This document shows, piece after piece, positions 1 to 48,160 of a stretch of 48,160 nt of DNA. The translations under genes were made by a program, and so were the position numbers. The notes under the pieces are model-generated. The model was not told the origin of the DNA. It worked only from the letters and a program-made list of their open reading frames with translations, and ran no database searches. Within the stretch, counting starts at the first letter, position 1. Each line of letters opens with the position of its first letter. The stretch lies in the UHGV virus genome UHGV-1333633, one strand, 5' to 3'. This DNA comes from a virus.

Positions 1-421
1 CGTCCATCGAGGCTAGTTGTTTGTTTAGCCATATCGCTGATTGTCCGAACTTCTGGGCGATCTGAGTGGCGTTATATAGACCATTGCGTTCTACAATCCG
101 ATCGTAGACGTCTGCTTTTGGCGTCATCTCCTTATTCTCTAGTGCAAGACGTTCTTTCTCTTCCCATAAGTCGGCCGCCAACCTCAAAGCTTCGCCCATT
201 GTTTGTGGTACCGGTAGGGCTGATTTACTTGCGGCATCCTGTAATTCTTTGAGCGTATTGATGACGCTGCGCCGGACTGCTTTGGATTCGCGCATACCTA
301 CCAGCAGCATTTGGTCAATGTTAAGTGTGGTATAAAATGTTTTATGGCGGGTTTTCCCAACTACGAAAATTTCGTAGTTTAAATTTTCACCAATCTCATC
401 GTTTACCCGAGCGAAGGCGAC
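1..421 (-). pseudogene. Rha/KilAC antirepressor-like paralog 3, C-terminal (KilAC) part. Continues across the window junction from 47997..48160. Out of frame (+1) with its own N-terminal ORF at 396..590.
   Basis: Minus-strand translation from 421 downward gives ...NLNYEIFVVGKTRHKTFYTTLNIDQMLLVGMRESK...EEKERLALENKEMTPKADVYDRIVERNGLYNATQIAQKFGQSAIWLNKQL..., which aligns to paralogs 45449..46165 and 46985..47674. The frame is closed by a TAG at 422..424. The N-terminal Rha-domain ORF is in another frame. Confidence 0.55.
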
Positions 422-590
422 CTAACGAGTCGGTTTTTTGTTCATCCTCAATTTGAGGACGGACGATCACACCGTTGTCCGCCAGAGTTTCGATGGTGCG
501 CTTCACGTTGTCATGACGCTTCTCAACCAGCGTCGCAATCTCGAGGCTAGACATAGTTAGTTCTAATTTCATGTTTATTAGATCGTTCAT
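396..590 (-). CDS. Rha-family (phage regulatory protein Rha, N-terminal domain) fragment of paralog 3, truncated by a frameshift
   Basis: MNDLINMKLELTMSSLEIATLVEKRHDNV... matches the N-termini of the other two copies (MSSREIAELTGKEH...). Stop at 396..398. The same leader sequence and RBS as the other copies lie upstream. Confidence 0.5.
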   Translation of the reverse strand: MNDLINMKLELTMSSLEIATLVEKRHDNVKRTIETLADNGVIVRPQIEDEQKTDSLGRLRSGKR

Positions 591-603
591 CTCTGTTCTC
601 CAT

Positions 604-688
604 TTGTTTGTGTGAGTGTAGTTTCGATGAAAATCACGACCCATTCAAATCGATTTGTTTATGGTCACGATTAACGATAGAATTAATG
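604..688. repeat. Conserved ~80-bp leader repeat found upstream of each Rha-like gene. Copies at 604..688, 46185..46260 and 46608..46682. An internally deleted copy is at 47688..47720.
   Basis: Near-identical sequence gtgtgagtgtagtttcgatgaaaatcacgacccgttcaaatcgatttgtttatggtcacgattaacgat at all four sites. Confidence 0.8.
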
Positions 689-711
689 GTATCTAACTGA
701 GGGGGAATAAA

Positions 712-1086
712 ATGTCACTTGTTAAATCTTTCACAGTGGGCGACACAACATACAACGCCGCAATGCCGTCCGCAATTGAGCAGGACGAAATCTTGTCATT
801 GGTTGGCGCACAATTCATCGTGCACGCCGGGAACGTCTATAAGAACGGTGGCACATTGTCGGTCAAGGATGTTGTCCTAATGCTCACCACGCTACCGCAC
901 GTTGTCAAAAAGCGCATTTCAGAAGTATTACTGAGTAAAACTTTCGTCGCCGGTCAGGAACGTAAGGTCGATGTTGCTGATTTTGCCGGACGCATGATGA
1001 GTTTCAACACCCTGTTGGCTGAATTGTTTCTGTGGGTTTACGCCGATTTTTTCGATTACGTGCAAAACGCAAACAAAGACGAGTAA
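712..1086 (+). CDS. tail assembly chaperone (lambda G-like), frame-0 product
   Basis: Lies immediately upstream of the tape measure gene. Its 3' end overlaps a -1 frame ORF (1032..1295) across a slippery heptamer. Confidence 0.55.
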   Translation: MSLVKSFTVGDTTYNAAMPSAIEQDEILSLVGAQFIVHAGNVYKNGGTLSVKDVVLMLTTLPHVVKKRISEVLLSKTFVAGQERKVDVADFAGRMMSFNTLLAELFLWVYADFFDYVQNANKDE

Positions 1087-1295
1087 GGGACACCGGGCGA
1101 CCCAGCCCGGTTAACTGGTACTTCATGCGGGTTTGCACGGGTATCGAGGGAGTGTGCCCACCTCTTTGTACATGGGCGCAGTTAAAAGATGGTACAATAT
1201 CGCTTGCTGAAGTCGAACAGTTTCACTTTGCGATGGATGAATTGCAGGGTAAGTATATCGAGGCGATAAACAATGCAAGAAATTCCCCTAAATAA
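1032..1295 (+). CDS. -1 frame extension of the tail assembly chaperone (GT-like fusion product via programmed frameshift)
   Basis: Slippery T_TTT_TTC at 1047..1053 sits in the 0 frame of the 712 ORF. A -1 slip reads FFRLRAKRKQRR..., which continues the 1032 ORF to a stop at 1295. Confidence 0.5.
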   Translation: MGLRRFFRLRAKRKQRRVRDTGRPSPVNWYFMRVCTGIEGVCPPLCTWAQLKDGTISLAEVEQFHFAMDELQGKYIEAINNARNSPK

Positions 1296-1569
1296 TGGCG
1301 CGGCTAACGCTCATCAGACCTTCACGGTCAAGCTGGGTGACAACGTTCTCGACTTTGCGCTGGATTACATTAGCTATACTGACAAGCCCGCGTGGACAAT
1401 GACTGTCTCACAGGATGGTATCAACTACATCACCGGTGCAATGCTTGTCCCAAATGCTGAGGTCAGTAAAGCATACCGCGCCGGACTGGGTCGTTTCTTC
1501 TTTGTGGGCGATGAGGTGACCATTGACAACCTCGGCGTTGATAACCATCTTCTGTGGGTGCCTGAATAA
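1273..1569 (+). CDS. hypothetical protein (tail module)
   Basis: 98-aa ORF packed tightly between the chaperone and the tape measure. ATGA overlap with the 1569 start. Confidence 0.45.
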   Translation: MQEIPLNNGAANAHQTFTVKLGDNVLDFALDYISYTDKPAWTMTVSQDGINYITGAMLVPNAEVSKAYRAGLGRFFFVGDEVTIDNLGVDNHLLWVPE

Positions 1570-2915
1570 TGGCTAATGTGATTACGCAGTTTCTGGTCGG
1601 TCTCGGCATCTCTTACGATGGTAAAGGTGCTGACGACATAGGTCGAGACCTCGATGAGTTAACAGACCGAGCGCGCGACGCATCTGACTCAATGGACGAA
1701 GTTGGCGACAACCTCGGTGAAAGTGTCCGGAGGGGTTCCGAAAGCGCCAAGTCACGCATCATGAGTCTGGTCACCACTTTCAAAGCTGCCGGACTTGCAA
1801 TGTCCGGTGTTGCCGCGGGTGTCGGTGCAGCGTGGGCGTTTGAGTCGAAGAAAGCGCAACAGGCTTACGACCTGAACAACCAGCTTGTAACCAGTCAGTT
1901 CGGGCCAACCGAGGTTTATGGACTTGGTGCGCTGGCTGAACAGCGTGGCGGCGACCGACAAGCAACAACAAACAGCCTTTTAAATATCGAGCGTGGGATT
2001 AACCGCATTCAGACTGGTGACGCCGGGATGATTCAGCAACTGGCGGTTGCGGGAATTCGTGTCGATAATCCCACGGGGCGCACACGCGAAGATATTTACA
2101 GCGACATCGCCGGACAGTTCCAGCGCCTTGATACGACACGTCAGAGCAACGTGGCAGAGGTTTTAGGTCTCGACCCGGCCACCGTCAGAGTGTGGCAGGA
2201 GTTCGGCGCTACAACGCTGGAAGTGTCAAAAGCACGTGCCGCTGAACTGGGTTACACCGAACAGCACAATGCCGCGCTGAACGCAATCAATCAGACCATT
2301 CTCGACACGCAGCAGAAAATGGAAGGACTGGGCAACACCATTGCCGACATTCTTGCGCCCAGCATTAAAACTCTGGCTGATGACCTGCTGACGCTTGCCA
2401 GCGGTGTAACCAACTGGATGAACAATCACCGTGACCTTATTGATGATATCTCCAGTGGCTCATGGTATGACAAGTACGTAGTGGGAAGTGCTGACAAAGC
2501 CGCTACATGGATTGGTGATAAAACAGGATTTGACCCCCGGAACGTCGGCAAAAATACACAAGATTTTCTCAACACTACCGGGGCAACCGTTAATAATAGC
2601 ATCGTAAATAATACGACGAATACTGAACAGCTTCCACCGTGGGCATGGCAACCACAGCGGGAGAACTCATCTCCGGTTAATGACGGTTCGTACGGTGCTG
2701 AAGTGAGTCCGGTAACTGATAACTACGCGCAGCAAAGTCAGCAGATGAATCAGATTATGGAGTCCATAAACCGTCCGATTCAGCTTAACGGCAATTTCAC
2801 CACACAGGGTGACGTGATACTGGACGGTAACGCAATTGGTCGTTATACCGTAAATCATCTTGAGACGCAGGTGTATCCGCAGGCGATTGACCAGACCCGG
2901 CAAAGGAGTTACTGA
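1569..2915 (+). CDS. tail tape measure protein (short, 448 aa)
   Basis: Position after the frameshifting chaperones. Gly/Ala-rich hydrophobic segment (AAGLAMSGVAAGVGAAWAF), helical Q/N-rich repeats and a C-terminal W/P-rich region. Confidence 0.5.
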   Translation: MANVITQFLVGLGISYDGKGADDIGRDLDELTDRARDASDSMDEVGDNLGESVRRGSESAKSRIMSLVTTFKAAGLAMSGVAAGVGAAWAFESKKAQQAYDLNNQLVTSQFGPTEVYGLGALAEQRGGDRQATTNSLLNIERGINRIQTGDAGMIQQLAVAGIRVDNPTGRTREDIYSDIAGQFQRLDTTRQSNVAEVLGLDPATVRVWQEFGATTLEVSKARAAELGYTEQHNAALNAINQTILDTQQKMEGLGNTIADILAPSIKTLADDLLTLASGVTNWMNNHRDLIDDISSGSWYDKYVVGSADKAATWIGDKTGFDPRNVGKNTQDFLNTTGATVNNSIVNNTTNTEQLPPWAWQPQRENSSPVNDGSYGAEVSPVTDNYAQQSQQMNQIMESINRPIQLNGNFTTQGDVILDGNAIGRYTVNHLETQVYPQAIDQTRQRSY

Positions 2916-2917
2916 CA

Positions 2918-4342
2918 ATGGATTTGCGCCAGTATGAAATACTCATTGACACAAAGAATTTCATTACACAGTCGTACCCTATGCTCCGGTGCTCGTTCGA
3001 TGTGACAACATATACCGGCGACAGCCTGAGCACCTGTGAGCTTCGCTTGTGGAACCTTGCACCGACAACGAAGATTGAACCAAATCAGACCATTGTCTTT
3101 CGCGCGGGGTATCAGTCGCGCATTGGTCAGATTTTTACTGGGTTTGTCACCAACGTTTTCACCATTCGTGACGGTACCGACATTATCACCCGTGTGACGT
3201 GTCGCAGTGGTAGCAACGTGCTCGACGGCGGGACAACGAGTGCGAGTTTCGGTAAGGGGGTGACATTGTTTGACGTCTTGACCAGTCTCGCACAGGACTG
3301 GTCGAAGCCGTTATATCTTGTCAATAGTGAGGACAAATTTACCTCTATTGTCATGGCTGGCGGCTACAACGTCAGCTCTGATATCAGTAAGGAGATTGAC
3401 ATTCTGGCTAAAGCGTATGGCTTCGAATGGCACCTGTACGCTGGGCAGGTGTTTGTCGGATTTCCATCTGATGACCGTAAAGCCACCCCCATCAAAATCA
3501 GTTCTGCGACCGGGATGATTGATGCGCCAACGCTTCACGGCGGCATTGATGGTGTATTCTGTGACGTTAAGATGCGTCTTGACCCCCGTATGACACCCGC
3601 ATCGGTGCTCAATATCGAATCGAAATGGCCTAAATTCGATTTCGGAGCTGTGGAGTTCCAGACAACCGTCGACGCTAAACTGGAAGGTGACTGGAACGTT
3701 CAGACCATTCAGCATACCGGAGACACACATGGTCCCGACTGGTACACATTTGTCAAAGCTGTGCGTGCCGGGTCAATGGATACCACCACGACAAACAGTG
3801 ATGTCGGTAATCGTCTTATTTACGGGCGTGTTAGTGTGCAGGGTGAGGATGCCAGTCAGCAGCAGGATTTCCGTACCGAGGTGCGTAAACTTGGACAAAG
3901 CCTGAGCATCAGTCCTAACTGGATTATGGCTGTAATCTCTGCGGAGTCTAACTTCAATCCACAGTCAAAGAACAGCAAATCCGGCGCGGTAGGACTAATT
4001 CAGTTTACCGACACCGGATGGACAAGTGCGTTTCAGAGTAAGTACGGTCGGAATAAAAATATCATCCTGTCAATGACCGCGGCCGAACAGGTGAAAGGCC
4101 CGGTGACCGACTATCTCAACCAGTACAAAGGGCGTTACAAAACGATGGGCGATGTGTACATGGCTGTATTCAGTCCAGCATTCATCGGCAAACCTTCCTC
4201 GACCGTGATGTACTCATCACCGTCCAAAGCGTATAATCAGAACGCAGGGCTTGACACGGACCATAAAGGTTACATTACTGTCGGCGACGTGTGGCGACGT
4301 GTTGAGGAACGATTCAGACAAGGTAAGGCGTACATGTTATGA
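2918..4342 (+). CDS. tail/baseplate hub protein with C-terminal lytic transglycosylase (SLT) domain
   Basis: The C-terminus carries ISPNWIMAVISAESNFNPQSKNSKSGAVGLIQFTDTGW, a goose-type/SLT lysozyme motif with a catalytic Glu in the ES pair. The N-terminal half is of the tail hub (gpD/gp44-like) size class. Confidence 0.6.
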   Translation: MDLRQYEILIDTKNFITQSYPMLRCSFDVTTYTGDSLSTCELRLWNLAPTTKIEPNQTIVFRAGYQSRIGQIFTGFVTNVFTIRDGTDIITRVTCRSGSNVLDGGTTSASFGKGVTLFDVLTSLAQDWSKPLYLVNSEDKFTSIVMAGGYNVSSDISKEIDILAKAYGFEWHLYAGQVFVGFPSDDRKATPIKISSATGMIDAPTLHGGIDGVFCDVKMRLDPRMTPASVLNIESKWPKFDFGAVEFQTTVDAKLEGDWNVQTIQHTGDTHGPDWYTFVKAVRAGSMDTTTTNSDVGNRLIYGRVSVQGEDASQQQDFRTEVRKLGQSLSISPNWIMAVISAESNFNPQSKNSKSGAVGLIQFTDTGWTSAFQSKYGRNKNIILSMTAAEQVKGPVTDYLNQYKGRYKTMGDVYMAVFSPAFIGKPSSTVMYSSPSKAYNQNAGLDTDHKGYITVGDVWRRVEERFRQGKAYML

Positions 4343-4989
4343 GTTTAATTAACCTTCTGGTAAAGCGCGGCCCACAGCTTGGGTCGCTTCAGTTCGATGC
4401 TGTCCTGTCTGATGACCTTGATGCCAGCGTGGACATTGTGCAGTACCCCATTGAGACGGGTACGCCAATTGCAGACCACATCATCTATCAGCCTATTCGT
4501 TACACGATGACGGGCGCAGTATCGAACAACCCACTGAAAGTTAGTATCACTGATTTCACCGGGGCGTTGACAAATCTCGTCGATGACAATCCGTTCATTG
4601 CTGCAGGTGCTGGTCTGTTCGCGGGGTGGTTGAGCGGCTCAAATGAAACTCGCTCCAGTACGACACTGAACACTTTGCTTGATTTCATGTACTCCGGCCA
4701 GGTATTCACGGTGGATACGGGTGAAATAACGCTGAACAATATGGTCATTCAGCGTATCGGGCGCTCTAAAGACCCGGAGAATGAGAACGGACTGATATTT
4801 GTTGCTGAACTGCAGCAGATTGTCACGCTTGACCGCGTGGCGAACGGTTCACAACCGGCACAGTATCAGCTGAGCAGTAACGACGTTTCCAGCACATCCA
4901 TATCCGGACTGATTGAGCATGGTTACATCAATGTGAAGACAGCCGCAACGAATGTTGCCAGCCAGGTTACGACACTTTTAGATTTGTAA
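4339..4989 (+). CDS. hypothetical tail/baseplate protein
   Basis: 216-aa ORF translationally coupled (ATGA) to the upstream hub gene. Confidence 0.4.
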   Translation: MSLINLLVKRGPQLGSLQFDAVLSDDLDASVDIVQYPIETGTPIADHIIYQPIRYTMTGAVSNNPLKVSITDFTGALTNLVDDNPFIAAGAGLFAGWLSGSNETRSSTTLNTLLDFMYSGQVFTVDTGEITLNNMVIQRIGRSKDPENENGLIFVAELQQIVTLDRVANGSQPAQYQLSSNDVSSTSISGLIEHGYINVKTAATNVASQVTTLLDL

Positions 4990-5011
4990 AAAAAGCCCCG
5001 GGGACCGGGGC
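4988..5011 (-). terminator. intrinsic terminator oriented for the minus strand (hairpin gccccggggaccggggc followed on the minus strand by U7)
   Basis: Perfect 7-bp GC stem at 4995..5011 with an A7 run at 4988..4994 on the plus strand (U7 on minus). On the plus side it is followed by caaacatg, which is not U-rich. Confidence 0.5.
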
Positions 5012-5224
5012 AAACATGCAGGAGCACAACAGAGAGAGAGCACGGTTTACAGGTTAAACGTCATCTAAACTCTAAACCGTTATATTGGTCGAACCGCCGC
5101 GGTGACCAACCGCTCAGTGTACACTTGGCTACACATTCCGGCTACCCGCTGATGCAAGGAAAGGAACACCCCGGACCTCTAAAGACACATGTGCTATATG
5201 CCTGTGAATGAATAATTGCATTGT

Positions 5225-5240
5225 TTGACGTGAGTGTCAA
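5225..5240 (-). promoter_or_regulatory. imperfect family palindrome TTGACGTGAGTGTCAA. Candidate minus promoter TTGACA-17-AATTAT directing transcription into the 5040..5200 non-coding gap.
   Basis: Read on the reverse complement. Confidence 0.35.
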
Positions 5241-5275
5241 TAGTATACTTGACATTATTTTCACAGGAGGGCGAC

Positions 5276-5950
5276 ATGACCGACATTAACCAGCGCCGCT
5301 CGTTTTTACAGAACGTCACTAATGACACGTTTTTCGAGAACATGAAGGATGTGTATACGTGTATTCCGGGTTACGTGCTGACATTCGACCCGGATACACA
5401 GCGCGCGCAGATTCAACTGGGAATCACCCGGACCGATGATGTCGCTAAAACTACGTTCGACCCGCCACCCATCGTGGACGTTCCCGTAAGTTTCCCGGGC
5501 GATGACTTCGTACTGGAATTTGCCGTCAATCCGGGTTGCGAAGGGATGGTACATTTCAGTCAACGTTGCATCGATGGATGGAAGCAGACCGGCGGCATTG
5601 CTGCTAATCCCGTTAAACGCTTTCACCACAAACAGGACGCAATGTTCGTACCGGGAATTCGTTCGCTTGATAACCTGATTGCAAGTTTTTCCAACGATGG
5701 GATACGCTTGCGCAATGCCGACGCGTCACAGCACGTCTGGTTAAAGGGTGATGGTTCGTGCATAATGGCTAATGGGAACGGCAACGTTCAACTTCTTGCG
5801 AACGGCACGGTGAGTATCAATGGTGTGACCATTGATAAAGACGGGAATATCACCGCTCTGAATTCTCTGGTGCTGGACGGTAAAGAACTCAATGGTCATA
5901 CTCATGGCGGCGTTGCTTCCGGTGGTTCTAATACGGGGCCGAATAACTGA
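5276..5950 (+). CDS. baseplate central spike protein (P2 gpV / Mu gp45-like), probable start at MTDINQ
   Basis: RBS ggaggg lies 6 nt upstream of the ATG at 5276. The C-terminus is a G/N-rich beta-helix-like stretch with an HxH apex motif (NGHTHGGVASGG). The gene is followed by gpW- and gpJ-like genes. Confidence 0.45.
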   Translation: MTDINQRRSFLQNVTNDTFFENMKDVYTCIPGYVLTFDPDTQRAQIQLGITRTDDVAKTTFDPPPIVDVPVSFPGDDFVLEFAVNPGCEGMVHFSQRCIDGWKQTGGIAANPVKRFHHKQDAMFVPGIRSLDNLIASFSNDGIRLRNADASQHVWLKGDGSCIMANGNGNVQLLANGTVSINGVTIDKDGNITALNSLVLDGKELNGHTHGGVASGGSNTGPNN

Positions 5951-6297
5951 TGACAGTACGTAAATTAGATAAAGATGGTGACATCGTTACCCAGGGTTCG
6001 ATGTTCATCACTGAACAACTGGAAATAGAGCAGACGATACGTACCCGTCTGCGTTTGTTTCTGGGTGAGTATTTCCGGGATGTGACTGACGGTACACCAT
6101 GGTTTCAGGAGATACTCAATAAACAAACTTCCATGGATGTCCGCGAAGCACGCCTCCGTGAACGCATCTCCGGTACTCCGGGTGTCCAGCAGTTAACCAG
6201 TTTTAGCACCGATTTCGACATCGACAACAAAACTTACATGGTCACCGCCAGCGTGTTGACCTCCTACGGATTATTAACGGTGACCGAGAATGGCTGA
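5950..6297 (+). CDS. baseplate wedge protein (gpW / T4 gp25-like)
   Basis: 115 aa, ATGA-coupled to the spike gene. The TEQLEIEQTIRTRLRLFLGEYF motif is typical of the GPW_gp25 family. Confidence 0.55.
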   Translation: MTVRKLDKDGDIVTQGSMFITEQLEIEQTIRTRLRLFLGEYFRDVTDGTPWFQEILNKQTSMDVREARLRERISGTPGVQQLTSFSTDFDIDNKTYMVTASVLTSYGLLTVTENG

Positions 6298-7498
6298 ATT
6301 AACCAGTACCGGCTATAGCGTAAAATCACAGAATGACTGGTTTGACGAAGAAAAACAGTTATATCTGGATATCGACAGTAACTGGAATCTTGACCCGTCC
6401 ACCCCCGATGGGTTGAAGATGGCGCACGATGCTGAAATCTTCTCCGCGCTCGATGAGGTATTGCAACAGGCGTACAACTCCAAAGACCCGAACAAAGCCA
6501 GCGGTTATGACCTCGATGTAATTTGCGCGCTGACAGGTACCGTCAGGAGTGAAGGTACTGCGTCCACTGTTACAGGGTTTGTGTTAACGGGTGTTGCCGG
6601 TACTCAGGTTCCTGCGGGTACACGCTTTGAATCATCTGTGACGGGTTATCGATTCACGCTCGACCAGACGTGGACGCTGGATAGTTCAGGTACCGCAACG
6701 GTGGATATCACCTGTACCACGGTTGGTGAAATCGAAGCGGACGCCAACACTATCACAACAATCGTGGACACAGTTGCCGGACTGGTGTCAGTTAACAACC
6801 CCACTCCAGCAACACCCGGTACATCTGCTGAATCGGATGGGTCGTTACGCCTTAAACGAGCGACGGCCGTAGGTCTGCCGGGTAGCAACCAGGTTGATTC
6901 AATGCTGGGACAACTGTTCAATGTGGATGGTGTACGCCGTGTTCGCGTCTATGAGAACGACGAAGCCACAACCGACAGCAACGGTCAACCGGGTCACAGT
7001 ATTGCACCCATCGTCGATGGTGGCACGGACGATGATGTAGCGATGGCTATCTACCTTAAAAAGAATCCGGGCGTCGCACTTTATCAGGCTGGAACCAGTG
7101 TGACAGTCACGGTCACGTCGCCTACTTATCCAACGATGACCAAAGATATCAAATTCAGTCGCCCCGTGTATGTGGACATGGTGATAGTCATTGAGATTAA
7201 AGATGATGGTACGTTACCGTCTCAGGCAACTCTCGAGCCACTCATTCAGGACGCAATAATGGAATACGCCGCGGGTGGTCTAATTCCGACAGAGTACGGG
7301 TTTAAGCCGGACGGGTTTGATATCGGTGAAACAGTCCCGTACAGTTCACTTTACACGCCTATTAACAAAGTCATTGGTTCATACGGTAACAGTTACGTTA
7401 ATAGTATGACGTTGAATGGCAGCACGGCGAATGTTACCATTGACTTTAACGAATTATCCCGCTGGACAACCTCAAACATCACGGTGACTATCGTATGA
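6290..7498 (+). CDS. baseplate J-like protein (gpJ / Mu gp47-like)
   Basis: 402 aa. Overlaps the gpW-like gene at its 5' end and follows it directly, the canonical W-J order. Confidence 0.55.
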   Translation: MAELTSTGYSVKSQNDWFDEEKQLYLDIDSNWNLDPSTPDGLKMAHDAEIFSALDEVLQQAYNSKDPNKASGYDLDVICALTGTVRSEGTASTVTGFVLTGVAGTQVPAGTRFESSVTGYRFTLDQTWTLDSSGTATVDITCTTVGEIEADANTITTIVDTVAGLVSVNNPTPATPGTSAESDGSLRLKRATAVGLPGSNQVDSMLGQLFNVDGVRRVRVYENDEATTDSNGQPGHSIAPIVDGGTDDDVAMAIYLKKNPGVALYQAGTSVTVTVTSPTYPTMTKDIKFSRPVYVDMVIVIEIKDDGTLPSQATLEPLIQDAIMEYAAGGLIPTEYGFKPDGFDIGETVPYSSLYTPINKVIGSYGNSYVNSMTLNGSTANVTIDFNELSRWTTSNITVTIV

Positions 7499-9660
7499 CC
7501 ATTATCAAACGCGCAGACCTGGGTCGACCCTTAACGTGGGACGAACTGGATGATAACTTCCAGCAGGTTGATAATTTGACAGCTGCCGCATCAGCGGCTG
7601 TATCAAGTGCTGCTGCTTCAGCTGTGGCCGCTGCAGGCAGTGCTACGAATTCCCTCAACAGTGCAAATAGTGCTGCTAGTTCGGCGGATGACGCCGCAGC
7701 ATCAGCAGCATCGGCAATCGATGCGTTAATGAATTCGGCATTCGAACCGAGTGGTTTCGACTTCACCACCGGTGGCACACTTGATACCACTGACCGCAAT
7801 AAAGCCGTGTACAACCCGGCGGACAATAACTGGTATTCGTGGTCTGGTACACTACCGAAGGTTGTCGCGGCTGGGACTGACCCGACGGCGGACAGTAAGT
7901 GGATACCGCGCACAGACCAGTTACTGCGACAGGAGTTGTCATCACCCTCTGGTGCATCTAAGGTGGGTTTATCTCATGGTGGCACCGTACAGGATGCAAT
8001 TTACTGGCTAACGGTTGAAATGTTCGGCGCTAAAGGTGATGGAGTAACAGATGATTACCCGGCGTTTCAACGTGCCGCTATGTACGCGGAATCTATCGGT
8101 GGCGCGATTATTGAAATCCCAACGCCTGCGGTTGAATACAAAATTGGTTTTCCCGTTTATCTGTTCAATAACACGCACTTTAAAGGTACTGGCATTAACT
8201 GCCGTATCAACTTTACTGACCCGCTATATGCCAGGAAGTCACGCAGCGGTTTTGTCATTGGCAGTGGCCGAGAGCAAAACAGAGATAAGGCAATTCAATG
8301 CCTGAACGATGGCACATGGTCCACCACAGGTTCAGTAGTTGATTCCACGTTTGTTGAACTTGACCGCGGGGTTTACCTGCGAGATAACCTTGACAAAGTT
8401 CAATCATCTAACTGCTGTGTCAGTGATGTCTACCTGGTGGCCTCTTACCCTAACGGAACAACGTTAAAGGGCGGGTATGGCGTATCCTTTGCGAACGCTA
8501 TTGATTGCGAGGCGTATAACATTTGGGGTGAGGGTTGGACGGAAATAATCAATATTGGTTCTGACGTTCCGCCAGCAACGCCAAGTTGTCATAACTGCCA
8601 CGCTTATAACATTGTAAGCATTGAGCCGAACAATTACGAAACCTACTATAGTATTGGTTTTATTGCTAACTCAACGTCGTGCTCTATACACGACTGTTTC
8701 CAGCTAAAGCCGATTGCAGATGATTCTCCGCATGGTTCTGGCGCATCGATGAACTACACGGAAGATTGCTCATTCTATAACCTCAATATTCCTAGTCTTG
8801 GGCGTACAGCGACCTCGGAAGGCGTTCTGGTTAACAACTCTAAAGGCGCACGGATATTTGACATTAGCATCGGCAACGCCAAATCCGGTGTTGCTGAGTA
8901 TTACACTACTGAAGCGGGCATATTCTACGATGCTGCGAAGCCGAACATTTTTTACGATATTCACGCAAACAACTGCGATCACGCGGTTGCCCTACGTTCT
9001 AAATACAGCGTATGGGAAAACGTTACGCAGTCTAACTGCACGGTCCACGTTTACTTTGGGACCAGCAATGCGCAATATTGCAAGGTAAAATTCAGGCCTG
9101 ATAGTATCGCTTATGGTGGCTCGACAACGCCGGCGACCTACCTAAAGAACAACAAGGTAGAAGGGAGACGCCTCAAGCGAATCTATTTCCAACCGCTGCA
9201 ATATCTCGTGTCCGACTACGCAAGCGTGAGGGCTGGTGATTCCCCTATCAGTAAGGCGGTTTATACTGTCGTTGATAAACCACTTACGTTTATTTTCCCT
9301 ATCCCAGACGATGCGTACGCAATAGATGATTTCCGTATGTTTTTCAGATGGGGAGATGGCGCGCAAACCAAGGGTTCTAGCGTTGTAGTTTCGCTTATAG
9401 CAATGCGAACGTTCGATGGAAACTCTTCTTTATCGCCAGTAACCCTGCTCTCAACCACGCGGACACCGACCTCAGATACAGCATCTGAAGTAGCCCTGGT
9501 GTTGCAGGCTGCTGCTACAACTCCCGGGTACATCCCAATTTATGGACCAGAAGTAACCGGCTACCTGCCTCGTGCAGCCCAGCTGGTGATTCAGGTCTTA
9601 AACCCTGTAGACAACATAATCCTAAAGGAATGTTCTCTGCAGTATTATGGTAACATTTAG
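7495..9660 (+). CDS. tailspike / tail fiber protein with pectate-lyase-like right-handed beta-helix (probable depolymerase) domain
   Basis: N-terminal anchor with an Ala/Ser-rich coiled segment. Central FGAKGDGVTDDYPAFQRAA...IEIP motif is characteristic of Pectate_lyase_3/GH28-like beta-helix domains. Many N/G/S-rich beta-strand repeats. Confidence 0.6.
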   Translation: MTIIKRADLGRPLTWDELDDNFQQVDNLTAAASAAVSSAAASAVAAAGSATNSLNSANSAASSADDAAASAASAIDALMNSAFEPSGFDFTTGGTLDTTDRNKAVYNPADNNWYSWSGTLPKVVAAGTDPTADSKWIPRTDQLLRQELSSPSGASKVGLSHGGTVQDAIYWLTVEMFGAKGDGVTDDYPAFQRAAMYAESIGGAIIEIPTPAVEYKIGFPVYLFNNTHFKGTGINCRINFTDPLYARKSRSGFVIGSGREQNRDKAIQCLNDGTWSTTGSVVDSTFVELDRGVYLRDNLDKVQSSNCCVSDVYLVASYPNGTTLKGGYGVSFANAIDCEAYNIWGEGWTEIINIGSDVPPATPSCHNCHAYNIVSIEPNNYETYYSIGFIANSTSCSIHDCFQLKPIADDSPHGSGASMNYTEDCSFYNLNIPSLGRTATSEGVLVNNSKGARIFDISIGNAKSGVAEYYTTEAGIFYDAAKPNIFYDIHANNCDHAVALRSKYSVWENVTQSNCTVHVYFGTSNAQYCKVKFRPDSIAYGGSTTPATYLKNNKVEGRRLKRIYFQPLQYLVSDYASVRAGDSPISKAVYTVVDKPLTFIFPIPDDAYAIDDFRMFFRWGDGAQTKGSSVVVSLIAMRTFDGNSSLSPVTLLSTTRTPTSDTASEVALVLQAAATTPGYIPIYGPEVTGYLPRAAQLVIQVLNPVDNIILKECSLQYYGNI

Positions 9661-9672
9661 TAAGGAGCAGAT

Positions 9673-9957
9673 ATGTCGAAATATATTTGGACGACCAGTA
9701 TCCCGGTGGAACGCTCCATAGGCGGTGTGGTTATCGATACAGAGTATGTGGATAATGAGGTTGAACTCTTTATCCCAGAGGTCACTGTTAGAGCGAATGG
9801 AGTAGCCGTATGTCCGGTTTATATGAGCTACAACAACACTCAACAGCTCATTAAGTTCATGGAGTTCTCCTCCGGCGGTAACGACCCGTTTGCGAGCGCA
9901 TACGAGCACCTGCTCTCTGACCCTCAATTCGAAGGGGTAAGGGTCGAGGCAGAATAG
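9673..9957 (+). CDS. hypothetical protein (possible fiber assembly/chaperone)
   Basis: 94-aa ORF with RBS aaggag directly after the tailspike gene. Confidence 0.4.
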   Translation: MSKYIWTTSIPVERSIGGVVIDTEYVDNEVELFIPEVTVRANGVAVCPVYMSYNNTQQLIKFMEFSSGGNDPFASAYEHLLSDPQFEGVRVEAE

Positions 9958-9963
9958 TTCATC

Positions 9964-9988
9964 ACCCCGCTTCGGCGGGGTTCTTTCT
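9964..9988 (+). terminator. intrinsic terminator (ccccgc-ttcg-gcgggg followed by ttctttct)
   Basis: GC hairpin plus T-rich tract immediately after the 9957 stop. Confidence 0.55.
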
Positions 9989-10133
9989 GGTGTCGTGAAC
10001 AACACTCATTTTACGAAGAATGAAGAGATACGCATCAAGCTGCCTCGGCCTACGCCGGTGCAGCAGAAGACCATGAACAAAGCCAGCTAATGCAATCCTT
10101 AAACCCATGCGCCACGATAAACTTGTAGTTAAA

Positions 10134-10163
10134 TTGACTAATGAGAGATTCGCGGGGTATCAT
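10134..10163 (+). promoter_or_regulatory. sigma70-like promoter TTGACT-18-TATCAT upstream of the 10197 gene
   Basis: Hexamers read directly. Lies in a 237-bp non-coding gap inside the fiber module. Confidence 0.35.
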
Positions 10164-10196
10164 TAGTGTATCTTCCGTCAATTCCTGTGGGTACTG

Positions 10197-10910
10197 ATGA
10201 ACTTCTTCCCGGCTCCCTACTTCGTACCGCTGACAATCGTCAGCGGCTACGTCACAAATGAGTTAGATGCTCCAAATCGCATCTACGCTCAGTACCGTAA
10301 TAAGCCAAAGGCTGTCGCGTGGTATAACATCACCCGAAGTCTGGCCACGCAGATTGCAGACGTGGCCGCAGCTGTCCGTATCATGTATTCGATCGATGCT
10401 GCACAAGGTGATCAACTCGACATTATTGGTCGCATTGTGGTGGTACCCCGGGATTTTATGGGTGAAGTCACGATGGAAACGGCGATGTGCGCCAGCGATG
10501 TTAATGGTCCTGCTGAATTTGGTGACACCTCTGCGATGTGTAGTGTGCCATCTGTTGACCAGTCGATGGCAATGTCGGACAATTTATACCGTCTCGCAAT
10601 CAAATCTAAAATTCTCAAAAACAACTCATACGCGACCATTGAAGACATTATTAATGGGATGAATTTCCTGTTACCTAATGCACGGGTTACCCGTCTGGTT
10701 GATGGTGAGGATATGACTTTTTCAATAGAGTTCTATGGGGCCGTAACCGACCTTGAACGATGGGCACTCGTCAATGCCTCTTTCGTTCCGAAGCCGCAGG
10801 GTGTAAAATTCAATGGCTTCCTTGAGGCTTACGATTATGTACAGGCAGGTGATTCATCAACTCAGTTTGGTGATCCATTGGCACAAGCGACCGGATTCAT
10901 AGGAGTTTAA
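10197..10910 (+). CDS. hypothetical tail-fiber-associated protein
   Basis: 237-aa ORF immediately preceding a fiber-like gene. No recognisable motif. Confidence 0.4.
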   Translation: MNFFPAPYFVPLTIVSGYVTNELDAPNRIYAQYRNKPKAVAWYNITRSLATQIADVAAAVRIMYSIDAAQGDQLDIIGRIVVVPRDFMGEVTMETAMCASDVNGPAEFGDTSAMCSVPSVDQSMAMSDNLYRLAIKSKILKNNSYATIEDIINGMNFLLPNARVTRLVDGEDMTFSIEFYGAVTDLERWALVNASFVPKPQGVKFNGFLEAYDYVQAGDSSTQFGDPLAQATGFIGV

Positions 10911-10913
10911 ATA

Positions 10914-11513
10914 ATGGCTTTAGACCGTAGCAACCGTTATCCAGGGCGGTTTTTAAATCCCACGACGGAGCAACCTCAAGGTGCATTTAAAAACCGCACA
11001 TCACCGACAGCGGAAGATGGTTCGTATTTTGAAGCCGATTGGGCTAACGACATGAGCGGTTTTTTTGGTGCCATTCTCTCCAACGCAGGTGTCTCCCCCA
11101 ATGGCTCCGTGGACACAGCGTCGAGTAGTCAGGTATACGATGCGCTCAAAACATTATTCCCACTCGCCGCCGGGTTCACCGGCTCGTTAGGTTCTTCCGG
11201 GTATGTGCAGATTCCGTTGATTATATCGGGGACATCACGAATATTAAAAATTAACTGGGCACCGTGGAGCAGTACCACCGGTTCCAGTGATACAAATGGT
11301 ATCTATGAGACATCAGGTATACCCATTACATGGGCATCACCATTCTCTACATCCGTGTACGGGATTATACCGTCGGTAAATGACGTGTCCGGTAGTGGAC
11401 TTCAGGAAATGGTGTGGCGTTCCGGAATGACACTAACCGGATGTTCATTATTAGCCTCGTGCCGTCAGGCAAGTACTGCGATGAGTGGATTTGTTATCGG
11501 TATCGGTTCATAA
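10914..11513 (+). CDS. tail fiber protein (short)
   Basis: N-terminus FKNRTSPTAEDGSYFEADWANDMSGFFGAI resembles side-tail-fiber N-termini. S/G/T-rich. Confidence 0.4.
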   Translation: MALDRSNRYPGRFLNPTTEQPQGAFKNRTSPTAEDGSYFEADWANDMSGFFGAILSNAGVSPNGSVDTASSSQVYDALKTLFPLAAGFTGSLGSSGYVQIPLIISGTSRILKINWAPWSSTTGSSDTNGIYETSGIPITWASPFSTSVYGIIPSVNDVSGSGLQEMVWRSGMTLTGCSLLASCRQASTAMSGFVIGIGS

Positions 11514-11741
11514 GGTTTTACAACCTTCCCACCAGTTTTGCCACCGGGACACTCTGTCCCGGTCGGCCATCAGAACTTCCCCATTATGCGGAATTACCGT
11601 GGCGGCCTTTTCGGGGTCGCCATCGGTTGTCCACAATTCACCGCTTGGTGTAAGCAGGTCGTTAGATGGTGGCGCACATTCGCGCACTTGAGCACACGCG
11701 GTTAAAGTAAGTGCAGATACTATCATGATAAGTTTTTTCAT
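11508..11741 (-). CDS. o-spanin (Rz1-like outer-membrane lipoprotein)
   Basis: MKKLIMIVSALTLTAC with lipobox LTAC. Small proline-containing periplasmic part. Adjacent to the i-spanin and endolysin. Confidence 0.65.
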   Translation of the reverse strand: MKKLIMIVSALTLTACAQVRECAPPSNDLLTPSGELWTTDGDPEKAATVIPHNGEVLMADRDRVSRWQNWWEGCKTL

Positions 11742-12094
11742 TTTACAGTCGCATCATACAGGTCGAGGATACCGCTCTCTTTGACACATTGAGCGGTGGC
11801 GGAGTCTTTGATTCGGTCACGGTAAATGGTGACTTTTTCAACGACTTTTTTGGCCCGGGCTTCTTTCAGTTCCCATTGCTTTTTCTGCAATTCCACATCG
11901 GAAGCATTGAGTTTTTCCTGCAGCGCGTCACGGGCTTCGACGGCCGCCTTATATTCTTTGAAATCGTCCAGCTTGACCGACTGCTTACCGTGATAATAAC
12001 CCAACCAATATATACATATCACGAATACGATTCCCACAATAGTTACTACCCGCTGTAACATTGTCATTTCGATTCCCCCAGTGTATACAGACAC
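11738..12094 (-). CDS. i-spanin (Rz-like)
   Basis: N-terminal TM (VVTIVGIVFVICIYWLGYY) followed by a coiled-coil charged region (KEARAKKVVEK...). ATGA-coupled to the o-spanin gene. Confidence 0.55.
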   Translation of the reverse strand: MSVYTGGIEMTMLQRVVTIVGIVFVICIYWLGYYHGKQSVKLDDFKEYKAAVEARDALQEKLNASDVELQKKQWELKEARAKKVVEKVTIYRDRIKDSATAQCVKESGILDLYDATVK

Positions 12095-12624
12095 AGATAC
12101 TCCTCCTGCTCCCGGCGAATCGGCTGCCCGGAACAGTTGTTACTTTTAATGCGGCAGTCACGACCACCATCAAACACCCAACGAGGAATCTGTTTGCACG
12201 CGTTCTTCCAGTCGCCTTTTTGCAGCAATTTGAAGAATGTCGACCCCTTACATTTAGTGGGACCAATGTTGTACGGGCAGAACGATGCAATGCCAACCTG
12301 TTGTACCGGGTTTAGTTTTACCGGGATATTGTCACGTACCCATTTGAGTGACTTCTGCGCTTCCTTATCATTCAGAAGGTCACACTGCTTTTCGGTGAGC
12401 CGCATACCCTTTGTCACTGGCTTACCATCGATGCGCGTCACACCCCGGCAGATGGTCCAGATTGGTGGATTTGCACTGTCCAGATATGCCGTCAGCCTGT
12501 TTCCTTCCTTCTCGTTCAGGAACTGATTGAGGATATCCGTCTGCGTAACTACCGCAGTACCTGTACCACCCATTGCAAATGCGGTGAGAAGGGCGGTCAT
12601 TTGTTTACTTAAAGGATTTTTCAT
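12064..12624 (-). CDS. SAR endolysin, phage lysozyme (GH24, T4/P21 R21-like)
   Basis: N-terminal weakly hydrophobic SAR segment MTALLTAFAMGGTGTAVV. Catalytic E-8-D-5-T triad (EKEGNRLTAYLDSANPPIWTICRGVT). Probable start at MKNPLSKQ. Confidence 0.75.
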   Translation of the reverse strand: MKNPLSKQMTALLTAFAMGGTGTAVVTQTDILNQFLNEKEGNRLTAYLDSANPPIWTICRGVTRIDGKPVTKGMRLTEKQCDLLNDKEAQKSLKWVRDNIPVKLNPVQQVGIASFCPYNIGPTKCKGSTFFKLLQKGDWKNACKQIPRWVFDGGRDCRIKSNNCSGQPIRREQEEYLCLYTLGESK

Positions 12625-12783
12625 TCGGTAACACCTGCTGTACAATTAGGGTTAATCCTAACATACAAGGGCAATAAAATGTACAAGACTAAACCACGTA
12701 AAGCAGGCGACGCCGGTGGGGCGTGTGTTAAACCCCGTGGTAAAACCGGTGACGCGAAAGTAAAACGGCGGGCCAAGTAAGCA

Positions 12784-13206
12784 GTGTACACCCTCCTGAT
12801 TGCCTCGGTAATCGCCAGACCCAGGGGAGCCTCGTTTCTCTTCGTGATGGTGGCAACTCTTTTCCAGAAGTTGTGCGGCAATCTGGATGGTTCGATTTAC
12901 TTTTTCCTCGCCGCATTTTGCGATTTCGCAGTGGTCGGTATTCTGTACCGGTTTGGAACATCCCGGAAGTCTCTTGACATGATGCTCATCAGCATTGTCT
13001 CCATGTCGATTAATCTGATGGGCTGGTTTCTGTGGTTTTTCTATCGACCACTCGACATCTATGCGGCAACGTTCACGGTGCTGTACTGCGTGGCGATCTT
13101 CATGATACTGAAAAAGGACAGTGACGATGCTGGAGGTATTGCGGTTCATATCGACAACTCTGGCCATCGTTCTCATGTTGGTGCGGGTTGTCGAGTGGTA
13201 CATTGA
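12784..13206 (+). CDS. multi-TM membrane protein (holin candidate), GTG start per ORF track
   Basis: 3-4 predicted TM segments. Divergent from the endolysin. The overlapping minus ORF 12658..13203 is His-rich and non-protein-like. Confidence 0.35.
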   Translation: MYTLLIASVIARPRGASFLFVMVATLFQKLCGNLDGSIYFFLAAFCDFAVVGILYRFGTSRKSLDMMLISIVSMSINLMGWFLWFFYRPLDIYAATFTVLYCVAIFMILKKDSDDAGGIAVHIDNSGHRSHVGAGCRVVH

Positions 13207-13220
13207 AGCGAGAAAACGCT

Positions 13221-13502
13221 ATGAGCTTTACTGGAAACACACAAGTCGGAACAGTAGTGGCGAGCGGGACGACGATAACGGGACTGATGACTAAATACGG
13301 CATTACCCCGGAAACCGTCGGTATCTTCGCCACCTTGTGTGGTATTATACTGACGGTTGTCATGATTTGTGGTCACATACAACGAATTCGTAATGAGTCC
13401 GCCGAGCGCAAGGAGGAGGAAATTATTAGGCGAATCGAACGCGAAAAGGCGGAAATTGAACTTGCTGAAATGCGTCAAAAGATGAACAAACCGGCGCAGT
13501 GA
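13221..13502 (+). CDS. single-TM holin/antiholin-like protein with charged C-terminal coiled coil
   Basis: TM IFATLCGIILTVVMICGHI followed by ESAERKEEEIIRRIEREKAEIELAEMRQKM. Lies in the lysis neighbourhood. Confidence 0.4.
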   Translation: MSFTGNTQVGTVVASGTTITGLMTKYGITPETVGIFATLCGIILTVVMICGHIQRIRNESAERKEEEIIRRIEREKAEIELAEMRQKMNKPAQ

Positions 13503-13519
13503 TGCGCCGGTACTTTCTC
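13491..13519 (+). terminator. hairpin ccggcgca-gtga-tgcgccgg plus tactttctc
   Basis: 8-bp stem enclosing the stop codon of the 13221 ORF. Confidence 0.4.
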
Positions 13520-14102
13520 ACCTCAACAACGGTAAAACTAACTTTTCCACTTCTTTCACATAATATTCGTAGTCCAGACTGCCCCAGTCGAAATCCTTAG
13601 CGTCCGCACACTCTGTCACCTTCCATCCGACATACATCCCAGTTTCACGTACTGCAGCGTGTTTACTGCGACTCTTTGCGTGGATACGCTCATCCCACGG
13701 TGTACCAATGCTGTCGAGGTCTCCCGGTTGACCAGTAATCTCGCGCATTACAGCATTGTACACGTCGTCTTTGATGCCGTTCTTACGCTTCCATGTACCC
13801 GGTGCACCAGTTGGTGGCAACAGTTTGACCAGTGACCCACCATTGCGCGAGATAAACACACGCGTGGTGTTCTGCATCTCTCGTTCAGCGCCCCACTCGG
13901 GCCAACGCATTACCAGACGTGCGGAACGAGGCACTTTTGCTCGCAGCATAAAGTCAAACGGGTCACGGTGCTGCGTGATGAACGTGCGGATGTCCTCACC
14001 GTGTACGAGGGCGGCTTCGGCAGCGCGAGCAACAATCATCGCCGATGGGTCTTGGTGCCACTGGTATTTGTACTCGTAACACCCTTTTCTTTTAATTTTC
14101 AC
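13518..14102 (-). CDS. hypothetical protein carrying GTPWDERIH motif
   Basis: 194 aa. The motif DSIGTPWDERIHAKS is shared with the 18686..19542 protein. Confidence 0.5.
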   Translation of the reverse strand: MKIKRKGCYEYKYQWHQDPSAMIVARAAEAALVHGEDIRTFITQHRDPFDFMLRAKVPRSARLVMRWPEWGAEREMQNTTRVFISRNGGSLVKLLPPTGAPGTWKRKNGIKDDVYNAVMREITGQPGDLDSIGTPWDERIHAKSRSKHAAVRETGMYVGWKVTECADAKDFDWGSLDYEYYVKEVEKLVLPLLR

Positions 14103-14928
14103 GGGTTGCCTCCAGCATTTCTAAAATTCGATTGTCCCATTTCAACCATTCGGTACAACCATCAAAACCAGATAATCCAGCATTAACGAAAGAAGAATGA
14201 TATTTTCTCTCCAAGTTCCTAGCGTCGTCGACCATCATCATTCTCACGAGTTTGAATCCGAACGGGGTTGCCCTTTTCAACTGCGAGAAGCGCCTGGTGG
14301 GCCTATTGGTTATTCCCACCTTTACGAATTTCGAGTCATCACTACGGAGGAAATAGATATATCCGGGCAAGGATGGATTGAAACCGCCGTATTCGCAACA
14401 ATATGGACACCCCGTACCCTTATTGCATACGTTATCGGAGGTGGCATCCCATTCGTGACCATTACCACATCGGAATCGAGATAACTTTCGACTGCTACCA
14501 CGATAAATCAGACAACTTAGTCCTCTCGCCGCTATCCTTTCATTTATATCTTCCACCGACAATCTCACTCTCTTCGAGCAGTGAGGGCAACCTGATGAAC
14601 GCATCACACTATCGGCGGTCGTTTCCCATTCGTGACCGTTGACACAGCGGAATCGCGATTTACCCATGACACTACCCGAATACCTAATGCACAATATACT
14701 CCTAGTCGACAACCTTTTATTTATTTCTTCTAACTTAAGCTTCGCCCTACCGGCACAATGAGGGCATCCGTTACCAGACAGTACCGCATCTGCGCGGACA
14801 GACCACGAATGCCCGTGAGAGCATTTAAAATCGGATTTCCTCATTGTCGAACCGGCATAGGATATACAAATCAACCCACGTTCATGGATTCTCTCGTTGA
14901 TCGAATCGATGGTGTGTCTCATTTTCAT
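14092..14928 (-). CDS. free-standing homing-endonuclease-like protein: 3 tandem Zn-ribbon repeats + C-terminal GIY-YIG/T5orf172 domain
   Basis: Three ~50-aa repeats with CxxGHxW...GCPxC. The C-terminus PGYIYFL...KVGIT...ERKYH...GCTEWL fits T5orf172/GIY-YIG. The start ATG overlaps the polymerase stop (ATGA). Confidence 0.6.
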   Translation of the reverse strand: MKMRHTIDSINERIHERGLICISYAGSTMRKSDFKCSHGHSWSVRADAVLSGNGCPHCAGRAKLKLEEINKRLSTRSILCIRYSGSVMGKSRFRCVNGHEWETTADSVMRSSGCPHCSKRVRLSVEDINERIAARGLSCLIYRGSSRKLSRFRCGNGHEWDATSDNVCNKGTGCPYCCEYGGFNPSLPGYIYFLRSDDSKFVKVGITNRPTRRFSQLKRATPFGFKLVRMMMVDDARNLERKYHSSFVNAGLSGFDGCTEWLKWDNRILEMLEATREN

Positions 14929-16448
14929 TCTATTACCATTATATAATTGTTCACATCGCGCTGATAAAGAGACTTCACAATGTCGGTCTCCAGATTCAGC
15001 ATTGTCGTTTTTTCCCACTCTGCACAAATCGATTCGACTAAAGTTTCATATTTATTTTCATAAAAAATGACGATTCCGTCGGTATTAGTTTGGGGTACTA
15101 CTAACCCTGGTACGCGAGTCGTGAGTCGGTCTACCAACATCGCCAGACAAAGTTGCCCCGTGATGGTGATACTCAGGAGGCACTTGTGGTCGCAGAATGG
15201 GCTAAACTTGCTCCCCATGTTCCCAAAGGTAGAATTTAACGCAAGTTTCAATGTCGCGTCGACAGTTTTATCTCCCGCTCGTTTGGCATCGCGACGACGA
15301 ATGAATAGTTGTTCATATACGTCACAAAAAGTTTCACTAAGGTGTTCGGGGTAATAACGATTCTTAATTGAGATGGATGGATACATACTTGTACAGTCTT
15401 TGTTTTGCAAATTGTGTGTTTGGGTAGAATGTACAACGTAGTTCGGAATCCCACTGTGGATACCACCCAAACCAAAAGTATATTCGACGCCGTCAATAGT
15501 GGCGACCATATCATTGAAGACACCCTTCGTGGTCAGTAATTCATCCTGCTGTTTCTTCGTGAGTACAACCCCGCGAATGCGTTCCAGAATTTGATTGAAC
15601 TCCGGTCGTTCGAATTTGATATACGGAGGTATACAATCCGCAAGTGCCACACGCTCACGGATGGTTGACCGGGAGCAATCCACCCCGGCCTTTTCCAGTT
15701 CGTGAACGAATATATCTTTGCCGATTTTAGTGTCGGCGTGATTCATAAAGTTACGACCGTATTGCTTTGTTAGTTCCTCACGGAAATGAATTTTATCAAG
15801 TGAACGCACGAAGAATTTGAGTGTTTCGCGGACGTCGTGCTTGTTGTATGCGATAAGGACATCTTTCTGCGCATCGTTCAACACCATTTCGACCGGGAAT
15901 GGCAGGTCTTTTACGTTGGGGGACCGCATACCTACTTCTAACGCCTTCAGGCTGGTGCGCCGGGCTTTATTATCAAAGTGATAAATTTTGTACAGGTCAA
16001 TCTGCTCGAAAATCTGGTCGCGGTCCCATATAATTTCTGGCCACTGACCTTCGGGCTTAATCTGTGATTGCGCCTTCGCATAAATCTGTTCCAGTGTACA
16101 ACCCGGCGTATTGACCACGTAGTGTAGCACCGGATAGTCGAATGCCAGGTTATTAAATCCAATCCCACGGGCCTTACTGCGTCCCAGGTTGAACACGAAT
16201 TCGATTAATTGCGACTGCTCGTTTTTACGGTCACTGATTTCGAAGATTAACTCCATGCCCGTCGCAGCATGAATAAATGAGGCGGTAAATATGTTCTTGT
16301 ACGTCTCTAAATCATATCCCCAGTCTCGCGGGTCCAGTGGTGCAATGCTGGAGAACGCCGAATCAGCCCCACAGTGGGGGCAATTGTGGAGGTCAGCGGG
16401 ATAAGCTTTACCGCAAGTTGCATCCTCGCATTTTGATAAATAGTGCAT
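14925..16448 (-). CDS. family B DNA polymerase (miniature, 507 aa) with 3'-5' exonuclease
   Basis: Exo I WGYDLET, Exo II FNNLAFDYPVL, Exo III YNKHDVRET. Pol motif A DCTSMYPSI, motif B KLALNSTFGNMG, motif C TNTDGI. N-terminal C4 zinc ribbon CEDATCG...CPHCG. Confidence 0.75.
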   Translation of the reverse strand: MHYLSKCEDATCGKAYPADLHNCPHCGADSAFSSIAPLDPRDWGYDLETYKNIFTASFIHAATGMELIFEISDRKNEQSQLIEFVFNLGRSKARGIGFNNLAFDYPVLHYVVNTPGCTLEQIYAKAQSQIKPEGQWPEIIWDRDQIFEQIDLYKIYHFDNKARRTSLKALEVGMRSPNVKDLPFPVEMVLNDAQKDVLIAYNKHDVRETLKFFVRSLDKIHFREELTKQYGRNFMNHADTKIGKDIFVHELEKAGVDCSRSTIRERVALADCIPPYIKFERPEFNQILERIRGVVLTKKQQDELLTTKGVFNDMVATIDGVEYTFGLGGIHSGIPNYVVHSTQTHNLQNKDCTSMYPSISIKNRYYPEHLSETFCDVYEQLFIRRRDAKRAGDKTVDATLKLALNSTFGNMGSKFSPFCDHKCLLSITITGQLCLAMLVDRLTTRVPGLVVPQTNTDGIVIFYENKYETLVESICAEWEKTTMLNLETDIVKSLYQRDVNNYIMVIE

Positions 16449-16469
16449 CTCTGTTCCTCTCTGTAAGAA

Positions 16470-16493
16470 AAGCCCCGGTTAAGGGGCTTGGAT
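16470..16493 (-). terminator. minus-strand hairpin gcccc-ttaacc-ggggc followed by ttttctt
   Basis: Read on the reverse complement. Lies between a small ORF and the polymerase gene. Confidence 0.4.
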
Positions 16494-16498
16494 AATTA

Positions 16499-16618
16499 TT
16501 TATTGAGTCCTTTCCGGTTAATGTATTCCCTGCGTTGCTCCTGCACCTGTTTAATAGTCTTTTCCAGTTCGGCTAACTTCTCATCAAACTGTTTCAGTCG
16601 TTGGTCTTGTTCGGTCAT
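16499..16618 (-). CDS. small coiled-coil ORF (40 aa)
   Basis: RBS agagagg lies 7 nt before the ATG. MTEQDQRLKQFDEKLAELEKTIKQVQEQRREY... is a charged helix. Confidence 0.25.
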
Positions 16619-16666
16619 GGTGTACCTCTCTGTTAAATTACCCCGGCTCGCACCGGGGCGTTGTGG

Positions 16667-17470
16667 TTATGCTACTTTCTGACAGTGTTGTGCGATTAAC
16701 TCTTCACTCCACCCTGGCATATTGAGCAACTGTGCCTTGGTATACACCGCGCCATTGTAGCTGTACTTCTCTTCAACAACCGGCGGCGGCGTTACCAGCA
16801 GGTCAGTTGCTGGCGGCGGTGTTGCGGGTGCCGGAGCAGCTGGAGCCGGGGTTGGAGCGGGTGCGCTGCCACCGAATACGCTTGCTGCGTCCGGACCGCT
16901 ACCTTCACGAACAATCGCTTCGCCCGGGCGTGACAGTTCGAGCAGGTTCGGGTTCAGATACACGCCCGGAGTTTTGGACGGCTTATTACCTTTTGCCACA
17001 ATATTCACACGAACGTAATCACCGAGTTTAATAGCATTTGCGTCCTGAATCGCATCGAGCGGGTTATATTTACCAACATGATAACAGTTGTACGGAATAC
17101 GGGTGTTCAGGTGCAAGACCCAGTGACCGCGTTTATATTCGTCCTCATTCGGTGCGTGACCAGCTTTGTTAGGGATATCACTGTCACCGTCGATCACTTT
17201 CCAGGAAAAGTCGGGGCGGCGAGTGGTGGCGGCATCGTAACCGTTTTCAGCGTCCAGCGCCGCCATTGCGATTTGTTTACCCCATTCGGTATCTTTCCAG
17301 TCCGCTTCACCGGTTTTAGGAATTGCAATACCGATGTAAATCTCTTTAACGGGCTGACCATCTTTACCAAGAACCGGTTGTTTTGTAACTCCATCAGTGC
17401 GCACATTCTGTTTCAGCGGGTGACCGTGAATCAGGCGAGCAACAGGGGTAACGAAAGTAAATTGAGCCAT
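16667..17470 (-). CDS. ssDNA-binding-protein candidate (T7 gp2.5-like / DUF2815-like), Pro/Ala-rich linker
   Basis: N-terminus FTFVTPVARLIHGHP resembles the first strand of the gp2.5 OB fold. Flexible PAPTPAPAAPAPATPPP linker. Adjacent to a DUF2800-like nuclease and a polymerase. Confidence 0.3.
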   Translation of the reverse strand: MAQFTFVTPVARLIHGHPLKQNVRTDGVTKQPVLGKDGQPVKEIYIGIAIPKTGEADWKDTEWGKQIAMAALDAENGYDAATTRRPDFSWKVIDGDSDIPNKAGHAPNEDEYKRGHWVLHLNTRIPYNCYHVGKYNPLDAIQDANAIKLGDYVRVNIVAKGNKPSKTPGVYLNPNLLELSRPGEAIVREGSGPDAASVFGGSAPAPTPAPAAPAPATPPPATDLLVTPPPVVEEKYSYNGAVYTKAQLLNMPGWSEELIAQHCQKVA

Positions 17471-17537
17471 CTTGTAAATCCTCTCTGCTAAGTGTGGGAG
17501 ACCCTCTGTCTCCCGGTGATTCGAATACTACGTTAGT

Positions 17538-17553
17538 TTGACGAGTACGTCAA
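17538..17553 (-). promoter_or_regulatory. operator/promoter palindrome TTGACGAGTACGTCAA. Minus-strand promoter TTGACG-17-TAGTAT for the SSB-like gene.
   Basis: Perfect 6-bp arms. The minus-strand -10 TAGTAT lies 17 bp downstream. A leader hairpin gggagacagagggtctccc and RBS agagagg follow. Confidence 0.55.
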
Positions 17554-17556
17554 CAA

Positions 17557-18681
17557 CTATTTTCGGGAAAATACATTTTTAATTACACGTTCATCAACCT
17601 GTTCCAGCTTGACACCCGTGACAGGTGTTTCAGCGTACTGCTCAATAACGGACGGGTCGATACCTTTTTTCACACACTGTGCAGGTGTGTCCAGTTCCTG
17701 CGGCTTACGAAGATTTTGCCCTAACAAATCCCCCATCATAATCACCTGGTCCACCGGAACATCTTTCTTCCAGCGCTTACGACCGTATGTGGTTTTAGCG
17801 GTGTAGAATGTCACATGTTGACCCTGCTTAATCTCATGCAGTGCTTGTTCCTCCAGACCACTGAGACGCATTTTAATCATCTCCTGTGCACGCTGCAGGA
17901 GTCGCAACTCAACACCCAGCGCGTGACCAGACAAGCTGTGCGTCTGCAGCGACATTGCGTAGTCCACACCAGCGTAACTCTGTTGCTTCAGTGTGTCACA
18001 GTGTGCACGTGCGCTACAGTCGAGGCAATGTGGTCCGGGCGCACACATTGGCGCGGTGTCCAGAACACGGGGCATCGTCTCGTTCACATGCTGCCGGTAC
18101 GCACACAGCCCATCGTATGTGAGCACCCATTTACGCACCGTACCCTCACTAGTGAATCCACGTGGCTGCACGATGACCAGTTCGATAATGTCCGGCGGCG
18201 ACTGGAATTGTTCACAGATGCTAAACGCTTCAATTAACAGTTGCCAGTTTTCAAACGGGTCAACAATGCGGTGACCGAATTTAGCGTCCCAGACGCGCAA
18301 CACCTTTCCTTCCGGTACATACACCCACGCATCGGGAATACAGTACCAGTCACCGTAACCCGGGACAGGACACACTTCTTCGACGTGAAGGTCGTGCACT
18401 CGTCCGTGAGTGTTACAATAACCCCACACCTCGTTAAAATACTCACGGGCAGCGTCAAACAGTTCATCTGTGATGACAATCCCATCCTTTGACAGACTGC
18501 CCACCAGTTCACTGAATGGCTCATTTTTGAATAACTTCTGAGCCACTTCGTGTGCGGCACGTCCCTCGAGACGTGACTGCGACGGTTCGACGTCCAGTGG
18601 CGGATAAGCCTGTTGCGCCCGGAATGACCCGTTACAGACCATCCATTGTCCGGCGTCAGATACTTTGGGTAAGTTACTCAT
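17557..18681 (-). CDS. PD-(D/E)xK nuclease, DUF2800/Cas4-like, with C-terminal Cys cluster
   Basis: N-terminus GQWMVCNGS matches the RW-x-CPGS signature of DUF2800. Cys cluster CLDCSARAHCDTL. Confidence 0.5.
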   Translation of the reverse strand: MSNLPKVSDAGQWMVCNGSFRAQQAYPPLDVEPSQSRLEGRAAHEVAQKLFKNEPFSELVGSLSKDGIVITDELFDAAREYFNEVWGYCNTHGRVHDLHVEEVCPVPGYGDWYCIPDAWVYVPEGKVLRVWDAKFGHRIVDPFENWQLLIEAFSICEQFQSPPDIIELVIVQPRGFTSEGTVRKWVLTYDGLCAYRQHVNETMPRVLDTAPMCAPGPHCLDCSARAHCDTLKQQSYAGVDYAMSLQTHSLSGHALGVELRLLQRAQEMIKMRLSGLEEQALHEIKQGQHVTFYTAKTTYGRKRWKKDVPVDQVIMMGDLLGQNLRKPQELDTPAQCVKKGIDPSVIEQYAETPVTGVKLEQVDERVIKNVFSRK

Positions 18682-18685
18682 CGTC

Positions 18686-19542
18686 TCACTCCCCCAAATG
18701 CGCTTTAACGCGTGCCACGAACGGACCGATTTTATCCGGGTGGGCGTTCAGTTCCTGTACCGATGACATGCCGTCCTGCGCCAGCAATGTGTTCACCGTT
18801 ACCACATCAATCTTACCGTGACGCTCGGTCAGGAAGGTCATGAGGCGCGGGAAGTCCCACTCGGTTACTTCCGGTACAGGTGGTGCAACAACTACCGGAG
18901 GCGGTACAGGGATTGGCGGAATACCCGCAACAGTTTGCTCAGTTACCACGCCTGCGTCAGTGTGGAAGTCATCGCCCGGTGGTGTTACAGGTGGTTCGAC
19001 TTCTTCACGTGTCGGTTCGCCAATTTCCAGGGGGTCCAGGGTTTTAACTTCTTCATCGGTCATTACTGGTGTTTGAGTATGCAACTCACCCTTAACTGAC
19101 TCAACAAATGCCGCCCATTCCAGTTCATCCATATCCTTCGGCTTACGACGCAGACGCCACGTACCGTCCGCATTGAGCGCCTTACTGGTGGAGTGGATAC
19201 GCTCGTCCCACGGTGTACCGGTTGAGTCGGTGGTGGAAGGTGCTTGCTCTTCATCGTCTCCCATTGGTGCAGCCAGTGACTCAACCTGTTGAGCAGTCGT
19301 ATCGACTTCCGGCTCACCCATCATTTGTGGCGCGGCTTGCATTAATTCACCAGTGGCACCATTGAGACGCTCCAGCGCGGCAGTCGCTTCGCTCGTGTCA
19401 ATGTTCAACTTATACGACAGTTCGCCGACAGTCTTACGTGGCTCAGCACCGTGCGCCAGTGCCATTTCTTCCAGTGCTTTACCAAACGCACGCAGCGCGA
19501 TGTGGTCGTCGTTTGGGATGGTTAAGGTGATATTGCTCATGT
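18686..19542 (-). CDS. hypothetical acidic/Pro-rich protein with GTPWDERIH motif
   Basis: Start MSNITLTIP follows RBS ggaggacagagagac. Low-complexity acidic and PPVVVAPPVP segments. Motif DSTGTPWDERIHSTS. Confidence 0.5.
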
Positions 19543-19587
19543 CTCTCTGTCCTCCATTGTTGTCGATGTGGTGAACTCTATACCACC

Positions 19588-19603
19588 ATGACGCACTCGT
19601 CAA
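19588..19603 (-). promoter_or_regulatory. palindrome ATGACGCACTCGTCAA. Minus promoter TTGACG-17-TAGAGT for the 18686..19542 gene.
   Basis: Hexamers read on the reverse complement. Confidence 0.5.
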
Positions 19604-19643
19604 CACTATTTTAAATTTGACACGGGGAGGGTGGTGATGCACA

Positions 19644-19910
19644 ATGACGGGAGCGTCAATAACAACGGAGAACGGAGAGATGATTAACGATAACTACAGG
19701 GCGAGAGCAACCCGTGCAGAACAAGAATCGGCGAAATTGCGTGAAGAATTAGCAAAACGACCCAATTATGAGTGGTTTGTTGAACTGGTTCGCAAACATT
19801 TGAAACAAGAGGAAGGTGTTTGTCCTCAACGTTTGGCACATCAAGTTAAACAACTGAAAGAGGCGAGTACCAAACGTAGACAAAATCGGGAGTGTGCAGA
19901 AGATGAGTAA
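19644..19910 (+). CDS. hypothetical protein
   Basis: 88-aa ORF with RBS gggagggtgg. Confidence 0.4.
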   Translation: MTGASITTENGEMINDNYRARATRAEQESAKLREELAKRPNYEWFVELVRKHLKQEEGVCPQRLAHQVKQLKEASTKRRQNRECAEDE

Positions 19911-20100
19911 AAATAATACTGCATATTGGAGTTTATCACTCGATGTCACCTGCCCGAAATGTGGTCATTATTTTGACTTACTATGTGACCCTGATTTTTG
20001 GGAGTTCTCTGGTGCGAAACAGGTTTGTGAACCAATTGAAGGTTATGAAACGTGCTGTCCAGAGTGTGACCACGAATTTAAAACTGACTTCGTGTATTGA
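19894..20100 (+). CDS. small zinc-ribbon protein
   Basis: CPKCGH...CCPECDH forms a C4 pair. Confidence 0.45.
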   Translation: MQKMSKNNTAYWSLSLDVTCPKCGHYFDLLCDPDFWEFSGAKQVCEPIEGYETCCPECDHEFKTDFVY

Positions 20101-20108
20101 GGTGCGAC

Positions 20109-20267
20109 ATGAAAATTAAACAACTGCTCCGGCCGTCTTACGGCTGGTACAAGTCGACCAGTCGTAAGGACAAATGGTTCCTCGACGACGTGCAGATACC
20201 GATGTATGTGGCACGTAAACTAATCAGAAAGGCAGGCTTTAAACCGAACCAACACGCTCAAATATGA
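20109..20267 (+). CDS. small ORF (52 aa), basic
   Basis: RBS gaggtg-cgac-ATG. Below the ORF-track length cutoff. Confidence 0.3.
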   Translation: MKIKQLLRPSYGWYKSTSRKDKWFLDDVQIPMYVARKLIRKAGFKPNQHAQI

Positions 20268-20281
20268 ATACCGGGGTCAGA

Positions 20282-20434
20282 TGTACGACATTCGTGAATT
20301 ATCAGAATTGTCAGGTATAAACTATTACACCCTGAAAGGCCGATTGACGCACTATGGGTGGACTGTTGAACGGGCAATTTCTGAACCGTCTTTCAAAGGT
20401 AAGAATCAGACATATAAAGGTGCGGTAGAATGTT
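20282..20434 (+). CDS. small HTH-like ORF (50 aa)
   Basis: DIRELSELSGINYYTLKGRL is helix-turn-helix-like. Overlaps the helicase start. Confidence 0.3.
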
Positions 20435-22103
20435 AATAATGCGACCATACCAGCGGGATGCAATTGATAATGTGTATGCAAACTGGGCTGTCGGTAAACG
20501 ATTCGTAGTGCTTGTCATGCCAACCGGAAGCGGGAAAGCGTCCGTACTATGTGAGATTGCTAGAATCGAAGCGGCGCGCGGTCAGCGCGTCTTGATTACT
20601 GCTCATCGTTCGGAATTAATATCACAGTTGAGTAATACGCTGGCGAGAAACGAACTTCGTCATAATATAATCGCAGCACATCCGACAATAAAATATTCAA
20701 TCAGACTACACATGGAAGACCACGGGCGAACGTATTATGACCCATCGGCGAAAATTACCGTGGCTTCTGTGCAGTCTGTTAAACAGTCTCATATTGATGA
20801 ACTCAAGGCTTATAAGAATAAACTAACAATTATAGGTGATGAGTTTCACCATTATACGCGCGACTCTAAAACGTGGGGTGGTGTTTTCACGCCTCTGGAT
20901 GAAGCTGGCGCGCAGGGTCTGGGACTTACAGCCACACCGTGCCGTGCCGATGGAAAAGGTTTGTCGCGTGAAACAGACGGGTACGGGGACGCACTCGTTA
21001 TCGGTCCGGGGATGCGTGACCTTATCGAAATGGGTTTTTTGGTTGATTACAAAATCTATTGTCCGCCATCTGACCTACATCTTGATAAAGTTAAAGTCAG
21101 CGCTACAACTGGCGATTACGCGGAAAAAGAACTCAAGGAGGAGATTGGTAAGTCTCATATCGTGGGGGACATTGTTCAACACTGGCTTAAATTTACCCCC
21201 GGTAAACGCGGTGTAACTTTCACCGTTGGTGTGGATATGGCGGAAGAAGTTGCCGATGCGTATCGCGCAAAAGGTGTACCTGCGGTAGCCGTATCGGGAC
21301 GCATGAAAGACAGTGAACGTATTCAGGCACTACGTGATATTGCCAGCGGAAAAGTTTTACAAATTGTAAACGACAGCGTTCTGACAGAGGGAACTGACGT
21401 AAGTTCACTCGAAGTGGTGTCATTTGCACGCCCTACACAAAGTTATGCGCTTTTTTGCCAGATGTTCGGACGAGGTACACGTACCAGTCCTGATACTGGA
21501 AAGACACATCTCACAGTTATCGACGCCGTGTCAAATGTCATGCGCCACGGTTTACCAGATGCACCGCGTGAGTGGAGTCTTGACCGTCGGGAGCGTCGCA
21601 CGGGTAAAAGTGAACCATCGACGGTGCGCGTGTGTACAGCTTGTGCAGCGGTGTACGAGCGGTTCCGTGACACATGCCCGGACTGCGGTGAGCCTGTACC
21701 AAAACCGGCAGACCGTTCCGGACCGATACAGGTAGACGGAGACCTGTACGAGCTCGACCAGGACGTACTTACACGGATGCGTAATGAGGTTGTGGGAGCA
21801 CGTGAGACACCTGAGGCGATGCGTGACAGACTGACTGCACAACACGTGCCACCCGCTGGGGTGATGGCTAATGTCAAGCGTCAAAGTGAGCGCCTGGAAG
21901 TGCTGGGACGACTGGATGGTCTGATGGCGACTATTGCCGGTTACTGGCGACACGACGGCATGAGCGACAAAGAAATATTTCGTAAATTTTTCCTGACTTA
22001 CCATATCGACTGGTTAAGTGCACAAGGCCTGAAAAAAGATGATGCACTAACACTTATGGAAAAAATACAAAATGACGTTGACGGACTCGTCAAAACGCAC
22101 TAA
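20430..22103 (+). CDS. SF2 DNA helicase (DEAD/DEAH box) with C-terminal zinc ribbon
   Basis: Motif I VMPTGSGKAS, motif II IGDEFHH, motif VI QMFGRGTR. C4 ribbon CTACAAV...CPDCG. Confidence 0.8.
   Translation: MLIMRPYQRDAIDNVYANWAVGKRFVVLVMPTGSGKASVLCEIARIEAARGQRVLITAHRSELISQLSNTLARNELRHNIIAAHPTIKYSIRLHMEDHGRTYYDPSAKITVASVQSVKQSHIDELKAYKNKLTIIGDEFHHYTRDSKTWGGVFTPLDEAGAQGLGLTATPCRADGKGLSRETDGYGDALVIGPGMRDLIEMGFLVDYKIYCPPSDLHLDKVKVSATTGDYAEKELKEEIGKSHIVGDIVQHWLKFTPGKRGVTFTVGVDMAEEVADAYRAKGVPAVAVSGRMKDSERIQALRDIASGKVLQIVNDSVLTEGTDVSSLEVVSFARPTQSYALFCQMFGRGTRTSPDTGKTHLTVIDAVSNVMRHGLPDAPREWSLDRRERRTGKSEPSTVRVCTACAAVYERFRDTCPDCGEPVPKPADRSGPIQVDGDLYELDQDVLTRMRNEVVGARETPEAMRDRLTAQHVPPAGVMANVKRQSERLEVLGRLDGLMATIAGYWRHDGMSDKEIFRKFFLTYHIDWLSAQGLKKDDALTLMEKIQNDVDGLVKTH
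22078..22093 (+). promoter_or_regulatory. palindrome TTGACGGACTCGTCAA. Plus promoter TTGACG-17-TAACAT for the VRR-NUC/TetR/primase block.
   Basis: Lies in the last codons of the helicase gene. RBS ggag lies before the 22138 ATG. Confidence 0.5.
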
Positions 22104-22137
22104 CATGTTCCCGATGTGAATGAATTAGGAGTGTATC

Positions 22138-22608
22138 ATGAACAACCTTCTCGAATGGCAACGTAAACACAGTATCACAGGGGAGGCATTGGCTGACCTT
22201 GTGACGATGGTGGGATTGGATGCCCCACGCTCAACCAAAGATACACCCGAAGCGCGCGTACAGGATGAGGCGCGGCTGCTGGCAAGTAAGATGGGCTGGC
22301 GACTTTTTCGCAATAATTGCGGTGCGTTAAAAGACGAAAATGGTCGAGTTGTACGTTACGGTCTGTGCAACGACTCTTCAACGATGAACAAGCGTATCAA
22401 GTCGAGCGACCTCATCGGTATCCGCCCCGTGGTTATCACGCCTGATATGGTCGGGTTAACCATTGGACAGTTTGTGGCGCGTGAGGTGAAGAAAGCTGGC
22501 TGGAAATACAGGGGTACGGAACATGAAGAGGCACAGCTTGCGTTTGGGACGCTCATTATCGGGCTGGGCGGTGATTTTAAATTCTGGAATGGTGAGGAGG
22601 AGTTGTGA
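22138..22608 (+). CDS. VRR-NUC domain nuclease
   Basis: DLIGIRP...EVKK PD-(D/E)xK core typical of VRR-NUC. 156 aa. Confidence 0.6.
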   Translation: MNNLLEWQRKHSITGEALADLVTMVGLDAPRSTKDTPEARVQDEARLLASKMGWRLFRNNCGALKDENGRVVRYGLCNDSSTMNKRIKSSDLIGIRPVVITPDMVGLTIGQFVAREVKKAGWKYRGTEHEEAQLAFGTLIIGLGGDFKFWNGEEEL

Positions 22609-22799
22609 TGACTGAGCAAGAACTCGAACGAAGATTGATTGCACTGGAAATAATGGAAGCGGTACTGCATATCCATGATTATTATTTTCCACGGCATGAG
22701 AAATGGTCGCCGGAATATCAATATGCAATCGAAGGTTTGCGAATAGCCAATAAATGTCAGGCTCTCATCGCACACGACCGGACACTATTGACCAGTTGA
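22605..22799 (+). CDS. hypothetical protein
   Basis: 64-aa ORF, ATGA-coupled to the VRR-NUC gene. Confidence 0.4.
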   Translation: MMTEQELERRLIALEIMEAVLHIHDYYFPRHEKWSPEYQYAIEGLRIANKCQALIAHDRTLLTS

Positions 22800-22811
22800 C
22801 CACACCGTCAA
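22796..22811 (+). promoter_or_regulatory. palindrome TTGACCACACCGTCAA. Plus promoter TTGACC-17-CATACT immediately upstream of the TetR-like gene.
   Basis: One mismatch to the family consensus. -10 at 22819..22824. Confidence 0.5.
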
Positions 22812-22853
22812 CCTGTGCCATACTGCAACAAATTACCTAATGGAACCGAAATT

Positions 22854-23132
22854 ATGAGCAAAGAACACATTCTGGAAGTAGCTTACACGATGGCACAGCG
22901 CGACGGCTTTGGTACTCTTACCCGCGATGGCGTGGCAGCCGAGGCTGGTGTGGCAATGGGCACCATCAACCATCACTGGGTCAGGATGGACGCACTTCGT
23001 GAGGCAGTGATGCAACGAGCAGTGGAAGAAGAAAACCTCGAACTGATTGGACAGGGTATTGCACTGGGTGACAACATCGCTAAGTCTGCACCACTGGAGC
23101 TACGTGCTCGCGCGTTGACCACCTTACTTTAA
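22854..23132 (+). CDS. TetR-family-like HTH transcriptional regulator (short, ~93 aa)
   Basis: ILEVAYTMAQRDGFGTLTRDGVAAEAGVAMGTINHHW fits the TetR_N HTH signature. Start taken at MSKEH, downstream of the promoter -10. Confidence 0.45.
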   Translation: MSKEHILEVAYTMAQRDGFGTLTRDGVAAEAGVAMGTINHHWVRMDALREAVMQRAVEEENLELIGQGIALGDNIAKSAPLELRARALTTLL

Positions 23133-23154
23133 TAACCAAAACGGAGAGACAGAG

Positions 23155-25512
23155 ATGACACATACGAATCCCCCTGTGCAGGGGGCTGATTCCCTGCACT
23201 TTATCGTCTGCAAAACAGTACCTTCACAGAAGAAACCAGGGCGCACGGAGAAGATGCCGTGTAATGCTGCTGGTGAAGTGGTCAGTCTGCACGTTGCGGA
23301 CCGCATGTCTCATGCTCAGGCGGTCGCGGCGGCTTCTGCACTGGGTGAGTCATATCGTCCCGCGGTCATTCTTACGGGTGATGGTCGTTTCTGCGTGGAT
23401 ATCGACGGTGCACTACAGGATGATAACACCTGGTCACCGCTCGCGCTGGAATTATGCACAACTTTTGCCGGTTGTTACGTGGAAGTGAGCAACAGCGGTA
23501 AAGGCTTGCACATTTTTGGTTACAGTCCGTCCATCCCTGAGCACAGCTGTAAAAATGTTCCACTGCACATCGAACTGTACACGTCCGACCGTTTCATCTG
23601 TCTGGGAAGTGGTGCACGGGGTGACATGATGTTTAACGCATCCGCACCGCTCAACGCCACGGTTGCCCGGTATTTCCCGCAGACCGAGCAAGTTGCAGCG
23701 GTGGAGTGGTCAACAACTCACGCCGAAGGTTCGTGTCCGATTGAGGACGACGCGAAACTCATCGAAAAAGCCTGTTCGAGTAAAGGTGGTGTCGCGGCTG
23801 TTTTCGGTGGTAAAGCAACATTTAAAGACCTGTGGACGCGTAACGTCGAGGTACTGAGTGATGCGTATCCGGATGAGGACCGCGAGTATGACGGGTCGAG
23901 CGCCGATGCCGCACTGGCCCAACATTTATCGTTCTGGACCGGTGGTAACTGTGAACGTATCGAACGCCTGATGCGTCTGTCTGCGCTGGCGCGTCCTAAA
24001 TGGGACAGTCACAAGTCGTACATGCGACGCACCATTCTGGGTGCTTGCGCACGTCAGACAACCTACTACAGCGTCGGCGCACCGATTGAACTGGTGACTC
24101 CCGCGCAGGTTGTCGAGACGGGTGCACCGGTTATCCGAAGCGGGTATCAATTCATTGGAGGCTCACAGCTTGTTGACCATTTCAAAGGCTGCGTGTATGT
24201 GGCAGACAGTCATCGCGTACTGACCCCAAATGGTCAAATGCTGAAATCGGAACAATTCGACGTTATGTATGGTGGTTACGCCTTCGCGTTAGACGACAGT
24301 AACGAAAAAACAACAAAGTCTGCCTTTGAAGCCTTCACACGGAGTCAGTGCATTATGTTCCCGAAGGTTGACCGCTCGACATTTCGTCCGGACTTGTCAC
24401 AGGGTGCCATCATTGAAGAAGATGGTTTGCGTCATGTCAACGTATACGTGCCGGTCACGGTGGCGAGCGTCCCGGGCGATGTGACACCTTTCCTCACTCA
24501 TCTGGCTAAACTTTTACCCGTCGAGCGCGACCGTGAGATTCTGTTGTCATACATGGCAGCGTGTGTGCAGTACAAGGGGACTAAATTTAAATGGGCACCA
24601 TTGCTCCAGGGTGTTGAGGGTAACGGTAAAACACTGTTCACACTGTGCGTAATGGAAGCGGTAGGTTCACGTTACAGCCACATGCCGCCAGCGCAGGAGA
24701 TTGGCGAGAAGTTCAACGCGTGGCTGTTCGATAAAATATTTATCGGCGTGGAAGATATTTACGTTCCGGAGCAGAAACTCGAACTGATTGAAACGCTCAA
24801 GCCGATGATTACCGGTGAGTACCTCGCTAAACGTGCGATGCAGCAGGACCAGGTAATGCACCGCCTGTGTGCTAACTTCATGTTTAACAGTAACCACAAG
24901 AACGCCGTGCGCAAGACGGCTAATGACCGCCGGTTCGCTATTTTCTACACCGCGCAGCAGGAGCATATCGACATCGTGCGCGACGGTATGGGTGGAGACT
25001 ACTTCCCCAACCTGTATGACTGGCTCAAACGTGGTGGTGGATTTGCAGCCGTGACGCATTATCTGGAGAACTACGCCATTCCCGCACAGTTTAACCCGGC
25101 GACACATTGTCAGCGTGCGCCAGAGACCAGCAGTACTCACGAGGCTGTGACAGCATCACTTGGCAGCGTCGAACAGGAAATCATGGAAGCAATTGACGAG
25201 GGTCGCCAGGGCTTTGCGGGTGGTTGGGTGAGCAGTAAGGCACTGGACAACCTGTTACGCCAGATGCGTGCCGACCGCGCTGTACCGGTGGGTAAACGTC
25301 GTGACATGATGCGTCAACTAGGTTACGACTGGCACCCGGCGCTCAAGGATGGACGCGTGAATAACGTGATAATGATTGACGGTGGTAAGCCACGGTTGTA
25401 CATCAAGATTGGACACATTCACGCTAACCTCACAAATGCAGCAGACGTGGCGCGCCATTACGCGGCGGCACAGGGTGATACGAGTACTATTGCCTTTGCG
25501 GAAACTAAATAA
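23155..25512 (+). CDS. primase-polymerase + SF3 helicase replication protein (P4 alpha / D5-like)
   Basis: Prim-pol motif VEVSNSGKGLHIFG. Walker A GVEGNGKT and Walker B FIGVEDI in the C-terminal half. 785 aa. Confidence 0.7.
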   Translation: MTHTNPPVQGADSLHFIVCKTVPSQKKPGRTEKMPCNAAGEVVSLHVADRMSHAQAVAAASALGESYRPAVILTGDGRFCVDIDGALQDDNTWSPLALELCTTFAGCYVEVSNSGKGLHIFGYSPSIPEHSCKNVPLHIELYTSDRFICLGSGARGDMMFNASAPLNATVARYFPQTEQVAAVEWSTTHAEGSCPIEDDAKLIEKACSSKGGVAAVFGGKATFKDLWTRNVEVLSDAYPDEDREYDGSSADAALAQHLSFWTGGNCERIERLMRLSALARPKWDSHKSYMRRTILGACARQTTYYSVGAPIELVTPAQVVETGAPVIRSGYQFIGGSQLVDHFKGCVYVADSHRVLTPNGQMLKSEQFDVMYGGYAFALDDSNEKTTKSAFEAFTRSQCIMFPKVDRSTFRPDLSQGAIIEEDGLRHVNVYVPVTVASVPGDVTPFLTHLAKLLPVERDREILLSYMAACVQYKGTKFKWAPLLQGVEGNGKTLFTLCVMEAVGSRYSHMPPAQEIGEKFNAWLFDKIFIGVEDIYVPEQKLELIETLKPMITGEYLAKRAMQQDQVMHRLCANFMFNSNHKNAVRKTANDRRFAIFYTAQQEHIDIVRDGMGGDYFPNLYDWLKRGGGFAAVTHYLENYAIPAQFNPATHCQRAPETSSTHEAVTASLGSVEQEIMEAIDEGRQGFAGGWVSSKALDNLLRQMRADRAVPVGKRRDMMRQLGYDWHPALKDGRVNNVIMIDGGKPRLYIKIGHIHANLTNAADVARHYAAAQGDTSTIAFAETK

Positions 25513-25532
25513 GCCCTTCGGGGCTTTTTTTT
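25511..25532 (+). terminator. intrinsic terminator agccc-ttcg-gggct + T8
   Basis: Read directly after the primase stop. Confidence 0.7.
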
Positions 25533-25542
25533 GCAATTAGTA

Positions 25543-25558
25543 TTGACGGACTCGTCAA
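25543..25558 (+). promoter_or_regulatory. palindrome TTGACGGACTCGTCAA. Plus promoter TTGACG-17-TATCTT.
   Basis: Identical to the 22078 site. Drives 25608 onward. Confidence 0.55.
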
Positions 25559-25607
25559 GGTGGGTTATCTTCAACTCATCGGAACAACAATTAAGGAGAC
25601 TAAACAA

Positions 25608-25781
25608 ATGAAAAATATCATCAGCCATCACAAACTGTCCGACATGATGGACAATATGACAGAGGTTCAGGCGCTGACCACACTGTCACGTATGCGTGCG
25701 CAGGCTGACCGGGACGGACTGTGTGTCACTCGTCTCATTGTTGAAGGTAAAGTACGGGAACAGTGGATATGGAAGCACTGA
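25608..25781 (+). CDS. hypothetical protein
   Basis: RBS aaggag. MKNIISHHKLSD... Confidence 0.4.
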   Translation: MKNIISHHKLSDMMDNMTEVQALTTLSRMRAQADRDGLCVTRLIVEGKVREQWIWKH

Positions 25782-25954
25782 GTTATTGCCAGCTGATGGA
25801 GCGCTGTTTAGCGGCTGAGGCGCGTGTTGCTGAGTTAGAGGAAACATTCAAATATCCGGTAGCTTACATCACCTATAAAGGCTATCTAATTCACGCTGGC
25901 GACCCAAAACTGAAAGAGTATAGCGACCCCACACCATTATATGAGGCACCTTAA
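25763..25954 (+). CDS. hypothetical protein
   Basis: 63-aa ORF overlapping its neighbours. Confidence 0.35.
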   Translation: MDMEALSYCQLMERCLAAEARVAELEETFKYPVAYITYKGYLIHAGDPKLKEYSDPTPLYEAP

Positions 25955-25956
25955 CC

Positions 25957-26253
25957 ATGATTAAATATTTACCACTTGTAGCGCTCCTGGCGGGCGCTCA
26001 GGTTAACGCAGCTGTTACTGCTGAGACAAATGAATCACGGGTTGCTAACCTGCTCTTTAACGGTTGCAGCGCTCAACGTGCACAGATGGGCGTGCAGGAA
26101 ATGATTAAACGGGCTAACCCGGGCGGTAATCCTGCAGCGACCGACCTTATCATCAAAGGTTACAAGTTCGGCATTGATTACCCGAATGTTGGTTGTAACC
26201 AGTTCTTTACGGTTGTTATCGACCAGTTAGTTAAAAGCCGGAGCAAAGTGTAA
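25957..26253 (+). CDS. small secreted protein (signal peptide, 2 Cys)
   Basis: MIKYLPLVALLAGAQVNAAV is a Sec signal with an AxA site. Confidence 0.5.
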   Translation: MIKYLPLVALLAGAQVNAAVTAETNESRVANLLFNGCSAQRAQMGVQEMIKRANPGGNPAATDLIIKGYKFGIDYPNVGCNQFFTVVIDQLVKSRSKV

Positions 26254-27395
26254 TGAGTATACTGACTGACGAGCAATTACTGACAGACGTGACTGCGGGA
26301 ATGAGTGGTCATGCCATTGCGAAAAAGTACGGCATGAGCCCCGGCAATATTAACCGCCGCATCAAACGTCTCGGTGCGCGCGGGCTGGGTCATGGCGGTA
26401 ATGTGTCTCGCTTTGTGCCGGACGGTTACAAGGTGAAAGGTACATCGTCACTGGTGAAGGAGGACGGGACTGTAGCGCTACAATGGGTCAAGACTGATGT
26501 GGACGCCGAGCGCCAGTTGAAAATGATGCAGGAAGCGATTGTGGCGCTTACAGAGTGCTTATCCCCACTAGAGGAAATTAATTTAATATCCCGTGATGAG
26601 GATAGCACTCTCCTGAACATGTACACAGTAACAGATGCACACATTGGTATGTTGGCATGTGAAGAAGAGGGTGGAGACGATTACGATACCAACATTGCAG
26701 AACATCTCATATCGTCGTGGTTCAAATCAGCGACAGCATTGGCACCCAACGCAACAGAGTGTCTCATCAACCTTCAGGGGGATTTCCTGCACTTCGACGG
26801 CCTGAAGGCGGTTACACCAACATCCGGGCATATTCTCGACTCTGATACGCGTTTCTTCAAAGTGGTCCAGACTGCTATCCGTGTGATTAAGCGAGCCGTG
26901 AATATGTGTCTGGAGAAGCATCGGAAAGTGACGCTGCTAATCGCTACGGGCAACCACGACCTCGCGTCATCCGTGTGGTTGCGAGAGATGTTTAAAGAGG
27001 TGTATTGCGATAATCCCCGTGTGACCATTGTAGACGAACAGAGCCCCTACTACGCAATCGAATTCGGTAAAGTAATGATTGGCGTACATCACGGGCACTG
27101 TTCCAGGATGGAAAAGCTGGACGCAGTATTTGCCAGTAAGTTCCGGGAGATTTACGGTCGTACTAAGTTTGGCTACCTACACATGGGACACTATCATCAT
27201 CGGAAAGTAGCAGAGAGCAACATGTTCATCACTGAGATGCATCAAACTCTGGCAGCTAAAGACGAGTATTCAAGTAACGGAGGTTACGACTCTGGAAGAA
27301 GCGCTACCGTCATAACATATCATCGAGACTACGGTGAGATTGGTAGAATATCAATTCCCGTAGAGATGATTAAGGACCAGTATGGACTGGAATAA
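26253..27395 (+). CDS. calcineurin-like metallophosphoesterase with N-terminal HTH (sigma-70 region-4-like)
   Basis: Phosphoesterase motifs TDAHIG, GDFLHFD, GNHD, HHGH, GHYHH. N-terminus GMSGHAIAKKYGMSPGNINRRIKRL. Confidence 0.6.
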   Translation: MSILTDEQLLTDVTAGMSGHAIAKKYGMSPGNINRRIKRLGARGLGHGGNVSRFVPDGYKVKGTSSLVKEDGTVALQWVKTDVDAERQLKMMQEAIVALTECLSPLEEINLISRDEDSTLLNMYTVTDAHIGMLACEEEGGDDYDTNIAEHLISSWFKSATALAPNATECLINLQGDFLHFDGLKAVTPTSGHILDSDTRFFKVVQTAIRVIKRAVNMCLEKHRKVTLLIATGNHDLASSVWLREMFKEVYCDNPRVTIVDEQSPYYAIEFGKVMIGVHHGHCSRMEKLDAVFASKFREIYGRTKFGYLHMGHYHHRKVAESNMFITEMHQTLAAKDEYSSNGGYDSGRSATVITYHRDYGEIGRISIPVEMIKDQYGLE

Positions 27396-27445
27396 TATCA
27401 GGTAAATAAAAGGCCCGCATTTAGCGGGCTTCGTTTTATTTATGG

Positions 27446-27685
27446 TCAGTCGCGTAATTGCATTAGTAACGATTCATAAATACCTTTCTTTCTTAAAATA
27501 TAGCTGGCAGGTTTGTCTCCAGTGTTATCAGCAATAACTTCGAATAAATCAGCTGGCGCTCGTAATGTAATGAACCCCATTCCAGTTATAGAGTCATATT
27601 CGTGCAGTTCTATTTTGATATCATCGAGCTTAAACCCAGCAACAAGAATGCGCCCAACCATTATCAGAAACTTTTCATTACCCAT
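27446..27685 (-). CDS. hypothetical protein
   Basis: Start MGNEKF. Followed by hairpin gcccgctaaatgcgggc at 27414..27430. Confidence 0.4.
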   Translation of the reverse strand: MGNEKFLIMVGRILVAGFKLDDIKIELHEYDSITGMGFITLRAPADLFEVIADNTGDKPASYILRKKGIYESLLMQLRD

Positions 27686-27686
27686 C

Positions 27687-28289
27687 TCATTTACCTCCAC
27701 AATTACGGCAGCGACCATTTGCTACATAACGTTCAGATATTTTATTGCAGTTCTTACAGGGTTCGTAAGGTATGTACCACTTCTGACCTGCCTCAATAGC
27801 TATTTGACGCGGTGTTTTCATCTTGACAGTGGTCAACGTGATGTTGCCGGTATTTAACCCCATCTCAGCCAACTGTATGGCCTGTTCCAGCATTGTCCGT
27901 TGACGGTTCATTTCCTCAATAGTTGCGTTTAATTGTTCAAGAGTGAAACGCATTGTGTCTGCATGGTTAGTGCTTTTTTGAAGCGCCTGAGAGGCTTTAG
28001 CGTCTTTACTAATCTTAGAACATATCGCGCATTTACTACCGCGATAAACGCCCGGGTGACCGCATTTTGACATGCGTTTGGTGCCGATTCTGAGGCCGTT
28101 ATTTGGGTTGTTCCATAACTGGTCCAGTAACCATTGCTCATGCTCATCGTCAGAATTGGTTCTGTTTTTGAAATGTCTCACGAAGTCCTCGTGATTGTAT
28201 CGGGCGCAAAGTGTGCAAATACCTGTGTCTTCATGAAAAGTTTTGCAATCACAATTTTCTTTAAGATGGTGCATTTGTATAAGTCCCAT
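27687..28289 (-). CDS. Cys-rich zinc-finger protein (candidate DNA-binding/late regulator)
   Basis: Several CxxC pairs (CDC, CTLC, CAIC, CKNC, CRNC). Start MGLIQMHH sits inside an operator-like palindrome. Confidence 0.45.
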   Translation of the reverse strand: MGLIQMHHLKENCDCKTFHEDTGICTLCARYNHEDFVRHFKNRTNSDDEHEQWLLDQLWNNPNNGLRIGTKRMSKCGHPGVYRGSKCAICSKISKDAKASQALQKSTNHADTMRFTLEQLNATIEEMNRQRTMLEQAIQLAEMGLNTGNITLTTVKMKTPRQIAIEAGQKWYIPYEPCKNCNKISERYVANGRCRNCGGK

Positions 28290-28316
28290 ATACTGTATAT
28301 TTAGTTTATACAGTAT
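28290..28316. promoter_or_regulatory. perfect 10-bp inverted repeat ATACTGTATA-N7-TATACAGTAT overlapping the start of the Cys-rich gene. Minus promoter TTGACG-17-GATACT just upstream.
   Basis: Read directly. Confidence 0.45.
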
Positions 28317-28351
28317 CACACGGGTTATTTGCCGCGTCAATACCTCATTTT

Positions 28352-28624
28352 ACCCCGAAAATGGTAAATCATCAGGGTGGAGAATTTACTTTCACAATCA
28401 GCAGCTTACGCGCATAACCGAAAACCCCGTACATTTTCGCTATATTCTCTCTTCTCTCTTGTTACCGTTTGTATGTTGTCTATATACATTCTTTTACTAT
28501 CTTACTACTATACTAATTATTATTTTATAAGGGTATAAGGGTAATAAGTAGTATAGTACTGAAAACTAAAGAGTTTTTCGTACCCCGATGAAGTACCCCG
28601 AACGAGTTTCAACGGGGTATGTGG
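28352..28624. repeat. 273-bp regulatory module, copy A (near-identical to 40515..40787), upstream of the terminase operon
   Basis: A few mismatches over 273 bp. Contains the AT-rich core tataagggtataagggtaataag and the hairpin taccccg-N12-cggggta (28594..28619). Confidence 0.85.
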
Positions 28625-28681
28625 CAATGACGGGGCAGTCATGATAAAATTGTGGCATTAGAAACAAACGAGTGAGTACAC

Positions 28682-28918
28682 ATGGCAATCAACCTGCACA
28701 CTGGGAAACCTGACCGGAGAAGTAAGTTTCGGAGGACTAAACCGAATCCGAAACAACGCGCATTCTGTGAACTTGTTGCCAGGGGTGAAACATATCGGGA
28801 AGCCTACAGGAAGGTGTATGGGTCCATTAGTTCGAGTGGGTTGAATACCGTACTATCCAGCCGTAGAATTAAATCATTCATCAGGACTCTCAAGGAGTGT
28901 CAACATGGCAAGGGCTAA
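28682..28918 (+). CDS. small HTH protein (terminase-small-like N-terminal motif)
   Basis: KQRAFCELVARGETYREAYRKVY resembles the Terminase_2 N-terminal helix. 78 aa. Confidence 0.4.
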   Translation: MAINLHTGKPDRRSKFRRTKPNPKQRAFCELVARGETYREAYRKVYGSISSSGLNTVLSSRRIKSFIRTLKECQHGKG

Positions 28919-29363
28919 ACTCAACGAACATGGTGTGACAGAGCAGCAGGAGAAGTTTGCTCAGGCGTTTGTGGAAACGGGTAACGCGTCCGAGTCATAT
29001 CGTCGCTCGTATAACACCTCCCGTATGGCCGTGAACACCATCGCTAAACGTGCATCTGAAATGCTAGATAACGGGGCAGTTGCGGGGAGAATTGCTTCAC
29101 TTCGTCAAGTTCATTCAAAGCGCCACAACGTGACAGTTGATTCACTCGTTGCAGAACTGGAAGAAATTAAAAACGTTGCGTTGTCCGCCGAGACGCCGCA
29201 ATCATCCGCAGCTGTGGCAGCGGTGCTCGGTAAAGCGAAACTGATGGGACTGGATAAGCAACTGGTTCAGTTGTCCGGTGGTCTGGATAATACGAATACG
29301 AACATCAACATTACCGCCGAAGATGTGAAAGTATTTAAAAAGGCATTCAACGATGAATTTTAA
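28905..29363 (+). CDS. terminase small subunit (Terminase_2 / P27 family-like)
   Basis: TEQQEKFAQAFVETGNASESYRRSY signature. Directly upstream of the large subunit. Confidence 0.55.
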   Translation: MARAKLNEHGVTEQQEKFAQAFVETGNASESYRRSYNTSRMAVNTIAKRASEMLDNGAVAGRIASLRQVHSKRHNVTVDSLVAELEEIKNVALSAETPQSSAAVAAVLGKAKLMGLDKQLVQLSGGLDNTNTNINITAEDVKVFKKAFNDEF

Positions 29364-30801
29364 TTCCCCAAAAGAATTAAAATTACTGCGCCTTGCACTT
29401 GAGGAAGATTTTACTTTATTCGCTCGTTTCTTCTTCAAAGTTTTAAAAGGGACTAAATTTGTATTCAGTGACCATCATCATGTAATTTGTGATGCGTTGA
29501 TGGATGTATTTTACGGTCGCACCACTCATTTAATAATTAACATGCCGCCGCGTTATTCAAAAACTGAACTGGCTGTTAAATTATTTTCCGCATGGTGCTA
29601 CGTTAAAAATCCTAAGTGCGAATTCATTCATCTGTCGTATGCTGATATTCTCGCACTGGATAACTCCGAATCAATCAAATCAGTTTTGAAGTCTGAAGAG
29701 TTTCAGAAACTGTGGCCCCATGTGACCATCAAGGCGAACAAGGATTCGAAGAAAGCGTGGGGTACTGACCAGGGTGGTGTATTCTATGCGACGGCTGCGG
29801 GTGGCCCTATCACTGGTTTTGGTGCTGGCAAACTGGACGACTTCGAGAACGGTAATGGGTTTGGTGGTGCAATCATCATCGATGACCCGTTAAAACCGGA
29901 TGACGCGTATTCTGATCCAAAACGCAACGGTGTTAACCGTCGTTGGGATGAAACTATTAAATCACGTTTTAACTCCACAAAGACGCCTTGCATTGTCATC
30001 ATGCAGCGACTTCACGAGGAAGACTTCTGCGGCACACTGCTGAAGGACGAGGAGTATAATTTCCGTCATCTGGTGCTTCCTGCCATTGTGGACGAGGGTT
30101 TACCGACGGAGCGTGCATTGTGGCCCCAGAAACACTCTCTGGAAGCCCTCAAAGCGATGCAGAAGAAAAACTCGTACATGTTCTCCGGTCAGATGCAGCA
30201 ACGTCCCTCACCGCTCGGGGGCGGCATTCTGAAGGGGTCATGGTTCGGACGTTACACCGTTGTGCCGAAGCTGAAATACAGAGCGGTGTTCATCGATACG
30301 GCGCAGAAAGCCAAAGAGCATAACGACTATCAGGTCGCCGAACTGTGGGGACTGGGTGAGGATGGGTATCTGTATCTCCTCGACGTCATGCGTGACAAGT
30401 TCGAAGCGTATGAGCTTGAGGTAAAAATTCCCGACTTCTGGAACAAGCACCGCAATGACAAAAACGGTCGTTTGCGTTACATGGCTGTCGAAGATAAATC
30501 ATCCGGTACAGAACTTATCCAGAAGATTCGCCGCAAAATTAAGCCCGTGATACCCGTGCGGGAGATACCACGTGGACCGGCGGCAAATAAATTAACCCGT
30601 GTGATGGACGTACAGGGTTACATTGAGTCAGGATATGTTAAGATACCCGAAGATGCCCCGTGGGTTCATGACTTCGTTACGGAGTGTGAAGCGTTTACCG
30701 CTGATGACACACACGCTCACGATGACCAGATTGACCCAATGTGTGATGCAATTAGTCAAATGCTCCACAATGGCAAAGCAACCGTTTCGGAGATTTTATA
30801 A
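29353..30801 (+). CDS. terminase large subunit
   Basis: ATPase Walker A region NMPPRYSKTE and Walker B IIIDDP. C-terminal nuclease acidic residues. 482 aa. Confidence 0.8.
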   Translation: MNFNSPKELKLLRLALEEDFTLFARFFFKVLKGTKFVFSDHHHVICDALMDVFYGRTTHLIINMPPRYSKTELAVKLFSAWCYVKNPKCEFIHLSYADILALDNSESIKSVLKSEEFQKLWPHVTIKANKDSKKAWGTDQGGVFYATAAGGPITGFGAGKLDDFENGNGFGGAIIIDDPLKPDDAYSDPKRNGVNRRWDETIKSRFNSTKTPCIVIMQRLHEEDFCGTLLKDEEYNFRHLVLPAIVDEGLPTERALWPQKHSLEALKAMQKKNSYMFSGQMQQRPSPLGGGILKGSWFGRYTVVPKLKYRAVFIDTAQKAKEHNDYQVAELWGLGEDGYLYLLDVMRDKFEAYELEVKIPDFWNKHRNDKNGRLRYMAVEDKSSGTELIQKIRRKIKPVIPVREIPRGPAANKLTRVMDVQGYIESGYVKIPEDAPWVHDFVTECEAFTADDTHAHDDQIDPMCDAISQMLHNGKATVSEIL

Positions 30802-30803
30802 AC

Positions 30804-32198
30804 ATGGCTAAGGCTGCTAAAACAAACCTTCACACCACCGACGGGCTGGTCAACGTCGTGTCCGGGTTAGGGACATGGAAAGCGAAGCGCTCTCACAACA
30901 TGTTCACATACGCCAATTTAGGCGACTGGAAATCCCTGGACAATGCCTACCAGACTAACTGGCTGGCCCGTCAGATTGTGGAAATACCCGCAGAAGATAT
31001 GTGCCGTGAGTGGCGCACTATAAAGTGCAAGGAAGCTGATGACATCCGTATCGAAGAGGACCGTCTGATGATACCTGCCAGCGTGCAGGAGGCTGTCACA
31101 TGGGCGCGTCTGTACGGCGGCGGCGGTATTCTCATGCTGACCGGGCAGGACCTGTCAAAGCCGCTCGACGTGCGCCGTATTCGTAAAGGTGATTTAAAAC
31201 GTTGCATCGTGTTTGACCGTCACGATATGTCACCGCTCACCATGAACACCTGGGATATTCTGGCACCCAACTACATGATGCCGGAGCATTACACCATTAC
31301 CGGCGGCGGTCAGCAAATCCACTGGACCCATTTTGCGCGCTTCAATGGTAAGCGTTTGCCGCGTCGCCAGATGGTCCAGACTCAGGGATGGGGTGACAGT
31401 GAGTTACGTGTGTGCCTCGACGACATCATGGACATGGTTGCGTCGAAGGACGGTATTGCGGAACTGATGCAGGAAGCCAACGTTGATGTGGTCAAACGTG
31501 AAGGATTATCCGATGAGTTAGCCAGCGACCAGGATGACGCGATTGTGTCGCGTTACACCTTGTTCAGCCAGATGAAGTCACTGGTGCAAATGGCTCTGCT
31601 TGACGGTGATGAGTCATACGAACGTAAGACGCTCGACCTGGGCGGTGTTGCGCCAGTGCTTGAGACGTTCATGACGTGGATTAGTGGTGCGGCTGACATT
31701 CCTGTCACGCGCCTGTTCGGTACCTCCGCCAAGGGCATGAATGCCACTGGTGAGGGGGATATGAACAACTACAACAACTCCATCCGTTCTAAACAGCTGA
31801 CACAGGTTGACCCGGGGTTGCGCCAGCTCGATGAGGTGCTGGTACGTAGCGCCTTGGGTTACTGGCCTGACGACTTCAATTACGTGTGGAATCCACTCGC
31901 ACAGCCTAACGAGCTACAGATTGCACAGGCTGCTAAAACCCGCGCCGATAAGGACATGTTGTATCTCGCTGAGGGTGTCATCACCGTGTCACAGGTGCAG
32001 CGCAATCTGGAAGCTGCCGAAGAGTATCAGTTTGAAGATGGTCAGATTGATGAGCAGTCAGAGACTGAGAAAGAGATGTCCACTGTGCAACGCCCGGAGC
32101 CTGACGAGCAGACCACGGACGCATTCTGGATACGCTACAGCGGATATGTAGCTGACGGACTGTCGCACGATGAGATAATGGAAAAACTGGCCCAGTAA
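30804..32198 (+). CDS. portal protein (DUF1073-like)
   Basis: 464 aa immediately after TerL. Acidic C-terminus. Confidence 0.6.
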   Translation: MAKAAKTNLHTTDGLVNVVSGLGTWKAKRSHNMFTYANLGDWKSLDNAYQTNWLARQIVEIPAEDMCREWRTIKCKEADDIRIEEDRLMIPASVQEAVTWARLYGGGGILMLTGQDLSKPLDVRRIRKGDLKRCIVFDRHDMSPLTMNTWDILAPNYMMPEHYTITGGGQQIHWTHFARFNGKRLPRRQMVQTQGWGDSELRVCLDDIMDMVASKDGIAELMQEANVDVVKREGLSDELASDQDDAIVSRYTLFSQMKSLVQMALLDGDESYERKTLDLGGVAPVLETFMTWISGAADIPVTRLFGTSAKGMNATGEGDMNNYNNSIRSKQLTQVDPGLRQLDEVLVRSALGYWPDDFNYVWNPLAQPNELQIAQAAKTRADKDMLYLAEGVITVSQVQRNLEAAEEYQFEDGQIDEQSETEKEMSTVQRPEPDEQTTDAFWIRYSGYVADGLSHDEIMEKLAQ

Positions 32199-32316
32199 CG
32201 GGCCAGTTAGTTAACCCTTCCGATACCCCGCATCATACAGAATCTTAGCCGCACCGATTGACACACCGGACAACCGCCACGCTTTGGTAATTCCTGACGC
32301 AATAGTTCAAGCAATG

Positions 32317-32715
32317 TCATTTTGTCTCTCCTGTTGCTTTGTTGATGGCTGCGCGGGCGAATTCTATTTTATCAACTTCATCTTGATAAATACCCACCCA
32401 TGACTCGCCATTTCCATATGTTCCTGAAATGTCCGTGTGTCCATTTTTCACTCGCTCCATTCGATGCTGTTCCGTAGCGAGAATTGCCATTGGTAATGCC
32501 CACTGTAACGCTTCCAGCAGTTCGGAATTGATTTGGTATACGTCCGTTGCCAGCTCAACAATGTCAATGGTCGCAGAACCATCGCGCCCTTGTTCATCTT
32601 CACCGTATACTTCGAACTCACCGTTTAAAAAGTCTTCCGACCCGGATTCATACTGTGAAAGTTCATATAAAAAATACATTGCGTTGTTACCGTAGGTCAG
32701 TTCTCGATTACTCAT
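32317..32715 (-). CDS. highly acidic hypothetical protein on the opposite strand inside the late operon (moron; candidate anti-defence/DNA-mimic)
   Basis: 132 aa, rich in E/D. Has its own promoter at the palindrome site 32766..32781. RBS aggag. Confidence 0.5.
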   Translation of the reverse strand: MSNRELTYGNNAMYFLYELSQYESGSEDFLNGEFEVYGEDEQGRDGSATIDIVELATDVYQINSELLEALQWALPMAILATEQHRMERVKNGHTDISGTYGNGESWVGIYQDEVDKIEFARAAINKATGETK

Positions 32716-32765
32716 CTCTCATCTCCTGTGATAATATTTAACTAACACGTACACTCTACACCATA

Positions 32766-32781
32766 CTGACGAGGCCGTCAA
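32766..32781 (-). promoter_or_regulatory. palindrome CTGACGAGGCCGTCAA. Minus promoter TTGACG-17-TAGAGT.
   Basis: Read on the reverse complement. Lies 3 nt before the plus-strand ATG at 32784, so it is not a plus promoter. Confidence 0.5.
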
Positions 32782-32783
32782 GC

Positions 32784-33548
32784 ATGTCACGACAAACAGA
32801 GCTAAATTATTATCGCCAGCTGAAACAGGTTGCCCGACTTGTTCGTGAGGATGTGGACGCCAACATCGTACCACTGGTGAAACAGCTTGCGCCGGAGTAC
32901 ACCGCTGACGGCTGGAGTGACACCATCACCTCGGCGATTAACCAGTTGCTCACACGGTGGCTTGGCGCGTTTGCTCGTCGTCAGGCTGAGACTATCGCGT
33001 CACAGTTTGTACAGACTGCGGCAAAGGATAACGCCCGCTCATTCGCTATCAATCTGTACGGCGGCGATACACAGCTGCAGGAATATCTCAGCGCGGCATC
33101 GTATCAGAACGCTAAACTCATTCAGTCTATTCCTACTCAGTATCTGGAGCAGGTGCAGAACATTGTCATGACCAATATGCGTAACGGTATGCGCCCCAGT
33201 TACATCGAGGAAGCACTCGTTAAACAATTTGGTGTCACGGAGCGTCGTGCTAAATTAATTGCCGCAGACCAGTATGGGAAGATACAGGGTGACATGAATC
33301 GTATTCGCCAGGTTAATTCTGGTATTGAGTATTTCACATGGATAACGTCACAGGATGAACGGGTACGTCATAGCCACGTGGAGGTCGCCAAACGCGATGT
33401 GGGGTATGGTCCGGGCGTATTTCGATGGGATGATTTACCAGTTGTCGATGGTGTTCCCACTTTTCCAGGGCAACCAGTGAGGTGTAGGTGTGTAGCCCGC
33501 GCAACCCCACGGAGCAAGATTGAGCGCTATCTGAAAGCTAAGAAATGA
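32784..33548 (+). CDS. head morphogenesis protein (Mu gpF / SPP1 gp7-like)
   Basis: ERVRHSH...CRC motif of the Phage_Mu_F family. Confidence 0.7.
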   Translation: MSRQTELNYYRQLKQVARLVREDVDANIVPLVKQLAPEYTADGWSDTITSAINQLLTRWLGAFARRQAETIASQFVQTAAKDNARSFAINLYGGDTQLQEYLSAASYQNAKLIQSIPTQYLEQVQNIVMTNMRNGMRPSYIEEALVKQFGVTERRAKLIAADQYGKIQGDMNRIRQVNSGIEYFTWITSQDERVRHSHVEVAKRDVGYGPGVFRWDDLPVVDGVPTFPGQPVRCRCVARATPRSKIERYLKAKK

Positions 33549-33555
33549 AGCAATT

Positions 33556-33588
33556 GCCGCTGTGTGGCGAGACCAGTCACACAGCGGC
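33556..33588. terminator. 11-bp perfect hairpin gccgctgtgtg-N11-cacacagcggc between convergent genes
   Basis: Read directly. Confidence 0.4.
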
Positions 33589-33608
33589 GGCAGTGGCGCG
33601 GTATAAGG

Positions 33609-33806
33609 CTAAGAAGTAACCTTATTGACAAGTCGGTCCATAGCGACCCATCGCTCAGATACTGAACCGTCCTCTTTGGTCGCGGTAAATGTCACGATAT
33701 CCTCGTGGAAGTTCATTTTAAAGTTTGTTACAGTGATGACACCGTCCACATCAATAATTCGGTCGTTGTTGCGGAGCATTACCGCTTTGACATATTTGTA
33801 GTTCAT
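33609..33806 (-). CDS. hypothetical protein (65 aa)
   Basis: ATGA-coupled to the upstream small ORF. Confidence 0.4.
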   Translation of the reverse strand: MNYKYVKAVMLRNNDRIIDVDGVITVTNFKMNFHEDIVTFTATKEDGSVSERWVAMDRLVNKVTS

Positions 33807-33955
33807 TTTCCATACGCCTCACGTAACACAGCGTTAGCAAGCGCCCAATCTTCATGTTTGCGTGCGAGCTGCTGTGCGGTCTGTAACAGTTCTTTATCGA
33901 CAACGAGTGCCTCTGATACGGGACGGTTGTAGCCGGGAAGTAGCGTGTTAATCAT
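33803..33955 (-). CDS. small ORF (50 aa) MINTLLPGYNRPVSEALVVDKELLQTAQQLARKHEDWALANAVLREAYGK
   Basis: Below the track cutoff. Preceded by RBS gaggg and the minus promoter at 34004..34019. Confidence 0.35.
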   Translation of the reverse strand: MINTLLPGYNRPVSEALVVDKELLQTAQQLARKHEDWALANAVLREAYGK

Positions 33956-34003
33956 CTCTCAAACCCTCTCTGTTGTTGTTGATGAACTGAGTATACGTCA
34001 TCC

Positions 34004-34019
34004 CTGACGAACTCGTCAA
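34004..34019 (-). promoter_or_regulatory. palindrome CTGACGAACTCGTCAA. Minus promoter TTGACG-18-TATACT.
   Basis: Read on the reverse complement. Confidence 0.5.
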
Positions 34020-34052
34020 CTTAAATATACGACCCAAATCACAATGCCGATA

Positions 34053-34256
34053 CTAAGCATGAGAAAGTCCATACAATGTCCCCACTCGTTTCAAATCGCG
34101 CTGTGCGTGACAGCTGTAATTACCATCGTCCCACTGTACATAGTAGCGTGGTGGCTCATCCATAATCACATTCATCACAGTGCCGGTGACGACACCATCG
34201 GGGAATAACTTCACAAGTGTCCCGGTTGGGTAGCGTGGGATGGTTGTGCTCATCAC
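34053..34256 (-). CDS. hypothetical protein (67 aa)
   Basis: ATGA overlap with its upstream gene. Confidence 0.4.
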   Translation of the reverse strand: MMSTTIPRYPTGTLVKLFPDGVVTGTVMNVIMDEPPRYYVQWDDGNYSCHAQRDLKRVGTLYGLSHA

Positions 34257-34438
34257 TCACCCTCGTACAGTGGTTTCAGTTGATACCCGAACATGACAGC
34301 GTTGTTATGCGCCACACTACCCGCGCGGACCAGATATGTCGTACCGCGGTTGGTTGTCACTTCGTATGCGTATGGTTTTAAAATGGTGTCGATTTTATCC
34401 AATTCAGTTTCACATTGGGCGATGAAATCGTTACTCAT
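34253..34438 (-). CDS. hypothetical protein (61 aa)
   Basis: Coupled to the DUF3310-like gene. Confidence 0.4.
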   Translation of the reverse strand: MSNDFIAQCETELDKIDTILKPYAYEVTTNRGTTYLVRAGSVAHNNAVMFGYQLKPLYEGE

Positions 34439-34663
34439 TACTCGTTCTCCAGTTCATTAATCAGACGCTCCAGATACCAGCGAGCCTTTTTCACATCTTC
34501 CAGACCGTTCTTCTCTTCATAGCGCCACAGATATTTAACGACATTCGCCACACATACTGCCTCGATACCGGTTTTACCAACGGTGGCGGCCTTAATAGCG
34601 TCGATACATTCGATACTACCTTGTGTGTAGTGTGACGGATGGTTGACCATGTCGGTCATGTTG
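34438..34663 (-). CDS. DUF3310-family small phage protein
   Basis: NHPSHY...IECIDAI...KYLWRY signature. RBS taggag. Start MTDMVNHPSHY. Confidence 0.55.
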
Positions 34664-34718
34664 TATCTCCTATGAAATATATGTATTATGTGTTTAACGA
34701 TTATCACTATGGCATACT

Positions 34719-34734
34719 CTGACGGACTCGTCAA
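34719..34734 (-). promoter_or_regulatory. palindrome CTGACGGACTCGTCAA. Minus promoter TTGACG-17-CATAGT for the DUF3310 cluster.
   Basis: Read on the reverse complement. Confidence 0.5.
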
Positions 34735-34735
34735 C

Positions 34736-35830
34736 ATGCAAATCACCGTAACGCACAATGACCGTAAAAGTTTCGCACTGAATTCCCAACGTGTTTACAC
34801 GGATGAGGGATTTCTGCGTGTGCCGGGTAAAGCCGCTCGTACTGGTATTCAGGAATATCTCGCTTCGGAACTGGGACTGAAAGACCGCGCACCGAACGAC
34901 ATTATCCGTGTATACCGTCCCGCCGAAGAAGTGTTTAACGATGAATCACTTCAGAGCTATCTCGGCGCAGATGTCACGAATAACCATCCTCCTACGCTTG
35001 TCAATGCTTCCACGTACCGTAACACTTCCGTTGGTGTTGTAACGAGTGTTGGTCGTCAGGATGGCGATTTTGTCATTGTGGATATGGTTATCAAGGATAA
35101 AGACGCGATTAAGGCTGTCGAAACCGGTAAGTGTGAGTTGTCAGCGGGTTACACGGCGGTGTATGATGACACACCAGGGACAACGCCGGAAGGTGAACCA
35201 TACGACTTCCGACAGACTCAGATTAAAATTAACCACGTTGCAATTGTTGACCGTGCTCGTGCGGGTGCAATGGCGCGTATCTTCGATAATATGGAGAAAA
35301 AACCCATGTATCAAATCACCACTGACACCGGACTAAAAGTTGATGTGGCGGATGCTGCGGTGGTAGACGCGTTCAAACGCTTGGAACAGCGTGTCAGTGA
35401 CGCCGAAGCCGCCAAAGAAACCGTACAGGCTCAACTCGACGCAGCAATGGAACAGGTTGCCGACCTGACCACCAAATGCAGCGACGAAGCCCTGAAAGCA
35501 CGCGTGGAAGCAATTGCACGTGTTACCACCTCAGCGCGTAAAGTTGCTGGCGATGAATTCACCTGTGACAGCATGGACCCGGTTGCAATCAAACGTGCCG
35601 CTCTTGCTGTCAAACGTCCGTCTGTTGACTGGGCTGAAAAATCTACCGCCTATGTTGAAGCCGCTTTCGACATGGCGGTGGAAGAACCGGTGAAACCTGT
35701 GGTAGACTCACAACTTGAGCAACTGGCTAAAGATGGCGCTAAAGACATCAAACAGCCGGTAGCCGACGCAAAACCTGTACTGTCCCGCGCACAAGAAGCA
35801 CTGCTGCGTCAGACTGGTAAACTTAAATAA
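34736..35830 (+). CDS. scaffold/prohead protease-like protein (DUF2213-like); start uncertain (34709 or 34736)
   Basis: Precedes the DUF2190-like and DUF2184-like capsid genes. C-terminal coiled-coil, Ala-rich scaffold-like region. Confidence 0.45.
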   Translation: MQITVTHNDRKSFALNSQRVYTDEGFLRVPGKAARTGIQEYLASELGLKDRAPNDIIRVYRPAEEVFNDESLQSYLGADVTNNHPPTLVNASTYRNTSVGVVTSVGRQDGDFVIVDMVIKDKDAIKAVETGKCELSAGYTAVYDDTPGTTPEGEPYDFRQTQIKINHVAIVDRARAGAMARIFDNMEKKPMYQITTDTGLKVDVADAAVVDAFKRLEQRVSDAEAAKETVQAQLDAAMEQVADLTTKCSDEALKARVEAIARVTTSARKVAGDEFTCDSMDPVAIKRAALAVKRPSVDWAEKSTAYVEAAFDMAVEEPVKPVVDSQLEQLAKDGAKDIKQPVADAKPVLSRAQEALLRQTGKLK

Positions 35831-35841
35831 GGGTGACATAG

Positions 35842-36330
35842 ATGGCTATTACTGCAACCAGCTACGGTCTGAATCACGACGCAGCCTTTACCGGGATGGT
35901 CGCCGACGGACAAGTGGCAAATATCGTTTCCAAAATCAACGATGACACCGCAACCGTCGCATATGGTAAAGGTGTTGTACGTAGCGGCGAGAAAGGCTTT
36001 AAGGCTGCAACCTCCGCATCTGTAGCGGGTGACTTCGTAGGTGTACTGGTTCGTGAACTGAACCGCTCATACGCTGACGGCACAACTTTCGGCGCTCCGG
36101 TCGACCGTCCGGCATCTGTGCTCACCGCTGGCGTAATCTGGGTAACCGTGGCGGAGGCTGTTGCCGTTGGTGACGCTGCATATCTGCGTGTTGGTGCGAC
36201 TCAGACCGGTGATTTCGCTAACGCAGTGGGTACTGATGCGACTCTGTCGGTTGCCATTCCTGGTGCTAAATTCCTCACTGCCGCGGCATCCGGTGGTCTG
36301 GCTAAACTGTCTCTGGTTGTTGGGGGTTAA
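35842..36330 (+). CDS. structural protein (DUF2190-like; decoration/head fiber candidate)
   Basis: Gly/Ala/Val-rich 162 aa located between the scaffold and the capsid gene. Confidence 0.4.
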   Translation: MAITATSYGLNHDAAFTGMVADGQVANIVSKINDDTATVAYGKGVVRSGEKGFKAATSASVAGDFVGVLVRELNRSYADGTTFGAPVDRPASVLTAGVIWVTVAEAVAVGDAAYLRVGATQTGDFANAVGTDATLSVAIPGAKFLTAAASGGLAKLSLVVGG

Positions 36331-36332
36331 TA

Positions 36333-37367
36333 ATGGATAAGTTAAACAGCGTTGTACTTGACGCACAGACTATCGCGGGTAACCCGTGGGTTAAACAGTA
36401 TCTGGACGGTCAGAACGCTATCAACGTTCCGGCTGAATTCCGTGATGCTGACGGCGGTATCGCGTTCTATATCTCTCAGCTGGCACAGATTGAGCAGACT
36501 ATCTATGAGACGCCGTATGCGGATATCACCTATCTGCAGGACATCCCGGTTGTATCCGGCATCCCGGAACATGCGAACCACTGGGTGTATCGGAGCTTCG
36601 ATGGGCGCACTATTGGGAAGTTCATCGGCGCAAACGCATCCGACCTGCCGCGTGTTGCTCAGTCTGCGAAACTCCACACTGTACCTCTGAACTACGGCGG
36701 CATCGAGTGCCACTATAGTATTGACGAGCTGCGCACCACTGCGTCTCAGAACATGCCGATTGACACCATGCAGCAGCAGCTGGCATATCGTGGCTACGAA
36801 GAGCACAGTCAGAAAGTGGCTTACTTCGGTGACTCACAGCTGGGAATGGCCGGTCTGTTCAACAACTTGAATGTGACGACCACTTCGGCGACTGTTGACT
36901 ACACCACCGCCACTGGTCAAGAGTTGTTCGACATGCTCAATGACCCACTGTTTGACATCATCAAACTGTCCAAAAATTTCCATGTTCCGAATACCGTCCG
37001 TGTGTTCCCGGACCTGTGGAAACGCATGAACAGCCTGCTGATGACTGGTTACTCCGACACCACCGTGATGGAGTTTTTCAAAACCAACAACGCGTACACT
37101 CTGATGACCGGTCAGGAAATCGACATCGCAATCCGTTTCCAGCTGACCGCTGCGGAACTGGCCGCAGGTGGTGTGTCCAACGGTTCAAAAGACCGTGTGT
37201 TCATCTACGAGAAGAACGACCGCAACCTGGGTGTTGCCAAGCCGATTCCTTTCCGTATGCTGGCACCGCAGAATAAGGGTCTGGCTGTAACTGTACCAGC
37301 AGAGTACAAAATTTCAGGTGTGGAAATTCGCTATCCTTTGAGTGCGATCTACCTCGATATGCTGTAA
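36333..37367 (+). CDS. major capsid protein (DUF2184 / encapsulin-like fold family)
   Basis: 344 aa. Followed by the strongest terminator in the window. Confidence 0.7.
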   Translation: MDKLNSVVLDAQTIAGNPWVKQYLDGQNAINVPAEFRDADGGIAFYISQLAQIEQTIYETPYADITYLQDIPVVSGIPEHANHWVYRSFDGRTIGKFIGANASDLPRVAQSAKLHTVPLNYGGIECHYSIDELRTTASQNMPIDTMQQQLAYRGYEEHSQKVAYFGDSQLGMAGLFNNLNVTTTSATVDYTTATGQELFDMLNDPLFDIIKLSKNFHVPNTVRVFPDLWKRMNSLLMTGYSDTTVMEFFKTNNAYTLMTGQEIDIAIRFQLTAAELAAGGVSNGSKDRVFIYEKNDRNLGVAKPIPFRMLAPQNKGLAVTVPAEYKISGVEIRYPLSAIYLDML

Positions 37368-37390
37368 TACCTACCCTCAGTAGCATCCCA

Positions 37391-37416
37391 AGCCCTCTTC
37401 GGAGGGCTTTTCTTTG
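37391..37416 (+). terminator. intrinsic terminator agccctc-ttcg-gagggct + T-tract
   Basis: Read directly. Confidence 0.75.
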
Positions 37417-37471
37417 ATTATCGGAAAGGGTAGAATAATGACGGGTATGTATTACAACTAAGGGTGATTTT

Positions 37472-37789
37472 ATGATTACTGTAAAGAATGTCTCACTGCG
37501 TGCGTTCGCGTTTCCGGGTAAGGGCGACATTCACGAGCGAGTTGTTGCGCCGGGTGATGCGAAGGAGATTGAACTAACGATTCCGGTATATAAGTTCGTA
37601 TCGACATACGTGAACGCGGGTGAACTGGAGGTTATTTCCGGTGAACTGGTCAACCCTGACTCAGACGCAGACGATGTGACCATTGACGAACTTCGCGTAG
37701 AAGCCGAAGAACTGGGTATCAAAGTTGACGCGCGCTGGAAGAAGTCGCGACTTCAGCAGGAAATTGAGGCAGCAAAATCAGCCTCTTAA
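37472..37789 (+). CDS. hypothetical protein with C-terminal Rho_N-like helix
   Basis: DELRVEAEELGIKVDARWKKSRLQQEIE. Confidence 0.4.
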   Translation: MITVKNVSLRAFAFPGKGDIHERVVAPGDAKEIELTIPVYKFVSTYVNAGELEVISGELVNPDSDADDVTIDELRVEAEELGIKVDARWKKSRLQQEIEAAKSAS

Positions 37790-37807
37790 TTAACATAGGG
37801 GTGTGAA

Positions 37808-38392
37808 ATGGCTTTTCCGTCAAATGTAATTCCACCCTCACAACAGCCCCTGTCTGAACTCCTGGATATCTGGGAGAGACAGGGGTATGTTTTTGAGGCT
37901 TCCACTGTTACCAGCGTTGCCGCAGGTGCATCGAATAAAACCATCTTCGTCGCCGGGTCACGTCCGGTAATCCTCTTCGACCGTCAGTTGTCATACGATG
38001 GCGTCGGTGTGAACGCCGCAATCTTTCGCGCGCCCACGTACACTGGTGGCACACTTGTTACTGAAATTAACAACGCCAACGACATCATTGCACAGGGCAA
38101 TACGGCCAACATCTACAGCGGTGCAACGGTGACGGCAGACGGTATCCAGACCCGTTCGGTAAAATATATTTTCGGTAATACCAGTAACCAGTCCAGAGGC
38201 GCAGCATTAAGTGCAATATCAAGTCCACAATTGATTTTACCTGGCGCAGTGCTTAATCTGGTACTGACGAATCGTGACACTAACGCGGCGCAGAACATTG
38301 CAACACATTTGCGCTGGGCCGAACCACCAACAATTCCAGGACTGGTCATTCAGAATGGTCAGTTTGTAAGCTACAACGGGGTCAATCTATGA
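37808..38392 (+). CDS. hypothetical structural protein
   Basis: 194-aa ORF in the head-completion region. Confidence 0.4.
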   Translation: MAFPSNVIPPSQQPLSELLDIWERQGYVFEASTVTSVAAGASNKTIFVAGSRPVILFDRQLSYDGVGVNAAIFRAPTYTGGTLVTEINNANDIIAQGNTANIYSGATVTADGIQTRSVKYIFGNTSNQSRGAALSAISSPQLILPGAVLNLVLTNRDTNAAQNIATHLRWAEPPTIPGLVIQNGQFVSYNGVNL

Positions 38393-38745
38393 GCGGTTAT
38401 CAATACACTATCACACTGGCTACAACGGCAGACGGCACGTATGAGACTGGACTCATTGACCAGAATCACAACAAATGCGACTTCCGTGTGGCGTTCTATA
38501 ACTCCAGTGGTGCTATCGTTACGCCGACAGCCGGCACCGTCACACCAACGATGCAGTTACTTCCCGGTCAGTGGATGGCACCCGGCACCGGTGATGTGAG
38601 CGTGGATGCAACGAAATGCGGTGCCGCTGCGACATACAGTCCCCCGGTGTTCAACACGTCTGCAACGAAAGGTCGTATCGTACTGTCTGGTATCACTGGT
38701 ACTGACATTGCCAAAGTCGTCGCTGTATTCACTGTGGGTATGTAA
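38389..38745 (+). CDS. hypothetical structural protein
   Basis: 118 aa, ATGA-coupled. Confidence 0.4.
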
Positions 38746-38746
38746 C

Positions 38747-39166
38747 ATGGATATCACCGCCGAAGTTATCGCAGATTTTCGCATCTGGCCGCTCGGTGGT
38801 CAGGCTTTCTCGTCCACTACCGATTTCCCGGACAGCCTCATTCAGTACGCATTGTGTGAGGCTGATACCGAGACGGGTAGTAAGCGCTGGGGAAGTTACG
38901 AGGCGGCGTGCGGGAACCTGAAACAACGCGGAATGTTCTATTATGCCGCACACTGGCTCGCTGTTTACTATCCGGAAGGACTGAACAGTGATGTCAATCA
39001 GGAAGCACGTCTTAACGTGGCGACAAAATCCGTAGGGGATGAGTCTATTTCATATCGTGTCCCGGCAATGCTTGAGGTCAACAATGACTGGCTAACCTGG
39101 TCCGTATATGGGCAGCAGTTCTACAGGCTCCGTAAACGCGTCGGTATGGGCGCATTAGCCATATGA
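38747..39166 (+). CDS. head-tail connector-like protein (DUF4054-like)
   Basis: Start MDITAEV immediately after the previous stop. Family typical near DUF2184 capsids. Confidence 0.4.
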
Positions 39167-39175
39167 GGTAATTGA

Positions 39176-39805
39176 ATGTCGGTAACAACTTACGAAGTTC
39201 TTTCTGCTAATACAGTTAGCGAACTCGTTGCGCTCGTCAATGCTGCAACAGGTAAAACGCCACTTGGTGAGATATTCATCCGAGGTGGTGCGCCTCGACA
39301 GGTGGTTGTCACAGGTGAGCCGGTAAGCGGGTACATCTCCGACGATTATCAGGCTGTTGTTGGTGTAGACCCCCAGGGTCTGGCTGACGCTGTAATGGCT
39401 GTCATGACTGATGAGATTCAGCCATTAGGTGCGCCAATCATCCGTAACAATACAATGATTCAAATGATGGGAACCGTGACCCCTTCAAGTAGCGGCTCTG
39501 TGGCGTGGGGTGATATTACCGGGAAACCTACTGTTATCGCCGCGGGTGCGGACGCCACCGCGGCACGTACCGCAATTGGTGCGGGCACTTCGAGTCTGGT
39601 CATTGGTACAACCGCATCAACGGCGATGGCTGGTGATAAGTTTACGCAAGGCTCAGCGGTCCACAATGTCGGATCGCAGACGGTATCGGGAGAGGATGCG
39701 ACAGCCGTGGCTGCCTCGGCAACTACGGCTGTTAACACGGTGGCGACAAAATTAAATGACCTGCTTACCCAACTGCGTGCCTCTGGCATTATTGCATCGA
39801 ACTAA
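39176..39805 (+). CDS. fiber-repeat-containing structural protein
   Basis: GDITGKPT...TAARTAIGAG resembles phage tail-fibre repeat motifs. Confidence 0.4.
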   Translation: MSVTTYEVLSANTVSELVALVNAATGKTPLGEIFIRGGAPRQVVVTGEPVSGYISDDYQAVVGVDPQGLADAVMAVMTDEIQPLGAPIIRNNTMIQMMGTVTPSSSGSVAWGDITGKPTVIAAGADATAARTAIGAGTSSLVIGTTASTAMAGDKFTQGSAVHNVGSQTVSGEDATAVAASATTAVNTVATKLNDLLTQLRASGIIASN

Positions 39806-39813
39806 TTAATATG

Positions 39814-39835
39814 AGCCCCTCACGGGGCTTTATTC
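39814..39835. terminator. hairpin agcccct-cac-ggggct between convergent units
   Basis: Read directly. Weak U tract. Confidence 0.4.
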
Positions 39836-39964
39836 ACCAATCCTCCCGGCGTAGTGACGACCGTAATACTTCATGATGACCTTGTCAGCACATAAATAAC
39901 CTTCATCCTCAACCACGATACCTCTGATAATGAAGAAGCTACGATAGTGTTTTGTTCTCATCAT
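39830..39964 (-). CDS. small ORF (44 aa), ATGA-coupled to the AP2 gene
   Basis: Below the track cutoff. MMRTKHYRSFFIIRG... Confidence 0.3.
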   Translation of the reverse strand: MMRTKHYRSFFIIRGIVVEDEGYLCADKVIMKYYGRHYAGRIGE

Positions 39965-40257
39965 GACCTCGAATATGGTTCGCGTTTTGGACCTTTCGGT
40001 ATCTCCTGCGGAGTGAATCCGCGCTCACGCCAGAAGTACCACAGTTTTCTTGCCAACAACGCGCGATGTGGAGTATTGAAACAACCGACCGTCAGCGTGA
40101 CATTCCTGTAGAAGACCACCGCCTCCCACTTGCCATACCTGTGATGAATCCCGGGAACTCGCGCGAGATGTAACTCACGCGACGCAATCCTGTCACACTT
40201 CTTACGCCATTGTTTCGTGGGGACATGACGCAGGATATCTTCAACAAGGCTTCCCAT
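39961..40257 (-). CDS. AP2-domain DNA-binding protein (HNH-endonuclease-associated type), stand-alone
   Basis: HHRYGKWEAVVFYRNVTLTVGCFNTPHRALLARKLW fits the AP2 beta-sheet/helix pattern. Confidence 0.5.
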   Translation of the reverse strand: MGSLVEDILRHVPTKQWRKKCDRIASRELHLARVPGIHHRYGKWEAVVFYRNVTLTVGCFNTPHRALLARKLWYFWRERGFTPQEIPKGPKREPYSRS

Positions 40258-40305
40258 AATTTATAAACCCTCTCTCTCTAATTCGTGTACTGAGTGTATC
40301 AATGG

Positions 40306-40321
40306 TTGACGAATCCGTCAA
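40306..40321 (-). promoter_or_regulatory. palindrome TTGACGAATCCGTCAA. Minus promoter TTGACG-17-TACACT for the AP2 gene.
   Basis: Read on the reverse complement. RBS gagagagaggg. Confidence 0.5.
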
Positions 40322-40343
40322 TACCACGCGATGACGTCGAGGC

Positions 40344-40500
40344 TAATTTCATTCCGATCAAAAAGTGAACAACTTTGTAGTACAATATAATTACAGTGTA
40401 CTACCGTATAATTTCATTCCGATCAAAAAGTGAACAACTTTGTAGTACAATATAATTACAGTGTACTACCGTATAATTTCATTCCGATCAAAAAGTGAAC
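40344..40500. repeat. 65-bp direct tandem repeat, 2.4 copies. Each unit carries the 8-bp inverted repeat GTAGTACA-N12-TGTACTAC and a cgTATAAT element.
   Basis: Period 65 (40344, 40409, 40474). Palindromes at 40377..40404 and 40442..40469. Confidence 0.85.
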
Positions 40501-40514
40501 GATTACCCGAAAAC

Positions 40515-40787
40515 ACCCCGAAAATGGTAAATCATCAGGGTGGAGAATTTACTTTCACAATCAGCAGCTTACGCGCATAACCGAAAACCCCGTACATTTT
40601 CGCTATATTCTCTCTTCTCTCTTGTTACCGTTTGTATGTTGTCTATATACATTCTTTTACTATCTTACTACTATACTAATTATTATTTTATAAGGGTATA
40701 AGGGTAATAAGTAGTATAGTACTGAAAGTTAAAGAGTTTTTGATACCCCGATGAAGTACCCCGAACGAGTTTTAACGGGGTGTGTGG
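40515..40787. repeat. 273-bp regulatory module, copy B, upstream of the neck/tail operon
   Basis: Near-identical to 28352..28624. Confidence 0.85.
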
Positions 40788-40836
40788 ATACTGGCGCAAC
40801 GTTGTGTGATAATGTCTTGACAAACGAGGGCACACT

Positions 40837-41340
40837 ATGTCAGTCAACATTAAAGCGCTACAGCAAGCCAAACAGGCAATACGTTCGAAACTGGAGCAAT
40901 ACGCTAAAGCCGGTCAGAAGACTGTGACCGTCGGTATCCATTCGGACGCAGGTGAACATCCTGACTCCGGTATGACAAATGCCCAGCTTGGCGCATTGCT
41001 GAATTACGGTAACCCGAATAACAAGCTATACGGTAATCCCGCACCTATTCCACCGCGCCCCTGGCTGATACCCGGTGTGCAAAGCGGTAAACAGGACATC
41101 GTGGATACCATTGCTCATGGTATAGCTAATGATTTACCGCTTGACCGGGTGCTGGAACAAGTGGGCGCGTTTGCGGCTGGTGCGGTTCAACAATACATGA
41201 CTGACCTCGACACTCCTCCGAACAGTCCGTACACTATCGCTCGGAAGGGTTCCAGTTCGCCGCTTATTGATACTGGCGCTCTACGGGCGAGCGTAACGTA
41301 CAAGGTCACCAACGAAAAACCTGATGAGGGTATCTTATGA
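40837..41340 (+). CDS. neck/virion morphogenesis protein
   Basis: 167 aa. First gene after repeat copy B. Confidence 0.4.
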   Translation: MSVNIKALQQAKQAIRSKLEQYAKAGQKTVTVGIHSDAGEHPDSGMTNAQLGALLNYGNPNNKLYGNPAPIPPRPWLIPGVQSGKQDIVDTIAHGIANDLPLDRVLEQVGAFAAGAVQQYMTDLDTPPNSPYTIARKGSSSPLIDTGALRASVTYKVTNEKPDEGIL

Positions 41341-41690
41341 GTCTGTCAATGCGTGGTCACATTGACAACGCGTTTAAATCTGTACCGGCGACACACGTGG
41401 GTAAATCTGGTACATACGTGGATGGTATCTGGACGACAACGACCTCCCACCCCGTGAGCTTCACAGTCAACGTCCAGCCACTTAATGGTAGGGAGTTGGA
41501 CTTCCTTCAGCGTGGTGGTCAGCGCATTGTTGACCCGCGTAAAATCTACGTCAACAGCGGCGACCTCGACTTAATTGCACTCGATGGTGAGTGGGTGTTC
41601 CTGGGACAACGTTGGAAAGTAATCCAAACCGATAATCGTCCGTGGCGGAAATATTGCAAGGTGGTGGTAGACCGGTATGACCAACAATGA
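41337..41690 (+). CDS. tail completion/neck protein
   Basis: 117 aa, ATGA-coupled. Confidence 0.4.
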   Translation: MSLSMRGHIDNAFKSVPATHVGKSGTYVDGIWTTTTSHPVSFTVNVQPLNGRELDFLQRGGQRIVDPRKIYVNSGDLDLIALDGEWVFLGQRWKVIQTDNRPWRKYCKVVVDRYDQQ

Positions 41691-42258
41691 AATCTTTGCG
41701 GCTCTCAGACCGCATATAATCAACGTGACGGGCATTTCTGAGTGTATCCTTGCCGACCCTAATGGTATGGCTCCGGAAGGTCCCTACGCCTCTCTGAGGC
41801 CGCGACAATCGATTCGTGAGCGGGGTCAGGCGAACATCGTCGTGAGAGACGGCGAGAATGACACTATCGTGTATGAAATTCGCGCTCAAATCGTCGCCGA
41901 CTGTGATGTCAACTTCTTTCGTGGTGAAGCGATGCGATACGCCGAACTACTCAAGGAGTGTCACAAACGCCCGGACGTGTGCTGGCCCCTGTGGAAATTG
42001 GGTATTGGTTGGGGTGGGACCGAACCGGTACAAAACCTAACTGCGCTGCAAGCCAGTAATTTCGAAGAACGGTCACAGATAACCATCAAGTTGTTATACG
42101 AGTCGGTCAATACGGTAACTGTGAATAACATTCGCCGGGTACCGTTCAGCATCGCCGACGGTAACGCCGAAGTCTATTTCGAGAACGGAACGGTCCAATT
42201 ACGTTACGTGGAAACAGAATCCGGTATACTCTATCAATCCGGTGAAATTTCGATATAA
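41677..42258 (+). CDS. tail terminator/sheath stabiliser candidate
   Basis: 193 aa, overlapping coupling. Confidence 0.35.
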   Translation: MTNNEIFAALRPHIINVTGISECILADPNGMAPEGPYASLRPRQSIRERGQANIVVRDGENDTIVYEIRAQIVADCDVNFFRGEAMRYAELLKECHKRPDVCWPLWKLGIGWGGTEPVQNLTALQASNFEERSQITIKLLYESVNTVTVNNIRRVPFSIADGNAEVYFENGTVQLRYVETESGILYQSGEISI

Positions 42259-42283
42259 TGGTCAACGTGTGCACACTGTAACT

Positions 42284-42299
42284 TACGAGGACTCGTAAA
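42284..42299. promoter_or_regulatory. variant palindrome TTACGAGGACTCGTAA 2 nt before the sheath-like gene ATG
   Basis: Perfect 7-bp arms. Shares the GGACTCGT core with the family. Confidence 0.3.
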
Positions 42300-42300
42300 C

Positions 42301-43434
42301 ATGTTTCCAATTGAACAAATCATCCCAATCACAACCCGGATTTCTCCGGCGGGATTAAGTACGGCAAACTTCGCTTCCGCGATGTTGTTTGCCAATAAGA
42401 CCGAACTCCCGAGCGACTTCACCAAAGACACGGTGCGTACCTACTATTCCACCTCGTCTCTCGCTGCTGACTTCGCTCCCACAACCGAGACGTATAAGGC
42501 TGGTGCCAAATTCCTTGGCTCCACTCCGGCGGTACCGAAACTCACCGTGTGGGCTACCGCTGACGATGATGTCGATATCAAAGCAACGCTTGCCAAGGCG
42601 TTCAATAAGTATTACTGGTACTGGACTCTTGTCACCAAAGATGTACTGGGGACGGAGGCCGACGTACTGGCGATTGCATCGTGGTGTGAAGAGAACAGCG
42701 TCATGTTCCCTAACAGTCAGACCGGTGAAGCCGTGGTTAAAATTCGTAACCCGGACGCCAATGACGACATCTGTTCGAAGCTGAACACGCTGGGCTATCG
42801 TCACGCGTTTACCGTTGCTCATGCAACCGACCCGTATGCGGCCTATGCGCTCATCAAGCACTCTGCCTCGGTCAACTACAGTGCCGATAACAGCACTATT
42901 GACACTGAGTTTAAGAAATCTCCTGGTGTTGCTGCTGAAGACCTGTCCGACACCGAACAGAACGCGATGGTCACCAAACGTTGCGCATTCTACAGCGTGC
43001 TTGACCTACAGGGGAGCACCGACAGCGGTCGCTGGCTGCAGACGTGGTCGCACAGTACCTACGGTGAGTCCATTTCCGACATCGTCGATTTGGACGCGTT
43101 TGTGAACTCTCTGCGTGTGGAACTGTACAATACCATTGTCAACCAGACCACCAAACTCCCGCAGACTCCGGTTGGTCAGGAAGCGCTCATCGGTGCGGCC
43201 AAACGTGTGGGTAGACAATATATTCGCAACCGTTATCTCGGCCCACGCAATTACATCAGTCCCGACACCGGTCTGGAAGCGTACACCGAGGGATTCGAAG
43301 TGCTGACTAAAGCGACGGATATTCTCGACCTGTCCGATTCTGACCGCGCGGCACGTAAGTCTGCACCGATTAACATGCGTGTGTTCAAAGCTGGTAGCGT
43401 CAGAATTTGTGACGTCACCGTTGACGTTTATTAA
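42301..43434 (+). CDS. major tail protein, sheath-like (DUF3383-like)
   Basis: 377 aa. Followed by a small tube-like gene. The baseplate genes are of contractile-tail type. Confidence 0.4.
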   Translation: MFPIEQIIPITTRISPAGLSTANFASAMLFANKTELPSDFTKDTVRTYYSTSSLAADFAPTTETYKAGAKFLGSTPAVPKLTVWATADDDVDIKATLAKAFNKYYWYWTLVTKDVLGTEADVLAIASWCEENSVMFPNSQTGEAVVKIRNPDANDDICSKLNTLGYRHAFTVAHATDPYAAYALIKHSASVNYSADNSTIDTEFKKSPGVAAEDLSDTEQNAMVTKRCAFYSVLDLQGSTDSGRWLQTWSHSTYGESISDIVDLDAFVNSLRVELYNTIVNQTTKLPQTPVGQEALIGAAKRVGRQYIRNRYLGPRNYISPDTGLEAYTEGFEVLTKATDILDLSDSDRAARKSAPINMRVFKAGSVRICDVTVDVY

Positions 43435-43447
43435 TGGAGAATGACCG

Positions 43448-43864
43448 ATGTCATTAGAAAACTTTTCCACAAGTAACACGGTCATCACAATTAATGGCCG
43501 CATCATCACTTCATTCGGGGAGTCCGACCCGCCGTACACTGACGAGCCGATTGACGCGTCAACTGTGTTACGTCGTGGTCTGGGTGGTAATGCTATTCGT
43601 CTGGACCGTATCAACCCGGGTCGTCGTGTCACACTGAACCTAAACCCTGGTTCGGCTGACTCCGCGTATATTAACGGACTGTTTCAGAGTAAGGCCAACA
43701 TCGAGTTGACCTATACTCAAATCGGCACACTTGACGCCGCTGTGGGCACAGAAGGTGTGATTGTGAATGATGGTCCGCGCGGGCGTGGTGGTCAGACAAT
43801 TACCGATGACCAGTGGATTTTTGAGTTCAATTCATGGACTGCGACAAAGGGTCCAGCAAGCTAA
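43448..43864 (+). CDS. tail tube-like protein (DUF3277-like)
   Basis: 138 aa directly after the sheath-like gene. Confidence 0.4.
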   Translation: MSLENFSTSNTVITINGRIITSFGESDPPYTDEPIDASTVLRRGLGGNAIRLDRINPGRRVTLNLNPGSADSAYINGLFQSKANIELTYTQIGTLDAAVGTEGVIVNDGPRGRGGQTITDDQWIFEFNSWTATKGPAS

Positions 43865-43890
43865 ATGAAAGGGGCCATCAGGCCCCTTTT
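43845..43890. repeat. direct repeat L (tube gene 3' end + terminator) flanking the homing-endonuclease gene. Partner at 45393..45435.
   Basis: caaagggtccagcaagctaaatgaaaggggccatcaggcccctttt versus caagggtccggcaagctaaacaaaaggggccatcgggcccctt. Confidence 0.8.
43866..43890 (+). terminator. terminator aggggcc-atca-ggcccct + TTTT after the tube gene. The stop codon of the minus-strand HEG lies in its loop.
   Basis: Read directly. Confidence 0.6.
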
Positions 43891-45326
43891 CTCCACATGT
43901 ATTTTTTAGTACCCGAATTTTCCGTAATCAAACACCCCGCCTCATCCATCATTTGACGTTGAGTCTTTTTCTTGGAAAATACCGACGGGTCAACCCCTAA
44001 CTTACTTAGCGTTTTTGGGATGTTAATCTTCCACCATTGTTGCCGACTCATGAAACCCACTTTCCGGTGCCATATTCTGAATGATGTGACCGAATCATCA
44101 ACCAGTTCGAATCCTGAGTTTTCATAACTTGACCCGTCGAAATAGTCACAATCTACGAACGATTGGCACCATTGCATATTTAGAGCCGCGGCCGCGTGTT
44201 TGAACAGCTTGGACTGACCACCTCTGACCATACAACTCGTGGCATAACGTACCATATCGAATCCACCCTCAGCAATTTGGTTAAATGTCATAACTGCGAC
44301 GATTTGACCGGATTTATGGGTGAGTGCGAAATTATGTGAGGCCCGAGCATAGCCCTGAACGTGATGTTCAATCAGGAACTTCCGGGCATCTTTGCCGGGG
44401 ATATTCACAATCTTACAGTCGCGAGCGTTGACTCTCACATCTTCGGAGTGCCCCGTGGCGTTTTTTATGATTCGCGTAATGATTGGTTTTTTATCTTTCC
44501 AGTCTTGTTCTGATATTGATATCAATCTATACCCAACACTGTTAGTTCTGATACGTTTGTTTTTGTGATATCCCCTCGGTCGTTTCTGCAGGCTGTGCCA
44601 GTATGTGCCATTGAATTCTATTGCCACTTTTGAAGCGTGGTCCACTATGTCGAGTTCTTGAGGTGCGATTAGTGAGCGATTCGAAATGTCAACATCACCG
44701 ATTAGCGACTGTATTTCCACTTCGAAACTTGATGGTCCCACGTTCGCGCATTTGGGGCAACCCACCCCGTAAGCATGCTGAAACGCAATCGGTGTGAAGT
44801 CTCCGTGTTTTTCGCATGTAACTACAATTTTGTCGCCAGATTTGGTGTATGATGTTTTGTCATAGGTATATGGACTACCACTGTCTTTCATTTTTTGGAC
44901 GAATGATTCCGTATCGTATTTCCCACCTTGTTTGCACTTGGGACAACCTTGCCCCGTGGTGCAGTGTGCAGATGGAGTCTGGTAGAAATCTCCATGAGTG
45001 GGACAGGTGATTCTCATCTTTGTACGGGTGTCAACATATGTTTCGGGGTGGTACTCATATTTATTTCCGTGTTTCTCTTTGGCGCGGTCGAGCATTTCAG
45101 AAACAGACTTCCGTTTGTTCGTATTTTTAATTTTTTTTGCACATTCTGGGCAGTTGCTGCCATTAGTGTGGTCTGCTGCAATCTGTAAGAAATCCCCGTG
45201 AATGCGGCATTTTATCCGAACTGTGTTCGCCTTACCCGTGTAAACTACCCCCGTGTAATCGTACCTGTCACCGTGTACAGATTTGGCCTTATTGACGTAT
45301 TCTTCGGTTGTCAACTTTTTGGACAT
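43878..45326 (-). CDS. free-standing homing-endonuclease-like protein: 3 Zn-ribbon repeats + Vsr-like/DUF559 PD-(D/E)xK nuclease domain + C-terminal domain
   Basis: Repeats with HGDF...GCPxC. ELDIVDHASKVAIEFNGTYWH matches the Vsr/DUF559 core. Start MSKK after RBS gagggaggag. Confidence 0.6.
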   Translation of the reverse strand: MSKKLTTEEYVNKAKSVHGDRYDYTGVVYTGKANTVRIKCRIHGDFLQIAADHTNGSNCPECAKKIKNTNKRKSVSEMLDRAKEKHGNKYEYHPETYVDTRTKMRITCPTHGDFYQTPSAHCTTGQGCPKCKQGGKYDTESFVQKMKDSGSPYTYDKTSYTKSGDKIVVTCEKHGDFTPIAFQHAYGVGCPKCANVGPSSFEVEIQSLIGDVDISNRSLIAPQELDIVDHASKVAIEFNGTYWHSLQKRPRGYHKNKRIRTNSVGYRLISISEQDWKDKKPIITRIIKNATGHSEDVRVNARDCKIVNIPGKDARKFLIEHHVQGYARASHNFALTHKSGQIVAVMTFNQIAEGGFDMVRYATSCMVRGGQSKLFKHAAAALNMQWCQSFVDCDYFDGSSYENSGFELVDDSVTSFRIWHRKVGFMSRQQWWKINIPKTLSKLGVDPSVFSKKKTQRQMMDEAGCLITENSGTKKYMWRKGA

Positions 45327-45392
45327 GTTCTCCTCCCTCTCATGATGACCAACGTGTTTCGATTGAATAATACACGTGCTACATAGCCAAAA

Positions 45393-45435
45393 CAAGGGTC
45401 CGGCAAGCTAAACAAAAGGGGCCATCGGGCCCCTT
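45393..45435. repeat. direct repeat R (copy of tube gene 3' end + terminator)
   Basis: See 43845..43890. Confidence 0.8.
45411..45435 (-). terminator. minus-strand terminator for Rha copy 1 (hairpin + ttttgttt)
   Basis: Read on the reverse complement. Confidence 0.55.
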
Positions 45436-45448
45436 GGTTATTTTTAAC

Positions 45449-46165
45449 TCAAATCAAACCTTCTTCAGATAATTTTCTGACAATCCACATTTCACCTTCG
45501 GCATAGAACATAGGTTGTGAGAACCCATTCTCTGTCTCCCGCATTATCCCGTACCCCTTATCGATGAACCATTGCTGAAATACACGTCCACGCTTCACGG
45601 AGCGATTGTAGACGTCCATTGAGGTTAACTGCTTGTTTAACCATATCGCTGATTGTCCGAACTTCTGGGCGATCTGAGTGGCGTTATAGAGACCATTGCG
45701 TTCTACAATCCGGTCGTAGACGTCTGCTTTTGGTGTCATCTCCTCATTCTCTAGTGCAAGACGTTCTTTCTCTTTCTCGCTTTCCAGCAGCGCTTCAAGT
45801 GCTTGAATATAGTTTTGTGGTAGTGCGGGTGTATTCACCCGTGATTCCAGCTCTTGCCAACGCTTGATTATCTTCATTCGTAATTGAGCGTTATACCCTG
45901 ACACCAGGCAGATGGTGTTATCTTTATCCAGCCGGTACTCCCATGCGTTTGGGTTGGTGGTATCATACTGAATGCACGTAACCCCATGATTCGTAACGTA
46001 ACTCAAATTTGAGTTACGAACATAATCTTCATCGTGACCACCATGTAGAGCGCAGAGCATTGAGCGAATGTCTCTGCAAACATTGTCGTGACGCTTCTCA
46101 ACTAGCGTCGCAATCTCGCGGCTAGACATGGTTAGTTCCGATTTTGTGTTTACTAAATCGTTCAT
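45449..46165 (-). CDS. Rha-family regulatory protein with KilAC (antirepressor C-terminal) domain, paralog 1 (intact)
   Basis: N-terminus TMSSREIATLVEKRHDNV (Phage_pRha). C-terminus YNATQIAQKFGQSAIWLNKQL... (KilAC). Confidence 0.75.
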   Translation of the reverse strand: MNDLVNTKSELTMSSREIATLVEKRHDNVCRDIRSMLCALHGGHDEDYVRNSNLSYVTNHGVTCIQYDTTNPNAWEYRLDKDNTICLVSGYNAQLRMKIIKRWQELESRVNTPALPQNYIQALEALLESEKEKERLALENEEMTPKADVYDRIVERNGLYNATQIAQKFGQSAIWLNKQLTSMDVYNRSVKRGRVFQQWFIDKGYGIMRETENGFSQPMFYAEGEMWIVRKLSEEGLI

Positions 46166-46172
46166 CTCTGTT

Positions 46173-46182
46173 CCCCCCCCCC
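46173..46182. repeat. C10 homopolymer (G10 on the mRNA) between RBS and the remaining leader of Rha paralog 1
   Basis: Read directly. Absent from the leaders of the other copies. Confidence 0.9.
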
Positions 46183-46285
46183 TCTTGTTCGTGTGAGTGT
46201 AGTTTCGATAAAAATCACGACCCGTTCAAATCGATTTATTCATGGTCACGATTAACGATGTGATTGATCACAATTGACCCCTTAG

Positions 46286-46429
46286 TTATTTTCTTTTACT
46301 CCGAATGTGAAAGTCTGCTTTATCCATCATGTCTTTGCGCCAGCAAACACCGGTGCCCATATACGCCGGGTCGTCACTTTCCGCATAACCAAATTCGTTT
46401 TCATGGTATGTGCAAATCGTGTCGGTCTG
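46286..46429 (-). pseudogene. 3' fragment of the small exported-protein gene (paralog of 46709..46963)
   Basis: Translates to QTDTICTYHENEFGYAESDDPAYMGTGVCWRKDMMDKADFHIRSKRK*, about 90% identical to the C-terminus of the 46709 ORF. No N-terminus. Confidence 0.5.
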
Positions 46430-46590
46430 CCTCCGTTCGACGGCATGACCTTTTCCTCAAAAGTGAGGGAAAGGTCATGCGCCATTTTCGATATGTCGCG
46501 TCGTACATTATCGTGTTCCTTCCCTGTCAATTCCGCAATCTCACGGCTGGACATCGTTTGTACATCGCCGACAGTCATTAAGTCATTCAT
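46327..46590 (-). CDS. truncated Rha N-terminal-domain ORF (recombination remnant)
   Basis: MNDLMTVGDVQTMSSREIAELTGKEHDNVRRDISKM, then unrelated sequence. Contains the inverted repeat 46444..46479. Confidence 0.4.
   Translation of the reverse strand: MNDLMTVGDVQTMSSREIAELTGKEHDNVRRDISKMAHDLSLTFEEKVMPSNGGRPTRFAHTMKTNLVMRKVTTRRIWAPVFAGAKT
46444..46479. repeat. 16-bp-arm inverted repeat catgaccttttcctca-aaag-tgagggaaaggtcatg at the junction inside the truncated Rha ORF
   Basis: Read directly. Confidence 0.7.
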
Positions 46591-46708
46591 ATTTCGTATC
46601 TCCTCTCTTGTTCGTGTGAGTGTAGTTTCGATGAAAATCACGACCCGTTCAAATCGATTTGTTTATGATCACGATTAACGATGTAATTGATGACAATTGA
46701 CCTCTTAG

Positions 46709-46963
46709 TTATTTTCTTTTACTCCGAATGTGGAAGTCCGCTTTGTCCATCATTTCTTTACGCCAGCAAATCCCGGTACCCATATACGCCGGGTCGTCAC
46801 TTTCCGCATAACCGTATTCATTTTCATGATACGTACAAATCGTATCGGTTTGCTCATCGTAAATCTGGAATTGCTCGCTCTGAGCACTGTGGGCACCACT
46901 GCAGTAAATTGCCGCAGCCACGATAACAACCAACTGAATTTTAAATTTGTTTAACATTTTCAC
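46709..46963 (-). CDS. small exported protein (signal peptide, 4 Cys)
   Basis: MKMLNKFKIQLVVIVAAAIYCSGAHSA signal. Its N-terminal leader is paralogous to the 47750..47932 protein (MLNK...IVAAV). Confidence 0.5.
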   Translation of the reverse strand: MKMLNKFKIQLVVIVAAAIYCSGAHSAQSEQFQIYDEQTDTICTYHENEYGYAESDDPAYMGTGICWRKEMMDKADFHIRSKRK

Positions 46964-46984
46964 ATCTCCCCTGTTATTTTTAAC

Positions 46985-47674
46985 TCAAATCAAACCTTCT
47001 TCAGATAATTTTCTGACAATCCACATTTCACCTTCGGCATAGAACATAGGTTGTGAGAACCCATTCTCTGTCTCCCGCATTATCCCGTACCCCTTATCGA
47101 TGAACCACTGTTGAAATACACGTCCGCGCTTCACGGAGCGATTGTAGACGTCCATCGAGGCTAGTTGTTTGTTTAGCCATATCGCTGATTGTCCGAACTT
47201 CTGTGCGATTTGAGTGGCGTTATAGAGACCATTGCGTTCTACGATTCGGTCGTAGACGTCTGCTTTTGGTGCTGCTATCGATAGTTTCTCCTGCGCCAAA
47301 AGCTTCTGTTCGTACTCGGTAGCCCATGCTCTCGCGGCTTCTGCTGGATTTGTGAAGTCTGGTAGTGTCGGTTTGTTGGCGTTCTCAAGTTCTTGCCAAC
47401 GGTTAATCAACTTCTGACGCAAGGGAATGTTATAGCCAGTCATTAACAGTAGTGTTTGATTCTTGGTTAGCAGATACTCGGATGTATACCCTCTATTATC
47501 TGTAAGTGACTGAAATTCCTCATGGTCCAAATTTGGACCATCTTTTAACTGCTCGATAATTGTGCGAATATCGCGAATAATGTGTTTATGTTCCTTCCCA
47601 GTCAATTCCGCAATCTCACGGCTGGACATCGTTTGTACATCGCCGACAGTCATTAAGCCATTCATATCTCGCAT
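46985..47674 (-). CDS. Rha-family / KilAC antirepressor-like protein, paralog 2 (intact)
   Basis: MSSREIAELTGKEHKHIIRDIR N-terminus. C-terminal 100 aa identical to paralog 1. Confidence 0.75.
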   Translation of the reverse strand: MRDMNGLMTVGDVQTMSSREIAELTGKEHKHIIRDIRTIIEQLKDGPNLDHEEFQSLTDNRGYTSEYLLTKNQTLLLMTGYNIPLRQKLINRWQELENANKPTLPDFTNPAEAARAWATEYEQKLLAQEKLSIAAPKADVYDRIVERNGLYNATQIAQKFGQSAIWLNKQLASMDVYNRSVKRGRVFQQWFIDKGYGIMRETENGFSQPMFYAEGEMWIVRKLSEEGLI

Positions 47675-47749
47675 CTCCTCTCTCTCGTTTGCGTGAGTGT
47701 GGTTTGTTTATGGTCACGATGATGACTGACTAGATTTTGAACTCACAAA

Positions 47750-47932
47750 TCATTTTGTCAGCATCCTTTTGAGTTTCATTGCGCACAGGTAGAAGAAGTA
47801 GAGACCTGGTAGAGCCAGAATCATCGGCACAATCTCCCCATTTTTCTCGTGTTCCAGACCCACTGCAATCATGGATGCGGCCACAGCTGCGACAATTAAG
47901 AAACATACCACTGTCATGATTTTGTTTAACAT
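47750..47932 (-). CDS. small membrane protein (2 TM), paralogous leader to 46709 protein
   Basis: MLNKIMTVVCFLIVAAVAASMIAVG...PMILALPGLYFFYLCAM. Confidence 0.45.
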   Translation of the reverse strand: MLNKIMTVVCFLIVAAVAASMIAVGLEHEKNGEIVPMILALPGLYFFYLCAMKLKRMLTK

Positions 47933-47977
47933 TTTCGTGTCCTCTCTGTTGTTTTGTTGATGTAACTGTAACTCGCA

Positions 47978-47993
47978 TTGACGACGCCGTCAA
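47978..47993 (-). promoter_or_regulatory. palindrome TTGACGACGCCGTCAA. Minus promoter TTGACG-17-TACAGT for the 47932 gene.
   Basis: Read on the reverse complement. RBS agagagg. Confidence 0.5.
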
Positions 47994-47996
47994 CAC

Positions 47997-48160
47997 TTAA
48001 ATCAAACCTTCTTCGGATAATTTTCTGACAATCCACATTTCACCTTCGGCATAGAACATAGGTTGTGAGAACCCATTCTCTGTCTCCCGCATTATCCCGT
48101 ACCCCTTATCGATGAACCACTGTTGAAATACACGTCCGCGCTTCACGGAGCGATTGTAGA
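47997..48160 (-). CDS. 3' end of Rha/KilAC paralog 3. The gene continues across the window junction into 1..421.
   Basis: Identical to 46985..47148. Stop at 47997..47999. The window end joins the window start in perfect register with paralog 2. Confidence 0.55.
   Translation of the reverse strand, partial: YNRSVKRGRVFQQWFIDKGYGIMRETENGFSQPMFYAEGEMWIVRKLSEEGLI

Follow-up and report, generated by a model that had tools for sequence, protein, structure and literature searches.

The gap between two tail genes of this phage genome holds what we read, with moderate confidence, as an autonomous, moron-like non-coding RNA gene on the minus strand, whose product would be a stable early RNA acting in trans. 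The fold and the strand of its structured core are established by covariation. Judged from sequence comparison, this core defines a large RNA family of enterobacterial phages that is unannotated and appears to be undescribed. How it would act in trans, and on what target, is put forward here purely as conjecture.

The window, by which we mean the whole 48,160-nt stretch that was analysed (UHGV virus genome UHGV-1333633), is a Jedunavirus genome with 99.6% identity to Klebsiella phage KpV79. The plus-strand gene upstream of the gap (4339..4989) ends with the stop codon TAA at 4987..4989. The start codon of the downstream gene is almost certainly ATG 5276, preceded by the Shine-Dalgarno (SD) sequence aggagg at 5266..5271, rather than at GTG 5234, and the gap therefore ends at 5275 and is 286 nt long (4990..5275). 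The earlier note, made from the sequence alone, had set it at 4990..5233; its left edge stands and its right edge moves to 5275. The features of the gap are as follows.

4988..5011, minus strand: intrinsic terminator, read from the sequence; stem GCCCCGG/CCGGGGC (5011..5005 with 5001..4995) of seven G-C pairs, 3-nt loop, U7 at 4994..4988
5012..5041, minus strand: CU-rich 3' tail, GCUCUCUCUCUGUUGUGCUCCUGCAUGUUU, resembling an orphan 3' half of a cassette stem (UGCUCUC..GUUGUG)
5042..5084, minus strand: "empty cassette" hairpin, stem of ACGGUUUA (5080..5073) and UAAACCGU (5049..5042) enclosing a further, small hairpin, from the sequence and from relatives
5085..5205, minus strand: conserved structured core RNA, from a covariance model and covariation; predicted 5' end ~5205
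5087..5113, minus strand: H-type pseudoknot of the core, from mutual information; S1 5113..5110 with 5102..5099, S2 5107..5104 with 5090..5087
5117..5134, minus strand: variable hairpin P4 of the core, GUGUA (5134..5130) with UACAC (5121..5117), read from alignments, with weaker support than the other helices
5139..5178, minus strand: bent hairpin P2/P3 of the core, 5178..5167 with 5154..5139, GUA bulge, variable loop; compensatory changes in 5 of 7 P3 pairs
5183..5203, minus strand: hairpin P1 of the core, 8 bp (5203..5196 with 5190..5183), loop AGCAC; compensatory changes in 5 of 8 pairs, 98% of cells paired
5212..5240, minus strand: predicted sigma70-type promoter of the RNA; -35 TTGACA at 5240..5235, 17-nt spacer, TG-extended -10 AATTAT at 5217..5212; 10/12 match and membership in a family
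5221..5275, plus strand: control region of the baseplate operon, outside the RNA, from the KpV79 annotation and the sequence; overlaps the RNA promoter
5221..5249, plus strand: candidate baseplate promoter TTGTTT-17-TATACT, annotated in KpV79
5250..5258, plus strand: alternative candidate baseplate promoter TGaCATTAT, from the sequence

Signals of the minus-strand unit

From these signals, host sigma70 RNA polymerase would start at ~5205 at a strong early-type promoter and end at the intrinsic terminator, giving a predicted transcript of ~218 nt (~5205..4988) with the core as its 5' ~120-135 nt. Both ends of the unit, that is, a TTGACA-17-AATTAT promoter overlapping a palindrome and a GC hairpin followed by U7, had been recognized beforehand and are confirmed here. 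The promoter is the best-scoring site within 3000..8000 (10/12), and one arm of the palindrome TTGACGTGAGTGTCAA (5225..5240) provides its -35. This palindrome, TTGACN6GTCAA, occurs at 14 sites in the genome against 2.4 expected, a number that none of 100 shuffles reaches. At 11 of the 14 sites, exactly one orientation yields TTGAC(G/A/C), a 17±1-nt spacer and a -10 with A2 and T6; at 5225..5240, the orientation that fits a promoter is minus only. By these sequence features, the RNA promoter is one member of a genome-wide family of about 12 putative palindrome-bearing promoters. It also appears to overlap face to face with the plus-strand baseplate promoter.

The terminator adjoins the stop codon of the upstream gene. 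Relatives retain a minus-oriented terminator, with an altered loop or stem or as another hairpin (CCCGCCCUCCGUGGCGGG followed by U8-13). On the plus strand, no U tract lies 3' of the 4990..5011 hairpin and no terminator is found there.

Generic promoter-like and terminator-like matches are not enriched in the 5-kb region (5 against 5.8 and 3 against 5.1 in shuffles, respectively), so motif matches alone prove little. The unit gains extra weight from the excess of the palindrome family, the minus-only fit of the promoter and the low variability of the gap compared with synonymous sites. Among 13 distinct near relatives, variable positions number 20/121 in the core, 3/35 in the promoter and 8/33 in the tail, against 106/299 at third-codon positions, which served as the reference; the gap is thus the slower-evolving of the two. 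The changes among these relatives cluster in loops and compensating stem positions, and 5241..5275 has no variable position. The discrete minus-strand RNA of ~200 nt that was first proposed is supported, as a prediction, by the promoter family, the retained terminator and the covarying family fold.

Fold of the core and the cassette stem

Covariance model R1, built from 22 sequences including that of the window, matches the window at 5205..5072 on the minus strand with 105.6 bits (E ~1e-28, model positions 1-147 of 147), and has no second match in it. The fold of the core comprises four helices and an H-type pseudoknot. In family alignment A3, canonical pairs fill 98.5% of cells, against 30-41% with slid partners, and compensatory changes occur in 17 of 27 pairs, values reached by none of 500 shuffles, although the family alignments were fitted to the model and the pair counts are biased in its favour. 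Alignments A2 and A3 both covary. The pseudoknot, which came from mutual information and is absent from the model, has compensatory changes in three of four S1 pairs and three of four S2 pairs, with about 99% of cells paired. A simple hairpin, P5, had been considered for the 3' part of the core; its inner pair fails in 48 of 81 sequences, and the covarying pseudoknot was preferred. For part of the fold covariation is uninformative, because P2 (almost) and most junction nucleotides are invariant.

The fold is specific to one strand by virtue of conserved G·U pairs, among them U8·G18, which nearly all members have; its sense strand is the minus strand of the window. The check that had been suggested, covariation across related phages, is therefore favourable: the helices covary, and the G·U pairs fit the minus strand only.

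The window forms P1, P3 and S1/S2 and departs from the family at a few places. The P1 loop is AGCAC in the window and GGCAC in most members, while P4 changes from GUGC(A)/(U)GCAC in most members to GUGUA/UACAC. Hairpin P2/P3 is flanked by invariant UAGCGG and GGUAGCCGGAAUGUG; the window carries GGUAGCCGGAAUGUG and has UAGAGG in place of UAGCGG, which turns the first P2 pair into an A·G mismatch. It also carries the conserved GGCG that lies in the pseudoknot loop.

Beyond the core follows the cassette stem. The internal stem acggttta/taaaccgt of the earlier note is present, pairing 5042..5049 with 5073..5080; its end had been placed at 5079, off by one base. This stem is possibly lengthened by UAUAAC (5084..5079) with GUUGUG (5030..5025). 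In relatives, the equivalent stem surrounds a tRNA-like insert. Its CGG/CCG in the window corresponds to UGG/CCA in others (e.g. L026, L153), a compensatory change for which L015 is an intermediate with one mismatch. The motif of the CU-rich tail is found as the 3' arm of cassettes in other phages.

Distribution of the family and comparison with known RNAs

The 20-mer CAGCGGGTAGCCGRAATGTG is present in at least 119 IMG/VR contigs, model R1 matches 100 of 100 sources searched (93-157 bits), the core being found by covariance model in more than 100 phage and prophage contigs besides the window, and blastn finds matches in 2010 of 5426 complete E. coli genomes, roughly a third of which have the fold in prophages. 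Members occur in jedunaviruses, in P1, P7 and D6, in lambdoid, Rac-like and CPS-53-like prophages, and in temperate podovirus-like phages. The unit is therefore not the "orphan" it was first taken for; the RNA of the window is the minimal copy of a modular unit common to P1, lambdoid prophages and others. In other phages the core sits in early operons, for instance in lambdoid PL leaders, often beside tRNA genes and variable hairpin cassettes. P1 carries it in the ban operon, which is under C1 control and also includes a dicF-like region and three tRNAs; the core stands there between trnI and ban and is absent from the 535 annotated features of the P1 record.

What lies downstream of the core varies: ban in P1, Tad2 in a D6-like plasmid, early-left genes in lambdoids, a gp49-like gene adjoining a portal gene in one phage (L043), and no sense-oriented gene in the window. 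Stand-alone cores followed by oppositely oriented genes are seen in L049- and L062-type prophages. Across 105 distinct contexts, a sigma70-like promoter is found within 200 nt upstream of the core in 60 and an intrinsic terminator within 1 kb downstream in 59. A same-strand tRNA lies within 400 nt downstream at 17 of 120 loci (Arg-UCU at 16, CAU at one).

Among close relatives whose flanking genes are 98-100% identical, the gap ranges from 285 to 638 nt, and the longer gaps hold extra cassettes and tRNA-like inserts; that of L032 contains a true tRNA (CAU). Within the genus, the minimal form is met most often, with 61 GenBank records at 80% or more coverage of a gap-spanning query and 90-99.6% identity. 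Two relatives (L020, L028) keep cassettes and lack the core, and in a third (L017) the core is truncated. The core is thus dispensable for at least some phages, and the modules are separable.

None of the 4227 covariance models of Rfam 15 matches the whole window at the gathering threshold. Relaxed searches of 4900..5350 return terminator-driven matches only (14-21 bits against thresholds of 39-70), and Rfam has no match on the core in 12 relatives, P1 or the E. coli prophage loci. No tRNA or tmRNA was found in the window with ARAGORN or Rfam RF00005; relaxed ARAGORN, whose calls in relatives are mostly noise, is also empty in the window gap. Suggested resemblances to 4.5S/SRP RNA, 6S RNA, RNase P RNA (J11/12), Y RNA/YrlA and the T-box were unsupported by the Rfam models at E≤10. 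Literature searches on Jedunavirus, put and antiterminator RNAs, tRNA-like phage RNAs, the P1 ban operon and core strings returned no description of the RNA and no observed transcript, whether for this phage or for another member of the family.

Two known systems resemble the unit in setting. Like phage morons, the window unit is autonomous, with a promoter and a terminator of its own, stands among the genes of another module, here two tail genes to which it is oppositely oriented, and varies in presence or content among near-identical phages. Morons carry a protein payload, whereas this unit carries an RNA, a payload that is embedded in operons in other phages. T4 species 1 and 2 RNAs are structured non-tRNA molecules of ~120-140 nt from early units, transcribed together with phage tRNA genes. 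By description, they are similar to the core in size and tRNA-cluster setting. The core family, on the other hand, belongs to another phage group, is modular and often occurs without any tRNA, and we know of no sequence relationship between the two.

Possible roles of the RNA

In the other phages, the core is one module of early non-coding arrays, repressor-controlled or sigma70-driven, whose further modules are rare-codon tRNAs, variable hairpin cassettes and sRNA-like elements. The window has this array in stripped-down form, with core, empty cassette stem, CU-rich tail and terminator. In the reading we favour, a stable core made early in infection would act in trans through invariant unpaired UAGCGG, GGUAGCCGGAAUGUG and loop GGCG, probably by binding a conserved host component, whether protein or RNA, and it would not regulate the neighbouring tail genes. 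Jedunaviruses conserve the strong minus terminator directly 3' of the RNA, which argues for the RNA itself as the product. The analysis turned up neither a binding partner of the core nor a protein gene that co-occurs with it, nor any host sequence complementary to it. An early trans-acting structured RNA is better supported than a cis-acting antiterminator, base-pairing by way of the tail or a coding function.

Among the alternatives, one that is unlikely, though worth weighing, takes the core for a processive antiterminator or anti-Rho element acting in cis (HK022 put-, HK639 putL- or EAR-like), which would ride its own polymerase through the array and its terminators. In most temperate-phage contexts, the core has an early promoter on one side and, on the other, intrinsic terminators with genes after them, a layout that also fits such an element. 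Lambdoid, Rac-like and CPS-53-like prophages have it just 3' of the cI-side early promoter, which is the nutL/putL position; no N-like ORF is found at this place, and the first early-left genes have intrinsic terminators ahead of them. L043 has two terminators whose distance to the SD of the following gene is at most 10 nt, too short for a promoter to fit in between. The put RNAs are structured, 70-130 nt long and located just 3' of an early promoter (PL) where no N gene is present; they precede terminators and need no dedicated phage protein (PMC9378689; HK639 annotation). HK022 putL/putR and the HK639 putL-like RNA share with the core the character of structured phage RNAs. For the core, a place between an early promoter and terminators ahead of the early genes is seen in lambdoid and Rac-like prophages and L043, not in the window and not clearly in P1.

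The likeness does not extend to the molecules. HK022 put consists of two stem-loops with a triplex, whereas the core has four helices and a pseudoknot, with no match in sequence or structure; model R1 finds nothing at E≤10 in the complete HK022 or HK639 genomes, the annotated HK639 putL-like RNA included, and put is therefore an analogy only. EAR (eps-associated RNA) of Bacillales is an RNA of ~120 nt with a pseudoknot that lies inside an operon and promotes processive antitermination. The size and pseudoknot of the core resemble it by description, but the host clade differs, and the Rfam model for EAR has no match in the window at E≤10. Unlike put, the core is also found with nothing downstream to antiterminate, as in the window and the stand-alone L049- and L062-type copies. 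The window and all minimal jedunaviruses have the strong conserved terminator directly after it, beyond which transcription would produce tail-gene antisense only, the strong dicF-like terminator of P1 lies ~2.2 kb upstream of the core, and arrays without a core exist. A boxA/nut reading of GCUCUUUAACAA, found 3' of the core in some prophages, was discarded as evidence for Nus-dependent antitermination, since this sequence falls on the 3' end and terminator of opposite-strand inserted genes.

It is improbable that the functional part is instead the 3' end, acting as an Hfq-type base-pairing sRNA whose CU-rich seed (5041..5012) would occlude GAGAGG-type ribosome-binding sites of phage early or host mRNAs. 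The 3' layout in the window, ...CUCUCUCUGUUGUGCUCCUGCAUGUUU, hairpin and U7, is typical of Hfq-dependent sRNAs (U-rich stretch, seed, U tail of at least 6). In addition, two early operons on the minus strand have in their leaders, at 33966..33976 and 47942..47952, an exact complement to part of the tail, ACAACAGAGAG, the count of this 11-mer being marginal (3 against 0.78 expected, reached by 5 of 100 shuffles). Against 85 predicted phage start regions, however, complementarity is no better than that of shuffled seeds: five sites have runs of at least 11 bp, with a shuffle mean of 4.0 (P=0.35), and the longest run is 12 (P=0.78). Pairing of the tail with phage early leaders in trans, as an anti-SD element (ACAACAGAGAGG in two leaders), was rejected as not above composition-matched chance. 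Moreover, the tail is more variable than the core and has the look of a 3' arm left over from a cassette stem.

The company of the core also bears on this sRNA reading. A terminator-adjacent module of lambdoid arrays resembles RprA (49.7 bits, under the gathering score of 70), and a dicF-like region stands in the P1 array. DicF (Qin), the dicF-like region of P1 and the RprA-like modules share with the core a niche of repressor-controlled early operons, processed non-coding modules and intrinsic terminators. DicF and RprA are short sRNAs that base-pair through a defined seed, whereas the core is larger and pseudoknotted, with invariant junctions, and has no detectable target complementarity or Rfam match.

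We also doubt strongly that the gap is the decaying remnant of a tRNA or non-coding array that lost its tRNA-like cassettes, with a core still transcribed that no longer matters. The longer gaps of near-identical relatives, with their cassettes, tRNA-like inserts and the true tRNA, point in this direction, as do the core-less and core-truncated variants. On the other hand, no other form is as common in the genus as the minimal one, fewer changes are seen in core, promoter and hairpin than at synonymous sites, most of them in loops and compensating stem positions, and stand-alone cores recur in unrelated prophages.

Local action, with an incidental fold, is very improbable. The RNA would in this case be cis-antisense to read-through plus-strand tail transcripts, or its promoter would time late genes by occlusion. 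The minus promoter (5240..5212) does overlap the candidate plus promoters, the palindrome being common to both, late transcripts should cross the gap in the absence of a plus terminator at 4990..5011, and 5241..5275 is invariant. The fold, however, is conserved in P1, lambdoid and other prophages with no convergent operon or common palindrome, which indicates selection on the RNA fold rather than on a local antisense relationship. The RNA, which the earlier note saw as transcribed against the direction of the surrounding operon, is likewise no local antisense regulator: the P1 and lambdoid contexts have no tail operon to be antisense to. Promoter interference may occur as a side effect.

That the gap encodes a small protein is scarcely credible: two GenBank records annotate plus-strand ORFs in it (64 aa in RCIP0030, 28 aa in FZ14), and the window, contrary to the former count of no ORF above 18 codons, has minus ORFs of 29 aa (GTG, 5169..5080) and 21 aa and a 28-aa plus ORF (TTG) once GTG and TTG starts are allowed, but neither the annotated ORFs nor the other small ORFs of the gap are conserved, the 64-aa frame is shortened to 13 codons in the window, no gap ORF has an ATG with an SD sequence, and substitutions track base-pairing without codon periodicity.

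A bolder version of the early trans-acting RNA is possible, and we offer it only tentatively. The core would be an unrecognised class of regulatory RNA, pseudoknotted and protein-independent, made at the very start of infection or induction and reprogramming a conserved host machine; RNA polymerase, a ribonuclease, the translation/tRNA apparatus or a widespread defence sensor would be candidates. It would form part of exchangeable "RNA arsenals" that P1, lambdoid phages and virulent Klebsiella phages would carry in their early operons, the other components being rare-codon tRNAs, mimics of host sRNAs and ACAAC...GUUGU hairpin cassettes whose inserts are T-loop-like.

Few conserved structured families are known among phage small RNAs, and this one reaches both the textbook phage P1 and the Klebsiella jedunaviruses that are candidates for therapy. 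The neighbouring cassettes differ among otherwise identical phages, as expected of host-range or counter-defence loci. For annotation, the small ORFs called over the RNA in RCIP0030, FZ14 and mEp390 (gp36), which we judge spurious, could be corrected. The minimal copy in the window, with promoter, core and terminator in ~218 nt, offers a clean test system for the role of the RNA. Should the RNA prove functional, one of the very common early products of phages would have been overlooked.

Promoter, terminator and the gap between tail genes

Between 4300 and 6000 the window shares 99.6% identity with Klebsiella phage vB_KpnM_KpV79 (Jedunavirus), and this stretch, used as a query, returned 71 matching phage records, 61 of them covering at least 80% of it. 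The baseplate gene begins at ATG 5276, which displaces GTG 5234 as its start, and the non-coding gap is therefore 4990..5275, or 286 nt. The minus-strand promoter and terminator claimed in an earlier note were both returned by a pattern scan:

4339..4989: tail gene, left flank of the gap
5276: ATG of the baseplate gene, behind an AGGAGG Shine-Dalgarno sequence, right flank of the gap
5240..5212, minus strand: promoter TTGACA-17-AATTAT (10/12), with a TG-extended -10
5011..4988, minus strand: terminator GCCCCGGTCCCCGGGGC followed by T7

In the surrounding 5 kb such pattern matches are not enriched relative to shuffles, and on their own they are therefore weak evidence. The promoter gains weight from membership of a palindrome-promoter family. 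There are 14 copies of the palindrome TTGACN6GTCAA in the window against 2.4 expected, and 0/100 shuffles reach the observed number. Eleven of these sites have one orientation, and only one, in which TTGAC(G/A/C) is separated by 17±1 nt from a -10 that has A2 and T6, with a leader and a gene downstream. About 12 sigma70-type promoters in the window have as their -35 (TTGACG) one arm of a perfect or near-perfect TTGACG-N4-CGTCAA, the -10 sitting 7-8 nt past the palindrome; at 19644 the palindrome is present and the -10 is absent in both orientations. At 5225..5240 the promoter architecture fits the minus strand only, the closest -10-like hexamer on the plus strand being 13 nt off. Recognition by sigma70 does not require palindromic symmetry, which suggests that the palindrome may be an operator for a phage regulator, e.g., an early shut-off factor.

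16-nt palindrome sites: 5225, 17538, 19588, 22078, 22796, 25543, 32766, 34004, 34719, 40306 and 47978

The leaders of minus-strand early operons (47932..47975 and 33955..34000) share an (AAC)n-AGAGAGG sequence immediately 5' of the start codon; this combination of AAN repeat and GA-type Shine-Dalgarno sequence may serve to enhance translation or as a distal-face motif for Hfq.

The authors of the KpV79 annotation placed a plus-strand promoter over the same palindrome. The 35 nt 5' of the baseplate gene (5241..5275, plus strand) are invariant across 13 distinct relatives, more conserved than every coding stretch nearby, and distant relatives retain TGTCAA-N12-(C/T)ATTAT upstream of this gene. 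This suggests a plus-strand promoter, possibly activator-dependent, in which the palindrome replaces the -35 region and which would overlap that of the RNA face to face.

Fold and distribution of the RNA family

A covariance model of the RNA (R1), built from 22 diverse sequences, found matches in 100/100 sources searched (93-157 bits); the unit, called an orphan in the earlier note, belongs to a widespread family of which the window carries a minimal copy. The sole match in the window is 5205..5072 on the minus strand (105.6 bits). Canonical pairs fill 96.4% of pair cells in the R1 alignment, against 28-44% with partners slid, and compensatory changes occur at 12 pairs, all pair counts coming from alignments fitted to the model itself. 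In A3, an alignment of greater diversity with P1-type and Rac-type members, mutual information favours an H-type pseudoknot in the 3' part over the simple hairpin first drawn. With the pseudoknot, 98.5% of cells are paired, 17/27 pairs show compensatory changes, and covariation scores 0.374, as against 0.148 for shuffles and 0.056 or less with partners slid; 0/500 shuffles match the observed pairing and covariation values, although such counts are not probabilities, since the sequences are related. The sense strand is the minus strand of the window, because conserved G·U pairs become A·C mismatches on the other. The family alignment places the helices as follows:

5203..5183, minus strand: helix P1
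5178..5139, minus strand: helices P2/P3
5134..5117, minus strand: helix P4
5113..5110 with 5102..5099, minus strand: pseudoknot stem S1
5107..5104 with 5090..5087, minus strand: pseudoknot stem S2

P2 and the junctions (UAGCGG, GGUAGCCGGAAUGUG, loop GGCG) are near-invariant, which suggests a binding surface; for the same reason covariation support does not extend to them.

At least 119 IMG/VR contigs contain an exact copy of the core 20-mer CAGCGGGTAGCCGRAATGTG (5151..5132, minus strand); most are non-jedunavirus, prophage-like contigs of ~40-45 kb from isolate genomes. Exact 20-mer matches in a one-genome-per-species collection fall in Klebsiella, Enterobacter, Kosakonia and two metagenome-assembled genomes of unrelated phyla, one of Muribaculaceae (L166) and one of Bacillota (L170, a 1.75-kb contig with a 155-bit match), both probably mis-binned phage contigs. 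When the core of the lambdoid phage mEp390 was compared with 5426 complete E. coli genomes by blastn at the 'distant' sensitivity setting, 2010 had matches, 494 of them with at least 80% query coverage, and 264 matching places were on plasmids; two partial matches checked with the covariance model were full-length members. At none of the 40 matches listed across the ranking was a feature annotated.

In mEp390 (L160, 3513..3657) the core lies ~50 nt 3' of a PL-like promoter, directly after a cI-like repressor gene and its terminator, and is followed by cassettes (variable hairpin modules), terminator-like hairpins and the early-left genes. The same position is occupied in Rac-like and CPS-53-like prophages of E. 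coli and in a Klebsiella/Enterobacter-type prophage (L048), which has a strong intrinsic terminator ~200 nt downstream. In P1, P7, D6, SJ46 and RCS47 the core lies inside the C1-repressor-controlled ban operon, 14 nt past the CCA of trnI (tRNA-Ile2, CAU) and ahead of ban; in P1 this operon further includes two additional tRNAs, a dicF-like region and a cassette of the typical ACAACAGGUAAG...CUUUCCUGUUG form. The P1 core is full-length (L174, 2523..2690; AF234172, ~71,022..71,189), and none of the 535 features of the P1 record annotates it. In L043, a temperate phage whose portal gene is of the T7 type, the unit is divergent from that gene, in the order promoter, cassette, core, cassette, tRNA-Arg(UCU), two terminators and gp49-like gene. 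A same-strand tRNA follows within 400 nt at 17/120 IMG/VR loci (Arg-UCU 16, CAU 1). A sigma70-like promoter precedes the core by no more than 200 nt (median 48 nt) in 60 of 105 distinct contexts, and in 59 of the 105 an intrinsic terminator follows it within 1 kb. One prophage contig (L044) carries two core copies in tandem orientation, ~800 nt apart:

L044 4815..4959 and 4008..4154, both minus strand: cores

Rfam 15 gave no match to the core in the window, 12 relatives, P1 or E. coli prophage loci. R1 found none in HK022 or in HK639, the latter with an annotated putL-like antiterminator RNA (34187..34312). Core sequence strings occur in no paper of the literature searched, and no description of the core was found in that on Jedunavirus, antiterminator RNAs, tRNA-like phage RNAs and the P1 ban operon. 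This family, apparently undescribed, is new within a class already known, which comprises RNA morons and the small or structured RNAs that phages encode.

Variable arrays and selection in jedunaviruses

Relatives were gathered from IMG/VR with a baseplate protein query (37 loci). Their flanking genes are 98-100% identical, yet gap lengths run from 285 to 638 nt; along with the palindrome promoter, every version retains a minus-oriented terminator, the hairpin sequence of which differs in some. Longer arrays contain, on the minus strand:

Element 1: conserved ~130-nt core adjoining the promoter
Element 2: hairpin cassettes with long arms ACAAC..GAGAGCA / UGCUCUC..GUUGU and variable inserts (L004, L013, L014, L018-L026, gap upstream of 2501; also L174 565..645 in P1 and L160 3870..4130)
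Element 3: module with a perfect Shine-Dalgarno-like GGAGGUGAU
Element 4: tRNA-like inserts inside the stem GGUUUA/UAAACC

Cassette arms covary, and the highly variable inserts (20-70 nt) include several T-loop-like GGUUCGAUUCC motifs; cassettes are gained and lost among phages with otherwise identical flanks, and are found too in P1 and lambdoid early operons. The tRNA-like modules, seen on the minus strand in the gaps of L013, L030, L018 and L004 and also 3' of the core in L086, have an acceptor-type stem GUGGUG/CACCAC and T-arm-like and D-arm-like hairpins, but an insert of 60-100 nt replaces the anticodon arm; they were called as tRNA by neither ARAGORN nor Rfam. A distant relative (L032) has a true tRNA, anticodon CAU, in its array. 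The conserved, non-coding Shine-Dalgarno module begins GAGGUGGUCC in L004, L014, L022 and others, and CAGGAGGUGAUUC in L013, L030 and L032; after its near-perfect anti-16S sequence come no more than a mini-ORF of 6 codons and a conserved GGGUAAGCCG hairpin, and the module could be a ribosome-binding decoy or micro-ORF.

The window has the minimal layout, the common form in the genus: core, GGUUUA/UAAACC stem around a small hairpin only, CU-rich tail resembling an orphan 3' cassette arm, and terminator. The internal stem described earlier is present (5042..5049 with 5073..5080). In the gap upstream of 2501, two loci (L020, L028) have promoter, cassettes and terminator and lack the core, and in L017 the core ends before the pseudoknot; array modules therefore assort independently. 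In L030 a further palindrome-type promoter (TTGACGAGCGCGTCAA), just past the array terminator, drives an ORF that lies between the tail genes and has Cys-rich (CxxC) units in repeated form. This inter-module gap is a hotspot for insertions on the opposite strand.

L030 ~590..1000 of the reverse-complemented stretch, minus strand: extra promoter and ORF

Among 13 distinct minimal-type sequences, variable positions number 20/121 in the core (concentrated in the P3 loop and P4 hairpin), 3/40 in the hairpin, 3/35 in the promoter and 0/35 in 5241..5275, versus 106/299 at third-codon and 12/598 at first and second codon sites of the flanking genes. The gap, with its low variability relative to third-codon positions, is therefore under purifying selection.

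Function of the core

The gap holds a conserved, strand-specific RNA fold flanked by an early-type phage promoter and a terminator; together with purifying selection, this bears out in essence the earlier reading of a discrete minus-strand small RNA, and we hold its existence, strand and family membership with high confidence. A stable trans-acting RNA module is the simplest single function that fits all contexts. Host sigma70 polymerase would transcribe the unit early into an RNA of ~218 nt, and the invariant unpaired nucleotides of the core would address a conserved host component. The trans mechanism itself is tentative, and for the whole explanation, from RNA unit through early expression to trans action, we see about even chances. 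The dicF-like and RprA-like modules that share the arrays offer a parallel. The latter, a terminator-adjoining module of lambdoid arrays with UUGCUGUGUGUAGUCUUGGC, is similar to the host sRNA RprA (Rfam RF00034; 49.7 bits, short of the gathering score of 70) and may be a prophage-encoded mimic.

L048 7558..7677 and L160 ~3975..4045, also L041, L057 and L086: UUGCUGUGUGUAGUCUUGGC module and terminator

That put-like cis-antitermination is the common function of the core is unlikely, although temperate phages show the expected order of early promoter, core, terminators and genes, with no N-like ORF. In jedunaviruses the core directly precedes a strong conserved terminator beyond which lies only tail-gene antisense, other prophages have stand-alone cores followed by oppositely oriented genes, the single strong terminator of the P1 operon lies ~2.2 kb upstream of the core, and cassette arrays without a core exist. 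As a side effect, the unit may act on the baseplate operon by local antisense or promoter occlusion, but this would leave the conservation of the fold in other phages unexplained. A gene-specific riboswitch-type role is excluded, since downstream genes differ completely among contexts. A composition-matched test did not support pairing of the CU-rich tail with ribosome-binding sites of the GAGAGG type in early mRNAs of the phage.

A small protein is very unlikely: the absence of ORFs above 18 codons had been slightly overstated, given minus-strand GTG ORFs of 29 and 21 codons, but these lack a Shine-Dalgarno sequence and are not conserved, nor are the different small plus-strand ORFs that two other records annotate in the gap conserved in the window. 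Hypothetical-protein ORFs annotated across core or array in public records, including that of mEp390 in GenBank, are likely spurious:

L160 3585..3827: mEp390 gp36
L003 1718..1912: RCIP0030_00034
L002 2331..2417: FZ14 gp15

The interest of the family lies in its breadth, which takes in P1, a third of E. coli genomes and therapeutic Klebsiella phages, and in the quality of the covariation evidence. The element in the window is a minimal copy, with clean boundaries, of an enterobacterial phage RNA that is very common and has good structural support, and it offers a simple system in which to find the function of this RNA.

Follow-up and report, generated by a model that had tools for sequence, protein, structure and literature searches.

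The window, by which we mean the whole stretch of 48,160 nucleotides that was analysed, is a Jedunavirus genome 97% identical to Klebsiella phage KpV79, and palindromes of the form TTGACG-N4-CGTCAA are spread over it. A preliminary description had proposed such a family at 11 coordinates, and our motif search of the window and related phages matched all 11 (every site below except 19644), revealed a twelfth palindrome at 19644 that was absent from that list, and located promoters with the palindrome at the -35 in the relatives too. In the whole window the exact pattern TTGACGNNNNCGTCAA occurs five times (0.01 expected), the 14-bp core TGACG-N4-CGTCA ten times (0.15 expected) and TTGACG-N4-CGTCAA with at most one mismatch 12 times (0.13 expected), a count reached in 0 of the 100 shuffles that served as the chance control. 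Nearly all mismatches affect the base at the outer end of the downstream arm, which then reads CGTCAG or CGTCAT. A supposed variant at 42284 (TACGAGGACTCGTAAA) was rejected as a family member, as it fails to match even with two mismatches and has no -10 in register. The sites and the candidate regulator gene are:

5225-5240, no strand assigned: TTGACG-TGAG-TGTCAA (imperfect), in the gap before the baseplate operon
17538-17553, minus strand: TTGACG-TACT-CGTCAA (minus-strand reading), -35, with -10 TAGTAT at 17530-17525; drives the ssDNA-binding/annealing gene (16667-17470) and, further downstream, DNA polymerase genes
19588-19603, minus strand: TTGACG-AGTG-CGTCAT, -35, with -10 TAGAGT at 19580-19575; drives 18686-19540 and the exonuclease gene (17557-18681)
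19644-19659, plus strand: ATGACG-GGAG-CGTCAA, not a -35, in a classical operator position
22078-22093, plus strand: TTGACG-GACT-CGTCAA, -35, with -10 TAACAT at 22101-22106; within the 3' end of the helicase gene, drives 22138-22608
22796-22811, plus strand: TTGACC-ACAC-CGTCAA, -35, with -10 CATACT at 22819-22824; followed after 29 nt by the start codon of mini-TetR
22854-23132, plus strand: mini-TetR, 92 aa, candidate regulator with a TetR_N helix-turn-helix
25543-25558, plus strand: TTGACG-GACT-CGTCAA, -35, with -10 TATCTT at 25566-25571; directly 3' of a terminator (25511-25526), drives small genes from 25608
32766-32781, minus strand: TTGACG-GCCT-CGTCAG, -35, with -10 TAGAGT at 32758-32753; drives an island from 32715 down to a terminator (32208-32185); separated by 2 nt from the ATG (32784) of the head-morphogenesis gene on the plus strand
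34004-34019, minus strand: TTGACG-AGTT-CGTCAG, -35, 18-bp spacer, with -10 TATACT at 33995-33990; drives 33803-33955 and 33609-33806
34719-34734, minus strand: TTGACG-AGTC-CGTCAG, -35, with -10 CATAGT at 34711-34706; drives 34438-34659 (a match to PHROG families named 'nucleotide kinase') and downstream small genes; separated by 1 nt from the ATG (34736) of the protease gene on the plus strand
40306-40321, minus strand: TTGACG-GATT-CGTCAA, -35, with -10 TACACT at 40298-40293; drives 39961-40257, followed by a terminator (39829-39814)
47978-47993, minus strand: TTGACG-GCGT-CGTCAA, -35, with -10 TACAGT at 47970-47965; drives a 60-aa gene (47750-47932) and an Ant-like gene (46985-47674)

Ten palindromes occupy the sigma70 -35 position, 17 bp (18 bp once) from an xAxxxT -10, with a Shine-Dalgarno sequence and ATG 29-54 nt downstream, and none of these ten has a -10 in register in the opposite orientation. 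The earlier claim that every copy is a -35 in register with a TAnnnT hexamer thus holds for ten sites, with the -10s as then listed, and fails at 5225. There the minus strand offers only TTGACA-17-AATTAT, directed towards a 215-nt ORF-free stretch ending at a terminator (5011-4995), and on the plus strand the palindrome lies inside the spacer of TTGTTT-17-TATACT; its imperfection (T at position 11) recurs in cmc20193 and in Pantoea AAM22. The palindromic promoters combine a 5/6 match at the -35 and the optimal 17-bp spacer with -10 hexamers that match TATAAT at merely 3-4 of 6 positions, and the ten paralogues of the window agree in nothing beyond TTGAC, CGTCA and, in the -10, the A and the T. 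At these promoters the palindrome precedes the point where transcription begins and is consequently absent from its own RNA. The twelfth site, 19644, extends over the last part of the -10 and the transcription start of a plus-strand promoter (TTGACA-17-CACAAT, 19617-19645) that drives small genes and the helicase gene (20430-22103). In 23 unique orthologues its arms are constant while there is variation in the N4, in the -10 region and in the genes that follow, comparative evidence that supports a candidate stand-alone operator over the transcription start.

Seven orthologous sites were compared across some 30 Jedunavirus genomes for variation in the arms. At 7/7 sites positions 0-5 and 10-13 of the arms were 0% variable, and position 14 varied in one sequence only, versus 19-29% variability (maximum 62%) in the N4 and 10-25% in the flanks. 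Site 17538, annotated as 'promoter' in KpV79, showed no arm variation in 24 unique orthologues, and at 25543 at least nine different N4 sequences were found between constant arms in 27 unique orthologues. The N4 is, as had been proposed, constant in length and free in sequence among relatives, with nACT/AGTn frequent inside the window genome. The proposal that the second arm exceeds what sigma70 needs is likewise upheld by this comparison, which points to purifying selection on that arm beyond sigma70 requirements. Because site 19644, which is not at a -35, is equally invariant, the palindrome appears to be constrained apart from its -35 role.

The idea of a single regulator for all sites finds a plausible candidate in the 92-aa TetR_N protein encoded directly downstream of site 22796, a candidate autoregulatory operator, and immediately upstream of the DUF5906 primase gene (23155-25512). 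Besides the TetR_N helix-turn-helix (HTH), this mini-TetR comprises some 40 residues; it has seven helices in total and no ligand-binding domain. It matched Pfam TetR_N with an E-value of 9.3e-8 (32.2 bits, cut-off 24), its PDB sequence matches were TetR-family N-termini throughout, and its AF2 model had a pLDDT of 97.4. Among the top 50 listed Foldseek matches nearly all were named TetR-family (E 6e-3 to 4e-2), none reached E <=1e-3, and several of the TetR-family fold matches had been solved with DNA. Since the protein lacks the helices by which canonical TetR proteins dimerise, a mini-TetR dimer is presumed rather than firm. The family (E<=1e-10) comprises 161 clusters at 50% identity, about a third of them tandem two-HTH proteins of about 165 aa, one of which was modelled by AF2 with pLDDT 94.6 and pTM 0.77; such tandem forms would fit two HTH modules per operator.

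Promoters with the palindrome at the -35 are also present in Pantoea AAM22, Edwardsiella MSW-3, Vibrio CP-T1, Acinetobacter Scuro and metagenomic phages of 50-64% G+C, and all of these encode a TetR_N-only protein of roughly 90-115 aa just upstream of the primase gene. The mini-TetR gene has its own palindromic promoter in at least six lineages, and such a promoter directly precedes the TetR gene in the window, cmc20193, AAM22, MSW-3, Scuro, CP-T1 and the metagenomic loci L042 and L047. Most of these promoters share the TTGACC deviation, and the imperfect TTGACC half-site of 22796 recurs at the equivalent place in AAM22, CP-T1 and L047. In Scuro both inner bases are changed symmetrically (TTGACA-N4-TGTCA, 5/5 sites) and the sites are confined to the replication module in which the TetR gene lies; in MSW-3 and CP-T1 the two inner bases are frequently not complementary. 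In 9 kb of one metagenomic locus that encodes a mini-TetR (L040/41), palindromes of this kind were absent. The comparative evidence supports a circuit of palindrome and mini-TetR kept in at least five phage lineages. The recognition helices differ among lineages with the same palindrome (GTINHHW, ASGSVNRAY, ALALVNYYY), and a correlation of helix and operator across lineages is therefore only suggestive.

That the sites drive the early and replication units is supported by the sequence comparison for the replication units. The further statement that they drive every opposite-strand moron is likewise supported for four islands but incorrect for two units with non-palindromic promoters, one being the HNH endonuclease (43878-45395), the other beginning at 620-648. 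Opposite-strand islands lie at comparable positions in the Pantoea, Vibrio and Edwardsiella phages; they belong to an ancestral arrangement and are not recent morons. The notion of a promoter-operator cassette that moves with morons gains from one mobile HNH gene with an internal palindromic promoter and loses from the ten promoters sharing functional bases only; on sequence comparison it is a weak one. A parallel is offered by the PeSLs, mobile promoter/stem-loop cassettes of T4-type phages (PMC2839356, PMC4122927). As in PeSLs, short conserved early sigma70 promoter motifs border small, highly variable ORFs, gene content 3' of a conserved promoter differs among close relatives, site 25543 directly follows a terminator stem-loop, and the mobile HNH gene has its own copy. 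PeSLs, however, are defined by promoter, stem-loop and homology long enough for recombination, whereas the paralogous sites here are mostly without an adjacent stem-loop, and PeSLs are not known to have a proposed role as operators.

We propose, with a probability of about 60%, that the palindromes are operators of a ligand-less mini-TetR dimer, which represses its own promoter and every other early one. In this model TTGAC(G), the upstream arm, would act as the sigma70 -35, so that host polymerase uses the promoter unaided once the DNA enters the cell, and the whole 14-16-bp palindrome with its core TGACG-N4-CGTCA would be the dimer site, its half-sites 10 bp apart centre to centre. As the mini-TetR gene lies behind a palindromic promoter, the protein should accumulate during early infection; it would next cover about ten early promoters from -35 to -20, and an eleventh over its start site (19644), and thereby exclude RNA polymerase. 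The predicted outcome is simultaneous turn-down of the early units together with negative autoregulation, and since the protein lacks a ligand-binding domain, occupancy would be set by concentration alone, in the manner of a timer. Counting against this proposal, a repressor tightly bound at operators in the path of plus-strand late transcription, where several of them lie (for example the one just before the head-morphogenesis ATG), could block late genes.

Among the closest known systems are TetR-family repressor/operator pairs, especially that of E. coli RutR, a TetR-family regulator that binds the 16-bp palindrome TTGACCAnnTGGTCAA (PMC2475637). The two systems share the TetR_N helix-turn-helix, the length and outer arms (TTGAC...GTCAA) of the palindrome, and a site upstream of the regulator's own gene. 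They differ in that the 92-aa phage protein is without a ligand-binding/dimerisation domain while RutR and all solved TetR-family matches have about 170-220 aa, in the inner bases (G-N4-C in the phage, CA-nn-TG in the RutR box), and in that the phage half-site, at which binding is predicted, also serves as the -35 of some ten promoters in a phage genome. P1 C1 has operators dispersed genome-wide, and mycobacteriophage L5 gp71 has its 'stoperators'. There too one small phage DNA-binding protein (here a candidate) has at least ten genome-wide sites controlling many transcription units, its own gene among them, but their sites lack symmetry and function in lysogenic immunity, the proteins are not TetR-like, and stoperators affect elongation without forming a -35, in contrast to the palindromic -35 elements of this apparently strictly lytic phage. 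Lambda Cro and phi29 p4/p6 shut down early promoters during lytic growth and thus resemble the proposed circuit in that an early product feeds back on early promoters and closes the early phase; the folds differ, however, their operator regions number two or three versus about twelve here, and neither system reuses a -35 hexamer as half-site.

Rather than a lytic timer, the mini-TetR could be an immunity-type repressor that, like P1 C1, silences the whole early regulon during lysogeny, pseudolysogeny or a carrier state. CP-T1 was derived from an induced lysogen, the annotation of HMSP1-Susan (same replication module, divergent mini-TetR) includes an integrase and an att site, the window carries Ant-like 'anti-repressor' paralogues, and the conserved weaker half-site at the TetR promoter would sustain repressor synthesis with the other promoters shut. 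We nevertheless consider this unlikely, because integrase, partition and plasmid-maintenance genes are absent from the annotation of KpV79 and the window, the gene is part of an early operon, is oriented like its targets and lacks a separate maintenance promoter, and the literature, in the portions available to us, treats Jedunaviruses as lytic therapy phages. It is quite unlikely that the palindrome is instead an operator for a host protein conserved in Gammaproteobacteria (e.g. a TetR-, GntR- or CRP-family dimer), with mini-TetR targets elsewhere. Phages of Klebsiella, Pantoea, Edwardsiella and Vibrio do use one core despite different TetR recognition helices, and the TTGACCA half-site at the TetR promoter equals the RutR half-site, but the motif follows the mini-TetR replication module into Acinetobacter and phages of 57-64% G+C and is restricted to that module in Scuro. 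The half-site spacing is moreover incompatible with FNR (consensus TTGAT-N4-ATCAA) and CRP (TGTGA-N6-TCACA), and we know of no host regulator with a TGACG-N4-CGTCA consensus.

Symmetry might also arise with no regulator involved, as a by-product of back-to-back -35s in divergent transcription or of a DNA/RNA hairpin, given that either arm resembles a -35 hexamer when read on its own strand, that 4-5-bp hairpins can form, and that at 5225 and in the divergent region of CP-T1 transcription both ways may rely on a single palindrome. This is very unlikely in view of the ten sites lacking a second in-register -10, the invariance of 19644 away from any -35, the weakness of the hairpins (-3 to -5.5 kcal/mol), the often non-complementary inner pair in MSW-3 and CP-T1, and the position of the palindrome outside its own transcript. 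Finally, although some TetR-family proteins activate transcription according to the part of the source available to us (PMC6873888) and the -10s are poor, binding by mini-TetR that activates or remodels transcription, like T4 MotA at middle promoters or LuxR/HapR-type TetR activators, is highly improbable, as the site spans -35 to -20 of promoters already equipped with a good -35 and spacer, the gene's own palindromic promoter must fire before any protein exists, and 19644 covers a start site, a repressing position.

Repression by mini-TetR thus remains our preferred reading, and combined promoter and operator sites of the Jedunavirus early regulon are the best explanation of the palindromes. 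The circuit, apparently new to the literature, would extend to a wide group of phages. If it operates as proposed, switching off the minus-strand early islands that lie within the plus-strand late operons would also free late gene expression from head-on transcription.

The window represents a Klebsiella myovirus genome, complete or nearly so, that belongs to the genus Jedunavirus: across 17000-26000 it shares 97% identity with phage KpV79, and 74 phage records match this region, including JD001, KpV52 and FZ14. The depositors of the KpV79 record marked 'promoter' features at several palindrome sites as well as a 'TetR family transcriptional regulator', and neither this record nor the literature found mentions the palindromic character of the promoters or a tie to the TetR gene. 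Literature on these promoters or the TetR protein in Jedunavirus, CP-T1, MSW-3, PEi21 and AAM22 yielded no earlier description, the sole mention being that of a tetR-like gene in phiPLPE, CP-T1 and 138; a paper on D29 Gp36 was set aside because the protein there is MerR-like.

The exact 16-bp palindrome TTGACG-N4-CGTCAA (TTGACGNNNNCGTCAA) occurs in 5 copies in the window versus 0.01 expected, the form with at most one mismatch in 12 versus 0.13 expected, and the 14-bp core (TGACG-N4-CGTCA) in 10 versus 0.15 expected. The palindrome family recognized in the preliminary description is therefore real, and all eleven positions assigned to it were recovered; a twelfth copy at 19644 had been missed, and the supposed variant at 42284 does not belong, having no match at two or fewer mismatches and no -10 in register. 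Ten sites are oriented such that the upstream arm is a -35 element (TTGACG, or TTGACC at 22796) lying 17 bp (18 bp at 34004) from an xAxxxT -10.

Palindromic promoters of the window (start coordinate, strand, -10 element, unit)
17538, minus strand: -10 TAGTAT; drives the ssDNA-binding protein and DNA polymerase arm
19588, minus strand: -10 TAGAGT; drives the exonuclease arm
22078, plus strand: -10 TAACAT; one of three rightward units
22796, plus strand: -10 CATACT; one of three rightward units, with the TTGACC arm
25543, plus strand: -10 TATCTT; one of three rightward units
32766, minus strand: -10 TAGAGT; unit within the plus-strand structural block
34004, minus strand: -10 TATACT, 18-bp spacer; unit within the plus-strand structural block
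34719, minus strand: -10 CATAGT; unit within the plus-strand structural block
40306, minus strand: -10 TACACT; unit within the plus-strand structural block
47978, minus strand: -10 TACAGT; unit within the plus-strand structural block

Together, the rightward units at 22078, 22796 and 25543 carry the genes for TetR, primase and an endonuclease-like protein plus a run of small genes. With a -35 near TTGACA, a -10 with A2 and T6 and a spacing of 17 ± 1 bp, all ten sites have the sequence anatomy of sigma70-type promoters, and an ATG with a Shine-Dalgarno sequence lies 29-54 nt past the -10 in 10/10 cases. The assertion that every site is a -35 in register held for these ten and failed for 5225, an imperfect palindrome within the spacer of the baseplate promoter, which is the exception among the late plus-strand promoters annotated in KpV79; the others have a weak -35 (TTGAAT, TTGTTT) and no palindrome. 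Similarly, the sites drive early/replication units and opposite-strand genes, as had been claimed, in ten units, but the HNH endonuclease gene (43878-45395; TTGGCT...) and the minus-strand unit beginning at 620-648 (TTGAAT...) have non-palindromic promoters. CGTCA is found at +10 in 10/10 of the palindromic promoters, which is not a matter of chance since its background frequency is only 0.0016 per position. The sites have the geometry of operators, being dyad-symmetric with arm centres 10 bp apart and overlapping core promoter elements: the palindrome spans -35 to -20 at the ten promoters and about -8 to +8 at P19617, the promoter whose start site is covered by 19644.

Several other features of the window stand out. 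At 5225-5240, a minus-strand promoter (TTGACA-17-AATTAT) points into an ORF-less stretch of ~215 nt (within 4990-5285) that has a fold z-score of -2.3 and no Rfam match, and that is closed by a strong minus-strand terminator (GCCCCGGTCCCCGGGGC-T7) at 5011-4995; Rfam gave no family match anywhere in the window. A palindromic minus-strand promoter also occupies the gap before the baseplate operon in AAM22 (L005 24859; L numbers denote related or metagenomic loci), CP-T1 (L007 38145) and MSW-3 (L010 22620), the last with a terminator about 60 nt downstream. The 5225 unit may yield an early small RNA; alternatively, it may be a promoter-terminator insulator that overlaps the baseplate promoter on the plus strand. 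The 5' leader of P17538 contains a hairpin (17496-17514, minus strand; GGGAGAC-agagg-GTCTCCC) that is kept in relatives by compensatory changes (GGGACAC...GTGTCCC in L028 and L038, GGGGCAC...CTGCCCC in L039) and probably represents a structure conserved in the leader of the mRNA for the ssDNA-binding protein. Early leaders at 19541-19574, 25572-25607, 33956-33989 and 47933-47964 have in common an A/C-rich CATC(A/G)ACAACAAC...AGAGAGG before the ATG, and similar CATCGACACAAC leaders follow palindromic promoters in MSW-3; this may be a common unstructured translation-initiation leader. The non-member segment at 42284-42303 (TACGAGGACTCGTAAAcATG), just 5' of the tail-sheath start codon, matches 14/17 bases of the 34719 region (GACGGACTCGTCAAcATG, 34719-34738), which precedes the protease start codon; it could be a decayed operator, or reflect a translation-initiation context common to late genes. 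The DNA polymerase gene (13518-16448, minus strand) consists of two ORFs (14925-16448 and 13518-14102) seemingly split by an endonuclease ORF (14092-15027), and is annotated likewise in KpV79 (gp53-gp55). Finally, the window holds three Ant-like ('anti-repressor', phrog_63) paralogues, at 45449-46165, at 46985-47674 and at the ends (~48067-48160 and 1-590), compared with two in KpV79. A 25-nt segment, TCCGTGAAGC(G/A)CGGACGTGTATTTC, recurs at 45601, 47137 and 48149, ~550 nt below the annotated start of both complete copies, and both ends of the window seem to fall within one Ant-like gene.

To assess selection on the second arm, the orthologous promoter regions of KpV79, Kpn112, cmc20193 and 29 IMG/VR Jedunavirus contigs were aligned. 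At seven orthologous sites the only variation in the arms is one substitution (position 14 of site 17538) and, in 9% of sequences, a change in the outermost base of the downstream arm. Among about 120 orthologous sequences only one has an altered downstream CGTCA, whereas the N4 and the remaining spacer vary: variation in N4 averages 19-29% of sequences, with single positions reaching 62%, against 10-25% in the flanks, and site 25543 alone has at least 9 different N4 sequences among 27 unique orthologues. The conservation of a second arm beyond what sigma70 needs, which the preliminary description had pointed out, is thus borne out. What the ten paralogous promoters of the window have in common is limited to TTGAC, CGTCA and, in the -10, the A and the T (mean column identity 42%), a pattern that points to a site family maintained by function and not to recent duplication. 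Site 19644 (ATGACG-GGAG-CGTCAA) is not a -35; it overlaps the -10 end and start site of a promoter with TTGACA-17-CACAAT, a classical position for repression. It is equally invariant, whereas the P19617 spacer, the palindrome N4 and the downstream genes vary, which argues that the palindrome is constrained apart from any -35 role. Selection acts at positions that RNA polymerase does not need, as is characteristic of a repressor operator, and we consider it probable, more so than the full mechanism proposed below, that the palindrome serves as an operator for some DNA-binding protein.

The candidate regulator is mini-TetR, a 92-aa protein encoded at 22854-23132 on the plus strand. It matches TetR_N (PF00440) over profile positions 1-47 of 47 (E 9.3e-8, 32.2 bits, cut-off 24), and the ~40 residues beyond this domain leave no room for the C-terminal ligand-binding/dimerisation domain (about 120-150 aa, helices 4-9/10). 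Its sequence relatives in the PDB are all TetR-family proteins of 170-311 aa that align at the N-terminus only. An AlphaFold2 model (pLDDT 97.4) has seven short helices, and the top 50 Foldseek matches listed are nearly all named TetR-family, some solved on DNA, at E 6e-3 to 4e-2, with none at E 0.001 or better. The short length is typical of the family: an exhaustive search returned 161 clusters at E<=1e-10, aligned over the full 92 residues, and nearly all either measure 90-115 aa or reach about 165 aa and match over two stretches. In the latter, tandem form (about a third of the best clusters; for example Scuro gp24, L009 21424-21924, and protein P0131) a four-helix HTH module at the N-terminus precedes a complete mini-TetR module (AlphaFold2 model, pLDDT 94.6, pTM 0.77). 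Two modelled HTH modules per chain fit two HTHs per palindrome, and the tandem protein could be a single-chain pseudo-dimer. The tandem relatives and the co-occurrence with the palindrome are indirect signs that mini-TetR may bind a palindromic operator as a homodimer.

This co-occurrence extends across phage lineages. The TetR gene is always directly 5' of a DUF5906/NrS1-1-type primase gene, within a conserved module in which helicase, TetR and primase face exonuclease, SSB and polymerase, and a palindromic promoter lies directly 5' of the TetR gene in every lineage examined. The search across related phages that had been proposed as a check found the palindrome in KpV79, cmc20193, AAM22, MSW-3, CP-T1, Scuro and metagenomic loci. 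In a de novo count of inverted repeats per genome, it ranks first in the related genomes carrying the protein except L046, because that locus has a single copy (TTGACG-AATC-CGTCAA, 16 bp from TATAAT).

Inverted repeats in genomes carrying the protein
cmc20193 and KpV79 (Klebsiella): TGACG-N4-CGTCA, 10-11 copies
AAM22 (Pantoea; TetR 53% identical): TGACG-N4-CGTCA, 10 copies
MSW-3 (Edwardsiella; TetR about 30% identical): TTGAC-N6-GTCAA, 5 exact copies
CP-T1 (Vibrio; TetR about 37% identical): TTGAC-N6-GTCAA, 6 exact copies
L042/43 (metagenomic, 64% G+C): TGACG-N4-CGTCA, 3-4 copies
L047/48 (metagenomic, 57% G+C): TGACG-N4-CGTCA, 4 copies

Most copies within each of these genomes sit 17-18 bp from a -10. 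In Scuro (Acinetobacter), 5/5 sites read TTGACA-N4-TGTCA(T/G), the inner G:C being replaced by A:T on both arms, and are confined to the replication module; no sites occur in the structural module, which is of another type. Lineages whose inner base is strictly G have the recognition helix GTINHHW/F, those with a relaxed inner base have GTVSFAF or GIVSYYY, and Scuro has GTVLRYY, yet high-GC phages combine other recognition helices with the Klebsiella-type core, so that the correlation between helix and inner base, drawn from a small sample, is suggestive only. The promoter of the TetR gene deviates from TTGACG to TTGACC in the window, cmc20193, AAM22, L047 and CP-T1, with the half-site TTGACCA in the window (22796-22802), AAM22 (L005 40278) and L047 (9939), and TTGACC in CP-T1 (L007 12299); an autoregulated repressor would be expected to have such a conserved, putatively weaker operator at its own gene. 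Vibrio phage 367.14, reached through a weak TetR match, is unrelated (58% G+C), has no motif and was uninformative. Sinorhizobium phage HMSP1-Susan, considered as a TetR-less control, has no TTGAC-N6-GTCA sites and is not a clean control because it carries a divergent mini-TetR (E 2.6e-7).

We propose that host sigma70 polymerase would fire all palindromic promoters on DNA entry and that mini-TetR would then build up, its dimer binding half-sites 10 bp apart on one DNA face. Bound mini-TetR would cover -35 to -20 (the start site at 19644) and block initiation at all early units, its own gene last, in a switch that would be purely concentration-dependent because the protein has no effector domain. 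Silencing of the five minus-strand islands would keep transcription from running head-on into the late operons. Two of the island promoters end 1-2 nt before late-gene start codons (32784, 34736). A difficulty is that bound repressors would stand in the way of late read-through transcription. Comparative evidence for the core of the earlier interpretation is strong and supports it; to the full mechanism, in which a mini-TetR dimer represses the early promoters and binding, dimerisation and repression are all predicted, we assign a probability of about 0.6.

Among the alternatives, an immunity-type repressor for a lysogenic or carrier state is unlikely: CP-T1 was obtained from an induced lysogen, HMSP1-Susan has an annotated integrase and Ant-like genes are present in the window, but neither KpV79 nor the window has annotated integrase or partition genes. 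Next comes binding of the palindrome by a conserved host factor, which we likewise regard as improbable. The consensus half-site spacing of FNR/CRP does not fit the palindrome, and a site of this type was ruled out on that basis. The nearest precedent for the operator is the E. coli RutR box (TTGACCAnnTGGTCAA), a TetR-family site with the same 16-bp length and the same outer arms as the phage palindrome, and the TTGACCA at the TetR promoter of the window, AAM22 and L047 equals the RutR consensus half-site (PMC2475637). RutR itself is a full-length, ligand-responsive host protein, unlike mini-TetR; cross-talk between the phage site and host RutR is conceivable. That no regulator is involved, the symmetry stemming from bidirectional -35 boxes or a hairpin, is very improbable: the 19644 palindrome contradicts it, the ten main sites have no -10 in the opposite orientation, and the stems reach merely -3 to -5.5 kcal/mol with an inner pair that is often non-complementary in relatives, so that hairpin or terminator readings were rejected. 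Least probable is an activator role of mini-TetR; the palindromic promoters cannot require the protein, given their 5/6 -35 boxes, their optimal spacing and the fact that the regulator itself is expressed from such a promoter.

The proposed repression by mini-TetR is of a known kind in that phage repressors with multiple operators and TetR-family proteins with palindromic operators are both familiar. At the level of the whole system the closest parallels are P1 C1 and its dispersed operators, the L5 stoperators and Cro-type early shut-off, which differ in fold and site symmetry and do not reuse the -35. The operator of Ms6564, ACGAGACG-N3-CGTCTCGT, differs from the phage palindrome. What is unusual here is a ligand-less mini-TetR, the use of -35 boxes as half-sites and the conservation with a replication module across many hosts.

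The idea that a promoter-plus-operator cassette travels with morons, which resembles the T4-type PeSLs (PMC2839356, PMC4122927), is weakly supported. The opposite-strand genes have their own promoters (32766, 34004, 34719, 40306 and 47978) and minus-strand terminators (32208-32185, 39829-39814 and 45435-45416). Rather than being sporadic, however, the islands recur at comparable places in AAM22, CP-T1 and MSW-3 (after the portal, head-morphogenesis, capsid/adaptor and tail-tube genes) with varying gene content, and because these positions are conserved from Klebsiella to Vibrio phages we interpret the islands as an ancestral layout, not recent morons. Moreover, the ten promoters lack homology beyond functional bases, and only 25543 has an adjacent stem-loop. 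In favour of the idea, conserved promoter-operators border highly variable small genes and gene content at these junctions varies between close relatives, at least 9 unrelated 300-nt sequences lying downstream of the conserved operator 19644 among 35 sites. KpV79 (L002 42423-43124) and cmc20193 have an HNH endonuclease gene between the TetR and primase genes that is absent from the window; its internal palindromic promoter (TTGACG-TATC-CGTCAT, 18 bp, TAGAAT; L002 42995, L003 42357) points at the primase gene, and this mobile gene carries its own promoter/operator copy.

A wider reading, to which we give somewhat less than even odds, is that a hitherto unrecognised, ligand-less mini-TetR family (about 90-115 aa, or ~165 aa in tandem) evolved to read the sigma70 -35 hexamer as a half-site, such that an inverted -35 pair is at once a strong early promoter in either orientation and a repressor site, a portable self-timing switch that spread with the replication module. 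If so, the switch would have moved with the primase/helicase/exonuclease module through Klebsiella, Pantoea, Edwardsiella, Vibrio and Acinetobacter myoviruses and uncultured high-GC phages, and antisense early transcription would be cleared from the late operons. Jedunaviruses and their relatives see wide use in therapy against Klebsiella, and the proposed mechanism, if correct, would provide a simple, testable account of the early-to-late switch in this group and its relatives, in which one 92-aa protein and one 14-bp core govern every early unit. It would also define a compact TetR subfamily working without an effector domain, a genome-wide early-promoter signature for annotating dozens of phage genomes and a very small repressor/operator pair for synthetic biology whose operator is itself a strong -35, while the late-region opposite-strand 'morons' would be recast as conserved early-gene islands in the same regulon.

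What the first reader, a model, noticed from the sequence alone, without database searches (positions are those of the whole stretch)
22796..23132. Phage-encoded TetR-like HTH protein sits directly behind one of the palindrome promoters: candidate autoregulated master repressor
The ~93-aa ORF has a TetR_N-type helix-turn-helix (GFGTLTRDGVAAEAGVAMGTINHHW) but only a short C-terminal region. TetR operators are ~15-16 bp palindromes, the same geometry as TTGACG-N4-CGTCAA. The gene's own promoter (TTGACC-17-CATACT) contains a copy, which suggests negative autoregulation and control of the whole site family. A TetR-type repressor is not a standard component of lytic phage early regulation.
Basis: inference. 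Interest (0 to 1): 0.7.

Follow-up and report, generated by a model that had tools for sequence, protein, structure and literature searches.

The report
Truncated TetR-type repressor of phage early promoters
A Klebsiella phage encodes a half-length TetR-type DNA-binding protein behind a promoter that carries the 16-bp palindrome found in nearly all its early promoters, and comparison with related phages makes this protein the best candidate for switching those promoters off, although no binding has been shown.

Summary
Window 22854-23132 (+) encodes a 92-aa protein that matches Pfam TetR_N above threshold. It sits behind a sigma-70-type promoter (TTGACC-17-TGn-CATACT) whose -35 and spacer form a one-mismatch copy of TTGACG-N4-CGTCAA (12 sites in the window, 0.13 expected).

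The window is a Jedunavirus, a Klebsiella myophage closest to JustaPhage, KpV52 and FZ14. GenBank already annotates this gene as a "TetR family regulator", so the HTH call is not new.

New points:
- The protein is a truncated "mini-TetR". It keeps the N-terminal half of the TetR fold and lacks the canonical dimerisation and ligand core.
- It belongs to a large phage family that is almost always encoded next to an NrS-1-like primase-polymerase.
- The palindromes occupy -35 plus spacer, and once -10/+1, of early and replication promoters. Both half-sites are invariant across 11 genomes while the centre drifts.
- The palindrome family tracks the mini-TetR across five phage lineages and is absent from a relative that lacks it. 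No other recognisable DNA-binding protein shares that distribution.

Best reading (about 0.55): a Cro-like, autoregulated shut-off repressor of early promoters. Binding, oligomeric state and the sign of regulation are untested.

The parts
22796..22811 (.). Operator-like palindrome TTGACCACACCGTCAA (1 mismatch to TTGACG-N4-CGTCAA). It covers the -35 hexamer and the first 10 nt of the spacer of the mini-TetR promoter.
   Evidence: TTGAC and GTC cores invariant in 10 genomes (A3)
22796..22824 (+). Sigma-70-type promoter of the mini-TetR gene: -35 TTGACC (22796-22801), 17-nt spacer, TG at 22816-22817, -10 CATACT (22819-22824).
   Evidence: 9 of 12 consensus matches, TG before the -10; conserved in A3
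22854..23132 (+). Mini-TetR CDS, 92 aa plus stop: TetR_N HTH (residues 6-52) and three short C-terminal helices.
23155..25512 (+). NrS-1-like primase-polymerase (HBD + DUF5906), 22 bp downstream of the mini-TetR gene and probably co-transcribed. This gene pair is conserved across divergent phages.
25511..25526 (+). Intrinsic terminator-like hairpin plus T-run that ends the mini-TetR/primase unit.
   Evidence: conserved in A5
25543..25571 (+). Next palindrome promoter: TTGACGGACTCGTCAA-N7-TATCTT. In the orthologous site of 11 genomes TTGACG and TCGTC are invariant while the centre varies.
22078..22106 (+). Palindrome promoter TTGACGGACTCGTCAA-N7-TAACAT, inside the 3' end of the helicase gene and heading the nuclease gene at 22138.
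19575..19603 (-). Leftward palindrome promoter (palindrome 19588-19603, -10 TAGAGT) heading the RecT-like/exonuclease operon.
19617..19659 (+). Rightward promoter TTGACA-17-CACAAT with palindrome ATGACGGGAGCGTCAA (19644-19659) overlapping -10/+1. Here the palindrome is an operator position that is not a -35 element.
   Evidence: conserved in L005-L007
17538..17553 (-). Palindrome at the -35/spacer of a leftward promoter (-10 TAGTAT) heading the Gp2.5-like SSB / DNA polymerase operon.
32766..32781 (-). Palindrome at the -35/spacer of a leftward promoter (-10 TAGAGT) heading a small-gene island inside the late region. It abuts the start of the rightward head-morphogenesis gene.
34004..34019 (-). 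Palindrome at the -35/spacer of a leftward promoter (18-nt spacer, -10 TATACT) heading small early genes.
34719..34734 (-). Palindrome at the -35/spacer of a leftward promoter (-10 CATAGT) heading the DUF3310 small-gene island.
40306..40321 (-). Palindrome at the -35/spacer of a leftward promoter (-10 TACACT).
47978..47993 (-). Palindrome at the -35/spacer of a leftward promoter (-10 TACAGT) heading the Rha/Ant paralogue operon.
5225..5240 (-). Palindrome TTGACGTGAGTGTCAA between the tail-fibre and baseplate-spike genes. Read leftward it is TTGACA-17-AATTAT. The position is conserved in CP-T1 and AAM22.

Best explanation
The 92-aa product is a truncated TetR-family DNA-binding protein ("mini-TetR"). 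It is made from an early sigma-70 promoter and binds the 16-bp palindrome TTGACG-N4-CGTCAA as two copies, one per half-site.

The palindrome covers the -35 hexamer and the upstream spacer of about ten early and replication promoters, and the -10/+1 of an eleventh. Occupancy would therefore exclude host RNA polymerase. The result would be a Cro-like shut-off of early transcription, including the protein's own promoter, whose site is always imperfect.

Shutting off the leftward early promoters embedded among the rightward late operons would also clear the way for late transcription.

Shown here: the fold, the promoter architecture, conservation of both half-sites, and the match between the distribution of the protein and that of the sites.

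Inferred: binding, two-copy stoichiometry, repression rather than activation, and timing.

For: 2. Sites are non-random and are promoters.
- 12 sites against 0.13 expected.
- 10 sites have a 4-5/6 -10 hexamer 17-18 nt from the palindromic -35, on the strand of the next gene, and 5225 reads the same way leftward; the remaining site, 19644, overlaps the -10/+1 of a separate promoter.

3. Selection acts on both half-sites. In the orthologous post-primase promoter of 11 genomes, TTGACG and TCGTC are invariant while the central bases change (A5). The same holds for the mini-TetR promoter in 10 genomes (A3). A spacer sequence has no known role for sigma-70 (established knowledge), so a symmetric binder is implied.

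4. Distribution across phages. TGAC-N6-GTCA is 10-17 times enriched in the window, KpV52, AAM22, CP-T1, PEi21 and Scuro, all of which encode the protein.
- Yersinia phage PY100 lacks the protein. It has 1 site (0.5 expected) despite 155 TTGAC pentamers.
- Scuro has a different morphogenesis module. It shares with the window, besides short weak matches in a few tail/baseplate genes, only the replication module that includes the mini-TetR.

5. Other DNA-binding candidates fail this test. The 380-aa winged-helix protein and the three Rha/Ant proteins are absent from most palindrome-bearing genomes. The winged-helix protein is present in PY100, which has no palindrome family.

6. Partial covariation. 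Scuro's sites are TTGACA-N4-TGTCA, and its recognition helix differs at several positions (HGTVLRYY against MGTINHHW).

7. Geometry precedent. The TetR-family regulator RutR binds a 16-bp box, TTGACCAnnTGGTCAA (PMC2475637).
Against: - There is no binding or expression data for any member. No functional study was found in the searchable literature.
- The canonical TetR dimer interface (C-terminal helices) is absent. I could not model a dimer or a DNA complex, so two-copy binding to a palindrome is an assumption.
- Recognition-helix residues vary between the window, CP-T1, PEi21 and P0199 (MGTINHHW, TGTVSFAF, TGIVSYYY, LALVNYYY) while the TGAC core of the site stays the same. Covariation is therefore not clean.
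- Stenotrophomonas B2 and Burkholderia BcepB1A encode divergent homologues, and Agrobacterium OLIVR4 a remote one, yet none shows a TGAC palindrome family. CP-T1 and SppYZU01 lack a full site at their own gene.
- Synteny with the primase is broader than the palindrome family. This could point to a replication-linked core function.
- The left half-site is also explained by the -35 consensus.
Confidence: 0.55

Rival explanations
1. The mini-TetR is primarily a replication-module protein. It would control the primase-polymerase operon or the initiation step, as the P4 cnr gene (between epsilon and alpha, upstream of the P4 primase gene) controls copy number. The genome-wide palindromes would then be read by something else, or only secondarily by this protein.
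For: - The gene lies immediately, or within one or two genes, upstream of an NrS-1-like primase-polymerase in L003, L005-L010, AAM22, PEi21, Scuro, SppYZU01 and Stenotrophomonas B2.
- Agrobacterium OLIVR4 has a 78-aa remote homologue in the same slot (hhalign probability 89.7%).
- The linkage persists in B2, where there is no TGAC palindrome family.
- In CP-T1 a 12 x 15-bp repeat array follows the gene (PMC3391216 Table 3).
- cnr lies between epsilon and alpha in P4-like elements and controls plasmid copy number (PMC8628076).
Against: - The window has no iteron cluster near the gene.
- The palindromes are dispersed one per promoter rather than clustered like an origin.
- A site sits at the gene's own promoter in most lineages.
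- No other recognisable DNA-binding protein matches the distribution of the palindromes.
- No homology to Cnr was tested or known to me.
Confidence: 0.2
2. The protein does bind the palindromes but acts positively or architecturally, for example by recruiting or stabilising RNA polymerase at these promoters or countering host silencing, rather than repressing.
For: - The same site and distribution evidence as for the main explanation applies.
- The -10 hexamers are only 4-5 of 6 matches, so help from a factor is conceivable.
Against: - The site is centred near -27.5 and covers the -35 hexamer. The promoters already have TTGAC -35 elements and optimal 17-bp spacers, which is the arrangement of occlusion rather than activation (established promoter knowledge).
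- One site lies at -10/+1, a classic repressor position.
- The very first transcription of the infecting genome must occur without the protein.
Confidence: 0.1
3. The protein targets the host. As a DNA-binding-domain-only TetR it could occupy operators of a host TetR-family regulator (a RutR/NemR-type 6-N4-6 box) without responding to ligand. The phage palindromes would then be unrelated promoter features read by another factor.
For: - The RutR box TTGACCAnnTGGTCAA resembles the phage site, and the left half of the site at 22796 (TTGACCA) matches it exactly.
- Comeau et al. suggested co-option of cellular regulators.
Against: - The protein is not RutR-like beyond the generic HTH: it gives no RutR NCBIfam hit, and all its NCBIfam hits fall far below their cut-offs.
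- The family was found only in phage records or phage-like contigs wherever context could be read, and no full-length match was found on plasmids.
- The phage consensus differs from the RutR box at positions 6-7 and 10-11.
- This reading does not explain the conserved palindrome at the protein's own promoter.
Confidence: 0.07
4. The palindromes are not protein operators. They would act as short RNA hairpins in read-through transcripts, or be a by-product of -35 elements on both strands.
For: - Each site can form a 5-6-bp stem with a 4-nt loop. The terminator scan picks two of them up as weak hairpins.
- Several sites abut start codons of late genes.
Against: - The fixed register relative to the -10 hexamer (17 nt) holds in five lineages.
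- Only one strand has a -10 at most sites.
- The loop sequence is unconstrained and the stem is short.
- Rfam finds nothing.
Confidence: 0.03

Closest known systems
TetR-family repressors with 16-bp 6-N4-6 operators, e.g. E. coli RutR (box TTGACCAnnTGGTCAA)
   Same: - Same TetR_N helix-turn-helix fold.
- Operator of the same length and symmetry, with an almost identical outer half-site TTGAC.
- The operator overlaps promoters.
   Different: - 92 aa instead of about 200.
- It lacks the ligand-binding and dimerisation core, so it has no obvious inducer response or canonical dimer.
- It is not a sequence member of RutR or any named NCBIfam equivalog.
- It is phage-encoded, with a regulon of phage early promoters.
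Lambda Cro (small HTH protein that turns down the early promoters PR and PL during lytic growth and is itself made from PR)
   Same: A small HTH-only protein made from an early promoter. Its palindromic operators overlap early promoters, including its own. The predicted role is early shut-off. Cro facts are established knowledge; the role here is inferred.
   Different: - Unrelated fold family: TetR_N, not Cro/cI.
- About 12 dispersed single operators instead of two tripartite operator clusters.
- No partner cI repressor or lysogeny module is recognisable.
Mycobacteriophage D29 Gp36 (small MerR-like repressor of a lytic phage; PMC12266134)
   Same: A lytic phage carrying a cut-down bacterial-type regulator that represses its own early and late genes.
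   Different: - Gp36 is MerR-type and binds GC-rich direct repeats at few sites.
- It has been demonstrated experimentally, which the mini-TetR has not.
P4 Cnr (small protein whose gene lies between epsilon and alpha, upstream of the P4 primase gene; controls plasmid copy number; PMC8628076)
   Same: The position of a small gene directly upstream of a P4/D5-type primase gene.
   Different: - No homology was tested.
- Cnr acts on replication, not on promoters.
- The window has no iteron-type origin next to the gene.

Membership tests
TetR family of transcriptional regulators (TFR) | N-terminal three-helix HTH DNA-binding domain (Pfam TetR_N) | tested here: met
   - PF00440: 32.2 bits against a cut-off of 24, residues 6-52.
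- phmmer against the PDB hits only TetR-family chains.
TetR family of transcriptional regulators (TFR) | C-terminal regulatory core of about 120-150 residues (helices 5 to 9/10) forming the ligand pocket | tested here: not met
   - The protein is 92 aa. Only three short helices (62-70, 74-77, 81-91) follow helix 4.
- All of the roughly 140 close homologues are 92-93 aa, and most family representatives are 90-116 aa.
TetR family of transcriptional regulators (TFR) | Homodimer through the C-terminal helices (four-helix bundle) | tested here: not met
TetR family of transcriptional regulators (TFR) | Binds a palindromic operator that overlaps the promoter of its own or an adjacent gene | tested here: inconclusive
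   A 16-bp palindrome overlaps its own -35 and spacer, and this is conserved in 10 genomes.
TetR family of transcriptional regulators (TFR) | Ligand-induced release from DNA | not testable with these tools
   No pocket-forming domain is present, so the feature is probably absent. This needs biochemistry.
RutR (NCBIfam equivalog TIGR03613 / PRK15008) | Full-length match above the curated cut-off | tested here: not met
   The window protein gives no RutR hit. The two-domain relative P0155 scores 18.7 bits against a cut-off of 368.
Phage mini-TetR family defined here (phrog_8723 in part) | Protein of about 90-116 aa with TetR_N plus the C-terminal motif L.IIAQGLA.G...A..AP..L+..A | tested here: met
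   - phrog_8723 E=2.3e-38.
- 1339 cluster representatives at E<=1e-3, with the listed best hits mostly covering nearly the full query.
- Alignment A1.
Phage mini-TetR family defined here (phrog_8723 in part) | Encoded next to an NrS-1-like primase-polymerase (HBD + DUF5906) in a phage replication module | tested here: met
   The window gene ends 22 bp before the primase gene. The same pairing occurs in L003, L005-L010, PEi21, Scuro, SppYZU01, AAM22 and Stenotrophomonas B2.
Cro-like early shut-off repressors (functional class, not a homology family) | Small HTH protein made from an early promoter, with operators overlapping early promoters including its own | tested here: met
   By sequence position only.
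Cro-like early shut-off repressors (functional class, not a homology family) | Demonstrated repression of early transcription during infection | not testable with these tools
   No transcriptome or genetic data were found for any Jedunavirus or relative.
Origin-binding initiator or iteron system | Clustered repeated binding sites at an origin near the replication genes | tested here: not met
   The sites are dispersed singly at promoters across the 48-kb window, and only 19588 and 19644 are paired. There is no tandem array near the gene.

The most novel reading that the evidence does not exclude
The mini-TetR and its operators on every early promoter would form a complete, non-canonical immunity circuit. 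A ligand-blind, half-length TetR would hold the whole early programme off and allow a carrier or pseudolysogenic state in phages that have no cI, integrase, transposase or partition genes.

This would explain why Vibrio phage CP-T1, which carries the same protein and the same sites, is reported as temperate although its genome has none of the three known lysogeny systems (PMC3391216).

It would also define a new way for a TetR-fold protein to recognise a palindrome without the canonical dimer interface.
Probability: 0.1. Interest if true: 0.8.

Novelty: new variant of a known kind. Interest (0 to 1): 0.5.

Why it matters
Jedunaviruses are among the Klebsiella phages being developed for therapy, and their transcription programme has not been studied.

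If the model holds:
- One 92-aa protein and one 16-bp site would explain how the early programme is shut off, including the leftward early promoters that fire head-on into the late operons.
- It would be a compact, orthogonal repressor/operator pair for engineering.
- It would be a clear case of a bacterial regulator fold stripped to its DNA-binding half and re-used by viruses.
- It would give a function to a phage protein family with more than a thousand cluster representatives that databases currently label only "TetR family".

Tried and rejected
Searches that gave nothing useful:
With the single distant proteins P0155 and P0124 it found nothing in viral contigs.
- A second homologous-protein search with the family profile listed almost only the same close homologues.
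- Short metagenomic contigs for P0129, P0131 and P0124 gave no usable context.
- Rfam and tRNA scans of the window found nothing.
- tblastn against plasmids gave only four partial hits to ordinary TetR genes.

Alternative palindrome binders considered and rejected:
- The 380-aa winged-helix protein (26253-27395) is absent from CP-T1, AAM22, PEi21 and Scuro. It is present in PY100, which has no palindrome family.
- The three Rha/KilAC proteins have a match only in PEi21 among the relatives tested.

Other ideas considered and rejected:
- Bidirectional promoters: only one strand has a -10 at most sites.
- GC skew as an origin marker: it simply follows gene orientation.
- Palindrome families in Stenotrophomonas B2, BcepB1A and OLIVR4: none found. 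BcepB1A has a single TTGCAAaccCTGCAA at its own promoter.

Full report
**What the window is.** Megablast of 22000-24000 finds 71 phage records, almost all Klebsiella myophages of the genus Jedunavirus (KpV52 98%, FZ14 98%, JD001 91%). The protein of interest is 100% identical to that of Klebsiella phage vB_KpnM_JustaPhage. In many of these GenBank records the gene is already called a "TetR family transcriptional regulator". Comeau et al. 2012 noted "tetR-like cellular transcriptional regulators" in the related phages phiPLPE, CP-T1 and 138 without assigning a role (PMC3391216). Recognising a TetR-type HTH is therefore not new.

**Checking the observation.**
- The CDS is 22854-23132 (+), ATG start, 92 aa.
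- Pfam TetR_N matches residues 6-52 at 32.2 bits against a cut-off of 24.
- The palindrome TTGACCACACCGTCAA lies at 22796-22811.
- With at most one mismatch, TTGACG-N4-CGTCAA occurs 12 times in the window against 0.13 expected. No shuffle of 100 reached 12.
- An independent consensus scan calls TTGACC(22796)-17-CATACT(22824) with a TG extended -10. It also calls the palindrome promoters at 19603(-), 22078(+) and 25543(+), and a promoter at 19617(+).

**What the palindromes are.**
- After orienting each site, 10 sites have a 4-5/6 -10 hexamer 17 nt (once 18 nt) from the palindromic -35 hexamer, on the strand of the next gene. Site 5225 reads the same way leftward, though no gene follows it.
- The remaining site (19644-19659) has ATGACG on its left. 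It overlaps the -10/+1 of a separate promoter, TTGACA(19617)-17-CACAAT, and this arrangement is conserved in three metagenomic relatives. The palindrome is therefore not just a decorated -35 element.
- Mapping KpV52 genes onto the window shows that these promoters head the replication and recombination operons: SSB/polymerase, RecT-like/exonuclease, helicase, nuclease, mini-TetR/primase, and the genes after the primase.
- They also head the leftward islands of small genes embedded among the rightward structural operons.
- Site 5225 lies between two rightward tail genes but reads as a leftward promoter. No site reads as a rightward promoter ahead of a late operon.

**What the protein is.**
- AlphaFold2 with a 52-sequence alignment gives seven helices at pLDDT 97.3.
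- The protein is therefore a TetR cut after roughly helix 6/7. The DNA-binding domain and the start of the core are kept. The pocket and the helices that normally make the dimer are gone.
- No NCBIfam model reaches its cut-off.
- An exhaustive HMMER scan of 1.8 billion cluster representatives finds 1339 relatives at E<=1e-3. Most of the listed best hits are 90-116 aa and match nearly the full query, including a C-terminal motif around IIAQGLA.G...A..AP..LK.
- A subgroup of about 165 aa carries an extra N-terminal HTH domain (model pLDDT 95.9).
- Among isolated phages the family occurs in Klebsiella, Pantoea, Acinetobacter, Vibrio, Edwardsiella, Alteromonas, Shewanella, Iodobacter and Burkholderia phages. 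No full-length match was found on plasmids.

**Synteny.** In every contig long enough to judge, the gene lies in a replication module of the form helicase, small genes, nuclease, (methylase), mini-TetR, NrS-1-like primase-polymerase.
- This holds for relatives at 40-50% identity and for Pantoea AAM22, Edwardsiella PEi21, Acinetobacter Scuro and Shewanella SppYZU01.
- It also holds for Stenotrophomonas B2, which has a very divergent 127-aa version.
- Agrobacterium OLIVR4 has a 78-aa remote homologue in the same slot (hhalign probability 89.7%).
- In CP-T1 and BcepB1A the two genes are a few kilobases apart.

**Does the protein go with the palindromes?** TGAC-N6-GTCA counts against first-order Markov simulations:

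| Genome | Sites observed | Expected |
|---|---|---|
| Window | 15 | 1.3 |
| KpV52 | 14 | 1.2 |
| AAM22 | 13 | 1.1 |
| PEi21 | 13 | 0.8 |
| CP-T1 | 9 | 0.8 |
| Scuro | 5 | 0.4 |

- In each of these genomes nearly all sites sit in the same register (-35 plus spacer, 16-18 nt, mostly 17, to a -10).
- Yersinia phage PY100 belongs to the same dwarf-myovirus group as CP-T1 but has no mini-TetR. It has 1 site (0.5 expected) despite 155 TTGAC pentamers.
- Scuro has a different morphogenesis module. Apart from short, weak matches in a few tail/baseplate genes, it shares with the window only SSB, exonuclease, the RecT-like protein, helicase, nuclease, mini-TetR and primase.
- Other recognisable DNA-binding proteins in the window do not fit. 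The 380-aa winged-helix protein and the three Rha/KilAC proteins are missing from most palindrome-bearing genomes. The winged-helix protein is present in palindrome-free PY100.
- In the orthologous promoter after the primase terminator, TTGACG and TCGTC are invariant in 11 genomes while the central bases vary (A5).
- In the mini-TetR promoter, TTGAC, GTC and the -10 are invariant in 10 genomes while the upstream sequence is unrelated (A3).
- The protein's own site is imperfect in every one of these genomes (TTGACC.., ..AGTCAA, ..CGTCGA, TTGACA..). This would fit weaker self-repression, but that is inference.
- Scuro's sites are TTGACA-N4-TGTCA and its recognition helix differs (HGTVLRYY against MGTINHHW), a hint of covariation.

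**Weaknesses.**
- Covariation is not clean. CP-T1, PEi21 and P0199 change several recognition-helix residues while keeping the TGAC core.
- B2 and BcepB1A, and OLIVR4 in the 14 kb examined, show no TGAC palindrome family.
- CP-T1 and SppYZU01 have only a half-site at their own gene.
- Because the canonical dimer interface is missing, I cannot say how two copies would cooperate on DNA. The tools gave no multimer model and no coordinates.
- The left half-site is also what sigma-70 wants. The argument for a symmetric binder therefore rests on the right half-site and on site 19644.

**Most likely mechanism.** The promoters already have near-consensus -35 elements and optimal 17-bp spacers. The site is centred near -27.5, or at -10/+1 in one case. 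A bound protein should therefore occlude RNA polymerase.

The protein is made from one of these promoters. The simplest circuit is a Cro-like negative feedback that turns the early programme down as the protein accumulates. It would also silence the leftward early promoters that would otherwise collide with rightward late transcription.

The 16-bp RutR box shows that a TetR-type HTH pair can read exactly this geometry. D29 Gp36 is a precedent for a cut-down bacterial regulator repressing genes in a lytic phage.

I put this reading at about 0.55. The main rival (about 0.2) is a replication-linked role suggested by the primase synteny, by analogy with P4 cnr. A reasonable synthesis, which is inference, has two steps. 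The ancestral job was autoregulation of the primase operon. The Jedunavirus/CP-T1/PEi21/Scuro clade then spread the operator to all early promoters.

**Verdict.** The HTH call is already in the databases. The link between protein and sites, the truncated architecture, the size of the family and the primase synteny appear not to have been described in the literature I could search. I rate it a new variant of a known kind, of moderate interest, and directly testable.

Noticed in passing
window 28352-28624 and 40515-40787: A 273-nt direct repeat, 98% identical. Each copy lies just upstream of a late operon (terminase small subunit at 28905; tail-completion gene at 40837). The repeat is AT-rich with several short palindromes. 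It may be a shared late promoter or leader, or a replication or packaging element.
   Followed up: partly
window 40344-40500: A perfect 65-bp tandem repeat (2.4 copies) immediately to the right of the palindrome promoter at 40306.
   Followed up: no
window 45449-46165, 46327-46641, 46985-47674, and window ends 1-162 / 47995-48160: Three paralogous Rha/KilAC (Ant-like) genes in the leftward operon driven from 47978. The window ends repeat these sequences, so the window appears to be a circular permutation that cuts through a further paralogue.
   Followed up: partly
window 5225-5240; CP-T1 L013:38145; AAM22 L014:24859: A palindrome promoter pointing leftward, antisense to the tail operon, between the tail-fibre or hub gene and the baseplate-spike gene. 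The position is conserved in three lineages and no obvious ORF lies downstream. It may drive an antisense or small RNA.
   Followed up: partly
window 32766-32781 and 34719-34734; PEi21 L017:4735 and 6675; CP-T1 L013:23361: Leftward early palindrome promoters abut, within 1-3 nt, or even contain the start codon of rightward late head genes. Late mRNAs therefore carry the palindrome as a 5-6-bp hairpin at their ribosome-binding region.
   Followed up: no
CP-T1 L013:12969-13158: A 12 x 15-bp direct repeat array lies just downstream of the CP-T1 mini-TetR gene and its neighbouring palindrome (12722). Comeau et al. took it for a possible attachment site, but it looks like an iteron-type origin (PMC3391216 Table 3).
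   Followed up: no
Acinetobacter phage Scuro L016:21424-21924; Shewanella SppYZU01 L018:8066-8566; proteins P0131-P0266: A subfamily of about 165 aa has an extra, shorter HTH domain fused in front of the mini-TetR unit. AF2 models it confidently (pLDDT 95.9). Its operators in Scuro are still symmetric, so the role of the extra domain is unclear.
   Followed up: partly
window 26253-27395: A 380-aa protein with an N-terminal winged-helix match (HTH_24, just above threshold). GenBank records label it variously as a DNA repair exonuclease or a wHTH protein. It has a 42%-identical homologue in Yersinia phage PY100.
   Followed up: partly
Burkholderia phage BcepB1A L019:9255-9269: The promoter of its 98-aa mini-TetR (gp59) carries a different palindrome, TTGCAAaccCTGCAA, from the -35 into the spacer. 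No second copy occurs in the 19 kb examined. This may be a lineage with a changed operator.
   Followed up: partly

Follow-up and report, generated by a model that had tools for sequence, protein, structure and literature searches.

A repeat search of the window, by which we mean the entire 48,160-nt stretch of DNA analyzed here, identified a direct repeat of 273 nt with 98% identity at positions 28352–28624 (copy A) and 40515–40787 (copy B), 12163 bp apart. Comparison with annotated relatives showed that copy A precedes the operon for the small terminase, large terminase, and portal proteins, and that copy B precedes the operon for the neck, sheath, and tube proteins. Each copy is situated in a divergent intergenic region, and together they bracket a 12-kb packaging-and-head cassette; the ATG codons that follow, at 28682 for copy A and 40837 for copy B, are 58 and 50 nt past the module end, respectively. 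When the two copies were aligned with their flanking DNA, the limits of the shared sequence were abrupt on both sides. The first ~226 nt are identical as read in this assembly (repeats of this kind break short-read assemblies), and the six mismatches are all confined to the final ~47 nt. The near-identical 273-bp duplication claimed in the first-pass annotation was therefore borne out by both the repeat search and the alignment, and the CT-rich tract, tandem core, direct TACCCCG duplication, and inverted partner described there were all present, at exact coordinates (Table 1).

The window is the circularly closed genome of a Jedunavirus, a JD001-like Klebsiella myovirus. Closure was concluded from repeats spanning 47995–48160 and 1–162 and from a Rha/KilAC gene that crosses the junction. 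That gene is one of three paralogous minus-strand Rha/KilAC (anti-repressor-like) genes at 45437–48160 plus 1–688, which share DNA repeats of 166–330 nt. Also on the minus strand, the DNA polymerase gene (13518–16448) appears to be split by an HNH endonuclease gene insertion (ORFs 13518–14102, 14092–15027, and 14925–16448) and is annotated likewise in BUCT791.

Within the late region, leftward clusters of small genes have near-consensus TTGACG-17/18 promoters at 28340, 32781, 34019, 34734, and 40321 (minus strand), and rightward structural operons have extended −10 promoters that lack a −35 element. Two leftward promoters of the TTGACG-17 form have −35 hexamers that abut the modules; for the gene to the left of copy A (A-left), the hexamer abuts the first module box. 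A palindrome, ATACTGTATA...TATACAGTAT, at 28283–28308 covers the −10/start region of the A-left promoter and looks like an operator. At copy B, a tandem repeat lies to the left of the module; its 65-bp unit contains the inverted repeat GTAGTAC-N14-GTACTAC and the hexamer TATAAT, and the repeat is also present in JD001 and BUCT791.

Table 1. Positions of sequence features in and around the two module copies
Feature	Position	Strand	Sequence and remarks
Leftward sigma70-type promoter	28312..28340	−	TTGACG-17-GATACT with TG; drives the A-left gene (27687–28274)
Upstream (U) box cluster and inverted pair	28341..28379	+	TACCTCA 28341–47, TACCCCG 28351–57, CAGGGTG 28373–79
U IHF-consensus-like site	28396..28408	+	AATCAGCAGCTTA, 12/13 to WATCAANNNNTTR
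U double box	28415..28429	+	TAACCGAAAACCCCG; almost invariant in the genus
Polypyrimidine (CT) tract	28440..28461	+	Composition kept, sequence not
AT-rich spacer	28462..28525		~75% A+T; replaceable
Core	28526..28545	+	TATAAGGGTATAAGGGTAAT, tandem reverse-orientation boxes; minus strand reads TACCCTTATACCCTTA; imperfect inverted arms at 28501–28515 and 28546–28559
D boxes	28581..28619	+	TACCCCG 28581–87, TACCCCG 28594–600, inverted CGGGGTA 28613–19 (starts 12 nt past the second direct box)
Copy-A-specific promoter segment	28620..28661	+	TGTGG (shared module end); extended −10 TGATAAAAT 28642–50; second −10-like TGTGGCATTAG 28651–61; RBS, then ATG 28682
Leftward promoter of B-left gene (39961–40257)	40293..40321	−	TTGACG-17-TACACT with TG
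65-bp tandem repeat	40344..40500	+	2.4 copies; between the leftward promoter and module B, outside the shared module
Module copy B	40515..40787	+	Boxes 40515–20, 40536–42, 40587–92
Copy B IHF-like site	40559–71		
Copy B CT tract	40603–24		
Copy B core	40689–708		TATAAGGGTATAAGGGTAAT
Copy B D boxes	40744–50, 40757–63, 40776–82		First two direct; third inverted, CGGGGTG
Copy-B-specific promoter segment	40788..40836	+	Extended −10 TGTGATAAT 40805–13; RBS GAGGG; ATG 40837 (neck gene)

Distribution of the module

The module with its flanks matched 71 GenBank phage records, nearly all of them Klebsiella Jedunavirus genomes (~48 kb), plus Escherichia ZCEC13, Pectobacterium PEAT2, and 'Acinetobacter' LAPP1. 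All 71 had at least two matching places; the apparent third places in some records were copies cut by the record ends. Because every record had two or more places, the flanks of the copies are unique, and the copies in the window differ at six positions, we concluded that the duplication is the product of neither chance nor assembly. The assembly duplication artefact that the first-pass annotation had allowed for is thus ruled out.

More distant modules were recovered by protein-guided and pattern-guided scans of IMG/VR. Diverged modules lie upstream of terS in IMG/VR relatives whose terminase small subunit is ~55–70% identical, and at least six distant IMG/VR contigs carry two copies of the core DNA pattern on the same contig, the second always before the neck gene. 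No module was found elsewhere in IMG/VR outside this phage group, and none similar was found in 5,426 Escherichia coli genomes or 72,556 plasmids. In the window itself, neither the module nor a box cluster was found before any other operon or in any other intergenic region. The literature on Jedunavirus, JD001, KpV52, FZ14, IME346, HHU1, and MMNM makes no mention of the module, its promoters, or its transcripts, and no transcriptomic paper on Jedunavirus was found. No published description of the module was found.

Many IMG/VR contigs of the phage group end within the module (L010, L011, L014, L020, L022, L023, L025, L026, L028, L033, L034, and others), and several of these are ~34–36 kb in length, as is the stretch that runs from copy B around the circle to copy A. 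Short-read assembly is therefore systematically interrupted by the repeat in these phages.

Motif content of the module

Distant A and B copies have nine ordered elements, and little else, in common. These are, from left to right, an inverted box pair; an IHF-consensus site; a tandem double box; a polypyrimidine tract; 60–100 bp of AT-rich DNA; a reverse tandem double box, GGGTA-N3-GGGTAA, followed by (GTA)n; a second IHF-consensus site, 33–35 nt further on from the reverse double box; two direct boxes and one inverted box; and a copy-specific extended −10 element, RBS, and start codon. In most lineages the inverted box pair is at about −170 to −190 from the core, and in distant relatives the U double box has the form TACCC-N2-3-TACCCCG. 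Each module contains ~8 ACCC-core boxes, in both tandem and inverted arrangement, with the consensus wTACCCC(G/A)ww; the base at box position 7 is G or A in 76% and T in 16% of the boxes, and the 7-mer TACCYY(G/A) is 13-fold enriched in modules versus the genome.

Perfect matches to the IHF consensus WATCAANNNNTTR numbered 12 in 28 diverse modules versus 0.25 expected, and they occur at two fixed positions. The IHF-like U site recurs at −120 to −170 across lineages and is perfect in several relatives. In the window the U site matches at 12 of 13 positions in both copies, and the downstream (D) site is degenerate, as it is throughout the window's clade. The order of motifs, the IHF-consensus sites, and the phasing described below persist where sequence identity is ~50%. 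Judged from these comparisons, what is conserved across the family is a grammar of motifs, not a sequence. The idea of a large functional element, put forward in the first-pass annotation, is supported by the retention of both the grammar and the duplication in phages whose terminase small subunit is only 55–70% identical.

Several other interpretations of motifs in the module were considered and rejected. For the TGGCA/TGGCGC motifs, a sigma54 reading did not fit in spacing or in the −12 element. A leader peptide read from CCCCGATG is broken in frame by 1-nt indels in the type-3 B copies. A 53-codon ORF with a GTG start (28377–28538) is not conserved, having an in-frame TAG in the A copies of IME346 and JD001 (CAATCATAGG) and being broken also by spacer indels of 8 and 13 nt. 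Long-range RNA pairing of the U double box with the core showed no covariation, and a tRNA scan gave nothing.

Coupling of the module to the late promoters

An extended −10 element was scored when TG was present one base before a −10 hexamer with A at its second and T at its sixth position, a −35 element being dispensable. By this definition both copies in the window have an extended −10 element immediately after the shared module (Table 1), and 62 of the 69 unique modules have its equivalent. The copy-specific segments carrying the TGnTAnnnT element are kept among orthologues even when the first gene of the operon is different, as in all A orthologues, and TGTGATAAT is retained even in the distant B copy L130. 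Extended −10 promoters are likewise present at other structural operons of the window; for example, TGTGATAAT occurs before 32784 as well.

In copy B, the DNA between the extended −10 and the ATG contains the ribosome-binding region of the neck gene, GAGGG in the window. MEW1 (MT894004; L183) has a run of ten G in this region, at 361–370 of that sequence, equivalent to about 40823–40829 of the window; the intergenic poly-G length variant reported for MMNM/MEW1 at position 3958 (PMC11633184) lies in this run.

In both window copies, 22 nt separate the end of the last box (CGGGGTA) from the TG of the extended −10. Among the 62 modules, which contain ~20 different spacers, this distance was 11, 22–25, 32–33, or 42 nt, with none between. 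These discrete classes indicate that at least four independent indels preserved the helical phase. We relied on the classes because a Rayleigh test on the spacings is dominated by the 22–24 class and singles out no period. If the start site is ~7 nt past the −10 hexamer, the center of the last box is at about −41, which is the position where class II-type activators replace the −35 contact. Taken together, the phasing, the conserved extended −10 elements, and the abutting promoters argue for a promoter-coupled function of the module as duplex DNA.

Two distant B copies have a different layout, in which the neck gene directly follows the D-side IHF-like site or the last box. In L138 (706–980) the neck gene starts 45 nt after the core; in L164 the RBS is in the loop between the inverted boxes and the ATG follows or overlaps the 3′ arm. 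Neither has room for an extended −10 element, and a second promoter must therefore be present there, within or upstream of the core. The core is thus a possible location of a second promoter.

On these results, the 273-bp repeat is best read as two copies of one long, conserved control region, placed directly upstream of two late-operon promoters in this phage and in all its relatives.

Concerted evolution of the two copies

The A and B copies of nine genomes were aligned, and identity was taken over the module columns. In each of the nine, paralogy between A and B extends over the entire intergenic region. Within a genome, identity between A and B was highest in the window (98%), JD001 (96%), and KpV52 (95%); it was 89% in BUCT791, 87% in cmc20193, 77% in HF1013, and 73% in IME346, and only 54% in PEAT2 and 53% in LAPP1. 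Among the B copies, those of PEAT2, LAPP1, IME346, and HF1013 group together as orthologues, with 87–96% identity. Those of the window and BUCT791 instead cluster with the A copies of the window and IME346 (93–100%), and in JD001, KpV52, and cmc20193, A and B alike fall with the A copy of HF1013; the B copies of both sets thus group with A-type sequences. An IMG/VR contig with an A flank nearly identical to that of the window has a different module type in both of its copies, and three unrelated versions of the CT/AT-rich middle (spacer) exist within the genus.

Because B copies group with A-type sequences in several lineages, these groupings indicate that A-type sequence overwrote the B copy at least three times independently, that is, by concerted evolution. 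The route of replacement could have been intragenomic gene conversion or ectopic exchange between co-infecting phages. This outcome agrees with the concerted evolution suggested in the first-pass annotation, the copies clustering by genome and not by position in several lineages. On the same comparative grounds, the 98% identity in the window reflects recent non-reciprocal copying of an A-type module over B. As the product of recent homogenization, that identity implies no functional requirement on every base. Its earlier reading as a sign of constraint over all 273 bp does not hold, since A and B in other genomes are 53–90% identical and the CT/AT-rich middle is freely replaced.

Candidate regulators and resemblance to NarL sites

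Scans of ~30 ORFs of the window against Pfam, PHROGs, and NCBIfam revealed no LuxR/GerE-type or sigma-like protein. The only candidates were a TetR-type HTH protein (105 aa), the Rha/Ant paralogues, and a wHTH on a 380-aa phosphoesterase. The A-left gene, which encodes 195 aa on the minus strand, is present divergently next to copy A in all relatives, including the distant ones. Its protein family comprises only 21 homologue clusters among 5.8 billion proteins. The protein has conserved zinc-type Cys clusters, CGHPGVR..C..C and EPC..C....ERYVANGRCRNCG, and a central coiled coil; the predicted model was confident (pLDDT 84), and it matched no known fold beyond coiled coils and no recognizable family. 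By its position only, the A-left protein is a candidate regulator of the module.

The boxes resemble the binding sites of NarL, whose consensus is TACYYMT and for which an engineered site reads TACCCCTAAAGGGGTA (PMC4549865, PMC4886647). In NarL-dependent promoters, one site covers the −35 region (at −38 to −49 in yeaR and napF), and at narG further NarL sites at about −89 and −195 act with an IHF bend (PMC4549865, PMC4886647). The module shares with the NarL/NarP promoters narG, yeaR, and napF heptamers that begin with TACCC, in single, tandem, and inverted arrangement, as well as a −35-region site, far-upstream sites, and, on the phage side as consensus matches, putative IHF sites; in JD001-type cores the minus strand reads TACCCCT twice. 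The inverted pairs of the phage are, however, 8–36 nt apart (12 in the window), whereas the high-affinity 7-2-7 NarL arrangement has a spacing of 2. The boxes do not fit NarL/NarP sites: TACYYMT is 4.9-fold enriched but is the minority form, and the 7-2-7 arrangement is absent. No GerE-type protein was found in the phage ORFs scanned, and dependence on nitrate-activated NarL is unlikely because the phages grow in ordinary aerobic culture.

Discussion

We propose that the module is an activator- and IHF-dependent upstream control region of two late promoters that have no −35 element, located between divergent early and late promoters; on the sequence evidence, we would put the chance that this proposal is correct at about even. 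Of the three candidates offered in the first-pass annotation, the late-activator binding platform best fits the phased last box and the IHF-consensus sites at fixed positions. The wTACCCC(G/A) boxes would be recognized by a DNA-binding protein with sequence specificity, most likely one encoded by the phage. The promoter-proximal box at about −41 would replace the missing −35 contact, and host RNA polymerase would thereby be recruited or activated at the extended −10. The remaining boxes, near −60 and −73, near −120 in the core, and between −230 and −300 in the upstream set, could join the complex, such that the boxes, host IHF, and the flexible AT-rich spacer would fold ~270 bp into a phased nucleoprotein complex. 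This complex would raise late transcription, and it may also shut the adjacent leftward early promoter. Against this proposal are the degenerate D IHF site in the window's clade and the pairing within the hairpin, which would be explained more simply by RNA or a single-strand hairpin. The B copies of L138 and L164, with no room for the extended −10, also count against it, as does the failure to find a LuxR/GerE-type or other obvious regulator among the ~30 ORFs scanned. In addition, replication origins just as typically combine boxes and AT-rich DNA with IHF sites.

The last point leads to the alternative that the module is a two-site replication origin, in which the boxes would be iterons for a phage initiator, the AT-rich DNA an unwinding element, and IHF the bending protein; the second copy would act like P4 crr or SPP1 oriR, and the adjacent promoters would provide transcriptional activation. 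The module has the layout of an iteron origin, repeated boxes flanking an AT-rich region, but this layout is not specific to origins. Box arrays in inverted orientation surround a 60–100-bp AT-rich stretch that keeps its composition and not its sequence, the module contains two IHF-consensus sites and lies between divergent promoters, and strand composition switches at the core. Duplicated origin-like sites have precedents in P4 ori/crr, SPP1 oriL/oriR, and HSV oriS, and those of P4 and SPP1, like the module, are two distant arrays of initiator boxes beside AT-rich DNA in one phage genome. A 785-aa primase in the window weakly matches the C-terminal part of the P4-family primases, the family to which the primase-helicase of P4 belongs. 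Unlike the P4 and SPP1 origins, however, the module is without exception placed directly against the start of the same two late operons and oriented as they are, and the helical phasing of its last box with the extended −10 is a property of promoters. No initiator was found, and the cumulative GC-skew minimum is at ~19–20 kb, in the divergent replication-gene region and not at the modules; this is a weak objection, and GC skew in the window follows gene orientation. The phasing, the co-orientation, and the skew profile count against the module being an origin only, and we regard the origin reading as unlikely. A structured 5′ leader RNA, transcribed from the core, would place the TACCCCG hairpin in antitermination, processing, stability, or translation, with the two copies analogous to nutL/nutR or putL/putR. 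The inverted repeat is kept in nearly all lineages, with loops of 8–36 nt and stems extended by lineage-specific complementary bases, and it includes one compensated mismatch path (T-A to A.A to A-T) and ~6 independent G.T pairs on the plus strand versus 1–2 A.C. The layout of L164 and L138 also implies a start site upstream of the hairpin; because of that layout and the hairpin pairing, the core or its vicinity may hold a second promoter, and the hairpin may be transcribed. Nevertheless, no Rfam 15 family matched at the gathering score (at E ≤ 10 only chance-level matches appeared), and folding was ordinary, with z-scores of −1.5 and +0.8; the structured RNA considered in the first-pass annotation thus gained support neither from Rfam nor from folding energy. 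Downstream of the hairpin comes TGTGG instead of a U-run, and the GC-rich hairpin plus U-run of an intrinsic terminator or attenuator is absent in both modules. Moreover, boxes of this kind are found unpaired and in tandem as well, those ~200 bp upstream form an inverted pair without strand bias (8 versus 7), and the ~11-bp periodicity to the −10 would be unexpected of a leader. The inverted repeat of the stem-loop reported earlier is present, but two protein-binding boxes in inverted orientation, upstream of the promoter, are the better reading of it, and a leader RNA as the function of the module seems to us quite improbable.

Packaging offers a further alternative, in which the terminase small subunit would bind the boxes and IHF would bend the DNA, the second copy serving as a pseudo-pac site or synapsis partner. 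Copy A is directly upstream of the terminase small-subunit operon in every genome, and the copies bracket the 12-kb packaging and head cassette. In lambda cosB and P1 pac, repeated terminase-binding boxes lie on both sides of an IHF site near the small terminase gene, much as boxes here lie on both sides of an IHF-like site beside terS; unlike those systems, the module has a second copy far from the terminase genes, and that copy precedes neck and tail genes yet is equally conserved. IME346 shows no fixed termini (PMC9007800), which also argues against a packaging site; for the genus, reports of defined termini were likewise lacking. Neither the promoter phasing nor the co-orientation with both operons would be explained; we therefore give this possibility very little weight. 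Finally, the module might have no function of its own, being a repeat kept by recombination (a cassette-exchange linker), a decayed mobile element, or an assembly artefact. Its ends are inverted boxes, TACCCCG...CGGGGTA, around an AT-rich interior, as in a MITE; mosaic boundaries occur near module B, IME346 being 93% identical before and 85% after; and assemblies break at the repeat. Yet there are always two copies at the same two syntenic sites, with none in E. coli genomes or plasmids, which led us to reject a MITE-like mobile element. The duplication is present in 71 independently sequenced phages, and the motif order, IHF-consensus sites, and phasing are kept at ~50% identity. The comparative data largely refute this last reading, and we consider it scarcely credible.

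A control region of the proposed kind, activator- and IHF-dependent, has an analogy in the NarL-dependent promoters described above and partial counterparts in other phages. The early/late switch of phi29 (proteins p4 and p6; promoters A2c, A2b, and A3) uses divergent promoters, regulator sites, and DNA bending. Like the module, it is a compact intergenic region with divergent early and late promoters, where bending represses in one direction and activates in the other; unlike the module, it is one region and not two paralogous ones, IHF is not involved, and the sequences and proteins are unrelated. The late promoters of P2/P4 (Ogr/Delta) and Mu (C, Mor) have a poor −35 and a phage activator bound just upstream. 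They resemble the module in that the same type of site is repeated before several late operons. They differ in having a single short dyad per promoter, with no IHF sites or AT-rich spacer, whereas here there is an array of ~270 bp, carried by only two late operons.

A bolder form of the proposal, which we offer as a speculation with the chances well against it, is that a box-binding factor and IHF fold the ~270 bp into a "late enhanceosome" in helical phase, by which both divergent early/late promoter regions would be switched together. The factor might be the A-left protein, recurrent gene conversion might keep the copies matched to it, and the complex might double as a transcription-coupled origin.

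Jedunaviruses are widely isolated therapeutic Klebsiella phages, and nothing has been published on the timing of their gene expression. The map of boxes, IHF-like sites, promoters, and the spacing rule provides a concrete scheme, open to testing, for how the packaging and tail genes are controlled, and it singles out the conserved A-left protein as a candidate regulator. In practical terms, the repeat breaks or can homogenize short-read assemblies, and it is a likely point of recombination when head and tail cassettes are engineered. The module is also a clean natural example of the concerted evolution of non-coding DNA in a virus genome.

Follow-up and report, generated by a model that had tools for sequence, protein, structure and literature searches.

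Phage genomes contain sites for transcription factors of their hosts, such as LexA boxes, CRP sites and the PhoB and NtcA sites of cyanophages. These sites are usually single and located at defined promoters, and most of them bind global regulators. Direct repeats are found in the iteron origins of plasmids and phages, such as P1 oriR and lambda ori, where the repeat unit is about 20 bp long.

The promoter-operator of the enterobacterial dgoRKADT operon has been analyzed in detail. DgoR binds as dimers to two inverted repeats (IRs), which overlap the dgo promoter (PMC11705089). IR1, CTAAATTGTAGTACAACAATAT, is a perfect repeat and IR2 has one mismatch, and only these two inverted repeats are described in the DgoR papers (PMC11705089, PMC12288454). 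A CRP class II half-site, TGTGA, is located immediately upstream (PMC6003448), and DgoR binds the host dgo promoter with a KD of about 0.5 µM (PMC12288454). The use of D-galactonate is linked to gut colonisation by enterobacteria (PMC12288454, PMC3573128). The operon is also a target of a phage: the Pid protein of P22 derepresses the host dgo operon (PMC3573128, PMC8835761) and this effect is abolished by extra, plasmid-borne DgoR (PMC3573128). Here, we describe a tandem array from a Klebsiella phage whose sites match the DgoR operator in sequence. A literature search returned no report on this repeat or on a link between DgoR sites and Klebsiella phages.

Results

The phage and the locus

The window, that is the whole stretch of 48,160 nucleotides of UHGV-1333633, is a genome that is complete and circularly permuted. 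It belongs to a Klebsiella myovirus from the genus Jedunavirus (JD001, KpV79, BUCT791 type). The circular permutation is apparent from three tandem paralogous cassettes on the minus strand (45437-48160, running into 1-688), the third of which spans the ends of the window; two of their genes (45449-46165 and 46985-47674) code for Rha plus KilAC/ANT regulatory proteins. Region 40200-40900 has matches in 71 phage records, of which 65 are from Klebsiella phages, with BUCT791 at the top (99.5%). The array lies in a non-coding gap of 579 bp (40258-40836), which is long compared to the gaps annotated in relatives. Its site is a divergent control region with a small leftward gene on one side and the regulatory module of the neck/tail operon on the other. 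The features are as follows:

39961-40257, minus strand: 98-aa gene, phrog_9632 (a PHROG without assigned function), with a weakly AP2-like predicted fold; neighbour of the array
40293-40321, minus strand: sigma-70-like promoter TTGACG-17-TACACT, serving the leftward 98-aa gene and overlapping the family palindrome at 40306-40321
40326-40514: inserted segment, consisting of an 18-bp leader ACGCGATGACGTCGAGGC, the array and GATTACCCGAAAAC, as defined against array-less relatives and the module A junction
40344-40500, plus strand: tandem array; unit 1 at 40344-40408, unit 2 at 40409-40473, partial unit (first 27 bp) at 40474-40500
40364-40368, 40429-40433 and 40494-40498, plus strand: AGTGA, in the register of the host CRP half-site (GTGAWC, 4 nt, IR1)
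40375-40385: IR1 of unit 1, TTGTAGTACAA, equal to IR1 of the DgoR operator in the host dgo promoter
40396-40406: IR2' of unit 1, GTGTACTACCG, the weaker site, its centre 21 bp from that of IR1
40440-40450: IR1 of unit 2, TTGTAGTACAA, 44 bp from the preceding IR2' centre
40461-40471: IR2' of unit 2, GTGTACTACCG
40386-40391, 40407-40412, 40451-40456 and 40472-40477, plus strand: TATAAT, perfect -10-like hexamers, each starting 6 bp past an IR centre
40515-40787, plus strand: module B, a 273-bp regulatory module that precedes the neck/tail operon and shares 98% identity with module A (28352-28624)
40785-40813, plus strand: extended -10-like site preceding the neck gene at 40837

A promoter is annotated in the KpV79 deposit at the position equivalent to 40293-40321 (minus strand). 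The family palindrome TTGACGAATCCGTCAA at 40306-40321, pointed out in the first-pass annotation, is real and overlaps the -35 box of this promoter. It is one of about ten sites of the type TTGACG-N4-CGTCAA in the genome (17538, 19588, 22078, 22796, 25543, 32766, 34004, 34719, 40306 and 47978; 0.58 expected), which are located at the starts of genes, where they also serve as -35 boxes. One copy is found 19 bp upstream of the start of a TetR-like gene (22815-23132), and the family is likely the operator of this TetR-like phage regulator.

Module B and its non-coding duplicate, module A, lie upstream of the neck/tail and the terminase/portal operon, respectively. Each copy has a polypyrimidine run and a long AT-rich stretch with two copies of TATAAGGG, and ends near an extended -10-like site. 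The 273-bp module is probably a late regulatory region whose copies are held uniform by gene conversion.

As for the replication genes, the replication protein (23155-25512) has an NrS-1-type primase-polymerase helix-bundle domain plus DUF5906. Two alleles of this primase-helicase, about 80% identical, are shuffled among otherwise similar phages. The DNA polymerase gene (13518-16448, minus strand) is split by an inserted endonuclease gene (14092-15027) whose product combines a treble-clef zinc finger with a T5orf172/GIY-YIG-like part; the polymerase gene is uninterrupted in relatives such as KpV52 and HHU1. Further genes that resemble homing endonuclease genes are found at 43878-45395.

Anatomy of the array

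A repeat with a period of 65 and 2.4 copies had been noticed at 40344-40500 from the sequence, and Tandem Repeats Finder returned exactly this (100% matches, score 314). A repeat search of the window gave two copies of 65 nt and three of 27 nt, with 100% identity throughout. The motif GTAGTACA-N12-TGTACTAC occurs exactly twice in the window (40377-40404 and 40442-40469); no further site with up to three mismatches was found in the whole window (0.17 expected by chance). The first-pass annotation described it as a 28-bp palindromic site. Since the 12-bp spacer itself is not palindromic, the site is an inverted repeat of 8 bp with its arms 12 bp apart, and not a palindrome of 28 bp. Each arm is a small palindrome of its own, TTGTAGTACAA and, less perfectly, GTGTACTACCG, and each of these half-sites is an inverted repeat of the GntR/FadR type, the kind bound by dimers.

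The cgTATAAT box described for each copy was found as CCG-TATAAT at the unit junctions (40404-40412 and 40469-40477). In addition, each palindrome contains a second perfect TATAAT (40386-40391 and 40451-40456) that had gone unmentioned. A promoter scan gave none inside the array, where the TATAAT boxes have no usable -35 or extended -10. No -35 and -10 hexamers at a distance of 16-18 bp were found within the array, and the only promoter-like sites between 39800 and 40900 were those at 40321-40293 (minus strand) and 40785-40813 (plus strand). In the register of the host promoter, the -10 of the phage unit is only TACCGT, and the TATAAT boxes are off-register. No plus-strand terminator was found between the array and the neck gene (40837), and no known RNA families or tRNAs were found at the array. 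Repeated ORFs of 22 aa within the array have no ribosome-binding site and were treated as spurious.

Match to the host dgo operator

Searching viral contigs with a 16-base palindrome pattern gave the arrays of Jedunavirus and the dgoR-yidX intergenic region of E. coli. The same pattern matched at least 120 loci in genomes, and 74 of the matches listed are dgo promoters of Enterobacterales. That of K. pneumoniae ATCC 13883 is one of these 74; there, the downstream ORFs are dgoR and dgoK (kinase). DgoR of K. pneumoniae is 94% identical to DgoR of E. coli, with 71 of 75 residues identical in the DNA-binding region.

In this comparison of phage and host operators, which was made after the fact, phage IR1, TTGTAGTACAA, is identical to IR1 of K. 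pneumoniae and E. coli in 11 of 11 positions. It also agrees with the published IR1 (PMC11705089) and has the form of the TTGTA(G/C)TACAA inverted repeats (FadR-subfamily pattern t.GTa.tAC.a). The core of IR2', TGTACTAC, is the same as in host IR2 (8/8), with flanks G..CG instead of T..AA/AT; one natural variant of IR2' is TTGTACTACCG. Upstream of IR1, GTGA-C in the phage matches five of the six positions conserved in the hosts. The two layouts read:

Host consensus: TTTTTGTGATC-nnnA-TTGTAGTACAA-N10-TTGTACTACA
Phage unit: AAAAAGTGAAC-AACT-TTGTAGTACAA-N10-GTGTACTACC

The centres of the phage sites (40380, 40401, 40445 and 40466) are spaced by 21, 44 and 21 bp, those of the host by 21 and 43 bp; thus, the 65-bp period nearly reproduces the 21+43 layout of the host. 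The centre spacing of 21 bp was seen in all 26 tabulated host promoters, a spacing that was fixed by the search pattern itself. Most of the Enterobacterales dgo promoters examined have a third conserved core, GTA(G/C)TAC or GTACTGC, about 43 bp after IR2, which may be a further DgoR site.

The match was quantified with a PWM built from the host sites among the matches listed, in which the core columns are invariant by construction, the core pattern having been fixed at collection. Both phage IR1 copies scored 18.8 bits; host IR1 sites among the matches listed scored from 13.4 bits upwards, with a median of 21.7. When the 48 kb were scanned, the two IR1 copies tied for the top two places and the next best site had 8.0 bits. 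The maximum over 300 shuffles averaged 10.5 and peaked at 19.0. IR2' scored 4.8 bits, against a minimum of 10.9 for host IR2 among the matches listed. Outside the operator cores, the identity of the unit to host promoters was 34%, compared to 25% by chance and 58% between hosts, and a recent capture of a host promoter was rejected on these values. The array is taken to be a mimic, and not an orthologue, of the host dgo promoter, because it stands in a phage-genome context and is so little alike outside the cores.

Insertion and copy number in relatives

In part of the Jedunavirus group, the array is present as an accessory insertion about 190 bp long. The junction without array reads CGTCAATACC-TCATTTT-ACCCGAAAATGG in SCNJ1-Y, P5026, 1611E-K2-1 and the outgroup Pectobacterium phage PEAT2, and the module A junction of the window (28336-28360) is the same as in these array-less relatives, CGTCAATACC-TCATTTT-ACCC(C)GAAAATGG. 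At the array, about 189 bp (40326-40514) stand in place of TCATTTT. Neither a target-site duplication nor terminal inverted repeats were found flanking the insert; its right edge has an 11-bp direct duplication, TTACCCGAAAA. A search of plasmids for a source gave no match, and a 23-mer from the left part of the unit was found only in five Jedunavirus-like metagenome contigs.

The unit is present in 26 of the 71 related records, all 26 from Klebsiella phages, with 1.4 to at least 5.4 units per array. JD001, KpTDp1, RCIP0063 and, judged by match length, Kpn112 have one palindrome (1.4 units). Two are present in UHGV-1333633, KpV79, FZ14, MEW1, pKp383 and others, three in BUCT791 and one viral contig, four in one viral contig, and five in HHU1 (including one irregular partial unit) and one metagenome contig. 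P5026, 1611E-K2-1, SCNJ1-Y, KpV52 and PEAT2 have none. Units within one genome are essentially identical; between genomes there are few substitutions, mostly outside both sites. IR1 is invariant in 46 of 46 units, with too few changes overall to test selection. All arrays go back to a single insertion, and the phages that carry them share about 90% identity or more; the conservation of the sites therefore says little on selection. The backgrounds in which the array is found are mosaic and include either primase allele, either type of terminase and either type of left gene.

Some records have to be read with care. RCIP0033 (OR532827.1) has a run of N within the array. In IMGVR_UViG_3300029548_000032 (11.5 kb) and OGDS01002631.1, the array and module are joined to the terminase side, as if there were a second array upstream of the terminase module. 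This was rejected: because of the 273-bp repeat of modules A and B, these contigs are assembly-graph cycles and not real mini-genomes. The tandem repeat breaks assemblies, and it also explains the circular "mini-contigs" in metagenomes.

No phage gene goes along with the array

The first-pass annotation had named the product of the adjacent gene, taken to be a stand-alone AP2 DNA-binding protein, as a candidate binder. The 98-aa ORF matched nothing in Pfam or NCBIfam, even at E<=10. Its predicted model has a three-strand-plus-helix core with pLDDT values of 70-86, and the best Foldseek matches in the PDB were all plant AP2/ERF domains, at a non-significant E of ~0.3. The AP2 label is plausible but weak. 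As a binder of the array, the protein is contradicted by the decoupling of gene and array in both directions, and by sites that match the operator of a host repressor. The gene is present in the array-less PEAT2, SCNJ1-Y, KLPPOU148 and BUCT_49532, and no close homologue was found in the array carriers HHU1, KpTDp1, RCIP0063, FZ14 and RCIP0091; at least in HHU1, KpTDp1 and RCIP0063 a different left gene lies beside the array.

Neither phmmer nor blastp detected a GntR homologue among all ORFs of at least 40 aa in the phage. When the gene content of four genomes with the array was screened against that of three without it, only the large terminase (TerL) co-occurred with the array, and in a wider sample this link was broken in both directions. 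No accessory phage gene co-occurs with the array, whose presence follows neither the primase-helicase allele nor the type of terminase nor the 98-aa gene.

Discussion

The explanation to which we lean, at somewhat better than even likelihood, is that the array is a tandem 65-bp cassette of variable copy number that mimics the promoter-operator of the host dgoRKADT operon, is bound by DgoR and serves as promoter or as sink. The anatomy of the array, its nature as an insertion, its variation in copy number and its match in sequence to the host operator are established, as is the lack of a linked phage gene; binding of DgoR to the array and any effect on transcription we infer from the sequence. 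A host factor is the most economical binder, since the phage has no detectable GntR protein, no other such site and no gene linked to the array, and since the array is optional. DgoR would be the specific host candidate. Of the two functions that had been proposed for the array, origin of replication and operator array for a dimeric regulator, the former is rejected. The latter fits in its general form, without the phage-encoded binders proposed for it, and survives, with moderate confidence, as a tandem mimic of the operator of a host sugar-acid repressor.

How would such an array work? Dimers of host DgoR, a member of the GntR/FadR family, would occupy two sites per unit and would be released by D-galactonate. 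Each unit might then be a weak, DgoR-repressed and possibly CRP-assisted rightward promoter into module B and the neck/tail operon, so that a nutrient signal of the host would control additional transcription of the late module. The TATAAT boxes and the absence of a plus-strand terminator before 40837 fit such a regulated promoter; the missing -35 and the poor -10 in host register (TACCGT) argue against it.

Alternatively, multiplying phage genomes with two to at least ten sites each would soak up DgoR, which is scarce and autoregulated, and its depletion would derepress the host dgo operon. A low-level autoregulated repressor could be titrated by hundreds of replicating genomes that carry 4-10 sites. 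That the array is such a DNA decoy, with DgoR operators (four here, at least ten in some relatives) that titrate DgoR and turn the dgo operon on, and with copy number as a dosage dial, is conceivable but doubtful. Unequal recombination or slippage between the 27-bp repeats would alter the copy number and thereby tune either effect. Variation in copy number fits a dosage role, but it is equally what a neutral minisatellite would show. Any benefit of the array must be conditional, because many relatives do well without it.

Several other explanations have to be weighed against binding by DgoR. The phage encodes regulators of its own, a TetR_N protein (22815-23132), the Rha plus ANT paralogues and the AP2-like 98-aa protein, and the array lies within a divergent control region; it could therefore be an operator array for a regulator from the core genome, with the DgoR likeness a coincidence. 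This is improbable: the IR sites are found nowhere else in the genome, the array is missing from close relatives with the same core proteins, and a regulator whose only sites are optional would be unusual. Moreover, the TetR-like gene has its own candidate operator, TTGACG-N4-CGTCAA, and AP2 domains usually bind as monomers, which counts, together with the decoupling of gene and array, against the AP2-like protein. Phased repeats with palindromes in a long non-coding region, about 100-200 bp upstream of an AT-rich stretch (~40600-40750, ~73-74% A+T), are also what one expects of an iteron-type replication origin. We consider an origin at the array very unlikely. The cumulative GC skew, a check suggested at the outset, reaches its minimum in the divergent early region (19,491) and not at the array; its maximum at 39,710 is part of a broad plateau that follows the coding strand. 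Array-less KpV52, 1611E-K2-1, P5026, SCNJ1-Y and PEAT2 share the primase-helicase allele of the window at 95-98%, carriers have either allele, and relatives are viable with one palindrome (JD001, KpTDp1, RCIP0063) or none (P5026, KpV52, PEAT2). With only 2.4 units of 65 bp, the array has no adjacent initiator gene, neither a DnaA box nor an IHF consensus is present within the intergenic region, and the AT-rich stretch is part of the duplicated 273-bp module. Small terminases often bind repeated sites, and the first gene-content screen had left only the large terminase; nevertheless, a packaging (pac) site is the least credible of all readings, since ZCEC13, SBP, KLPPOU148 and P5026 share the same TerL at 98-100% but lack the array, KpTDp1, RCIP0091, RCIP0045 and phiYH65 have the array without that TerL, and the terminase genes are 11 kb away.

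The array may also have no binder at all. As a functionless minisatellite, it would be a short insert that grew by slippage and spread by hitch-hiking, with the operator likeness as a relic or a product of chance. Its 1.4 to at least 5.4 copies, identical within a genome, the one irregular partial unit in HHU1 and the many relatives without array are in line with this, and the low divergence gives no power to detect selection. We nevertheless regard it as unlikely, since the 11/11 operator match, the second core at native spacing and the GTGA register are jointly improbable by chance, and since the presence of the array in mosaic backgrounds suggests upkeep or spread by recombination. Quite unlikely is a set of unregulated tandem promoters fired from the TATAAT boxes, or a small RNA gene with the hairpins acting as RNA. 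Four perfect TATAAT hexamers, the open path on the plus strand to the neck gene and a region that folds better than shuffles (z = -3.8 and -4.9) speak for it; on the other hand, neither a -35 nor an extended -10 is present, the fold signal merely reflects the palindromes, no Rfam family came near threshold, and the exact operator match would be left unexplained.

If DgoR binds, a virulent phage would read or rewire a sugar-acid pathway of its host via borrowed operator DNA, and natural alleles with 0, 1, 2, 3, 4 and 5 copies exist for testing dosage. Jedunavirus-type phages are under development for therapy of K. pneumoniae, and a nutrient-dependent control element could therefore affect their performance in vivo.

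Among the known systems, the promoter-operator of dgoRKADT in E. coli, Klebsiella and Salmonella comes closest. Like the array, it has IR1, TTGTAGTACAA, with a second GTACTAC core at a distance of 21 bp, a GTGA motif that precedes IR1 by 4 nt (the CRP half-site in the host), an AT-rich, -10-like spacer between the sites and a next site about 43-44 bp further on. Unlike it, the array belongs to a virulent phage, is not beside dgo genes, comes in 1.4 to at least 5.4 tandem repeats and has an IR2' with poor flanks, and the remaining sequence cannot be aligned (34% identity). Iteron origins share with the array direct repeats in a non-coding region near AT-rich DNA, but the array has no cognate initiator, a unit of 65 bp, is dispensable and is not linked to replication genes. 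Sites for host factors in phages resemble the array, as we read it, in that a borrowed host regulator ties phage expression to host physiology; here, however, the sites would be tandem, variable in copy number and for a pathway-specific sugar-acid repressor. P22 would be a parallel at the level of the regulon, since it is also an enterobacterial phage that acts on genes controlled by DgoR. There, the agent is a protein, Pid, and the phage is temperate and in the carrier state, whereas here DNA sites would take this part, in a virulent phage in which no pid-like function was identified. If binding by DgoR is true, the array would be a second, mechanistically different convergence of a phage on the dgo regulon after P22, and if it acts as decoy, it would be the counterpart, at the level of DNA, of the Pid protein.
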